Of a DNA stretch of 42,795 bases, positions 1 to 42,795 are shown one piece after another. This DNA is from Reclinomonas americana ATCC 50394 (lineage: Eukaryota), in NCBI GenBank assembly GCA_048213135.1, contig PS015537.1, forward strand, positions 1-42,795, in the 5' to 3' direction. The notes under the pieces were generated by a model that was not told the origin of the DNA, searched no databases, and was given only the letters and a program-made list of their open reading frames with translations. Both the position numbers and the translations under genes were made by a program. Positions within the stretch are counted from its first letter, which is position 1. Every line of letters begins with the position of its first letter.

Positions 1-962
1 AAGCAGCAGCAGCAGCAGCCGCCGCCGCCTGCTGCTCTCGCAGATACTCCTCGATTAGTGCATCCTCCTGCGCCTCCACCGCTGCCTTCTTGTCCAGGTA
101 CTCCTTCCAGATGCGCCGGCGTCGGCCAAAGATCTGTGTGTGTGCGCGAGAGATCCTGGTGAGGGAGAGGGAAAGAGGGAGTACGAAGGGCAAGGGCTGA
201 TCTACCTCTTCTTCCTCTCTTCACTTCTCCCCCATTCTCTTCTTCCTCTTGTTTCTTCCTCTCTTCTCCTCTGACTGCATTCTCTTTCTCTTCTTCTTCT
301 TCTCACTGCATTCACTCTTCTCCTCTGGCTGCATTCTTCGTGCTTGCTGCTTCTCTCCCTCTCTCTTCTTATATCTCTCGCCTTCCTTTCTACTCTCTCT
401 CACTGCGTGAGATGGTGAGGGAGCGAGAGAGAGAGAGAGAAGGAGTGAGAGGGAAAGAGCTAATGCCTTTCTCTCTCTCTCCCCTCTTCTTCTGCTCACC
501 TCTCTCACCTTGTGACTATTCTCTTCGTGCTCTTTCTGCTTCTCCCTCTTCTTCTTCTTCTTCTTCCCTCTTGCTCCTTCTCCCCCTTCTCCCCCTTCTC
601 CCCCTTCCTCCTCCTCTCTCTCTCTCCCTCTCTCTCTGCCTCTTTCCACAGCCTGCATCTGCGTGGAAGATGCAATCTCCGCGGACTTGCTGAATGATTC
701 ACTCACATCAAATGCCGAGTAGAGACCATATCCAAAGCCAACGAAGCTGCCAGCGGCGATAGTGCCAACTGTGTGTGCAAGTGTGTGTGAGAGTGAGAAT
801 GTGTGAGAGAGTGTGCCAAGAGAGAGAGATGCGAAACTGCCGAGCTTGAACAGAATGCCCGTCTGGACAGCTGCGTTGAGGTGAAGGAGTGAGTAAGAGA
901 GTGTGTGTGAGAGAGAGAGAGCAGAGTGTGCACACGAAACGATCGGGTCCAAAGCGGCCCAT
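1..962 (-). CDS. Small single-TM hypothetical protein, multi-exon, 3' end runs off the window
   Basis: Spliced: MGRFGPDP-VQTGILFKLG-IGTIAAGSFVGFGYGLYSAFD-IFGRRRRIWKEYLDKKAAVEAQEDALIEEYLREQQ. Donors at 940 (C|GTTTCG), 837 (A|GTTTCG) and 706 (T|GTGAGT, a 573-nt purine-rich intron ending at 134). No family recognised. Confidence 0.55.
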
Positions 963-1186
963 GGTTGTTGTGTGCAAGAGAATGAGTGTCCTGCAAAGTC
1001 GCAACGTCGCCGGAGTGACAAGCGAGAAAGAAGAGGAAGAACAAGAAGAACTGCAGTTGGCGAGTGAGGCTGTAGCCATGCGTGAGGCTCGTCGACGACG
1101 AGTGCAAGTGGAAGTCAGCGACAACGAAGCGCAGGACATCATCGCACACTCATTCGCTCTCAACTTAACTGCTCTCTCGTTGAGCC

Positions 1187-2305
1187 ATGGCTGTCGAGTT
1201 TCACGGTCGTCGTCTTCACCAACTTGAATGTGATCCGCTGTGCCTTGCCGTCACTCCGGATGGGCAACACCTAATCGCAGGGACGAGTGACAATGATGTG
1301 CTGGTGTGGTCACTGGTGAACGGGGAACAAGTGCGCCGACTGGAGGGACACGCTGATTATGTGTGGTCTGTTGCCGTCACTCCCGATGGTCAGCATGTGG
1401 TGAGCGGGAGTGAGGACAAGACAGTGCGTGTGTGGCTGCTGGCGACTGGTGAACAAGTGCGACGACTGGAGGGACACACTGCCACGGTGCTCTCAGTGAC
1501 CGTCACCCCTGATGGTCAGCGCATCGTGAGCGGAAGTCACGACAAGACAGTGCGGGTGTGGTCGCTGGTGAGCGGAGAAGAGGTGCGACGATGGAAGGGA
1601 CACGCTCAAGGGGTGCATTGTGTCTCCGTCACACCGAATGGTGAGCTCATTGTGAGTAGTGGTGGTATGTATGACAGGAATGTGCGCGTGTGGTCCGTGG
1701 AGAGTGGCGAGGAGCTAGGACTGTTCGTCACGGGTCTTGTGTTCGGGACGTCTTCTGTCGCCGCCACTCCCGATGGACTGTACGTCGTTGGCGGAGGTCT
1801 TGATACCATGGTGCACGTTTGGTCGCTTATCGAGGGAGACGACATTGATGGGCAGCTGTTGAGGGGACACGATAATACCGTGCTCTGTGTGACCGTCACT
1901 TGTGATGGACTGCACATAATTAGCGGAAGCAGTGATAAGACCGTGCGTGTGTGGTCACTGGCGAGTGGTGAGGAAGTCCGGCGGTTGGATGGACATACAG
2001 GGGAGGTGCGGGCTGTCGCCGTCACTCCCGATGGCCAGCACATCGTGAGTGCGAGTGGCGACCTGTCGATCCGACTGTGGTCCACACAACTCGGTGCTGC
2101 CAGGCGCGAACTGCTTACGTCACTGCTGGCGATGCGCACTGTGCAGGGCATGCAGCCGCCGTCCGCTGACGGAGAAAGCGATCGGCGATGTCTGGTGGAG
2201 ATTGTGATGCGATGTTTCATGGTCGAGGAGGCTCAGGTTGTGGTGCACCGGTGTGTGCAAGCTGGTCAGTTTCTCCAGTTGGATGAAGGAAATGTTGACT
2301 GGTGA
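1187..2305 (+). CDS. Intronless WD40-repeat beta-propeller protein (7 repeats, 372 aa)
   Basis: Single ORF with repeated GH...V..V.VTPDG..IVSGS.DKTVRVWSL units, followed by a ~70-aa helical C-terminal tail. Confidence 0.93.
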   Translation: MAVEFHGRRLHQLECDPLCLAVTPDGQHLIAGTSDNDVLVWSLVNGEQVRRLEGHADYVWSVAVTPDGQHVVSGSEDKTVRVWLLATGEQVRRLEGHTATVLSVTVTPDGQRIVSGSHDKTVRVWSLVSGEEVRRWKGHAQGVHCVSVTPNGELIVSSGGMYDRNVRVWSVESGEELGLFVTGLVFGTSSVAATPDGLYVVGGGLDTMVHVWSLIEGDDIDGQLLRGHDNTVLCVTVTCDGLHIISGSSDKTVRVWSLASGEEVRRLDGHTGEVRAVAVTPDGQHIVSASGDLSIRLWSTQLGAARRELLTSLLAMRTVQGMQPPSADGESDRRCLVEIVMRCFMVEEAQVVVHRCVQAGQFLQLDEGNVDW

Positions 2306-2433
2306 CTGCGTCATGACGGTGCTGTTCATCATTGTGTGATGCAGTCGTCTGTGGTCATTGGCATGCCTCGTCTGCGTCTGTCTCTCTTCTTGAGTAAAGA
2401 AAACAACTTATTAGTACTACATTCTCATTTCGA

Positions 2434-4847
2434 TTACATCAAGTCCACCAACATCTTCACGCCCAGATCCCAGTCCACGTTGTCGGGATCCGTCAGCTTG
2501 TACGCGTCGTACCACGACTGGTCGGCCTCAAAGTGCACACCCGACACGGCCACCTTGCCTCCCTTGGTCCCGTAGTTGGTCATCAGCGCCGCAATCGAAC
2601 CGTCCGAGTACTTGCCGTACACGGTGTAGGCCGACGACGGGTAGAAGTAGGGACCCTCCTGGAAGTACACGCTGCGCGCCTTGCTCGTCGGCACCAGCCA
2701 CGTGACGGGGATGACCTGATCGTTGGTGTACTTGACGGGTGTCTTCGTAAAGTAGTCGAGGTCGGCGTTCAGCAGTTCCAGCGCCTTGATGGTGCCGTTG
2801 TCGTCCATCCAGGTGCCGGCCAAGAAGCCGCCCGCGCAGACGCCAAAGTAGCGCTTGCCGCTCGCCACAAAATTCTGCAGGCGCGTCACCACGCTTTTCC
2901 ACTTGCTGGCACCGACGGCGTTGTAGACTTGCATGGTGTCGTCGCCACCAGGCTGCGCGTACACTCGAGCAATGTCGAATGTGGTGGTGGTGGTAGTCGC
3001 CGTCAGGTCGGTCGGACCAACATACTTTGTGGTGTAGCCGGCGCGCTGGAAGAGGGCGGCCAGGGACTCGGCACACCCCGTGCACGCACCGGGGCCTTTG
3101 TAGACGAGAGCAAGTGGAGCAGGGTCCTGCACGATCAGCGCGCGAGAGATGAGCAGCCGCGACGAGTGGGGTCTGGTTTTGCAGAATATTACAGGGACGC
3201 AACTGTGGATTTCACCGAGCACGCTTGACCAGTCCACCCAGAGTTGCAAGTGCAGACGCCTGATGCCGAGCATGAGGCGGTATTGGCTGCCACGCAGAAG
3301 CAGTTGGCACTGCGCACAGAGGTGAAAGATGAGCAAGAGCCAGATGACAAACACGCACAGAGAGAGAGAGAAAGAGACTCAAACTCACCACTTGTTGTTC
3401 TGGCAAAACTGGCCGCTGGTGCACTGCGTGCCGCCGCACACTGGCCCCGTGCCGGGATTCGTGGCGTTGCTCAGCGTGATGCTGAGGTTGTACGCCTGAA
3501 TGCTGAGGGGCGTGGTGGACGACGAGAACACCTTGATGTAGAAGGGGCCCTTGGTGGCGCTGACAACGGCGGCCGGCAGCGTGAAATTGGTCAGCACCTC
3601 GGCCGCTCCCGCCGCGTTGCCATTGACGGTGGCCAGCACAGTTGTACCGTCCGACGACAGGAGGAGGAAGCCGAGGTTGAGCACGTTGGCCGGGTTGTAC
3701 GTGGTGGTGGAGGTGGGGCACGTTCCCTTGGTGGTCGACGGCCCAGAGGACGACGGTCCAGCAGCTGTGGCATACGGTGCGACGCTCGACGGCGCAAGGT
3801 TGATGGTGACAGCGCCCGAGGCGGTGGAGAACTGCGACATAAACACAGAGCGACGGGTTACAAACTGCGCGGGCGAGGTTCAATGGTGGTGATTGCAAAC
3901 CTTGAAATAATCCACGTCCGAAGGCACATCGATGCTGGCGGCGTACGTGTTCGCAGTAGTGCTGGTGGCGAGAGTGCCGAGGGAGGTTGCCGTCGCCACA
4001 GTGTCGTTGTCCTCTGTGTGGTGGAACGGGGAAGGGAATGAGCGACAAGTCACACAACCCTTCTCATTACTCCCCTCCACCACACTCACCATAGTTATCG
4101 CCGTACAGCGACTGCGCCGCAAGAATGTCGTCAAACTGGGGGCCATCAAAGGCCACCGACAGGAACGGCTCCATCAACTTGGTCTGCGAAACGGGGCACA
4201 CATTCGCCAGGCTGCGCAGCGCAAAGGAAGATGAGTGATGAGTTGGACAAGCCAGATCACGCGAGTGAGGAAGCGTGAGATGAAGACGTACCCCAGGTTG
4301 CGTCCGAGTGCCTGCGCCACCACGTTGCGGAAACCGCGGTATGTGTTGCCAGTGGCGGTCGTCGACGCGAACCACGTATCGGTGGCGTCGAGCACAATCT
4401 GTTCACCGCAAGCAGGCACAGAGTGAGAAACACGCAACGCTGCGCACTGCATGCGTGCATGTATGAACGAAACATCGCCACCACTCGTTCCCGGCGGGTA
4501 CGTGAACGCCAGCATGTTATTGTTGCCGTCCAGGGCCTTGGCACCAATGCGAATATCGCCGCGCTTGGTCAGCAAGCCGGGCGAGGTGGGGAACACGGCA
4601 CCATCGTCGTTAGCCTCGTACACAAAGGTGATGCCGGTCTTGGCGCTCCACGCATTGAAGACACTGCGTGAAGGTGGAGGTGAGACAAGCACAGAGTGGA
4701 CGAGAGACAGGGAGACAGAGTGACGGAACGTGGTGAACTGCGCCTGCCAGGTGGCGCGACTGTAAATCGAGTCGAGCCACGCAAAGAGCTTGCTCGGCGC
4801 CGCCTTGTCCGCGCCAGTGGAAAGGACGCTGGGGATGTTGGTGCCCT
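2434..4847 (-). CDS. Fusion of a degenerate matrixin (M10-like, no Zn ligands), a PPC-like beta domain, a Cys-rich/EGF-like segment and a BPL_N (class I glutamine amidotransferase-like) domain; 5' end missing in the gap
   Basis: Exons read EGTNIP...LFAWLDSIY...VFNAWSAKTGITFVYEANDDG...RGDIRIG...GGD|IVLD...FRNVVAQALGRNLG|LANVCPVSQTKLMEPF...GPQFDDILAAQSLYGD, then SIDVPSDVDYFK, then CSASGVCTCNSGWTGQAC. Intron 3203-3127 joins this to DPAPLALVYKGPG...QPGG...YFGVCAGG...SGVHFEA. Confidence 0.8.
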
Positions 4848-5078
4848 CTATAGTGACGCAACACGTGAGCCACAACGACGATCTCTCCTGTTGTCTCGCN
4901 NNNNNNNNNNNNNNNNNNNNNNNNNNNNNNNNNNNNNNNNNNNNNNNNNNNNNNNNNNNNNNNNNNNNNNNNNNNNNNNNNNNNNNNNNNNNNNNNNNNN
5001 NNNNNNNNNNNNNNNNNNNNNNNNNNNNNNNNNNNNNNNNNNNNNNNNNNNNNNNNNNNNNNNNNNNNNNNNNNNNNN

Positions 5079-5106
5079 AGAGAGAGAGAGACACAGAGAC
5101 AGAGAC

Positions 5107-5143
<37 letters not shown>

Positions 5144-5319
5144 GACAGAGACAGAGAGAGAGAGACAGTGAGAGAGAGAGACAGTGAGAGAGACAGAGAG
5201 AGAGACACACACAGAGAGAGAGAGAGAGACAGAGAGAGAGGAGGGAGACAGATAGAGAGACAGAGAGAGAGAGAGAGAAACAGAGTGAAAGAGAGAGTGT
5301 GTACGTGCGTCTCTCTCTG

Positions 5320-5368
<49 letters not shown>

Positions 5369-5377
5369 GTGTGTGTG
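5079..5377. repeat. Compound (GA)n/(GACA) then (CT)n/(GT)n microsatellite
   Basis: Read directly; adjoins the N-gap 4900-5078. Confidence 0.95.
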
Positions 5378-5586
5378 CTTTCTTACACAACGTTGTTGCA
5401 TCTGAGCGCTGCTTTGACAGAGGAAAGTACACTGGAAGTCTCTCAAAGAGACTGAACGTGCGCTGTTGGTTGTGTAAGGGCGGAGGCCGTGAGAGGCGAC
5501 TGAGCGCCCACAACATGACTGCGAAAAGTGACACAGGACACAGTGCATGCGACGTTTTCTAAGCAATGTTGTTCTTTTCATGCTCA

Positions 5587-8097
5587 TTATCTCATGCCGA
5601 GTGTGGTGGTGAGGATGATGGCGCATACGGAGCCGCCGACCAGGCCCAGATTGATGCCAAGTGACTGCATTGCAGGGGGTTGTGAGTTTGTCATAAAGAG
5701 ATCGAAGTCGAGCAATTGCACGAAACGAGGATGATGCCGGCGTGCTCCATGTCTTCCACGGGAAGGTCGCTGGCACCTCGCATTGCGGCCAGTGCTGCAT
5801 TTCGCTTCCCGGTGAGCAGCAGTAGCGAGGGGGACAAGCACATGGGGGATGAGAACGCAACTGTCGAACCAGCCGTTCGAGAAGCCAAAGACAAAGACGA
5901 GGACGATGGGCACGACTGGCGAGGTGATTAGTGGCGGGAGTACGCAGAGGATCAGCAGCGGGATCAGCAGGAAGCGGAGCGACACGCCCACGACGACCAG
6001 GCTGCGCTGTGGCATCCACAGACGACCCGCGGTGAAGCGGCCGGTAAAGTCCATGAAATCCCACACCGACTGCGGTGGGAAGGCGCAGTGAGAAGGCAAG
6101 CTCTTCTATCATCTTCTCTGTTTCCTGTTCTTGTTCTTCTCTCCTCCTCCTGCTATCCTTCTGCTTCTTCTTGCTTTCTTCTTATTCTTCTGCTTCTTCT
6201 TCATCATCATCTTCTCCTCGTTCCTCTACTTCTTTCTTTCCTCTTCTTCTTCTCCTTCTTCTTCTTGTTCTCTCCTTCTCCGTCTTCTTCGTCTTCTCCT
6301 CCTCCTCCTCCTCCTACTTCTTCATCCGTCCTCTTCTTCGCCCCTCTCCTGTCCTCCCTGTACCTTCTCCACCTTTGTCTCCTCCTCCCTTTCCCCTCCT
6401 CCTCTTCCTTCACCTTCTCCTCCTTTGCTTCCTTCTTCTTCTTCCGTCTTCTTCTTCTCCTCTCTTCCTGCCCTCCCCGTGCCTTTTCCACCATTGTCTC
6501 CTCATCCCTTTCCCCTCCTCCTCCTCCTCCTTCTTCTACTTCCTTCTCCTCTTTGCCCTCCTCCTCAGCCGTGGCCGTCTCCTTCTTTGTCTTCTTCTTC
6601 TTCTTCTTCTTCTTCTTCTTCTACTCCTCCTCCTCCTCCCTCCCTCTTCCCCCTTCCCCTCCATCCCTTCTCCTCGATTCCCTTCCACGCACCAGAAGCA
6701 TAATGGGATACCAATCCTCGGCCCAGTTGAAACCCGACGGCACCGCCACCACAATGCCGGGATACACGGTCAGGGAGACGAAATAGCCGAGCAGAATGGC
6801 CAGGAACATGCGCCACATCTTCTTGAACACGCGCCACGTGTCGGAGAACTTGGTGCCGTACTTGCGTCTCGAGGTGGCTGGAGGGGTCGGGCGTTGATGT
6901 GAGCGACACTTCCGCAGAAGCAACATCGGGGCCTTTGTGTGGCAGGCGTACCTGGCGCATTCGGATCGGTGGACGAGCCGTTGGACGAGCTGTTGGGTCT
7001 CGAGGCCGGATCCTCGTCATCGTCGTGGTAGATGAGCACCTTGCCGTCTCCTGCGTTGTTGCCGTGGTACTCGCGCGCCAAGTAGTGCCGTGCAAATGCC
7101 ACATTCGGCAGGCACAGGTACAACACGAGGCAGGTGAAGATGGCGGCGCCGGTGATGGCAAAGTAGATTAGCGACGAGATGCCCTTGTCGAACACGGCCT
7201 TGGTCAGCACTCGAATAATGGCCACCGTCAGGCCAGCCACGCCGGCTCCCGTCAGTGCCGCGCGGGTGTACGTGGGTGGAAATAATGCCGCCAGGCCGAG
7301 TACGGAGGCATTGAGGACGCCGGCGAGGACGCCCAGCACGAAGAGACCGCCGCATGTCAGCCAGAAAGCCAGGTCCTTGGAGTCGAGCAGCAGCGGCCAC
7401 AGTGGCGTCACCAGCACCGTGACCAGTTGCAGCAGGAACGAGACGACAATGCGTGACTTGATGGAGGTGCGTTTGGCGAATAGAATCACGGGGAAGTACA
7501 CCAGGAACCTGCGCGACGTGAGAGGTGAGAGGAGAGCAGGGGAAGCGCGATAGAGTCGCACACAAACCCTCCCTGTCAGAAAGGAACACGGAGTGAGATG
7601 GACGCGGTGGGATGCGTGGAACAATGGCATAAGGACGCAACAATGTTGTAGCTGGTGGCGATGGACTGCACAATGTCGCTCTCGGGTGGAAAGTGGTCTG
7701 CGCGCAAGAAGATGAGAACACGCGCAACGCGAATGATGTAGGCGCCATTCACCTCTCAAGTAGTCCACGGCGGTGATGAAGCTGCGAATCGGGTCAGAAA
7801 CGACGAGCAAAGACAGCAAGGCAACAGGAGATACCAAACCTGTAGAACGGCAACACAAACGTGCCTCCGAGCAGGGTCCTGTGCCATGAGATGAGCTCGA
7901 AACACAACAGACAGCTCCCCTTCCCCTCCCAACGCAACATGCAAATGAGAGTCAAGTTTAGCTGCGTATGCACGCATGAGAAACCACACAGACAACCCTC
8001 CTCACCGCTCACGCGTCACGCAACTCGATCGCGCAGTTCCCCCGCCTTGCCATCCTCCGTCACATGATGCACCTGCGGCACCACCTGATGCATCCCG
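5587..8097 (-). CDS. Equilibrative nucleoside transporter (ENT/SLC29 family), main body; exon 1 probably at 10025-10219 on the mis-oriented contig
   Basis: Spliced ELRDR-LNLTLICM-TLLGGTFVLPFYS-FITAVDYLR matches the ENT N-terminal signature. Also LAALFPPTYTRAALTGAGVAG, FVSLTVYPG, DFTGR, GFSNG and AGIIL-SLGINLGLVGG. Confidence 0.92.
6100..6680. repeat. Intronic polypyrimidine/polypurine (CTT/CCT) low-complexity tract
   Basis: Read directly; lies in an ENT intron. Confidence 0.9.
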
Positions 8098-8852
8098 NNN
8101 NNNNNNNNNNNNNNNNNNNNNNNNNNNNNNNNNNNNNNNNNNNNNNNNNNNNNNNNNNNNNNNNNNNNNNNNNNNNNNNNNNNNNNNNNNNNNNNNNNNN
8201 NNNNNNNNNNNNNNNNNNNNNNNNNNNNNNNNNNNNNNNNNNNNNNNNNNNNNNNNNNNNNNNNNNNNNNNNNNNNNNNNNNNNNNNNNNNNNNNNNNNN
8301 NNNNNNNNNNNNNNNNNNNNNNNNNNNNNNNNNNNNNNNNNNNNNNNNNNNNNNNNNNNNNNNNNNNNNNNNNNNNNNNNNNNNNNNNNNNNNNNNNNNN
8401 NNNNNNNNNNNNNNNNNNNNNNNNNNNNNNNNNNNNNNNNNNNNNNNNNNNNNNNNNNNNNNNNNNNNNNNNNNNNNNNNNNNNNNNNNNNNNNNNNNNN
8501 NNNNNNNNNNNNNNNNNNNNNNNNNNNNNNNNNNNNNNNNNNNNNNNNNNNNNNNNNNNNNNNNNNNNNNNNNNNNNNNNNNNNNNNNNNNNNNNNNNNN
8601 NNNNNNNNNNNNNNNNNNNNNNNNNNNNNNNNNNNNNNNNNNNNNNNNNNNNNNNNNNNNNNNNNNNNNNNNNNNNNNNNNNNNNNNNNNNNNNNNNNNN
8701 NNNNNNNNNNNNNNNNNNNNNNNNNNNNNNNNNNNNNNNNNNNNNNNNNNNNNNNNNNNNNNNNNNNNNNNNNNNNNNNNNNNNNNNNNNNNNNNNNNNN
8801 NNNNNNNNNNNNNNNNNNNNNNNNNNNNNNNNNNNNNNNNNNNNNNNNNNNN

Positions 8853-9140
8853 AGGAGGAGGAGGAGGAGGAGGAGGAGAAGGAGGAGGACGAGAGGAGGA
8901 GGAATGAAGGGAGGAGGAGGAGGAGGAAGGAAAGAAGGAGCAGGTGAAGAAGGAAGAGGAGGAGGAAGAGGAGGAAGGAGGGGACGAGGAGGAACGAGGG
9001 AAAGAAGGAGAGAAGGAACGAAGCGAAGAGGAGGAGGAGAAAGAAGGAGGAAAAAGAAAAAGGAGGAGGAGGAAGACGAGGGCAAGAAGAAGGCGGAGGA
9101 GGAAGAGAAGAAGGAGAAGGAGGAGGGCGGGGGAGAGAGA
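8853..9140. repeat. (GGA/GAA)-rich tract at the contig end
   Basis: Its reverse complement matches the (CCT)n tract at 10950-11050; probably the same intron. Confidence 0.85.
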
Positions 9141-9206
9141 CACGCGCACAATGAGCGACACCACCAAATCGCCACAAGAAACGCAGAAGAGAGAGGCAGT
9201 CGCAAC

Positions 9207-9888
9207 TCTTCTTGTGCGACAGCTTGCGCAGAAAGCCGCTATACTGCGCAAACTCCGCCCCATCATGGCACGTCTCAAACGCCGACGCACCCGGCACCTG
9301 CTCCGGCTCCGCCATGGTGTACGTGCCACCCGGACCATTCACACTATTACACCAAACAAAGAAGCATTCAGTCACCACGAGAGACAGCAAGCGCGACTGC
9401 ACAAAAGGCGCGCACCGCAGCAGGCCATGATGCCGTCGAATATACCCGTCACTAAGCGCATACTCGCGCGCAGGAAGCACCGACGAGCGCAGGCCAGTCA
9501 TCAACGACGAGGTGATTTTCGGGATCACTCGTGGAGTCACAGAGCTCGATCGCCCAAAGCCCATGCTCGCCACTGGAGCAGCAGCAGCAGCAGTAACAAC
9601 TGGAGGTGTCTCTGCTGTGTCCTCCTCAACAGCCTCCTCTTGCTCCTCAGGCACCTGTTGCTGCATGTCATCTTCTTCCTCTTCTTCTTCCTCCTCTTGC
9701 TCTTCCTCATCATCGTCGTCATCATCGTCTTCTTCGGCTTCGTCTACAGGACGCAGTGCAAGAGACAGGGCCAGAGAGGCACCTGCAGCAGAGGAGAAGC
9801 CCGCGCGAGGAGGAGGAGGAGGAGCAGAAGGTGTCGTCCGCTGTTCGGACTCAGTCACTGCCGGAAGCAATCCAGCCACCCATGTCAT
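9207..9888 (-). CDS. 5' exons of the PH-domain protein (acidic low-complexity N-terminus and PH strand beta1)
   Basis: MTWVAG...DEAEEDDDD...HHGLLR|VNGPGGTYTMAEPEQ...QYSGFLRKLSHKK, ending at donor A|GTTGCG (9206, phase 1), which fits the phase-1 acceptor at 11078 on the + strand. Confidence 0.65.
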
Positions 9889-10024
9889 CGCAGCAGAGCT
9901 TACAGGCTAACACAAAGTGAGCAAGCAGGCAAGCAAGCAGAGGCTGCACACAATGCGCAACTCGTCGCCCGCTCATTTGCAACACACACTGAGACAGTCT
10001 GCTCGCGACACTCTTACTCGCTCA

Positions 10025-10219
10025 ATGACACAACGCGCAAAGAGCATTGATGGCTCTGTGGAGCTGCGTGTGCTCAACGAGACCAGTGATGACGACACAG
10101 CAGAGGAGGGAGAACAACAACGACGAGCGCGTAACCGTCGCACGCGCAGTCACGATGTTCTGGGAGATGATGATGATGAAGCAGAGGACACAGGCACAGC
10201 ATCAAGTCAACGATCACAG
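10025..10219 (+). CDS. Probable exon 1 (acidic cytosolic N-terminus) of the ENT gene
   Basis: 65 codons, MTQRAKSIDG...ASSQRSQ, ending CAG|GTGCTT and running into the gap; divergent from the PH start at 9888. Confidence 0.55.
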
Positions 10220-11078
10220 GTGCTTATGTAGACGGTGTANNNNNNNNNNNNNNNNNNNNNNNNNNNNNNNNNNNNNNNNNNNNNNNNNNNNNNNNNNNNN
10301 NNNNNNNNNNNNNNNNNNNNNNNNNNNNNNNNNNNNNNNNNNNNNNNNNNNNNNNNNNNNNNNNNNNNNNNNNNNNNNNNNNNNNNNNNNNNNNNNNNNN
10401 NNNNNNNNNNNNNNNNNNNNNNNNNNNNNNNNNNNNNNNNNNNNNNNNNNNNNNNNNNNNNNNNNNNNNNNNNNNNNNNNNNNNNNNNNNNNNNNNNNNN
10501 NNNNNNNNNNNNNNNNNNNNNNNNNNNNNNNNNNNNNNNNNNNNNNNNNNNNNNNNNNNNNNNNNNNNNNNNNNNNNNNNNNNNNNNNNNNNNNNNNNNN
10601 NNNNNNNNNNNNNNNNNNNNNNNNNNNNNNNNNNNNNNNNNNNNNNNNNNNNNNNNNNNNNNNNNNNNNNNNNNNNNNNNNNNNNNNNNNNNNNNNNNNN
10701 NNNNNNNNNNNNNNNNNNNNNNNNNNNNNNNNNNNNNNNNNNNNNNNNNNNNNNNNNNNNNNNNNNNNNNNNNNNNNNNNNNNNNNNNNNNNNNNNNNNN
10801 NNNNNNNNNNNNNNNNNNNNNNNNNNNNNNNNNNNNNNNNNNNNNNNNNNNNNNNNNNNNNNNNNNNNNNNNNNNNNNNNNNNNNNNNNNNNNNNNNNNN
10901 NNNNNNNNNNNNNNNNNNNNNNNNNNNNNNNNNNNNNNNNNNNNNNNNNCTCTCTCTCTCTCTCCTCCTCCTCCTCCTCCTCCTCCTCCTCCTCCTCCTC
11001 CTCCTCCTCCTCCTCCTCCTCCTCCTCCTCCTCCTCCTCCTCCTCCTCCTCCCTCTCCTGTTGCTGCTCTGCACACAG

Positions 11079-11954
11079 CCCTCCTCGGCAAGGACAAGTG
11101 GCAGCGTCGTTTCGTGCAGGTGCACGAGCATTACATTCTGTACGCGAAGAAGGCGGGCGCGGTGCGTTGTCTTACACCCTTCCCTCTGTCGACCCTCTAT
11201 CGACTCTCAATGGAGATCGCTGACCTTCTCTTGTCTGCGCAACGCAGACGACCCCATCGGGAGTCATTCCGCTGCTGCCCGTCGGCACCGTCAAGGAGTG
11301 CACCAAGACCGAAGGTCGATTCCGCGACTGCTTCGAGGTGGACCAGACGACGGTGGCCGCCTCGCCCAGTGGCGCCACCGGCAGCGCCTCCGCCGTCACC
11401 ATGACGACCACCACGGGATCGTCGTCGCTCTCCGGTCGTGTCGGCAAGAGCCGCTGCTTTGTCGTGCGGTCGCCCATGTCGGTGCTGAAGACGAGAACGG
11501 TGCGCCTCCCCAAGCTACAGTGCCTTGCGTAGCTCGTATCTTGACACTACTCCTAATGCAGGCCATTGTGACCGAGTCCACACTAGACGAGCTGCTGGCC
11601 GTTTCCTGCGCAGGCGGTGACTCGTCGCCACTGCGACCGCACCTGCTCGGCGCCCGATCGTACTACTTCCAGGCGGCCACCGAAGACGAGCGCAAGGAAT
11701 GGGTGTCAGTCATCCGCAACAACCTCAGCATCACTCGAGTTGCGTGCAACAAAAGAACACAAGCTCGTTGTGCTGGGCACTGAACGTCGCCACACTTGCA
11801 GGGTGGTCTGTCACGTGCTGCAGCTGCTGTGCGTCAAGCCATGCAATCCGTGGCCTGTGGCGTGGAGGGCATCAACTGGCAAGCAGTTCTCGACGAGCTG
11901 TACCCACCGGTGGCTCGAGCAGCGCAGTTGGCAAGGCAAAAGGCTGCAACGTAA
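11079..11954 (+). CDS. PH-domain protein, 3' exons
   Basis: LLGKDKWQRRFVQVHEHYILYAKK-TTPSGVIPL...CFEV...RSYYFQAATEDERKEWVSVIR; last intron A|GTTGCG at 11739; stop TAA at 11952-11954. Confidence 0.85.
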
Positions 11955-12032
11955 AGTAAAGGCGCAAAAAAAGGGCGTCCTCTCGTCCTTTGTTCTTCGT
12001 TTCTCTCTTGTTGTGAGAGAGCGCGTGCAGCC

Positions 12033-15000
12033 ATGGACGGGTACTTCTTCGGCAGTGCAGCTGCTGCTGTGGAGGACGCCGAGGCAGCTCGCAAAGCAGA
12101 GATTGAGCGCATTGCAGAGCATTGGGATGGTGTGTGTCTCTCACTCTCTCTCTCTCTCTGTGTCTCTCTCTCACACGCGCGCAAGCAGCATTCAGCTTGG
12201 ATGCAGTGCGAGGAGATCTCTTTGCAATGACCACCGAGTCAGCAGAGTGGAAAGAGGCGGCAATGCAGTCGCGGAAACGACTCGGAGAGCACACTCGAGG
12301 TGTGTGTGTTCTCTCTCTCACACACACTGTCTGCTGCCTCTCTCTCACACATGTGTGAGACACAGCATTTGCCACACTGAGCGATGCAGAGAAGCTCGGC
12401 AACGCTCTTCGCCAGTTGCTGAAAGAGTATCAACATGAGGTCGACAGTCTCTTCAAACGCGATGTGGTGCGCCACTCACACTCACAGGGAGAGAGAGGAG
12501 CGCTCTCATCGTGCAAGTGCTGACTCCTCTGCTGCGGCCACAGAAACTATCGCAGTTCGTGATTGAGTTGTACGGAAAGCTGCGGGATCTTCCGGATCCG
12601 ACAGTGGCTGTCAGTGTCGCGCGAATGCAGTATGATGGGGGATCGTTCATTGCGAGAGCGTTGGGCGGAGGCAGCAGTGGGGCGGCGGGTGCTGCGTCGG
12701 CTGAGGTGGCGCAGCTGCGACGGACGGCGACCGATCTGCAGGCGCAGGTGGAGCGCATGGAGAGTGAGTTGAATGCGGTGCATGAGCGACACGCGGCAGC
12801 GGTGATGCATGAGGTGTGCGCGTGTGTGTGTGAGAGGATGTCGCAGGGAGTATGTCTTGGAATGGCTCACTGTGTTGGGAGCAGCGCGAGGAGGCTGTGC
12901 GAGTGGCGCAGGCGTCGTGGGCGGAGAAGAGCAAGCTGAATGAGCAGGAACACTTGCAACGAGAGCAGTCGCTGTTGCGTGATGATGTTGGTGCGCTGTG
13001 AAAGGGGGAAGGGGCGCAACTGAGTGGCAAGTGTTCGTGGACAGGTATACGCAGCTGAATGAGTTGCAACGGGAGTGCGCCGACTTGCGGCAGACGCAGG
13101 ATCGGGTGAGTGCGCAGGCGTTGGATGCGCGCACTCGGCTCGAGTCGCAAATGGCCATCAAGGATCGCGAGGCCGAGTATCTGCGTGAGGAGGTGGAGCG
13201 GCTGCAGCAGCAGCTGGAGGAGGCGTTGCATGCGTCGCGTAGCTCGGCCGCCGCCGCCGCTGCCTCGCAGTACTCTGCGGCGGCCATGCATGAGCAGTCG
13301 CTGCAGATGGAATGTTGCGTGGATGTGGATGGTCACGTGTGTGTCGCACCCTCTGCTAACCGCCGTCCACAGTGGACCAGAGGAGAGCTGAAGTTTCCAA
13401 CCTGGAGTCGCAGCTGGATGCGGCCGAGAAGGAGCTGAGGGAACGGACACAGAGAGCGCAAGCCGAACGCACCGAGTGGGAGACGCGGTTGCGAGAGACG
13501 CAGGCACAATTACGCGCCGCAGAGAAGGAGGTATGTGCGTGTGTGTGGGCGAGGGAGAGGGAGTGTGTTCTTGCTTACGCCGTCACAGATCCACAGCCTG
13601 GCCGTGAAACTGCGACTCTTGTCGCCCGAGGACGGTGACGAGAGTGCGGCCATTGCCGACATTCGCGCATCGTCGCTGGAGAATATGTTGTCGAGCAAGA
13701 ACCGACGGTTGCTGGCTGAGAACACACAGCTCAAGGTTTGTTTTCGGGGCGCACGCTCTTGTCGCTAATGTGCGCTGACTTATCCTGTTCCAGTTGCGAG
13801 TGCAAGAGTTGATGACGGACGGTGACGAGCTGCGCTTGCAATTGGGCGCTGCCAACGAAGCCGCGCAGTCGTACAAGGCTCAAATCACCACACTCGAGGC
13901 ACAAGTGCAGCGGCTGCTGTCTTCATCAAACCCCTCGTCTCCGACGGCTGGTGGAGCTCGAAGTGCAGTGGGATCGTTGTCGGTATGTGGTTGAAAAGGG
14001 AAAAGCACGTGCAATGTTTTTCACTCAAAAAAGTCTCGCTCTGCGTGCAGAATCGTGTGGCCCCGTCAGACAATGACGACGCGGAGTCCACCAGCGGCAG
14101 CATCCTCCTGCAGGCCCTCGATGGCGACGGTGTTGCATCATCGCCTGTCCACTCTCCACGTTGCGTCGAGACAGTTTTTCTTGTTTACGAGTGCGTTGCT
14201 TTCTCACTCACTCGCTGTGATGCGCGCAGTGTCGGACTTTGGCTCGGCGACTGCATCACCACCGCGGGCTGCACCGGTGCGCTGCGGCTGTACTTCCTGC
14301 TTCTTTGTTCATTTTCCTGACTCGTTCCACCAGGCGGATCCACCCAACTCCCGGCGTGCAGCAGCCCCTGCTGGCCCGGCGGCCGACAGTGCCATTGTGA
14401 ATACCATTGCACAGCAGCGTGATCGCCTGCGTGAGAAGAATCAGGATCTGGAGCAGGTGCTGAGCTCGCATTCGACTTCCCAGCCTGCGAAACCCTCACT
14501 CACTGTGCATCACAGCAAGTGGAGTCGCTCCAGCAGCAAGTGCGTGCCAAGGGTCGCGAGATTGTGGCACTGACGGAAGACAACATTCGGTTGTACGAGC
14601 AGCTGCGCTTTGCGCGGTCGGCCACCAGCAAGGTGAGAGCGCGCACTGCTGCATGCAGCCCCTTCCTCGCCGCCACTGACCTATTGCGTGGGCAGGACGA
14701 CGACGACAGTGAAGCAGGTGGAAGTGGGTCGGCATCCTCTGCTGCCGCGGCTGGACTTAATCGGAGAGGCACCGGTGCACCCGACATGGAGGCCAAGTAT
14801 GCAGCCATTTATGAGCATCGCCTCGATCCATTTGCCGCATTCCACCAAAAGGTTTTTACGTGCAGTGTTGGGTGGCTGAAGGACGCCTGAGAACTCATCC
14901 CCTTCCCCTCTCACACGCACACAGGAGCGAGAGCGACGGATTGCTTCGCAAGGAGCCGCCGATCGGGTGGTTTTCAAAGCCAGCGAGATATTCCTCTCGA

Positions 15001-15202
15001 GTCGCGTGGCCCGCCTGTTTCTGCTGGGCTGTTGCGTGACTGCAGCTCTCCCCTTCTCTTTGTTTCCCGGTGCTAATCGTGTTGCACAGATGCCCTGCTT
15101 CTGCATCTGCTGGTTGGCGTGACGCTGTATTCCTACATGCTTGGCGGTGCCGGGAGCAGAAGAGGTGGTGGTGGTGGCGGCGGTGTGGGAGGAGGGGGAT
15201 GA
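12033..15202 (+). CDS. CASP: Golgin CASP/Coy1 (CUX1 alternatively spliced product homolog), 15 exons
   Basis: SRKRL, LLKEYQHEVDSL..R...LYGKLRDLPDP, coiled coils, QRDRLREKN, DNIRLYEQLRF, KYAAIYEHRLDPFAAF, and a C-terminal TM LFLLGYALLLHLLV with the conserved Tyr/His. Confidence 0.92.
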
Positions 15203-15251
15203 GGGGGATAACGAGTACAACAATGATACTAGATTGTTCTTTATACGCATA

Positions 15252-16996
15252 TCACCAGTCGCCACCGCCTCCGTCAAAGCCAGAGCCACCGCCAAAGTCA
15301 ACGTCATAACTGGAGCTGAAACTCGACTCGACCGACGCACCACCACTGTCGTCGCCGCTGCCGAACCAAGACGACGAGGAGGCGGCTTCCACGCCGGAAA
15401 AGTCTCCTACAACCGCTGTTCCATGATGATGATGAGCGACGACACACACGTGCTGCTGCTGCGGGGAAGCGGAAAGCTCACCTCCCGGGTACTGCACGTG
15501 CAGACTGTCGAGTGCCAGGTGATACCACACATCTGCAAAGTGCGCCTCCGTGTACACTCCGCTGCCGCTGGCTTGCTGGTCACTGCAACGGAAAAGGCAA
15601 GATAAGCAGGCGTCGAGGAACGCTCCAGAAGCCACGCCCTCACCTCGAGTCCTCCGCAGCCTGCTGCTTGCCACCCGAGTCGTCCTCGCTGTCGAGGCCA
15701 CGGTGGTCGAATTCTCGCGGCCGCGGCCGGCGACACGCCGGGCACTCGTCCTTGCGCTGCAGCCAGTCGCCGATGCACTTGCGGTGGAAGCGATGGCCGC
15801 AGCTGAGTGTCTCCGCGTCGTTGTCTCGTGCCTCTTGCGGCGGCTGTGGCTGCTCCTGTGCCTCCGACTCGGCACTTGGCGAGAAATCGTCCAAGCAAAT
15901 GGCACACGTGGTGCACTGCTGCCGCCCGCGTTCCTCCATCTCCAGGCGCAACTTCTCCAGCTTCTCTTTGGTGGCCCTGCGCAACACAGTCAGTTGGCGA
16001 CGAGGCGCATCGAAAGCAGCCCTCCCCATTTCCACGCAACTGGTAACGAGCCAATCGCTGCCGCCGGCGGTACCACCGGCACGGGTACGTCACGAGCTTC
16101 GGCAGCAACACAATGCCCACCACCAGCAACAACGGTAGCACATTCTCCAAGAACCACGGCAGGGCGGTGGTGCTAAACCACGACTGCGCATGTGCCTTGT
16201 TCTCGCGCAACAACGCCACCATTTGCCGTACCAGCTTCTCCACGCCCGCGTCGTGCTCGCCTCGTCGCATCTCCGGCTTGATGCTGTCGACCAGCTGCGA
16301 GGCCATGCTGCTCGAGATCACCTGCGAGGTTTGATCTGCACGCATCGAGTCAGCTGCCTGCTGATTGTTCCGATCGAGCTGCAGCAGACGACGCAACGGC
16401 CAGTGGAGATGTACGCCTTGCGGTTCTCAATGGCCACCAACACCACAGCACCGTTCTGGCACTCCTTGCGTCCCACACCCCACAGATCGTGCACCTTGCG
16501 GGCAAAGTCGTCCGACGACCAGTCTTCATGCAGTCGGCGAATGACCACCACTGCCACCTCATAGCCGGCTTTCCCATCGCCACACTCGTGCTGGTGATCG
16601 CGGTTCAGTGCACTGAGCATCCAGTCGATGCGGAAGGCACTGGAGGGCGACAGAACAGCGTCTGGGTTGGAGAGCCAGCGCGGAAGCCGCTCTTCCAACT
16701 CGTTCACATCTGTGTAATGCGAAATGAGTTGTCAGACGACAGACAACTCCTGTGCGTGTGAGAGAGAGAGAGAGAGGGTGTGACACGCAACGCTGCTCTT
16801 GCTCCTCTTCTGGGAGGCTCTTCCACTGTTCGCGAATGGGCGCAAAGTCTGGAGGAACTCGCCGGAGACCGCATTTGCCGGGTTCCTTCTTGGGGTGGCC
16901 GACCGAGTGTGGTGTGTGTGAGGCAGTCACGGATGCAGTGAAGGCCAGTAGCAGGAGCAAGGCACATAGGGCTGAAGCATGGGCGAGTCGCACCAT
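15252..16996 (-). CDS. Signal peptide, TPM (MOLO-1/TLP18.3) domain, TM, RING-H2 and Gly-rich tail ending in Trp; paralog A, 6 exons
   Basis: NPDAVLS, FARKVHDLWGVGRKECQNGAVVLVAIENRKAYISTG, IKPEMR; CAICLDDF...CGHRFHRKCIGDWL...CPACR; C-terminus FGGGSGFDGGGGDW*. Confidence 0.87.
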
Positions 16997-17123
16997 TGCT
17001 CTCAGAGACGAGCGAATGAACAAATGGAGGACACGTGGACAACTCAAGACACGTCGCACGGCGTTCCTTGCACTTCCTTTTCCTTCGTTTTACTGTACAA
17101 CGTCGCATTACTGTGGCGGCTGC

Positions 17124-18894
17124 TCACCACGATCCGCCACCACCACCAAAGCTGACACCGCCGGCGAATTTCGCCGCAGAGCTCAGCCAATTGGTGCCTC
17201 CGCTGCTGCTGGTGCCACCTGCTCCTCGGCGGGTGCCACTGCCCGAGTGCATCCACGAGAAGGAACGGCTGTGCCAGTCCAGAATGTGACCCGTTCCGTG
17301 GCCCGGGTAGCGCACGTGCAAGTTGCTCATGGCCAGATCGTGCCACGTCTCGGCAAAGGTGGCGGCCTGCACCACGCCGCTGCCCGACGCGCCTTCCCTG
17401 CGAGATCACGAGATGTGAGTGCGGGCCGCCACCTTTGCCGAGACGTGGCGACGCGCGCAACTGCTTGCCCGACGGTGAATTGTGGTCGTCGAGTCCGCGG
17501 CCGTCAAACTCGCGTGGTCGCGGGCGGCGGCACGCCGGGCACTCGTTCTTGCGATCGAGCCACTCGCTGATGCAGCTGTGGTGGAACCGATGGCCGCAGT
17601 TCAGCGTCTCCGGTCGCTCGTTCTCATTCACGCGTGCGCTGTTCTCGTCACCGTCATCTGCACCTCGAGTCAGTGGTGTCGTTCACCTCAGAGAAAAGGA
17701 TAAACGCCTGCAAGCACGCAACGACCCTCCAGCGCGTCGGTGCCCGGCAAGAACTCGCCGAGGCAAATGGCGCACATGCCACACCAGTCGCGCCCGCGAT
17801 TCTCCATCTCACTGCGCAGCTTGTCGAGCTTCTCCTTGGTGGCACGATAGCGCGCCATACGACGCCGCCGCATGAACCACGCGCACGGATACGTCACCAG
17901 TGCCGCCAGTCCACAAAACGCAAAGCACACAAGCGGCAGCAACACGAGTGGCGTCAACACCAAGAAGAAGCCGTTGACAATGGTCGCGATGAGGCGTGGC
18001 AACCACATGATGGCGCTCCACAGCATGCTCTCCTGCTCGTTGGCCTCCAACAGCACAGCAATTGACTCCACCAGCTTCTCCACGCCAACATCGTACTGTC
18101 GCGCCCGCATGTGCGGCTTGATATCGTCGATCAGCGACGAGGCCTTGGAGTCGGAGATCACCAGCGATGTTTGATCTACACAAGACTACAGGTCAGGCAT
18201 GTGCACAATACAATGAGAAGAGTCGGAGGTGTGCGCGCGCGCAACATCCAGTGGACACAAACGCCGATCGATCGTCAATCGCCACCAGCACCAGTGCGCC
18301 ATTCTGACACGTCTTCTGGCCTACACCCCACAGATCGTGCACCTTGCGAGCATATGACTCGGCCGACCACCGGGACGGCAACTGCCGGACCACAACAACA
18401 GCCACCTGTACGATACAGGCAGACAGACACGTGTTATGCTTGCGACTCGCGTACACAGGTTGATCGCATGCACGCCACGCCACACACCTCGTATCCCTTC
18501 AACTCGCCCCCGCAATCATGCGGGTGCTCTTGATAGAGCGTCGACAGCATCCAGTCGATGCGGAAAACGCTTTGTGGCGAGAGCACTGCGTCCGGATTCG
18601 ACACCCATCGCGGCAACGCAGACTCGGCCTCCTCTGCAAGCGGACACGTGTCACACACACACACACAGACTGAGCATTGCCTCTCTTACACACTCAACGA
18701 TAGACTCGCGCAGTCTCTGCAGCGCTCTTCCCGCTCACTCGTGCGCGGAGTGGCGCGAAATCAGCAGGCACTGCGCGCGCACTCAACGACGCCTTTGACT
18801 CTTTTGGATTGGGCAGTGCCTCGGGCGCGTACTTTCCCGCGCAGCTGCTGACAACCACAAGCAGCAGAAGAAGAAGAGTGAGGAGAAGACGCAT
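17124..18894 (-). CDS. Signal peptide, TPM domain, TM, RING-H2 and Gly-rich tail; paralog B, 6 exons
   Basis: MRLLLTLLLL signal, LPNPK, YARKVHDLWGVGQKTCQNGALVLVAIDDR; CAICLGEF...CGHRFHHSCISEWL...CPACR; C-terminus FAGGVSFGGGGGSW*. Confidence 0.87.
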
Positions 18895-18964
18895 TCTCAC
18901 AACGTGCAGTGACAAGTGTCGTGTATGACAGGATGTGCCGGATTTCCGCTCTCACGTGCTGCTC

Positions 18965-21900
18965 ATGGGCCGACGTCGCGTCTCAACGCAGGTTCGCTCC
19001 CGCATGCACTCCACACACCACTGCGCGTGTGCATGACGCGCATCCGCGCCAACCGGGGCGCGGGCCATGGCAATGTCACTCACACTCTCTCACACACACA
19101 CGCGCACGCACACAGGAGCGTGCTGCAGTGGTGGAGCGGCCTGGTGATGCAGCAGTCAGTGTGCCTGCGGAGCTGTTGGCGCGCGCGAGTGCATTGGATC
19201 AGCGGCGACCAATCGGCTTGTCTGCGCGTCTCGGGCATCACACGTTTGCCGCACAAGTCGAGGCCTTGAAAGCTCTTGGTGTGTGTGAGAGAGGAGAAGA
19301 GTGTGTGTGGTGTGCGTGTGTGACTGAATGAGCATTTTTCTGCAGAGAGTGCTCTTGTCGATGACAGTGACTCTGAGTGGAGACACGATGCCTTGTCACT
19401 GTTTGCTGAGCTGCTGGTGGCGCCCGAGTGCATGCCACATCGGAGCACGCTCTCGCGACTGTCACAGTCGGTGGTCGGCGATTCGTGGTTTCGTGAGTGC
19501 GTGCAGTCGGCTGTGCAGCAGCTGGCGGGGCGTTTGATGCGCGAGGCTGCGGAGGATCGCGAGGAGGAGACGGGTGAGGCGCGCAGTCGTGCGTTCCGCT
19601 CGTTGGTGCAGTTGCTCGGGTTTGCGCATTTGAGGTTGTTGGTGCTCGATAAGGAGGTGTTGGCGTCGGCGGTGGAGTCGTCGGCGGCGCGCGCACTGGC
19701 CGAGGTGTGTGGCGGAGGAGGAGGAGAAGAGAGAGACTGAGGCGAAGGAAGACGGGACAAGAAGAAGAAGGAGAAGAAGAAGAAGAAGAAGAAGAAGAAG
19801 AAGGAAGAGAAGGAGAACAAGAACCTTCGTGGTGGAGACAAATAGAAGACAAGAGGAACGCGGGAACACAGAGAGTAAGGTGGGAAGTGGGAAAGAAGGA
19901 GCAAAAGAAAAGTTGAAGGAGAACAGCCACCGTCTGCCTAAGCATCGGCTTGTCGCGGAATGTACACTCACGGGCGCGCAGGTGGCTGCTCACGAGGTGA
20001 TTGCGCTCGGTGCGTTGTGCCATGCCGGTCGCTCGGCGGCCGTGTCGCGGTGTCAGCGTGTGCAGGCGTGCATGCAGACGCTGTGCTTTCTTGTGCTGCG
20101 AGTGGCAGATGATGCGGTGGCGGTGGAGCCCGTGAGCACGCTGGTGCTGCTCGCCGCGCAAGTGACGGCTCTGCTGCAGGCCATTGGCTACATTTTGCGA
20201 TGCGAGAGCGTGACGGGTGATTTGCAGGGCGCTGGTGCCACGCTGGCCGCTCGGTTGCTGTGCGTGTCGGCTCCGCATCTCAGTGAGACGCAAGTGCTCG
20301 CGTCGCTCTTCTTCCCGACGGAGATGGGTGGCTCGTTGGTGCACGTGGAGCTGCGCGATGCGGTGGAATCCGCCGGCTTCCTGTCGTCGCTCGAGTCGTC
20401 GCCACCATCGTCGCTGTTTTGGGTGTGGCGTGCCATTATTGTGGAGATTCCAGTGCTCGATGTCTTGTCGCCACTGAGGTACGGTGGACGCAGTACTGGC
20501 TTGTCACTCTCTTTTTTTTGTTGTTTTGCCTGATCTTCAGTTGTATCAATGCGCAGTGCGACTGATAACCGGGCGGTGCTCACCGACGTGTGCCTGCCGC
20601 GCATTCTCGACACCATGAGTCGCCCGTTGCACACTTCCCACCGCATTCAGTGCGTTCGTGTGCTGGTGGCGTTGCTCAACAAGACTGCCGGTGCGGTGAC
20701 GGCGCTCAAGCGACGAGGTACGACTGCAGGAGGTTATTGTTGGGAAGGTGACTTGCTGATGATTTCATTGCGCAGATTCTCTCACCCGCGCGGCCTCCAA
20801 GCATTGTGTGTTCTCGCTGTCTGCGTCTCTGTCGGCCATCCTGCGAGTGATTCACGAGAGCGCCGAGGATGCCGATCGCGGTGTCAATGAGGCGGTGAGT
20901 GCTGCTCCTGTCTCCAACTCACGGGTGTCGGTGTCGTCTCTTACACCTGCCTTCCTTCTCATTATATAGGCCGCGGTGTTGTTTGAGGCATTGGTGCAAG
21001 CCGACGCGTTGTTGGAGAATCTCTTGCTGCCACTGGATCAGATTGTGCAGGAGTTGCTGCGTGGAGACTGGCTCAAGAAGGGCATCTATGCGCTCATGGC
21101 GGTGTTGGTGCGCGAGCGTGGTGTGAGTCCACTGCTGGCCGCCTGTCCGGATCTCCTGACGCGACTGTATGAGATGTCGTGGTGCGTTACGCTGCTGAAG
21201 ATCGTTGATCCCTTTGTCGATGTCGGTCTAATCTGCACTCGCTGCGGCACGTAGGCACAATGCCGTGGTCAGTCTGGCCAGTGAGGTCACACATCGCAGT
21301 GCGCAGTCGCTCGTGACTGAGCTCGAAACGACGCACAGCTCTGCCTCCAAGGTGATTCACACTCGCACCTTTCGATTGTGTTTCGTGTGCGCTGACGTGT
21401 GCGACAGGAGGAGCGCCACGCGATCTGGTGCAGCCAGGTGATCGCACCGCTGCTGCTGGTGCTGCTGCAGTCTCATGGATTGATACGTGACGGCATCATC
21501 ACCTACGTGCAACGACTCGCGCGTGTGTTCATGCCATCCATTCGCGAAATGCTGCGTGTGCTGCGCACGGGCGAGCTGCCGGCACCGTGGTGTGCGCATC
21601 TTCCCGACGTTGCGTACCCATCTGCGCGTGTGAGTGTGTCAATTATCCTGGCGCTCACCGACTCGTAGGGAGGAGCCAAGCTGCGCGGTCTGTTGACGTC
21701 GGATACGGTGCTGCCGCGTGTGCGTGCAGTGGTGTACGTGCTGCGGTGTTGTCGTGAGCAGGGCGTGTTGCGGACAGGTGGCATTGGCAACAGTGTTGAC
21801 AAGGGTCAGTGTGTGACCCAAAACCCCTCCGTGTGCATGCGTTGATGATCACTGTGAACCAATTGCAGATGAATACCTGCCGTACTCGTGGCTGCGTGCG

Positions 21901-24900
21901 GCGCTGGTAAGTGCCGACATGTATCTGGCCGGTGAGGCTGTGGAGTTGCTGGCTCTGGCCATCACCTCGCAGGAGAATCCCGACACACGAGTGTTTGGCC
22001 ATTTGAGACATGTGATTGTGGCGACCATCAAGTGCAACGATGCCAGCTTCCGGCAGCACTTGGTCGCCGTGTGCAAGCCCATGTTTGGCCGAGTTTCGCT
22101 TCTTTAGTCATGTTCTCTTATCGCGCCGTTTCTGTCGCTCAAATGCCATTGTTGCACAGTTGCGAGACAACCTCCGACGGCTGCACGGCATTGTGGCGGC
22201 CGCCAAATCCACTGCGGAACAGGTGGCCGATGCGTTGGCTGCGGCGCGAGGTATTCTCGACTTCTTCCATTGGCTGGCCGTGTTCCTGGAGAATGCATGT
22301 TTCCCCGGTGCCGCATTCTTCCGACGCATCTCGGCACTGGAGTTGTACAGGTTTGGGCGTGCAGAGGCCGCAGAAGTGCCTCCGGGGGACTGAGGGACTG
22401 ACTCAGTGATCACGTGTGCGTGTAGAGTGCTGGCTGATGTGCTGGCCAAGGACGAGGTGCTGCTTCGTGTGCCAGGCGATGAGGCCGATGCGCCGCCCGT
22501 GCTCTTCTCGCCGACCATGTGCGTTCTCCTGTTGAACACCATCACCAACAACTGGGATGCGGCGCGTGTGCTCGCTGTGCAGGTTTCGTGCTTGCACTGT
22601 CCTGTCCCCTGGGTAAAGCTGTCAGCTAATGCTGTTGGTCAACCAGATCCTCGAGCACAGCAAGCGCGGCGCGGTGCGCGAGTTCACACAGTCGGATCAG
22701 GTGGCCGCGTTTGTGAGCCATGCTCTACATCTGGCTGACTCTGCGCGGCAGCGTGATGTTGCGATTTCGACATTGTCTACCATCTTAACTGTATCTACTG
22801 ACGACGCATTTGCGCAGGCCGACTCCGCTGGACACATTTTCCGCTTGGTGTTCCGCAAGTGTGTGCTGGACGGCGATCTCGATGTGCGGGTGGAAGTCGA
22901 TGCGTCCACAATGCACTGTCATGCCACCGTCGCCAGCAAGCAGCCGGATCAGAGCAATGCCGGTTTGTGTTGCCTCTGTGGTCTCTCGATGCTTTATCAC
23001 TCGCTCTCTTTCTAATGACGTCTGTGCTGCAGATCGGGCGCTTGCGTTTGTGCAGTCGCTGGTGGATCTCGCGTCTTCAAAACTGCGATTCAATCGACGA
23101 TGTCTCGACGAGTCGCGACCTGTGGACGTGGTGGCAGTGCACGGAACTCTGCAGGCACTGCGGTGAGTGTGGTGTCAGCAACAGAGCTTGTGTTGAGAGA
23201 GAGAGAGAAAGGGGCTGACCACACATCGGCTGTACGCAGTCTCGTTGTGAGTGCGACTCCGGCTGGATTCCTCCGCGAGCCACGCTGGTGCGACGCGCTT
23301 CGCCAGTGCATTGCACTCGCCGACTATTCCAGTCAGGTGGGCGTCGACCTGATTGCTACGACCATGGTTCATGGCGACGTCCGCTTCGAAGGTGTGGACT
23401 GTGCATCTGTGGTTGACGCAGAGATTTATTCTCTCACTCCATTCTGATCAGACGAGACTGCGTATGATCGTGGCGATGGCGAGGTGGAGGAAGAGGAGGA
23501 GGAGGAGGAGGAGGAGGAGGCAGAAGATGATGGAGTCGACAAGGAGGCGGCTGAGGGTGGACAAGAGGGCGAGGGCGAGCTCAGCGAGAGCCTGGCACTG
23601 CAGCATCACGTGGCCAAGGGCTGGCAGATGATTGTCTTGTCGTCGAGCCTGCTGGCGCACATTGCCGACATTGCACCGCTGTCGTCCAGCAACGCGGTGC
23701 GTCTGTCTGTTCTTATTTCTCTTTGCACTGTCACGCTCGCTCACTTGCATGCGATGCAGACTGCCGAGGAGGAACGGACTCTGCTGGGCGTTGCTGACAT
23801 GCAGAACGTGGGCGCGTGTCTGCTGCGCAACATTTTGGGCACGAAGCACAATGGTGCGGTGGAAAAGTCGTACCCGGCGCTGGTGGTGGTCACACGTCGC
23901 TGCCTGCTGCACGAACACCAGGCCATCAGCCAGCTCCCTCTCCAGTGGTTGGAGGTTAGTGCGAGGGACGCCTTTCCACTGTGTTGTGAGAATGCTGATG
24001 AATGGGTGTGAACAGGATGTCATGCGCCGTGTGGAAGCCGCCACTCGCACCACGGTGCGCCGCAGCGCCGGTCTGCCGTTTGCGCTGATCGGACTGCTGC
24101 GGGGTGTTGCGTCACATTCTCCCCCGTGCACTGACAGCAGCCATCACTGTTTGCTGACCCCGCGCCACAGGAGCCACCCAATTTTCCGACTTCGCTGATG
24201 CGAGTTGCCATGGAACGGTTGTTGCGATTGGCTGCCGGCTCACCCGACCTGCCACGACGCGCTCGAGTGCATGCGCTGAATCTGATTCGCAAGCTCATGC
24301 TGGATGCGCAGCTGGCGGCGGACGTGGAGCCCTACATTTCTGCGGCGTACCAATTGGTGCTGGCTGGCTTTTCGGATCCGCAGTTTCGCTCTTTCACGCT
24401 GTGCGCACACCCGTTCTGTAGCTCACTCGGCACTGCGCAGCTGGGATGTACGCAACTCGTGCATGATGGTGTTCATGTCGTTGATTCGGCGATCTGTGCG
24501 AGTTGCGTCATTGGTTGTCGCATGTTCATCTCGCAGTCTGTGTGGACTCAATTCTTCGCTGCTTGCAGAGCACGGAGCATCGCATTGAGTCAACACGAGT
24601 CACTGGCCGTGAGTTCTTTGGCAAGTACCCCGAGCTGTTGCCACACATTCAGCGCACTCTGGAGGCCGCCGCCGTGCGACGAGTTGCGTTTTCCGCAAGT
24701 GTGTCGACCGCTCATCTCGCTAACTTTTGCCTCACAGGAACCCGGTGCTGCGCTGTCGGCATCCATCCGTCCCGAGCTGCAGCCGGTTCTGCTGCTTCTC
24801 TCGCGTCTCATGCCTGCCGCGCTCGGCTCACAAGGTGCCGATCTGTCTGCACTCGTGCCATCGGTGCTGGAGGCTGCCTACGCTCCGCAGTACATGGTCT

Positions 24901-27581
24901 GTTTGTACTCTCTGTCGCAGTCAGCGTCTCCTGCTCTTTCTCATTCTCCTTCGACTATCGTAGGCTCGCACCATGGCCGCTCGCTCACTGACATCGGTGC
25001 TCACCGACAACGAGGTCGCGCACAGTGCGCTTCAGCTGCTGGGCTCGCTGTGTGGTGCGTCTGCTGATTCCGAATAGGTGGATGGTCTTGTGTGTATTCT
25101 GACACGTGCGCGCAGACCTGTTGCCCACGCATGACTCCAACCGAGTGCACGGCATGCTGCTGCAGACCCTGCACTTGATTGAGCAGGCGGCAGAGTCGCT
25201 GACTCCGGCGACTGTTGGTATGTGGTGTCTGTCGGCTGCGCCTGTTGGTTGATGCCCTCACTCACATTGCTGCAGCCGAATTCACGGCGCTGTGCGATCT
25301 CCTGTGTCGATTGTCGGGACTGGTCACTCGCCGCGACGTGGTGCCGCTGAACAAGTCGCTGGTGGGCATGCTGGTGTCACGCGTCTTTGACGTCTGCGTG
25401 CGCAGCCGGATGGCAGGTGAGCGGAATGAGTCTACCACGAGCGTTTGCTGCTTAGACGTGCTTACCGTCGAGTGTACTGCACAGCACTGCACACCATGGC
25501 GGAGCGATTGGCACGTGCGTTCCGCGACTGTGTTGGCGATGTGGTCGATTTCGTCAGCACATGGTCGGCTCGCGCCGGCACGGTGCAGGTTTGTTGCTCA
25601 TCACCATCCTATACCACGTCCTGCTGCCCCTCTCACCCTCGTCTTGCGCAGCCGGGTCAAGTGGCCTTCCTCGAGTGCTACACTGGCGCGCTGGTCCGCG
25701 CAGCCATTGTAATGGGTGACGGTGGCGCGCAGATCACACGCATGTTGCAATGTGAGGCGTTGCGCGTGGCTGCGCTGCATGCCGCTGATGAAGTGCTGGG
25801 CATGGAGGTGTACACCAGTCGTTGTGGGTATGTAGACGACAGAGTGTCACCTGTGGCTAGAGAGCCTACGGACTCACTCTCTGCGTGTCTCAGAACGCTG
25901 GAGGCGCTCACCGTATTCCGTGCGTGTGCGCAAGTCATTCTCGATTTGGTGCGCTTGGACAGTGGTCGACCATCTGCCGCTGTCGCACAAGAGGCTGCCT
26001 TCCAAGTGCCGCCCGCATTGCGCCTCTGTCACACGTCGCTGACTGGAGTTCTCGACTCGTGCGTCGTGCATCAGCAACTTGTGGTTTCCTTTGCACGATT
26101 CTAACAAGCGAGTGTTCTTGGTTGTCAGAGCGTCGGAGGACCAGCCGGTGGCCTATGATCAGTTTGACAAGCTTCTGGCCTGTGTGCTCCACGTGACCCA
26201 GCTAGCCTCGTCGCCATCGGTTCTTTGTGATGGTCTCCACCTGTGCGGCACGATCCTGCGGGCCATTGCGGCGTGCGAGCGAGAGGCCGATGACGAACAA
26301 CTGGTGCTCTGGATGAAGCTGTTGGAGGAGCGATCACATGATGAGCAGGCATGTGTCGCCCGCTTGTCCATGTGCGCCGTGTATTGCTATTGCTAACCTC
26401 CCTCTGTTGCCAGGGTATCGATGTGCGCATTGCGGTGGCCGAGTCCATCCAATCTTCGCGAGTCCTATGTCACGAGACAGCAGAGTTGCGTTTCCCGGTT
26501 TTTGCCACGCACTCTTTGTCATCAAGCGCGGTTGTTTACGCTGGCCTTTCTTTTGCGTAGCATCCGAGTGTGGTTGACGGTTGCAAGGCTGTTGGAAGAC
26601 GACGATCCCACTGTGCGCGAAATCATCTCGCAGGCAGTCTCTCGTGCCCTGGTTACCCTGGTTGCGTATTGCACTTCTCATTATCACACTCCTTGCGCGG
26701 AGTTCTCACCTCCCTCCTTTCTGCAGGGACAAACCGAGATTGCCGATGTGAAACTCAACTCGATGCACAATGGCGAGTGTTTGACGCGACTAATGATCAA
26801 CGTGGCATCGCGGTACGCCTATTCTCCGCTCCTGCGCAAGCGACTGATGGCCGACCTGATGCCAAGCGATGCGTACGGTGTGTATTTTCTTGTGAGATAG
26901 TGGGCAGGAAAGGCTTCACCCGCGCTCAATCATTTGGTGTCGCAGTGCAAGCGGTGTTGAGCGAGTGTGTACCACGCTCCCACGACGTGCTTTTCGATCG
27001 AGAGATCCAAAACTACTTTACCGAGGTCGCGCAAGTAGCACAAGTGGCCGTTCTCGTGCTCGACGTGGTCATGAAGATTGATGTTGCGTGTCACGATGCT
27101 TTGCTTCGTGGAAAAGACAAGTGGCTGCATCCTCACGGCGTTGATTCCATGCATGCAGTCTTCGTTCTGTGACGAGCAACTGGAGGAGCTCGGTGCATCG
27201 CTGGCCAGCCGTTTGCGCTTGTTGCGCGAGCGTGCGGCGGTAGCCGGCTCCACCATTGGTGTGCTGTGCGGTGGCAGCACGCACCACCCGGCGCTGTTTG
27301 ACGAGACCTTCCGCACCCTCGCTCTCTGTGCTCTGCTTGCGCCGGATGCGGACTCCGGTACGTGACTTTTGCCATCCACTGCTCTCGCGATGTGCCTTCT
27401 TACAAAGCGTCTCTCCTTTATAGATGCCATGACCGTGGTTCACGAAATGGCTGCCGACACGCTTCTCCATCCGCGACTTGTGACCCTCGCGCAGGGCATT
27501 GTCGCCGGTCAGGGAGTGGCGGCGGCCGCATTTTTGTTGGAGCAGTTGCCGATTGCCGTCGCGCCCCCACCCGCCTCATAA
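18965..27581 (+). CDS. THADA: THADA/Trm732 (tRNA 2'-O-methylation cofactor, DUF2428), about 37 exons; start codon tentative
   Basis: FPGAAFFRR, GTKHNGAVE, RRSAGLPF, RVHALNLIR, FSDPHWDVRNS, TGREFFGKYPEL, PVLLLLSRL, NRVHGMLLQ, LLEDDDPTVRE. Confidence 0.9.
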
Positions 27582-27600
27582 CATTAACAATACTTTCAGT

Positions 27601-29899
27601 TTAGAGCTCATAATATTCCTTGTGAAGGTCGAATCTGGCTAATGATGTGGAGTGCGCCCAACATCTTCGCTGCACGTCCAACAGGAGATCTACGGGTCCG
27701 CACGCGATGACTCCTATTCTCTTGTTCTGGAAATGTCTGGCGCGCTCGGCAACAATCGCGAACAGTGTGTCCCAGTGTGGACGACCGCTGTGCACTGGCA
27801 CTGGGTACGACTCGGCTGTTCCACAAACACAATGAGAGGAGACAGCAACTGAGCTTTTGTAGCACAGGGGAACGCAACATTTGGAACGCTCCACGCCCTT
27901 GGTGATGTAGATCTCGGCTGTCGACAATAGAATGCGACTTGTGAGCGCTCAATGCCTTGGATACTGCTGATCTCTCTTCACATACCTTGGACACAGTCAT
28001 CGCTGCGCGCCGCCTCCTCAAAGTGCTCGGGAAACAAGTCGAGTGCCTATCAAGGAGTCAGCCAACAGACGCGCCGACACACGCGTGTACGGAGCGCACG
28101 CACCGATGCATCCCTCGTGACCCACACCAGATGCGTACGATGGTGCATAGCAAACTCGGCACGTGCCTCGGCCGAGCGCTCCGCCCACTGCACCATGTAG
28201 GTGAAGATAGACATGACGTGCGTGATGCCGATGCCGCCAGCAATCACAAACAAGTCCGGATATCGCTTGAAGGGAATGGAGAGATGGCCGTACGGTCCAT
28301 CCATCCACACGGTGACGTTCTGCGTTGCACATCTTAGCATGAAGACGAAGGCACCGGCAACAGCGCAAGTACAGGCACGCTCACCGACACGCGGTGACCG
28401 CTCGACAGAGGAACCATTTCGGCGGCGCTCTCATCGTTCTCTGCACTCTCGGTCAGCTCGACGAGCCGGTGCGTCCACGTGTTGGGACCCATATCCTGCA
28501 CGACAGGGTGAGTACGAGGCCAGATTCTATGGCAAAGTGCACTCAATGTACCTTGATGTAAAACACCAGTGACGGCGATCGACTCCGTGCATCGGGACAC
28601 GAGGCAATGGAAAAGGGGTGCGAGGAGAAGACGGAGATTTGTGGGACCGAGAGATACGCAAACTGGCCTGGTTCCACACGGAACAGCTCGCCGTCTCGTC
28701 GAAACAGTTCCTGCGACGAAGATGGTGAGTCTCAAAAAAACATCCAATATTAACACCAACATATATCTGACCACTCGAACGATTCCGCCGCCGACTGGCA
28801 CCAGTGACACGCTCGCATCGTATTTCAGCAACCACCCGAGCAGGTAGCGGAACACATGGTCGGCCAGCATCAGCGCGGCGCCCTGTTGCCCAACGATGAG
28901 AGAGAGTCATCAAGCAAAGTGAAGAACATCGGGACCAACACACACACCGGAATCATGAGGAGACCAGTGGTGGGCTCATGGATGGTCGCCATGACCAATC
29001 CTGCAATGCCGATGCTCATGTGCGGGTACTGGAACACCTCCCACGCCTTGCGACGAATCGGCTGCCACGCCAGCACGCTCATCGTGAGGAAGCAGCACCA
29101 CGCTGTGGGAGGTGCGAGTCAGGGGAAGGAGCGAGAATGTCATTCGCGACGAAAGCGCACCAAGCAAGCCGGCCAGTGGTGCAGGCGTGCCGTCGTCTGC
29201 ATTCACGTTAGCAGAGAGCACACAAGATTCAAGCTCACACAGGAAGCCACGCAACAGCTCCACTCAAACATGCGCTGCAATCCGCCCGTGGCAATGCTCG
29301 CACACACTCCATGCACAATGGCCAGCGACACGAAGAAACGAGCAATCCTGCATGCACTGTGAGTGAACCAGGAGGGCGCTACTTACTTTGCATGCCCCCA
29401 CGTACTCACCACCGATGCCAGCGCACAGCACGCTGAAACGACACACCAAACATCGGCACCAGCACCGACCGCCTCGTGACCGGCACCAGCAGAATCACCA
29501 AGTTGAGGCGATTGACAGCTCCCAGCAGCATAAACACGGCGCGGAACGTGTCATCCGTGTCAAGCTGAGGACGAGCGCGCGTGTGTGTGATGGATACACA
29601 CGAGCAGCATGCAAGCCACACCATCGACCGACCTCATCATACGCAGCATACCACGACACCGCAAACAGCACCAAATACATGAGCACCAACAGCGCCTCGC
29701 CCACGGTCAAATCGACCACCCAGTGCACGCCAAGCCATCGCCACGCCGACTGCGCACTCGGCATCTTGCCGAGTCTCCGGTACAAGACAAAGCCGGAGAG
29801 CGACGAGTGCAGTGGGCGCGGGGAGTTGCGGAAGATCACCGCGGCCGCGAACACAATGCCCATGCACACACCACCGACGATCCACTGAGTGGGAGAGAG

Positions 29900-29935
<36 letters not shown>

Positions 29936-30915
29936 NNNNNNNNNNNNNNNNNNNNNNNNNNNNNNNNNNNNNNNNNNNNNNNNNNNNNNNNNNNNNNNNN
30001 NNNNNNNNNNNNNNNNNNNNNNNNNNNNNNNNNNNNNNNNNNNNNNNNNNNNNNNNNNNNNNNNNNNNNNNNNNNNNNNNNNNNNNNNNNNNNNNNNNNN
30101 NNNNNNNNNNNNNNNNNNNNNNNNNNNNNNNNNNNNNNNNNNNNNNNNNNNNNNNNNNNNNNNNNNNNNNNNNNNNNNNNNNNNNNNNNNNNNNNNNNNN
30201 NNNNNNNNNNNNNNNNNNNNNNNNNNNNNNNNNNNNNNNNNNNNNNNNNNNNNNNNNNNNNNNNNNNNNNNNNNNNNNNNNNNNNNNNNNNNNNNNNNNN
30301 NNNNNNNNNNNNNNNNNNNNNNNNNNNNNNNNNNNNNNNNNNNNNNNNNNNNNNNNNNNNNNNNNNNNNNNNNNNNNNNNNNNNNNNNNNNNNNNNNNNN
30401 NNNNNNNNNNNNNNNNNNNNNNNNNNNNNNNNNNNNNNNNNNNNNNNNNNNNNNNNNNNNNNNNNNNNNNNNNNNNNNNNNNNNNNNNNNNNNNNNNNNN
30501 NNNNNNNNNNNNNNNNNNNNNNNNNNNNNNNNNNNNNNNNNNNNNNNNNNNNNNNNNNNNNNNNNNNNNNNNNNNNNNNNNNNNNNNNNNNNNNNNNNNN
30601 NNNNNNNNNNNNNNNNNNNNNNNNNNNNNNNNNNNNNNNNNNNNNNNNNNNNNNNNNNNNNNNNNNNNNNNNNNNNNNNNNNNNNNNNNNNNNNNNNNNN
30701 NNNNNNNNNNNNNNNNNNNNNNNNNNNNNNNNNNNNNNNNNNNNNNNNNNNNNNNNNNNNNNNNNNNNNNNNNNNNNNNNNNNNNNNNNNNNNNNNNNNN
30801 NNNNNNNNNNNNNNNNNNNNNNNNNNNNNNNNNNNNNNNNNNNNNNNNNNNNNNNNNNNNNNNNNNNNNNNNNNNNNNNNNNNNNNNNNNNNNNNNNNNN
30901 NNNNNNNNNNNNNNG

Positions 30916-31003
<88 letters not shown>

Positions 31004-31078
31004 GAGAGTGAGTGTGACTGTTGCATGCCTTACCTGGTAGGGCACCATGTCCTTGTCTGTGTCTGTGACCTCCGCCAT
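27601..31078 (-). CDS. Ferric reductase / NADPH-oxidase superfamily flavocytochrome
   Basis: Four heme His (RWHRW, IVHG, YPHM, TIHE), PGQFAYL, HPFSIAS, DGPYG, IAGGIGIT, CGP, C-terminal FDLHKEYYEL*. The first intron contains (CA)n and a gap. Confidence 0.9.
29893..31000. repeat. (GT)n microsatellite flanking an assembly gap in ferric-reductase intron 1
   Basis: Read directly. Confidence 0.9.
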
Positions 31079-31159
31079 GGTGGACACACGCGCAGAGAGA
31101 CAAGCACGAGACAAGCAGTGAATTTTCTTTCTCTCGTGTCTCTCTCACTCTCTGTCTCT

Positions 31160-31466
31160 ATGTTCAACGGTGGAGGCAGTGGTGGTGGAGGTGGAGGTGC
31201 AGGAGGTGCCTCGCGATGGCCTCCACTGTGGGTGATTGTGTTGAGTGGCAGTGTGCTGCTGGTTGCCTTGTGGTTTATGATGGTTGGGTTGGCGCCGGCG
31301 CCAAGTGCCTCGGCGTTGGGAGCGGATGCGGGTGTCACAGAGCGATTGGTGAGAGAGAGAGAGAGAAGGGAGGCAAAGGGAGAGAGAGAGAGAAGAGAGT
31401 TGTCTGTGTGTAACTCGTGCATGATCGTTGCGCAGTCACACGCACACACACACTCAAGCACACACG

Positions 31467-31498
<32 letters not shown>

Positions 31499-32325
31499 TG
31501 AGAGGAGATGANNNNNNNNNNNNNNNNNNNNNNNNNNNNNNNNNNNNNNNNNNNNNNNNNNNNNNNNNNNNNNNNNNNNNNNNNNNNNNNNNNNNNNNNN
31601 NNNNNNNNNNNNNNNNNNNNNNNNNNNNNNNNNNNNNNNNNNNNNNNNNNNNNNNNNNNNNNNNNNNNNNNNNNNNNNNNNNNNNNNNNNNNNNNNNNNN
31701 NNNNNNNNNNNNNNNNNNNNNNNNNNNNNNNNNNNNNNNNNNNNNNNNNNNNNNNNNNNNNNNNNNNNNNNNNNNNNNNNNNNNNNNNNNNNNNNNNNNN
31801 NNNNNNNNNNNNNNNNNNNNNNNNNNNNNNNNNNNNNNNNNNNNNNNNNNNNNNNNNNNNNNNNNNNNNNNNNNNNNNNNNNNNNNNNNNNNNNNNNNNN
31901 NNNNNNNNNNNNNNNNNNNNNNNNNNNNNNNNNNNNNNNNNNNNNNNNNNNNNNNNNNNNNNNNNNNNNNNNNNNNNNNNNNNNNNNNNNNNNNNNNNNN
32001 NNNNNNNNNNNNNNNNNNNNNNNNNNNNNNNNNNNNNNNNNNNNNNNNNNNNNNNNNNNNNNNNNNNNNNNNNNNNNNNNNNNNNNNNNNNNNNNNNNNN
32101 NNNNNNNNNNNNNNNNNNNNNNNNNNNNNNNNNNNNNNNNNNNNNNNNNNNNNNNNNNNNNNNNNNNNNNNNNNNNNNNNNNNNNNNNNNNNNNNNNNNN
32201 NNNNNNNNNNNNNNNNNNNNNNNNNNNNNNNNNNNNNNNNNNNNNNNNNNNNNNNNNNNNNNNNNNNNNNNNNNNNNNNNNNNNNNNNNNNNNNNNNNNN
32301 NNNNNNNNNNNNNNNNNNNNNNNNN

Positions 32326-32392
<67 letters not shown>

Positions 32393-35146
32393 ACTCTCTG
32401 CCCATTGCGTTTGTGAGTGTCTGAGAGAAAGAGAGAGAACAGAAAGCTGTCTGCCACGTGTCTATGCGCTCTCTCTTCTCTCTGCTGATTCGTGGCATGC
32501 ATGCATGTGCTGCGCAGGATGACTGGTCGGCATCGAAGGTTGACTGTCATTCTTCTTTGCCTTCTTCTTGCATCGCCTCATCGGTATCTGTTCTTGCATT
32601 TTTCGTTCGTTGTTTCTTTCTTCATTCGCAGGTTGGCGAGTTGTCGCGCGAGGTGGCGCATCTGCAGTCGCTGTTGCAGATCAAGGAGCGCGAGTTGAAC
32701 GAGCATCGACAGGCGGTGGCCAAGGCGATGACGGCGAGCAGCGAGAAGAGCGCGTTGTCGCCGGTGCAGGTCGTTGCGGAGATCTTGGCGTCGGCGGTGT
32801 GCGACTCGCCCGACTTGCCGTCGATGGAGGTGGCGCATGCGCGCGTGTTGTATAGTTCATGTGGGTGTCTCGTTGTGCTGAGTGTGCGGTGCAGATGTCG
32901 TGGCGTGAGGCGGCGCGTTTGCAGGCGGCGTCGGAGCTAAAGGACGATCTGTCGTTTGCGATGCGCACGGTGTTGCGGTTGGATTCTGGCGCCGGTCTGA
33001 GGGACAAGTGGCCGGTGACGCTGCTGACGGTGGCCGACGATGAGGATGCGACGAGTGGGATGTTCACGGCCACGCTGCTGTCGATGATCTCCAGCACGCG
33101 CAGTGGCATGTGGCGCATGGTGGTGTCGCTGGGCAATCACGTCAGCGAAATCACGTCCTCCCACGGTACTCCGCTGCTGCGTGCCGACAATCTGGTGCAC
33201 GAAACCGGCGGTGCTGTGCCCTTTTTTGCAGACGATGTTCTCGGACGGCGTCGCCGTGCGGTTGTCAAGTATGGCAGCGTGGCTGCAATGCTGGAACGCG
33301 GCATCGATGTGATCTACGCTGCGCCGGGTGTGGTGTTTGGTGCCAAGCATCCCCTCTCTGGCATGTCGTTTGACCACGATTTTGAGGGTGCGTGTCGCTG
33401 TATGAAGCCCTTTTTTGGTCGCGGACTCATCACCACATTGTGTGCAGTTATGAGCACGGCACAAACCAAGGAGATGGTGAACGGCACCTTTGAGTTCAAG
33501 GACGATGCGCCGTTCCTGACACCCATGTATGGCGATGTGGCGCTCTTTGACCCGGCGTTCTTCTATGTGCGATCGAATCCGCGTACGGCCAAGGCGCGTC
33601 CATGTGTTGACCTTGCCTCCCGCTCTCTCTGTTTCTCACGTTGCGACTCACGCGTGGCGATGGTGTGCAGCTGATGCGCCTCGTTCAAGATCGTCTCACC
33701 CGCGAGAATGTGGACGAAGATGTGGTGTTCACTGAGGCGCTGCTGCGACCGGCGTCGCCGCGCCATCCTCGCTACCCGCGCGTGTCGGTGCACATTCTCG
33801 ATTCACTCACCTACACCACCTCGGTGCGGTACACGACAGACCCGGAGGCCAAGGGCTCCCCCAAGCCGACAGTGATACACTGTGGCCAGATGCATCGGAA
33901 GATGCGATCGTACGCTGAGTGCGTGCTCACGCAGTACAAGGCGCTCGATGCGCGGCGGGCGAGTGCGTGGACGGGCTTCCCGGCGATTCCCGCCACGGCG
34001 CCGCTGCCGTCACCAGAGGAGGTGCGTCGCAAGCTGGATGTGAACACGTGTCGCAAGAGTTTGCCGGACGATGTGCCGGCCGAGGATGTGGACTTGGTGC
34101 AGGCGCTGGCCAAGAACGCGTCGGAGCAGCGCGACGTGTTTGTGACCATGGCGAATGCGAATGTGCTGGGCGAAAAGTACGGCGGCACGGGCGAGCCCAT
34201 GCTGCCTCTGTGGGTCGACTCGGCGCGACATGCTGGTACGTCGCAGGTTGACACCCCTTGACATGTTTGTCTCTCTCATTCTTCGTTCTCCGCTGCAGGC
34301 GTGAACAACATCCTGGTGCTGGCACTCGACGACACCGCCGCCGACTACTGCCGGCGCAACAAGGTGGGTTATGCGCGACTGGAGCCGCCAGACATCAAGG
34401 GCTACTCGGTGCCGAACCAGCGCGTGTCGGCGTTCAAGTGGGCCCTGCTGCGACGCATCATTCGTGCCGGCTACAATCCGCTGCTCTCCGACACGGACAT
34501 TCTGATCTTCCGCAATCCATTCGAGCTCCTCGTGCGCGACAGCGACGTGGAGAGCTCCACCGACGGCTGGACCGACGACACGGCGTACGGTGAAGTGGTG
34601 CACTACCAGGGTGACTCTGGTCCGACGCCATCACTGCCACTCGGCTCCGCCTTCCGCCTCTACATGCTCAACGCCGGCTTTTTCTATCTGCGCGCCTCGC
34701 CCTCTGTCCTCGAGGTGCGCGTTACTTCCCTCACTTTCTCTCTCTCTCTTGTGTGTTGGTGCGTCACTCACTCGCCGGCAATGCAGATCGTGTCGTGGAT
34801 TGCCGATGACTTGCGCAAGCACGCCAAGTGGGACCAGAAAGCCTACAACGAAGCGCTGCAGAGGCGCACGTACGGCAAGGTGCACGCACCGCGTCTGTCG
34901 GTCCGCGTTATGGATCGCGCGCTGTTTGCGACCAGCAAGGTGTATCTGCGACGAGAAATGTGGGGCCGGCATATTGCGCCCGCGGTGGTGCACCAGAATT
35001 ATGTCGGGCCCGACTACTTTGATGGCAAGCCGTTCGGGCGTGACCCGAAGACCACTATTTTGCGGTTTATCGCTGAGGAGCACGACCGCGAGGTCAAGTC
35101 ACAGGAGAAGGCACAACTAGAGCTGGCGCGGTTGCAGATCAACTAG
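31160..35146 (+). CDS. Type II Golgi glycosyltransferase of the nucleotide-diphospho-sugar transferase/GT77 (RRA-like) family, with two tandem GT domains
   Basis: N-terminal TM and coiled stem. Domain 2 reads KWALLRRIIRAGYNPLLSDTDILIFRNPFELLVRDSDVESSTDG...NAGFFYLR...WDQKAYNE. Domain 1 is degenerate (FFYVRSNPRT present, no DxD). Confidence 0.87.
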
Positions 35147-35183
35147 ACGCGAACGTGAAATTAAATGTCGCTTTCAATCTTTT

Positions 35184-37239
35184 TTACATTAATACCACGT
35201 CGTTGGCGCCGGCGAGTAATGCCAGCGTCGGCTGCTCGAGGTGAGAAAAGCGAGCGGATGCCTAAACAGAGGGAAGAGGAAAACGCACGCAACTCGGTGA
35301 AAGTGCGCGTAGTACGGTGATTCACGGTACCGCAGGTACGAGTCGGTTTTCTGTGCCGAGGAGCGTCAGGCGTTTTGTGCGCAAAGTGTGTGTGCATGGG
35401 TGGCACACCATGAGGTAGGCCACACTGTTGTAAGCGGCCACAAACGGAGTCAGAAGGTCGCTCGGTCTCGTGCTCGATGGATTCTGCGTGCGAGAGAGCG
35501 ATGAGCTGAAGAGATGGCGGAGGAGACAGAGGCGCTTCTCTCGCGCAACAATGGGAACTACCGCCATGGCAGCGGCGCGCTCTCGGGCTGAAATATTAAG
35601 CGAGTGCGCTCCCTCACTGTCGATAAACTCGGCACGCACTTCTGCACAGCGGTCGGCCGTCTCCTTGGTCGACAGTCGCCCACGCTCCTGCAAAGAATAA
35701 TGGAATTAGAACATCACGTCACAGCAGGCCGACTGACACACAACAGCGCACCACGTCCAGTCGCAGCGTGGTGATGATTTCGTAGAACAGCAGGTTCTCT
35801 GTGAAGCACGCGCAGCGGTGAATGGAAGCCGCGATGGATCACACGATACTGCACACACCTTCCGAAGCCTCGTCGCGCAAAAAGCTCAAGAACGCCTGCT
35901 TCTCTTTCGGATCCCCGACTGTGCGCTCAAACGAGCTGTCGAGCAACGCAGCCGACGCGAAACCGTCGCGCGGGCGCATGGCAAACAGAATCAACAAGTG
36001 CGGCATGAGATCGGNNNNNNNNNNNNNNNNNNNNNNNNNNNNNNNNNNNNNNNNNNNNNNNNNNNNNNNNNNNNNNNNNNNNNNNNNNNNNNNNNNNNNN
36101 NNNNNNNNNNNNNNNNNNNNNNNNNNNNNNNNNNNNNNNNNNNNNNNNNNNNNNNNNNNNNNNNNNNNNNNNNNNNNNNNNNNNNNNNNNNNNNNNNNNN
36201 NNNNNNNNNNNNNNNNNNNNNNNNNNNNNNNNNNNNNNNNNNNNNNNNNNNNNNNNNNNNNNNAAGGAGGGGGGAGAGGGTGGAGGAGAATCACCGTCAC
36301 ACGCAACTCGCATCAAGAGACTGGTGGTCGAGTCCACTGCACCAGACTTGCGCACCTGATAGAGCTGTCTCACAAGCATTGCAGGAATGACGACTGCCAC
36401 CCCCAGCAACACCACGTTGCCCTTGAGAAACACGACAGTATGAGCCATTCGTCGCAAGCTGTGTGCGCAGCAGGAATGAAGAAACAACTGACCACCACAA
36501 ACAAGGAGAATCCGCCGAGATTGTTGTTCAGGCGCACCACCGGCACCAGCGACACCCACATGAGTCCGGCCGCGGCCAGAGCTGCACCCACCAGCGTGAT
36601 CGCCAACAGCAGGCGCTCCTTCTTCGCTGAGTAGTCCGCCAGTCGTCTCAACAAGCGAACATAGACCCACACTGCGCAAGAATGAGGGAGAAGCCACCAC
36701 AGACTGTCGTCGCGATCACTCAACTGGCATAGGTGACTGTCAGCACCTGTGTGATGTTGGCCACCAGCGTGGTCCATCTTCCCGATTGGATGGCGTGCTC
36801 GGAGCACAAGAACCCATTGGTTGTGGTCGACAGAATGAAGAACCACGCAGAAACGACTGTGTGATGCATGAGAGAGTGTGTGAGTCAGTGTGAGAGAGGC
36901 ACGCTCACTCACTCACTCACCGATGCAGTGCGAGGCGCCCGCGAACCAAAACACGACTGTCGACATGGTGAATGCAACCCACAGCATGCGCAGTGTGAAT
37001 CGCAGAGATGATCGCCACCAGGAGCCGCCTTGTTGTTTCCTCTTGGTGTGCTTGTGTGCACTCATCGTCTCGCCCTTGTCGTTGTCAGTGTCGTCATGAT
37101 GGTTGTTGTCGTCGTGAGGAAGGCGACGAACGACTGTGAAGACATCGACGATCCAACGTGCGAGATCGGCGGCGCCCACTAATAGGTAGAGAATGCCATC
37201 CACGAGGAACACGATTGTCGACACCTGGTCGCATTGCAT
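35184..37239 (-). CDS. 7TM-RGS protein, paralog 1 (one exon lies in the gap)
   Basis: Several TM helices, then AFLSFLRDEAS-ENLLFY...AEFIDSEGAHSLNIS...AYNSVAYLM-KTDSYLRY, ending PTLALLAGANDVVLM*. Confidence 0.82.
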
Positions 37240-37344
37240 CGCGCAAACACAGTCAAAAGGCCTCAAAAGGTGTGTCCTGTGAGAAACTGATTGCTGCGAG
37301 CGGACATGCATGATTAACAGGATTGTACATTCATTACAAGGGAA

Positions 37345-40300
37345 CTAGAGCACAACGCCAGCAGTGCCGGCGAGTAATGCGATTGTGGGCTGCGAGTGTG
37401 GGGTATGAGTGAGGACGAATGGAAAGAACAGGCGAGAGGAACGCAACTCTGTGATAGTGCGCAAACTGATCGGACTGGCGCCAGCGTGGGAAGCAGTCGG
37501 TCTTCATCAGGTACGAGACGCTGGTGTAGGCGCGCTCGAATGGGCGTAGCATGTCGGATGTTGATACACCGGGTCGATCCGACTGCAAGGTAGTGAGCAA
37601 CAATAGGCAAACAAAGACGATGGGGTGATAATGACGCACCACATCGGTCATGGCAAGTTCGCGATCGCGTGCGGCAATGTTGATCGACGACTCGCCGTCG
37701 GGTGAAATATACGTGTCGCGGATCTTACGGCAGCGTGCTGCGACGTCGGAGAGCGTCACTCGGCTCTTGGCCTGCGACGAAGGAGACGAGGAGGAGAATG
37801 GGGTTTAGTTGGGTGCTGTTAAACAGAGCAGGGAGAGAGAAACCCGCAGCGACGCACAATATCTTCGCGCAGTTCATCCACTGCCATACGGAACAGCAGG
37901 TTTTCTGTGCGGCAGAGGGAGGTAAGTTGTGAGCACAGTGCAAGAGGGGTACAGTCTCCACACCTTGTGCCATCTCGTCGGCGAGGAACCCGAGAAAGGC
38001 CTGCAAGCACCAACAGCGTGAGTGCACAGACGATCCCTGACACAGCGATGACGGGCAACTCCGAACCTGTCGCTCGTCTTTGACAGCCATCATCTCCTCA
38101 AATGAAGAGTCCAACAGCGCCGACTGCTTCACCGAGTCACTCGGACGCAGCACGAAGAGCATGATGACGTGCGGAAGCCAGTCGCCGACCAAGAACATTG
38201 ACGTGGAGGTGGGCATGGACTGCGAATGCTTGCGGATTGAGTGGTGGATGAAGAACATGACACACAAGTGGGTCGAGAAACGCAACTTTCTTCCACTGCA
38301 CCGTCGCCAGAATGAGCATGAACGTGATAGACACGGTCAGCAGGGTGGTCGATAGGGCTTGCTGCAGCGCAACGGGAGTCAGTCAAGGAGAAAGGCGGAG
38401 AAGGAGAGCGGATGGAGAGAGAGAGAGAGAGGTAGAAAGGGAGAAAAGAGAGAGAGGGAGACACTCCCATGAAGCAGCAAGACAACAACGGATGACAACG
38501 CACGCGACAGGAAGAACGGAACGATTTCCGTAGAATGGATGCCATAAACAAGCGGCAAGAAGACAACAACAGACGACATCTCGACATATAGAGCTTTCAC
38601 TCCTGTCTGACAGAGAGGATGAGATCCCACGTGACGAAGAAGCGATATCACAGAATTGATGCCATCCACACGCGGTAAGAAGACAAGAATGGGTGACAGA
38701 GATGCCATTCCACGCAGCAGGAAGAAGTGAACACCAACTCAATGCCCACATAATAGATGCCATCCATGTGCGGCAAGAAGAGTAGAACAGATGCCATTCT
38801 CCGAATGACAGAAACGCCCGTTCCTATCTAACAGACAGGAAGACAACCCACGCGGAATAACGATGAACACCAACTCAATGCCCACAGAAGGGATGCCATC
38901 CACACGCGGCAAGAAGCCAAGAGCGGATGCCATTTTCAGGCACCAGAAAGACGAGAACACTCATTCTCCTACGACACAGCAGCAAGACAAGAGACACGCT
39001 TTGAACACCATCATTCCCTGCCAACGAACCCTCAGCACAGCCTTATCACCAACGCGCAGGCGGCCTTGTCGATGCAACCGCAACATGCTGACCAGCGAAC
39101 TGATCGGCGCCAGCAACGACACCAGCAACAGCGCACCATAACCCTGTCACATCCACCATCAGTTTCCGAACAAGAACCCCACCACTTCCTTCGCCTCTGC
39201 CCTCCCCATCGCAACTGCAATCAACAACGAGTACATGACCGGCTGGTGATCCAAGTCCGGGTACGCATCCTGAATGAGATAGGAGCCCCCGATAGCAGCC
39301 GCCACCAACGCCAGTGCCACCAGCACCGAGGCCGCACGAGCGACTCTCACCGACAGCGGCACGAGTACCACCGCCAATCGCAGGTACACAAAGAGCTGGA
39401 GCGAGAAGTTGATGAGGAGAATGATCTGGCCCACCAGCAGCATGATCACCATCCAGTTCTGAATGCCCGCCCATCCGTTGCTGGCGTCGTTGCAGTCGAA
39501 GATCGAGGCAGTGCCTGCTCCGTAGGCCGTCATGACTGTGGCGCGAGAATGAGAAGGGGGGAGGGGGAGGAGGAGGGGGAGGAGAAGGGAGAGGAAGGCA
39601 GGGTAAGGAGAGGAGAATGTGAGAGGATGAAAGACACAGTGACGAAGGCGAGGGAGATGGAAGGGAGGAGAGAGGAATGGGGGCAGGGATGAAGACATGA
39701 AGAGAGACATAGAGACACTTGTGGTTAAGGATCTAACGGGCGTGAGACGCGAAGATTGAGGAAATACGAAGGCGGAGAGGAATGAGAGGAAAGATGCGGT
39801 AACAGACACAGTGATGAAGGCGAGTACGGATGAAGACATGAAGACAAGAGAGTGATACACTCATGGTTAAGATTCTGAACACAGTCATGACTGCAACGCG
39901 GGCGGGAGAAGCGAAGAAAGAAGAAAGAGAAAATAGGAAGGCGGAGAGGAATGAGAGGTGGGGAAGAGAGGACACAGTTGCTGAGGAAGAGGAGAGAGGA
40001 AGGGAAGGAGGGGATGAAGACGAGAGAGGGGGGCACAGCTGCAGTCAGTCGTCACTGCGTGATGGAGAGGGTGAGAGGAAGGGAAGAGAGCGACGATAAC
40101 AACAGACGGAGGCACAGCTGCAGTCATCAGTTGATACAGGCACAACGCAGATGTGAGGGAGAGGGAAGGGAGGAGAGAGGAGAATGCTGGAAAGAGGAGA
40201 CTTGGCATCAGTGCATCAAAGGATCGACGCAAATCCTCACTGCAGAGCACAAGGGAGAACAGAGCAACAGGAGAGAGAGTACTCTGCAATCACTCCCTCC

Positions 40301-40604
40301 GCTTCCCCCTTGCACTTTGCTCTCTCTCTCCCTCTTCTCTCTCTCATCTCATCTCCCTCTCATCTCCCCCCTCACCAACACAATGTATAGTCCCAAGGAA
40401 CCAGAACGCAGACGTAGGCAGCGTCACAACCACCACACACAGTCGACGAAAACGGCCTCCGCATGAACGACTTTCCGTGCGAGTGGTCCCCCTTTGCCAC
40501 GCCTTGTACACATCAAAGATCCAGCGCAAGAGCAGACAGGCCGCAGTCGTGCTGTAGACCACTGCACAGAGAATGAGAAGCCCTTCGTCTCCGCACACGC
40601 CCAT
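37345..40604 (-). CDS. 7TM-RGS protein, paralog 2
   Basis: Exon 1 MGVCGD...RWIFDV...FWFLGTIHCV is homologous to paralog 1. RGS domain AFLGFLADEMAQENLLF...TYISPDGESSINI...LMKTDCFPRW; C-terminus PTIALLAGTAGVVL*. Confidence 0.82.
38450..38960. repeat. Degenerate intronic tandem repeat (core GATGCCATCCACACGCGGCAAGAAG)
   Basis: Core copies near 38538, 38658, 38756 and 38892; TGAACACCAACTCAATGCCCACA near 38728 and 38864. Confidence 0.7.
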
Positions 40605-40744
40605 TCGAAAGACGATCTTCGGAGGACACACAGGAGACGGAGGACGTCTTGTCAACTAAAAGTTTGTTCTTTGCTTTATGGTGCAAGGATGATGTAGGTA
40701 GGGATTGGTGGGGGAAAAAAGAATAGGATTGGGAATGGGGAGCA

Positions 40745-42795
40745 TCAGAACACTTCGGGACCGTCGAAATCGTCGTCCTCGCCGTAGTTCGGGCCCTTGA
40801 AGATGTCAAAGGAGTGGCTGCTAAGCTGTGGTCTTACAACTGATGGGCTGCGTGAGCCGGCAGCGGCGCCTGCGCCATCGGCGGCGGCGGCAGCAGCAGG
40901 TTGTTTCCTGGCGGCGCGTTCCTGGGCGGCTGCGCGCTGTGTGGTGACCAGTGCTTGAATGCGGCTAAAGGAGGCCTCCGCGTCGTCCATCTGCGTGCCT
41001 TGCTTCGTCAACAGGCGCAGCACCTCGGGCTGGAAACCCGTGAGGAACAGATCGAGGCCTTGTCGGTCACTGGTCGGGTCGGCGGTCTTCTTGTTGCCGT
41101 AGCCGTGCAGGTCAATGACGGTCTGTGTACCAGCGGATGAGCACAAGAGTCACCAGTGAGCCCAACACGAGGACGCGTGCACATACGCACCAGCTTCATG
41201 TTGGGATTGACGTGAGCACGATAGAACTGGATCGCCGCTCGAACATCTTCGTCTGCCGTCAGCGCCGTGTCGGTGAGGAAGATCAAGTAGTCAATCATTC
41301 GATCGGTGGTGACGGACTCCTGTAAATCGACAACAATCAGCACGGGGAGGGGAACCACTGACGATGTTCTGCGAATACAACGAACCCGAATGAACTGGAA
41401 CGGGAAGCTGGTTCCGAGGCCGAGCGCACAGTTCACAGCCGAGGCCTTGCTGATAATGTCTTCGGCATCCCGCATCACATCTTCACCTGCATTGTGTTCG
41501 AACACAGTCAGTTCATGATGCAAGATGCGCGAGCGACGGAAAAACAACGCAACGGTGCTCGGGGAAGACGACCTCCTCATCGCAGCGCTGACCCGCCACC
41601 TTTGGAGAGGAAAAGATGCGCACTTCGCGAGAGTCTTCCGGTGACGAATTGCGAATCATGGCAGCCAGTACGGCAGCCGCGCTCAGCAGCGTCTTGGTGT
41701 TGGTGTAGTTGACTGCCTTGTTGCGTTCGAATGTCGCGCATGGGGCTCGCATAGAACCCGACACATCGACAAAGACGACCACGGAGCCCATCAGCGGCTC
41801 CATCGTCGCACGGCCGACCACTTCGAGGGCCTGGCTCAGGCTGCTCTTGTACTCCTGCACCACCTCCAGGGTGGGCACCACCTTCGGATAGGCCAATCGC
41901 TTGTCCCACGGGTCCGCCTTGGCCACGGCGGCGCCGACACGGTTCCTGCGCTCCGCAAGCATGTTTTCTCGCATCGCTCTCCGCTGTCGGCGCAGATAGT
42001 TCCACCGTTCGACCGCGTTGAGGCCACTCACTTGGCCGTGCTTCTCTTGCCACTGCGACCAAAGGAAATGAGCACGTTCAACGAGAAACGCAAGGATCAT
42101 CAGCAAAAGAACACACAAACCAGTCTCAGTCGAGCTTCAGGGACGGAAATCGCTTGACTCGAGCTCGAAAGTGTATTGGTTGACAGTTTGGCCTTGGCAA
42201 TGCGTTCGCGGTCGCGCAGCAACTCGCACACACGCTGGTGGTGCTCGGGGGAGATGCCGGCCTCGATAAACAAGCGCAAATGTCGCACAAGCATCACGTA
42301 CGACCGATACCGGTGATTGTCGATGCTGCAACGAGGCCATGAATATAGGGGAGCGAAAAATGAACACGCATACAAGGCCGCGTACGCAACGCATACTCAA
42401 ACGTCTCGGCCACCGGGCCGCGCTGCGACATGAGCGACACGGGTGTCTCGTACGGCGCCAAGCGCAACCGTGTGCCCACAAGTCTGGGGTCGAACTCGCC
42501 GGTGAAGCCGAGCTGTGACGGGATGAGGAGAGAGATATGAAAGAGGCAAAGGGGAGGAGTGAGAGAGGAAACACGAGACGGAGGCAAGATAAGAGACAAG
42601 GAAACAGGAGAGCACAAAAGGACTCACTGGTGCACGATTGAGGCGAGATGTGCGGGAGGGAGAGAGGGAAACAAAAGCGGATGTACGAAAGCAGGCAATA
42701 GGGGAGAGACTAGCGCAGGTGACTTCGCGATGCACACACAGATGAGGAGAAATGAGCGGAGATAAGAGAGGGGAAAAGCGGACGTACTCAAGTAA
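40745..42795 (-). CDS. TROVE plus vWA protein of the TEP1/ciliate p80 type; 5' end lies outside the window
   Basis: GFTGEFDPRLVGTRLRLAPYET...SYVMLVRHLRLFIEAGISPEHHQRV resembles the TEP1 TROVE segment. vWA MIDAS motif VFVDVSGSM, then LIFLTD and VIDLHGYG. Confidence 0.8.

Follow-up and report, generated by a model that had tools for sequence, protein, structure and literature searches.

The locus and its predicted introns

The stretch of DNA analysed here (the window) comprises 42,795 nt of contig PS015537.1 from Reclinomonas americana ATCC 50394 and carries genes on both strands, among them a CASP gene, a THADA gene and a pair of paralogous RING + TPM genes (Table 1). All introns discussed are gene-finder predictions from this single 42.8-kb window. 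The gene finder was Viterbi-trained and its donor term was restricted to intron positions +3 to +8, so that the model was blind to the exon base. Run D was started from hand-read seeds, run E from 3′-end seeds with a flat donor start, and in run F a branch-site term was added. Counts refer to short introns (at most 130 nt) on the Pfam-assigned strand, which make up 113 of the 120 introns in run D, 113 of 125 in run E and 112 of 123 in run F. Donors with the sequence GTT(G/T)CG are referred to as class S (shifted) and those with GTNNG as class N (normal); about 20 of the 112 calls belong to neither, and this "other" class is noisy. At least three predicted donors (11951, 14290 and 14867) proved wrong once inspected, the model "intron" at 11951 being a fusion artefact that spans the stop codon of the gene upstream of CASP.

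Table 1. Genes of the window and their donors (last exon base/donor; positions in the window)
Feature	Position	Strand	Shifted donors	Normal donors after G	Other donors	Basis and remarks
3′ part of unnamed gene	1..1150	-	940 C/GTTTCG, 837 A/GTTTCG		706 T/GTGAGT (exception, 304-nt intron)	runs D, E, F
BPL_N/EGF-domain gene	2400..4899	-	4473 T/GTTTCG, 3203 A/GTTGCG	4291, 4089, 3900, 3388		Pfam
Nucleoside transporter gene	5587..8097	-	GTTGCG at 8024 A/, 7938 T/, 7641 T/, 5861 A/; 5726 C/GTTTCG			PF01733 matches; donors in runs D, E, F
Gene upstream of CASP	10950..11953	+	11739 A/GTTGCG	11500 G/GTGCGC		ends at TAA 11951-11953
CASP gene	12033..15202	+	GTTGCGT at 12974 T/, 13314 T/, 14160 C/, 15031 T/	12130, 12300, 12467, 12814, 13531, 13736, 13983, 14277, 14457, 14852		14 introns; 754-aa ORF (curated chain), stop 15200-15202
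RING + TPM gene A	15252..16996	-	GTTGCG at 16791 C/, 16397 C/, 16040 A/	15643, 15481		
RING + TPM gene B	17124..18847	-	GTTGCG at 18245 T/, 17722 C/, 17461 A/		18698 C/GTTGAGTG (shifted-like)	paralogue of A (52% identity)
THADA gene	20549..27581	+	nine after non-G: 21609 C/, 22093 A/, 22758 T/, 24106 T/, 24383 A/, 24502 A/, 24683 A/, 26485 A/, 27083 T/; after G: 22583 GTTTCG, 26661 GTTGCG		26059 C/GTGCGT (normal, after C)	32 introns
Ferric reductase/NOX-like gene	27604..29935	-	29255 T/GTTGCG, 27878 T/GTTGCG	seven		Pfam
Nucleotide-diphospho-sugar transferase gene	32400..35146	+	no GTT(G/T)CG donor called	32539, 32830, 33388, 34236	33606 T/GTTGACCT, 34721 (both uncertain)	
RGS-domain gene region	36264..42795	-	GTTGCG at 42390 C/, 41553 C/, 39215 A/, 38286 A/, 37447 A/		36724 A/GTTGAGTG (shifted-like); 37857 T/GTGCGT (exception)	37447 called in run D only

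Reading frames and Pfam profiles provide a view of individual junctions. Removal of the first 25 hand-read introns of THADA leaves an ORF with no stops, and the full chains reach the stop at 27581. The CASP_C profile is continuous across 14457 (105 to 106) and 14852 (197 to 198), as is the DUF2428 profile of THADA across 23955 (147 to 148) and 24106 (177 to 178), while the TPM profile passes from 82 through a split codon to 84 across both 16397 in gene A and 18245 in gene B. Exact profile continuity is found at three GTTGCG junctions (24106, 16397 and 18245). When the two RING + TPM paralogues are aligned, 18245 and 16397 fall in the same column and phase, and both are shifted with different -1 bases; 18698 and 16791 lie two columns apart in the same phase and are likely to represent a shared position.

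The locus has two classes of ordinary GT-AG introns which are alike in length, branch motif and acceptor. The 38 distinct class S introns are all GT...AG, 55–82 nt long, with CTSAC-like motifs. The acceptor is CAG in 34 of 37 cases, and class N has the same CAG acceptor. Median lengths are 65 versus 66 nt in the two classes, phases are alike, and the branch consensus learned in run F is TCTCACT. By these features, and by the restored frames in THADA and CASP, class S introns are of the U2-type GT-AG kind. U12-type introns are characterized by an extended /RTATCCTT donor and a branch site resembling TCCTTAAC. Class S does not fit this type: its donors are GTT(G/T)CG and its branch motifs are CTSAC-like, as in class N. 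Nor does it fit an introner or transposon-derived family, since class S introns have no common sequence beyond the splicing signals: in an all-against-all blastn comparison of 90 introns, the best matches were 15–20 nt of CT/CA low-complexity sequence and included normal introns.

Donor class and the last exon base

The sequence-only reading had proposed that the donor register depends on the last exon base, and the three exon-blind annotations bear this out for the window. In run D, the -1 base of GTT(G/T)CG donors is A in 15 cases, C in nine, T in 11 and G in two, and that of GTNNG donors is G in 47, C in three, T in three and never A; the remaining donors are mixed (A3, C6, G6, T8). The association between -1 base and donor class is highly significant (Fisher p = 1.7e-11). 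Run E gave 35 non-G and two G for class S, 50 G and five non-G for class N, and 16 non-G and five G for the rest (p = 2.7e-12), and run F 34 and two, 50 and six, and 15 and five, respectively (p = 5.6e-12). The runs are thus concordant, with 34–35 class S donors after non-G and two after G, and 47–50 class N donors after G and 5–6 after non-G. The same reading had suggested a contingency test relating the -1 base to the position of the intronic G, +5 or +6. Applied to the predicted introns of run F, this gave 45 donors with G at +5 only and four with G at +6 only when -1 is G, and four and 39, respectively, when it is not (p = 8.9e-17). Class S accounts for 36 of the 112 donors called in run F, about one third.

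The rule is not absolute. The four exceptions noted from the sequence (706, 37857, 26661 and 22583) were all recovered and a further one, 26059, was added; together they represent three normal donors after non-G and two shifted donors after G. The donors at 24502 and 24683, previously marked as ambiguous, are A/GTTGCG in all runs. For CASP, the count of ten donors after G and four GTTGCG donors after other bases was confirmed with the frame intact. The proposal that a single hexamer, G-K-TGCG, fits both classes was overstated: GTGCG occurs in only 11 of the 57 donors that follow G.

Class S might in principle be an artefact, either of motif-driven intron picking or of copies of one inserted element. 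The donors belong to predicted introns, the model learns a motif and then favours it, and reading frame is a loose constraint, since two THADA introns can be combined in 396 valid ways. We nevertheless consider this very improbable. The exon base that was hidden from the model still separates the classes, run E reaches the same result without hand-read seeds, class S junctions show the exact profile continuity described above, and the introns lack the similarity expected of an inserted element. An annotation-free count also shows a clear asymmetry for GTTGCG, with 52 sense and 11 antisense occurrences (about 35 expected, both strands summed), and the heptamer GTTGCGT occurs 30 times on the sense strand, 27 times as a called donor, twice next to an N gap and once inside an intron. 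Furthermore, over-calling would be expected to give background levels of G at -1, and not the 5% found. G precedes two of the 36 class S donors compared with 27–34% expected from the coding background, although this baseline is uncertain because G is also uncommon before GTTGCG hexamers that were not called as donors (3 of 37). Among the 16 phase-0 class S donors, A occupies -1 in eight; it represents 10.5% of third codon positions.

Displacement of the donor flanks and a possible shift in register

The flanks of the two classes are related by a displacement of one base. Class S carries an extra T at +3, and the conserved G-T is displaced from +5/+6 to +6/+7. Scored with the normal-class matrix, class S donors reach +3.5 bits at shift +1 and -7.9, -10.3 and -21.2 bits at shifts 0, -1 and +2. 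Their composition at -1 resembles class N at -2 (chi-square p = 0.68) and at -2 class N at -3 (p = 0.65); on the intron side, +7 resembles +6 (p = 0.17) and +8 resembles +7 (p = 0.70). At -1 itself the two classes differ strongly (p = 4.7e-14). On the exon side as well as the intron side, class S flanks match those of class N after a one-base downstream displacement, which supports a one-base register shift.

On balance, we favour the view that both classes are read through one motif in two registers, with cleavage at the first GU set separately. The donor is most likely read by U1 snRNA, whose 5′ end would bind both classes through G-K-U-N-N-G-U; the first G of this motif would be the last exon base in class N and the first intron base in class S, and cleavage would be positioned later (U5/U6) at the first GU. 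In class S, a mismatched U would occupy the slot of the class N G+1, and the near-invariant downstream (G/U)-C-G-U probably offsets the resulting loss. The invariant C would suggest a reader with G opposite, such as a U1 that carries G at position 5. We infer U1 as the reader, pairing at its C9 and a non-canonical U1; no U1 or other snRNA gene was found in the 42.8-kb window.

The earlier proposal that intron G+1 substitutes for exon G-1 in U1 pairing finds partial support: the matrix score and flank composition at shift +1 are in its favour, and the weak duplexes predicted with canonical U1, together with C at +5, are not. With a canonical U1 5′ end, +6G:C4 pairing is predicted in 12 of 36 class S donors, and a shifted duplex in one and bulged duplexes in three. 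The mean duplex energy is -1.6 kcal/mol for class S versus -6.7 kcal/mol for normal donors. With a hypothetical U1 carrying G at position 5, +6G:C4 is predicted in 33 of the 36, 17 of them fully shifted, and the mean class S energy is -5.4 kcal/mol. GTT..G donors after non-G have C at +5 in 34 of 37 cases and A in two. Canonical U1 would favour A at this position, and GTTGAG, a better canonical match than the class S motif, occurs twice; the near-invariant C suggests that U1 is non-canonical or that the donor has another reader. G at U1 position 5 has been reported for Mastigamoeba balamuthi; on the other side, those apusomonad and prasinophyte species that have C at +4 are reported to retain a standard U1 (preprint 10.1101/2022.06.08.495308).

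The displacement could also arise from a bulge. In such a register +1G:C8 and +2U:A7 would be kept, one U (+2/+3) would bulge, +4 to +7 would pair with U1 positions 6 to 3, and the exon-final base would lie opposite C9. The bulge +2/+3 register is listed for human, where 68 sites were predicted and 54 of them kept on curation (PMC4856993, Table 3). It would account for the displacement seen on the intron side, in which +7/+8 resemble normal +6/+7, and bulged folding is obtained in 3–5 of the 36 class S donors in duplex predictions. It does not, however, predict the exon-side displacement, since -1/-2 of class S resemble normal -2/-3 and not -1/-2. It would also make G at -1 favourable through C9, yet this G is depleted and the -1 position of class S is composed like the class N -2 position. 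We consider a bulge unlikely.

Nor do we think it likely that there is no U1 shift and that contacts on the exon side, between U5 loop 1 and the exon-final G, and on the intron side, with the U6 ACAGA box or proteins, compensate for one another, class S being an intron-side optimum. Anticorrelated AG//GU and //GURAG classes and a -1G/+5G "seesaw" are described in plants and animals (PMC9803359). Donors after non-G are indeed far more constrained here, one hexamer accounting for 28 of 55, than donors after G, where 28 different hexamers occur among 57. Compensation would keep G at +5 in the same register, yet the donors after non-G in run F carry it mainly at +6, and a displaced exon-side composition is not expected from readers that are fixed to the site of cleavage. 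A further point against compensation is that the U6 ACAGA box is not known to offer C at +5 an obvious partner.

A second, variant U1 with direct complementarity between its 5′ end and GUUGCGU could read class S in the canonical register. This would account for the invariant C at +5 and the sharp motif, and co-variation of the U1 5′ end with atypical donors is reported for Entamoeba (ACAAAC) and Mastigamoeba (ACGUAC) (10.1101/2022.06.08.495308). The two-sided flank match at shift +1 would then be a coincidence, however, and with no snRNA in the window there is no direct support; we regard a variant U1 as improbable, more so than a bulge or compensation.

The +1-shifted register may extend genome-wide as a rule-governed major class, with about one third or more of introns, used whenever the exon lacks a final G, with one motif (G-K-U-K-C-G-U), a co-evolved U1 with G opposite the conserved C, and cleavage set separately at the first GU. 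We propose this only tentatively, although it is a plausible extension. Introns might in this way be freed from the requirement for an exonic G, as the sequence-only reading had suggested. If the genome-wide reading is true, recognition in a non-canonical register would for the first time be known as a main splicing mode of an organism and not a rarity.

Comparison with known systems

We found no published description of this two-class donor pattern in the literature. Like those of Archamoebae, the donors are atypical, with a pyrimidine at +4, and a U1 with G5 would fit the C-rich slot found here; unlike the present case, the preprint on co-evolved U1 5′ ends in Archamoebae reports one donor class per species and no register shift (10.1101/2022.06.08.495308). 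The AG//GU and //GURAG donors of Parker et al. 2022 (PMC9803359) share the principle that an exon-final G defines the classes and that the intron side is stronger when it is absent. In those species, however, the intron-side class keeps +5G, whereas here a U is inserted and G lies at +6. In contrast to the seesaw, normal donors here have -1G and +5G together.

For human cells it is established that U1 can pair in a shifted or a +2/+3-bulged register (Tan et al. 2016, PMC4856993, citing a 2009 original); there, all validated non-canonical registers together represent 3119 of 201,541 sites, or 1.5%. The donors described here resemble the human +2/+3 bulge in their GUU start and in downstream pairing displaced by one base, but differ in avoiding G at -1 and in showing the displacement on the exon side as well (PMC4856993). 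They are closer to the human +1 shifted register (PMC4856993), in which the cleaved GU lies one position downstream of the usual C8/A7 pairing, +1G replaces -1G, the conserved G is at +6 and not +5, and recognition is uncoupled from the position of cleavage. The human example ACA/GUCAAGUAUA (PMC4856993) forms a long continuous helix, whereas C at +5 here results in weak predicted pairing with canonical U1. A one-base register shift is thus a mechanism already known for rare human sites. Unlike the rare human class, the shifted donors in this window represent about one third of those called, and their use is linked almost entirely to the -1 base.

Annotation of an intron-dense locus

The locus has a composition of ~58% G+C, is rich in introns and is interrupted by six N gaps. 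The whole analysis was based on the window alone and every intron is a prediction. Gene strands were set from Pfam matches on stop-to-stop frames (Table). Reading frame is insufficient to fix donors, with 396 frame-keeping donor/acceptor combinations for two THADA introns. Protein searches with THADA and transporter exons returned no annotated model or relative, and none of the 309 pattern matches to the transporter exon in a metagenome scan was a relative. Motif-neutral gene finders, which combined GT/AG with coding scores from codons or a 3-periodic Markov model and were used both with and without a branch filter, read through or misplaced most THADA introns and were still poor on THADA after training on THADA itself. 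The donor model was therefore confined to +3 to +8.

The working annotation comes from a Viterbi-trained model in which the donor term is a two-component matrix covering only these positions, with an acceptor matrix, a length term and coding scores, so that the exon side of the donor was never visible. It was run three times: 25 introns of THADA, read by hand, were the starting set of run D; run E began with flat donor scoring and with 45 acceptors picked by a 3′ pattern; and in run F a learned branch-site term was added. Donor counts were restricted to introns of ≤130 nt on the assigned strand. This exon-blind model mis-called several normal donors (GTNNG, with G at +5), while shifted donors (GTT[GT]CG, with G at +6) were the easiest to find.

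Genes of the window, and donors that are exceptions to, or variants of, the two donor classes (a slash separates the last exon base from the intron)
Feature	Position	Strand	Strand set from	Remark
Unnamed gene	below 1150	-	Pfam	
WD40 gene	1187-2302	+	Pfam	no introns
BPL_N/EGF gene	2400-4899	-	Pfam	
Nucleoside transporter	5587-8097	-	Pfam	
Short gene	stop TAA 11951-11953	+		
CASP	12033-15202	+	Pfam	
RING+TPM paralogue A	15252-16996	-	Pfam	
RING+TPM paralogue B	17124-18847	-	Pfam	
THADA	20549-27581	+	Pfam	
Ferric-reductase/NOX-like gene	27604-29935	-	Pfam	
Glycosyltransferase	32400-35146	+	Pfam	
RGS-domain region	36264-42795	-	Pfam	
Normal donor after non-G, C/GTGCGT	26059			absent from the sequence-only list
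Normal donor after non-G, T/GTGCGT	37857			
Normal donor after non-G, T/GTGAGT	706			304-nt intron
Shifted donor after G, GTTTCG	22583			
Shifted donor after G, GTTGCG	26661			
Shifted-like variant donors, GTTGAGTG	36724 and 18698			

The WD40 gene encodes 372 aa without introns, and its neighbours carry one intron per ~150-200 nt; a protein search found only generic WD40 proteins, mostly metagenomic, at ≤53% identity, and no self match or close paralogue. The stop of the short gene lies only ~80 nt from the CASP ATG at 12033, and the gene finder joined these genes through a false intron (11951-12035, +). Long microsatellite-like GA/GT/CT tracts occur at 5079-5390, beside an N gap, and at 160-700, where they fill the intron at 706; CT/CA runs are present in several introns.

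The last exon base and the donor class

The sequence-only reading had proposed that the last exon base (-1) dictates the donor register. The primary result is the blind count, in which noisy calls outside the two classes were left. In run D (113 of 120 introns), shifted donors followed A in 15 cases, C in 9, T in 11 and G in 2, normal donors followed G in 47, C in 3, T in 3 and A in none, and the remaining donors followed A, C, G and T in 3, 6, 6 and 8 cases. Non-G preceded shifted donors in 35 cases and G in 2 in run E, and in 34 and 2 in run F (112 of 123 introns); normal donors followed G and non-G 50 and 5 times in run E and 50 and 6 times in run F, and the rest followed non-G and G 16 and 5 times and 15 and 5 times respectively. 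Donor class was associated with the -1 base in each run (Fisher p = 1.7e-11, 2.7e-12 and 5.6e-12 for D, E and F). The proposed link with a G at +5 or +6 was borne out on the window introns of run F: 45 donors after G had only the +5 G and 4 only the +6 G, against 4 and 39 after non-G (p = 8.9e-17). T stands at +3 in 41/55 donors after non-G vs 13/57 after G. Pooled over the three runs there are 38 distinct shifted sites, and they are present in 10 of the 11 intron-containing gene regions, the glycosyltransferase being the only one without them.

Both classes had also been fitted to one hexamer, G-K-TGCG. This describes the shifted donors (GTTGCG makes up 28 and GTTTCG 6 of the 55 after non-G) and the strongest normal subset. 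Donors after G include 28 hexamers among 57, with GTGCG within only 11 of them, and the hexamer is therefore not general for normal donors; the core common to both classes is G-K-T-N-N-G-T. The exceptions named earlier (706, 37857, 26661 and 22583) were recovered, but the list was incomplete, lacking the donor at 26059. There, G/GTTTCC at 26084 was rejected, only C/GTGCGT being frame-compatible with a good acceptor. THADA intron 27 (26349-26413, +) may be a 65-nt GC-AG intron, G/GCATGT; its GT alternative is T/GTCGCC at 26355 (59 nt), and both choices keep the frame.

The remaining donor class is noisy and three of its calls proved wrong on inspection: at 11951 the intron would span the stop codon between two genes, 14290 was replaced by G/GTGCGC at 14277, with a CTGAC branch, and 14867 by G/GTTTTT at 14852, from continuity of the CASP_C profile. 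An in-frame G/GT alternative exists for many other noisy calls.

Controls and junction support

That the association is a pure artefact of picking was rejected on the exon-blind runs D and E, strand asymmetry and Pfam continuity. Counted without annotation, GTTGCG occurs 52 times in sense and 11 times in antisense orientation, with ~35 expected for both strands summed. The 30 sense GTTGCGT heptamers comprise 27 called donors, one intron-internal copy (4438), two copies beside N gaps and none in called exons. The two at 4862 (-) and 36307 (-) adjoin the gaps 4900-5078 and 36015-36263, and resemble donors that have lost the partner exon or the acceptor to the gap. Among sense GTNNGT hexamers, G stands at -1 in 37/45 called donors and 23/186 uncalled copies; the antisense figure is 24/160.

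Junctions were checked by scanning single exons against Pfam and comparing profile coordinates across introns. The DUF2428 profile passes from 177 to 178 without a gap across T/GTTGCG at 24106, and the TPM profile runs 82, one split codon, 84 across both C/GTTGCG at 16397 and T/GTTGCG at 18245. Normal donors at 23955 (147 to 148) and 14457 (105 to 106) are likewise gapless. In CASP, the earlier count of 10 donors after G and 4 after non-G held up in a curated chain, in which those after non-G are all GTTGCGT; the chain yields a 754-aa frame with a hydrophobic segment in its C-terminal part. THADA introns 1-25 give a stop-free frame, and full chains reach the stop at 27581.

The tandem RING+TPM paralogues are 52% identical and encode a signal/TPM (MOLO1-like) domain, a membrane segment and a RING-H2 finger. 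Their introns at 16397 and 18245 share the same alignment column and phase and are both of the shifted type. Those at 16791 (GTTGCG) and 18698 (GTTGAG), again both shifted, share the same phase and lie 2 columns apart in a poorly aligned stretch; from the alignment, they are likely to represent a shared intron position. Remaining intron positions are not common to both genes. In paralogue B, a 73-nt intron, C/GTGGCGTG, is predicted at 18478 (-). Paralogue A reads through this position, at which the alignment has an insertion of 3 residues; the call may reflect either an error of the model or an intron specific to this paralogue.

In other respects the two classes are similar: median intron length is 65 nt for shifted vs 66 nt for normal donors, phase counts are 16/13/7 vs 25/18/12, CAG acceptors 34/37 vs 47/53, and both have CTSAC-like branch motifs. 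Introns with shifted donors show no mutual similarity outside the signals and are therefore not copies of one element; an introner origin was rejected on this ground, and U12-type introns were rejected on motif.

Donor register, U1 and known systems

Against the normal-class matrix (-3 to +7), under which normal donors score 8.9 bits, shifted donors score +3.5 bits at +1, -7.9 in place, -10.3 at -1 and -21.2 at +2. The displacement of composition holds on both the exon and the intron sides. The shifted -1 (A14 T11 C9 G2) resembles the normal -2 (A19 T18 C11 G7; p = 0.68), as do -2 the normal -3 (p = 0.65), +7 the normal +6 (p = 0.17) and +8 the normal +7 (p = 0.70), whereas the two -1 positions differ (p = 4.7e-14). 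G stands at the shifted -1 in 2/36, fewer than the 27-34% of the coding background (p = 5e-5 to 1e-3), a depletion to be read with caution since G is likewise uncommon (3/37) before uncalled GTTGCG hexamers. In phase 0 the last base is A in 8/16, and A makes up 10.5% of third positions. The alternative, a bulge at +2/+3, is a register described for 54-68 human sites (PMC4856993); it fits less well, the exon-side displacement being predicted by a shifted register and not by the bulge. The shifted register is the best fit to the sequence statistics here.

We infer that U1 reads the shifted donors. With a canonical U1 5′ end, predicted duplexes average -1.6 kcal/mol for shifted and -6.7 for normal donors; the +6 G of shifted donors would pair with C4 in 12/36, and a fully shifted duplex is predicted for 1. 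C at +5 is near-invariant (34/37 GTT..G donors after non-G, with A in two) and is not the base that canonical U1 would select. Normal donors of run D have G more often than A at +3 (28 vs 9), and T or C more often than A at +4 (21/19/11). This is, as judged from these predicted sites, the opposite of complementarity to canonical U1 ACUUAC, and may point to a U1 with a non-canonical 5′ end or to weak constraint there. A Rfam gathering scan of the window gave 0 matches to any family, and hence no snRNA. With a hypothetical U1 carrying G5, the +6G:C4 pair is predicted in 33/36 shifted donors, 17 of these in the shifted and 5 in the bulged register, at a mean of -5.4 kcal/mol. A host U1 with G at position 5 is a prediction of this modelling, not a finding.

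Separation of recognition from cleavage at the 5′ splice site has mainly been studied at a few human sites and in minigenes. Searches of PMC Creative-Commons and bioRxiv full texts brought up no account of donors of the GTTGCG type or of any lineage rich in shifted donors. Subject to RNA confirmation and a genome-wide pattern, this would be a known mechanism at an unprecedented share, under a simple rule. It would provide a natural system in which many introns per gene have 5′ splice site recognition one base off the cleaved bond, and a concrete, testable prediction for the host U1, whose 5′ end would carry a G facing the conserved C. Gene finders with a single donor matrix would misplace many introns here, and the rule would bear on the splicing constraint on the exon-final G and thus on coding sequence at exon ends.

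In its account of U1, a preprint (10.1101/2022.06.08.495308) reports G at position 5 in Mastigamoeba balamuthi; an apusomonad and a prasinophyte, in which C at +4 is likewise favoured, are reported there to have a standard U1. At human sites, U1 is established to pair in shifted and bulged registers, and validated non-canonical registers, all combined, are put at 1.5% of 201,541 sites (PMC4856993). In the two-class compensation of AG//GU vs //GURAG, as outlined in PMC9803359, the G stays at +5, unlike in the shifted donors of the window.

Follow-up and report, generated by a model that had tools for sequence, protein, structure and literature searches.

A second class of 5' splice sites with its consensus displaced by one nucleotide in a contig of Reclinomonas americana

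The introns of a 42,795-nt stretch of Reclinomonas americana ATCC 50394 (contig PS015537.1, analysed whole and hereafter called the window) begin with donors of two kinds. Ordinary donors have the consensus [A/T]G|GT(G/A)(C/A/T)GT, while those of the shifted class read H|GTTGCGT or, more rarely, GTTTCG, GTTCCG or GTTGAG. We show that the shifted motif serves as a donor at an exact base, that it covaries with the last exon nucleotide (position -1), and that it is followed by 3' signals common to both classes.

Results

The hexamer GTTGCG occurs 67 times in the window against 35.1±5.8 in 100 dinucleotide shuffles, and the heptamer GTTGCGT 34 times against 7.81±2.83; no shuffle reaches either count (0/100 for the hexamer). 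Of the heptamer's occurrences within modelled gene spans (30.8 kb), 29 are sense, 26 of them model donors, and three are antisense; it is also the commonest single donor heptamer in the window. G precedes only 4 of the 67 hexamers. The motif is real and strand-specific, and at all 31 coordinates on which the class was originally proposed (10 on the plus strand, 21 on the minus) GTTGCG begins on the strand given.

Genes were modelled with a gene finder written for this analysis in three stages: without a donor or 3' model; with a blind donor, demanding GT alone, plus a branch, YAG and length model; and after EM training. GTTGCG starts 9 of 75 introns in the first, 16 of 103 in the second (binomial p=6.5e-13 against 67 of 5073 GTs) and 30 of 109 in the third, where 25 of the 31 listed sites are recovered by a run biased to motifs already learned; all these intron counts, denominators included, depend on gene models built here from 39 kb of sequence. 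The listed sites missed by the trained model are 3203, 27878, 7641, 14160, 9206 and 36307, and at 3203 and 27878 it is the model that is wrong and the site that is correct. Known model errors are the choice of 3198 over 3203, the 3' end of the NOX gene, and 13488, a trained-model donor that is probably an exonic decoy.

Four GTTGCG donors (24502, 24683, 26661 and 35549) lie beyond the original list, and six variants belong to the same class (GTTTCG four times, GTTCCG and GTTGAG once each), all with a base other than G at -1. By our estimate GTTGCG opens about 33 of about 113 introns, and about 39 of 113 begin with a shifted-class donor once variants are counted, close to the 'about 40 of about 120' first proposed; the shifted class thus seems to make up some 29-35% of introns in the window, about three in ten. 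It had been described as used in nearly every gene, and a GTTGCG donor is indeed found in 10 of 12 multi-intron gene models, or 11 with variants. Retention breaks the reading frame in 26 of 31 shifted-class introns, and mean codon log-odds (+0.17 upstream, -0.28 inside, +0.15 downstream) follow the same pattern as in ordinary introns. The donors are listed below; 'both models' denotes the donor-blind and trained models, and 'new' a donor beyond the original list.

Shifted-class donors, plus strand
11739..11745, plus: GTTGCGT; both models; acceptor uncertain (677-nt intron in model)
12974..12980, plus: GTTGCGT; trained model; 71-nt intron, in-frame stop on retention
13314..13320, plus: GTTGCGT; trained model; 59-nt intron, CTAAC branch motif
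14160..14166, plus: GTTGCGT; in the original list, absent from the models here, which drew one 202-nt intron
15031..15037, plus: GTTGCGT, phase 1 (T|AT = Tyr); both models; CASP_C profile
21609..21615, plus: GTTGCGT; both models
22093..22099, plus: variant A|GTTTCGC; both models
22758..22764, plus: GTTGCGA; trained model; 60-nt intron, CTGAC branch motif
24106..24112, plus: GTTGCGT, phase 0 (LLRG|EP); both models; DUF2428 profile
24383..24389, plus: variant A|GTTTCGC; trained model
24502..24508, plus: GTTGCGT, new; trained model; gap of 5 positions between weak TPR_Trm732_C matches, junction unpinned
24683..24689, plus: GTTGCGT, new, ambiguous; trained model; donor-blind model chose an in-frame GT 9 nt upstream; unpinned by profiles
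26485..26491, plus: GTTGCGT; trained model
26661..26667, plus: GTTGCGT with G at -1, new; both models
27083..27089, plus: GTTGCGT; both models

Shifted-class donors and micro-exon, minus strand
3197..3203, minus: GTTGCGT, phase 0; EGF-like exon frame joined to BPL_N exon
4467..4473, minus: variant T|GTTTCGT; both models
4723..4729, minus: variant C|GTTCCGT; both models
5720..5726, minus: variant C|GTTTCGT; trained model; 44/45 ENT homologues gap-free
5855..5861, minus: GTTGCGT, phase 1; both models; ENT alignment
7568..7572, minus: putative 5-nt micro-exon GGAGG, then ordinary donor G|GTTTGT (7567) and a 59-nt intron
7635..7641, minus: GTTGCGT, 69-nt intron follows; holds if micro-exon 7568-7572 is accepted
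7932..7938, minus: GTTGCGT, phase 2; both models; ENT alignment
8018..8024, minus: GTTGCGT, phase 0; both models; ENT alignment
9200..9206, minus: candidate GTTGCGA; motif only; low-complexity sequence and N gap 8098-8852 downstream
16034..16040, minus: GTTGCGT; trained model
16391..16397, minus: GTTGCGT, phase 1; both models; TPM profile; paralogue
16785..16791, minus: GTTGCGT; trained model
17455..17461, minus: GTTGCGC; trained model; donor-blind model chose an in-frame GT 9 nt downstream (17452)
17716..17722, minus: GTTGCGT; trained model; donor-blind model chose an in-frame GT 3 nt away
18239..18245, minus: GTTGCGC, phase 1; trained model; TPM profile; paralogue alignment
27872..27878, minus: GTTGCGT, phase 1; in-frame join to last NOX exon
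29249..29255, minus: GTTGCGT; both models; Ferric_reduct profile spacing
35287..35293, minus: GTTGCGT; trained model; paralogue of 37447
35543..35549, minus: GTTGCGC, new; trained model
36301..36307, minus: candidate GTTGCGT; motif only; intron enters N gap 36015-36263
36718..36724, minus: variant A|GTTGAGT; both models
37441..37447, minus: GTTGCGT, phase 0; both models; paralogue alignment with 35293
38280..38286, minus: GTTGCGT; both models
39209..39215, minus: GTTGCGA; both models
41547..41553, minus: GTTGCGT; both models
42384..42390, minus: GTTGCGT; both models

Several lines of evidence support the exact junctions. Six (24106, 18245, 16397, 5861, 7938 and 8024) are crossed by gap-free profile or homologue alignments, and frames, paralogues or a 5-nt micro-exon back six more (3203, 27878, 37447, 35293, 7641 and 14160). 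At 24106, where THADA had been read as LLRG|EP, the DUF2428 profile is continuous, the upstream exon stopping at profile position 177 and the downstream exon beginning at 178. The TPM profile places the exon end at 82, the split codon at 83 and the next exon at 84 both at 16397 and at 18245, where the split codon is Tyr, and a paralogue alignment puts the two introns at the same position. For ENT, the spliced protein modelled here was aligned with 45 homologues in a MAFFT family alignment, and the gap-free alignment originally claimed over 8024, 7938 and 5861 holds in 33/36, 35/38 and 45/45 homologues respectively, the last within ±6 residues and with a split-codon Thr that matches P0002. The transmembrane tyrosine T|AT proposed for CASP at 15031 likewise stands, the CASP_C profile (198-231) reaching the end of the upstream exon; the downstream exon is too short to score.

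The putative micro-exon following donor 7641 yields YNI-GG-FLVYF against YNL-GG-FVVYF in P0002, and the introns on either side are of normal length, each with a donor that conforms to its class. If the micro-exon were dropped in favour of one 128-nt intron starting at the +6 GT (7636), Val would result at a place where 0/45 homologues have it. Exon 3204-3308, upstream of 3203, encodes an EGF-like domain (EGF_Teneurin, 27 bits) in a frame that ends at 3204, and 3203 is the only GT from which that frame continues into the BPL_N exon. Donor 27878 joins ...AEIYITKGVERSK in frame to the last NOX exon (NAD_binding_6 114-155/156); the gene models ended this gene too early. A 70-nt intron from 14160, a 47-nt exon and a 57-nt intron with donor G|GTGCGC are together in frame and stop-free. 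Both paralogues, 35293 and 37447, are followed by the conserved terminal peptide PT[IL]ALLAG..VVL*, and around 29255, over a stretch with three introns, 44 residues correspond to 45 positions of the Ferric_reduct profile.

Covariation with the exon was assessed in the 76-intron donor-blind subset, which includes 29 donors outside both classes, probably errors. Where -1 is G, 25 donors have G at +5 and two have the shifted pattern (T at +3, G at +6); where it is not, the numbers are four and 16 (Fisher p=3.8e-7). G occupies -1 at 49/63 ordinary donors as against 1/22 shifted-class donors, whose -1 composition (T9 C6 A6 G1) resembles that of position -2 in the ordinary class (T21 A20 C14 G8); the exon-side preferences are also displaced by one base. 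These two observations are additions to the preliminary description and strengthen its claim of a mainstream second donor class with its consensus one base downstream, a claim that the analysis supports. C at shifted position +4 is found in 15/16 shifted and 12/25 ordinary donors of the donor-blind set (p=0.003). Median intron length is 64.5 in the shifted class and 66 in the ordinary, and the two classes resemble each other in branch motifs, in the distance from branch to AG, in acceptor and in G+C content.

Discussion

On balance, we favour the view that these are ordinary U2-type GT-AG introns, served by one spliceosome, whose two donor classes differ only in register. The shifted class may be regarded as the same seven-base word with T replacing the normal first intron G. 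In both classes this word would pair identically with the U1 snRNP, or with whichever factor recognises the donor first; in the shifted class the pairing would lie one base downstream of where cleavage occurs, in a register shifted by +1. U6, U5 and Prp8 would then cleave before the sole GU available, composed of the G normally at exon position -1 and the substituted T, and U6 would meet a donor with one base more between its GU and the stretch that pairs. We infer both U1 as the reader and a single U1 species serving the two classes. Against the canonical U1 5' end, AUACΨΨACCUG as given in a table of PMC4856993, from which the host's own U1 may differ, shifted donors form 4.78 Watson-Crick and 1.52 GU pairs when the register is shifted and 3.00 and 1.07 when it is normal, while ordinary donors form 5.76 and 1.19 in the normal register. 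Since canonical U1 has Ψ opposite shifted position +4, it leaves the near-invariant C there unexplained, a hint that the 5' end of U1 may have changed.

It might be objected that the motif is enriched for some other reason and that the true donors lie elsewhere, given that the gene models are wrong in the places noted above and that GTTGCGT holds a second GT at +6. We give this objection very little weight, because the donor-blind choice, the six pinned junctions, the frames and the paralogues agree on the first G as the donor, and splicing from the GT at +6 would put every pinned site out of frame. Introner families are typified by numerous introns with identical ends, and many introns here have identical GTTGCGT ends, as would be expected had they descended from one mobile intron-generating element with this terminus, the heptamer being inherited and not selected. 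Such descent is highly improbable: intron bodies aligned locally score 7.05 within the shifted class, as against 7.69 for ordinary introns compared with one another and 7.43 across classes, no 5-mer is significant after correction over 203 tests, paralogous introns have diverged everywhere except at donor, branch and acceptor, and variants such as GTTTCG obey the same rule at -1.

Explanations that keep U1 in its normal place relative to the cleavage site must contend with position -1. In one, a bulged register, U1 pairs with G+1 normally and one U (+2 or +3) is extruded, and inserting one U into the ordinary GU-GCGU does yield GU-U-GCGU; the relevant part of PMC4856993 documents human examples of bulge registers. 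Exon position -1 would stay opposite the same U1 base, however, and a G preference would be expected where G is in fact depleted, so we think a bulge improbable. In another, a variant U1 complementary to GUUGCGU pairs in the normal register while the main U1 reads the ordinary class. This would suit the great uniformity of the shifted class, in which GTTGCGT predominates and intron +5 C and +6 G are nearly invariant, a uniformity comparable to that of U12-type donors; and U1 5' ends can change with the donor consensus, as in the Entamoeba (ACAAAC) and Mastigamoeba (ACGUAC) examples given in a section of 10.1101/2022.06.08.495308. Yet normal-register pairing predicts the preference for G at -1 that ordinary donors display and shifted donors lack, the exon-side preferences are displaced with the motif, the 3' signals are equal between classes, and the window contains no snRNA gene. 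We consider two U1 species unlikely; the depletion of G at -1 favours one U1 in a shifted register over a dedicated U1 in the normal one.

Mammals reportedly possess rare +1 shifted-register 5' splice sites, attributed to Roca and Krainer in 2009, for which the preliminary description quoted GUUAAGU. Like these, the shifted donors have a GU cleavage site followed by a donor consensus displaced one base downstream, their complementarity to U1 is better shifted than normal, and the rest of the intron is U2-type; the word here, GUUGCGU, is GC-rich by comparison. Abundance differs too: the validated non-canonical registers of human, taken together, account for about 1.5% of 5' splice sites, on the figures in the available part of Tan et al. 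2016 (PMC4856993), as against the 29-35% of window introns read here from sequence.

Single-consensus systems offer partial parallels. According to the pertinent section of 10.1101/2022.06.08.495308, Entamoeba pairs the donor GUUUGU, and Mastigamoeba GUGCGC, with their altered U1 ends; these share T at +3 or C at +4 with the donors described here, but each has one consensus in the normal register, whereas two registers coexist in the window. The precedent they set, of the U1 base opposite +4 becoming G, would explain the invariant C of the shifted class. The ordinary class (G|GTGCGT, CTRAY branch motif) resembles donors of Mamiellales (GTGCGTG / GYGCGY; PMC2483917) and the +4C donors that Thecamonas combines with a standard U1 (10.1101/2022.06.08.495308), for neither of which do the available portions of these sources describe a shifted class; the GYGCGY-type introns of Ostreococcus belong, in the same portion of PMC2483917, to an intron-poor genome fraction, while the window is intron-dense.

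Introns of the U12 type likewise provide a second, very uniform donor class coexisting with the main class in the same genes, but the shifted donor departs from RTATCCTT, its introns lack a branch-site word of their own, and their 3' features match the main class. Closer in one respect are two classes of 5' splice sites distinguished by U5 loop 1 as against U6 ACAGA pairing (Open Biol 2025, PMC11732430, in the part available), of which one relies on the exon-end G at -1 and the other on intron positions without it; that division keeps a single register, however, whereas here the intron consensus itself is displaced by one base. Known elsewhere only from rare cases in human genes, shifted recognition seems here to serve about three introns in ten.

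The window and its genes

The DNA of the window (42,795 bases) is eukaryotic and dense in both genes and introns, with a G+C content of about 58% outside six gaps that hold 3,686 N in all (4900-5078, 8098-8852, 10240-10949, 29936-30914, 31512-32325 and 36015-36263). The sequence is a draft assembly; gene models are interrupted at the gaps, and several gaps adjoin low-complexity sequence of the (GT)n, (CT)n or CT-rich type. Genes were modelled with a generalised HMM, its codon usage self-trained on the window, in which introns are explicit GT...AG segments, and they were identified by Pfam matches with single exons as queries. A scan of the window with Rfam gave no matches.

Genes identified through Pfam matches of single exons
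Equilibrative nucleoside transporter (ENT) gene
THADA/Trm732 homologue
CASP-like protein
NOX/ferric-reductase homologue
15252-16996 (-) and 17124-18550 (-), two TPM-RING paralogues in tandem
35161-36006 (-) and 36370-39533 (-), two adjoining RGS-domain membrane-protein paralogues
Nucleotid_trans glycosyltransferase
TROVE/VWA-like protein
2434-3840 (-), EGF-like and BPL_N-like protein

The last of these genes encodes a Ser/Thr-rich N-terminal part, one EGF-like domain occupying its own 106-nt exon, and a C-terminal BPL_N/glutamine-amidotransferase-like domain, while the TPM-RING paralogues combine a TPM domain, a membrane segment and a RING-H2 finger. Two related loci are present in metagenomes at 36% identity, which is too distant for the comparison of introns. 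The taxa matched by two of the genes point to no clear lineage: Haptophyta was the most frequent for one glycosyltransferase exon, and the ENT gene gave a mixture.

A second donor class is abundant

The preliminary description had listed 31 introns beginning with GTTGCG, and the motif does start at every one of these positions on the strand given. The motif is also commoner than chance: GTTGCG occurs 67 times in the window, against 35.1±5.8 in dinucleotide-preserving shuffles, and GTTGCGT 34 times against 7.81±2.83, neither count being reached in any of 100 shuffles. Only 4 of the 67 copies of GTTGCG are preceded by G, and within gene spans (30.8 kb) GTTGCGT is found 29 times in sense and 3 times in antisense orientation. 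Several copies that are not donors lie in the 3' region of introns (e.g., 15985, 38373 and 7728).

When the gene finder required nothing but GT at the donor and the 3' end was not modelled, no other hexamer began as many introns as GTTGCG (9 of 75). With a 3' model of branch motif, YAG and length, and still blind to the donor, it began 16 of 103 introns (binomial p=6.5e-13 against a background of 67 among 5,073 GT in the window). After a three-class donor mixture had been learned by EM, the figure was 30 of 109 introns, and 25 of the 31 sites of the preliminary description were recovered. Since the trained run is biased towards the motifs it has learned, we use it for annotation and base the test on the blind run. 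On our own gene models we estimate that some 33 of about 113 introns have a GTTGCG donor, and that the class totals about 39 when six variants are included (GTTTCG four times, GTTCCG and GTTGAG), all with a base other than G at exon -1.

The two classes differ by one base

The classes were compared through the EM matrices and through counts in 85 high-confidence introns.

Donor positions in the two classes
Position; ordinary class; second class
Exon -1; G in 49 of 63; T 9, C 6, A 6, G 1
+3; G/A/T; T
+4; C/T/A; G
+5; G in 43 of 63; C
+6; T; G
+7; no entry; T

Read from exon -1, the ordinary donor is G-G-T-G-C-G-T; read from +1, the second is G-T-T-G-C-G-T, a difference of a single base. The exon side is displaced as well, so that at -1 the second class has base preferences like those of the ordinary class at -2 (T 21, A 20, C 14, G 8), and at -2 like those of the ordinary class at -3; matrices and counts thus match position by position after a shift of one base. 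The same relation appears as covariation between -1 and +5/+6 in 76 high-confidence introns of the donor-blind run (Fisher p=3.8e-7), of which 29 have donors that match neither pattern and are probably model errors. Where exon -1 is G, 25 donors have G at +5 and 2 have T at +3 with G at +6; where it is not G, the numbers are 4 and 16. None of the 21 sense occurrences of [ACT]GTGCGT in genes serves as a model donor, and for ordinary donors a G at exon -1 is all but required. GTAAGT occurs only three times in the window.

Beyond the donor, the features compared do not separate the classes. Median intron length is 64.5 in the second class and 66 in the ordinary, the distance from branch to AG is 14 and 17 respectively, and branch motifs, acceptor context and G+C content are likewise shared. 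All 22 high-confidence introns of the shifted class, a subset selected for these features, run from GT to YAG with a YTVAY motif whose median distance from the end is 14 nt; with their GT, AG and branch motif, and a reading frame restored on removal, introns of this class are U2-type GT-AG introns. Across the window the acceptor, which is preceded at 14-17 nt by a CTRAY-type branch motif, has an extended consensus, often (T)GCGCAG before the exon, with C at -3 in 78 of 85 introns.

Two other origins for the class were considered, and neither is supported. U12-type introns begin with RTATCCTT and have TCCTTRAY as their branch site near the 3' end, whereas these begin with GTTGCGT and share the branch motifs of the main class (CTGAC, CTCAC, CTCAT and CTAAC). 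Descent from introners is countered by the lack of similarity along the introns, the mean local score within the class (7.05) exceeding neither the score between classes nor that among ordinary introns (7.69). Because length, 3' signals and intron bodies do not set the classes apart, we regard the second class not as a second kind of intron but as a second way of presenting the donor.

Exact positions of the junctions

Junctions were checked by comparing the profile coordinates of adjoining exons, each searched singly. At 24106 in the THADA gene, where the preliminary description had read LLRG|EP, residues 2-29 of the upstream exon correspond to DUF2428 149-176 and its last residue to 177, while residue 7 of the following exon is at 184, so its first residue is at 178. 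In both TPM-RING paralogues the exon before the GTTGCG intron that they share within the TPM domain ends at profile position 82 and the next begins at 84, position 83 being the split codon (Tyr or His). One copy has an additional GTTGCG intron, at 17722 in the RING region, that the other lacks. Both RGS paralogues appear to end, directly after a GTTGCGT intron, in a short last exon for a conserved terminal peptide, PT[IL]ALLAG..VVL and stop; the gene models had overextended these last introns (223 and 115 nt). In DNA alignments of both pairs of paralogues, codon-wise conservation extends as far as GTTGCG, gives way to intron divergence with indels, and resumes at the branch motif and past the AG.

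The ENT gene was spliced in silico and aligned with 45 homologues, counting gaps within ±6 residues of each junction. The alignment claimed earlier to be gap-free proves so in 45 of 45 homologues at 5861, 35 of 38 at 7938 and 33 of 36 at 8024. At 5726, a C|GTTTCGT variant, the figure is 44 of 45. Two short predicted proteins, P0001 and P0003, are 67% and 60% identical to the 185-aa ENT exon and have their starts a few residues at most from its first codon, which suggests relatives that share the exon boundary; the similarity of P0003 ends past ...AALVG, as if translation ran on into an intron. A homologue search for longer proteins with the 185-aa ENT exon gave no match.

Retention of the GTTGCG introns would cause a frameshift or stop in 26 of 31 cases. 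Mean codon log-odds before, inside and after these introns are +0.17, -0.28 and +0.15; for 63 ordinary introns they are +0.18, -0.33 and +0.19. Within one window and on gene models built in this analysis, about 12 junctions are pinned by independent evidence, six GTTGCG junctions among them by profiles or family alignment; for the others the evidence is frame, coding potential and the motif.

Individual sites in dispute

The trained model placed one donor at 3198, the second GT of the heptamer, and this is excluded by the frame of the EGF-like exon. The exon upstream of 3203, in the frame ending at 3204, matches EGF_Teneurin (27 bits, E=4.7e-6), and 3203, the donor first proposed, is right, since it alone joins this exon in frame to the BPL_N exon. 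Another donor proposed at the outset also holds: 27878, missed because the model ended the NOX gene too early, gives an in-frame join to the last NOX exon (NAD_binding_6 114-155 of 156). A third, 14160, would open a 70-nt intron that is followed by a 47-nt exon and a 57-nt intron, in frame and with no stops.

The donor at 7641 in the ENT gene has a rival. For a single intron ending at 7509, the second GT (7636, donor GTCCTT), chosen by the trained model, is the only start that keeps the frame; such an intron inserts Val-Ala, with spacing as in the homologues (43 of 45 gap-free). The alternative is a 69-nt GTTGCGT intron, a micro-exon GGAGG (7572-7568, -), and a 59-nt intron with the donor G|GTTTGT. 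This version encodes Gly-Gly, matching P0002, a protein of 445 aa that is 42% identical to the 185-aa ENT exon and the closest full-length homologue among the best 150, as listed, of the 742 matches in a full HMMER scan with that exon (E up to 0.001). At the first of the two disputed residues Val is found in none of 45 homologues and Gly in 5. We judge donor 7636 the less likely and prefer the putative 5-nt micro-exon with donor 7641, which fits the rules of the window better.

Beyond the candidate donors 9206 and 36307 the sequence is low-complexity or consists of N gaps. The trained model's donor 13488, which has G before the motif and A at +7 and is followed by an ordinary GTATGT donor, is probably a decoy within an exon. 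Two model introns are far longer than the median of about 65 nt. That of 623 nt in the ENT gene (6070-6692, -) is backed by the family alignment (44 of 45 gap-free); that of 677 nt in the CASP-like gene (11739-12415, +) may conceal further exons.

A proposed model for donor recognition

In proposing how these donors are recognised, we need to explain a consensus that is displaced as a whole, exon side included. We propose that U1 would pair in a register shifted by +1, with the first G of the intron filling the place in the helix of the G at the exon end; the T at +2 would be the sole mismatch, the remaining bases would pair normally, and cleavage would occur before the only GU. The donor pattern is what such a register would predict. 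Counted against the canonical U1 5' end, AUACΨΨACCUG (as it stands in the accessible portion of PMC4856993), which may not be the U1 of this organism, 27 shifted-class donors average 3.00 Watson-Crick and 1.07 GU pairs in the normal register and 4.78 and 1.52 in the shifted one, which pairs better in 23 of the 27, whereas 58 ordinary donors average 5.76 and 1.19 in the normal register and 2.60 and 2.24 in the shifted. Two rival arrangements keep U1 in its normal place, either with one U of the donor looped out or with a dedicated U1 that matches the second class in the normal register. Both leave exon -1 facing the same U1 base, where G should be kept, yet G is depleted at -1, which argues against both; the looped-out U is not supported.

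The near-invariant C at the shifted +4 is not explained by the canonical U1. Among second-class donors it is present in 15 of 16 in the blind set and in 25 of 26 in the trained set; the corresponding ordinary counts are 12 of 25 (p=0.003) and 19 of 43 (p=6e-6). Should a helix weakened by a mismatch need compensation, a base that pairs would be expected at this position, and this suggests that U1 has a G facing +4. That the 5' end of U1 has changed in this way (ACGYACC-like), or that there are two U1 species differing opposite +1, seems to us rather unlikely. An ACGYACC-like U1 would match G|GUGCGU perfectly, and its one-mismatch helix with |GUUGCGU would have the strength needed for a third of all introns. 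A changed or doubled U1 would provide a natural system in which the U1-binding and cleavage sites are uncoupled by one base genome-wide.

Comparison with known systems

In the textbook account of splicing, cleavage falls at a fixed position in the helix between U1 and donor, and shifted or bulged registers are rare exceptions. Were about three in ten introns of a genome to depend on the shifted register, across nearly all genes and with a consensus sharper than that of the main class, register would prove to be an evolvable, genome-wide property. It would also offer hundreds to thousands of natural substrates for U1-independent choice of the cleavage site by U6, U5 and Prp8. Gene finders with a single donor matrix will blur or miss the class, as our single-class runs did at several sites, and such introns may therefore be systematically misannotated in this organism and its relatives.

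Open-access literature on shifted register, U1 snRNA and splice sites yielded no protist-wide class, and among the matches listed no genome with a shifted class as a main class was found in open-access text; GTTGCG or GUUGCG together with introns gave, among the matches listed, primer-type matches and no donor class. In the accessible part of PMC2483917, Ostreococcus outside chromosome 2 has GTGCGTG donors with a GACTGACG branch word. The available portion of a preprint (10.1101/2022.06.08.495308) gives Mastigamoeba a U1 of ACGUAC and donors of GUGCGC, and describes +4C donors together with a standard U1 in Thecamonas and Micromonas. Its donors and U1 made Mastigamoeba a candidate lineage for the window; it has 3.4 introns per gene, a mean intron of 137 bp and a GC content of 60.7% according to the part of PMC8136499 at hand, but these published figures differ from the intron density of the window. 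In human, as far as the accessible text of PMC4856993 goes, recognition in a shifted register is established for a small set of sites, and validated non-canonical registers together account for about 1.5% of 5' splice sites. The class of mechanism is already known; its scale here and its GC-rich word are not, as far as the open-access matches listed go.
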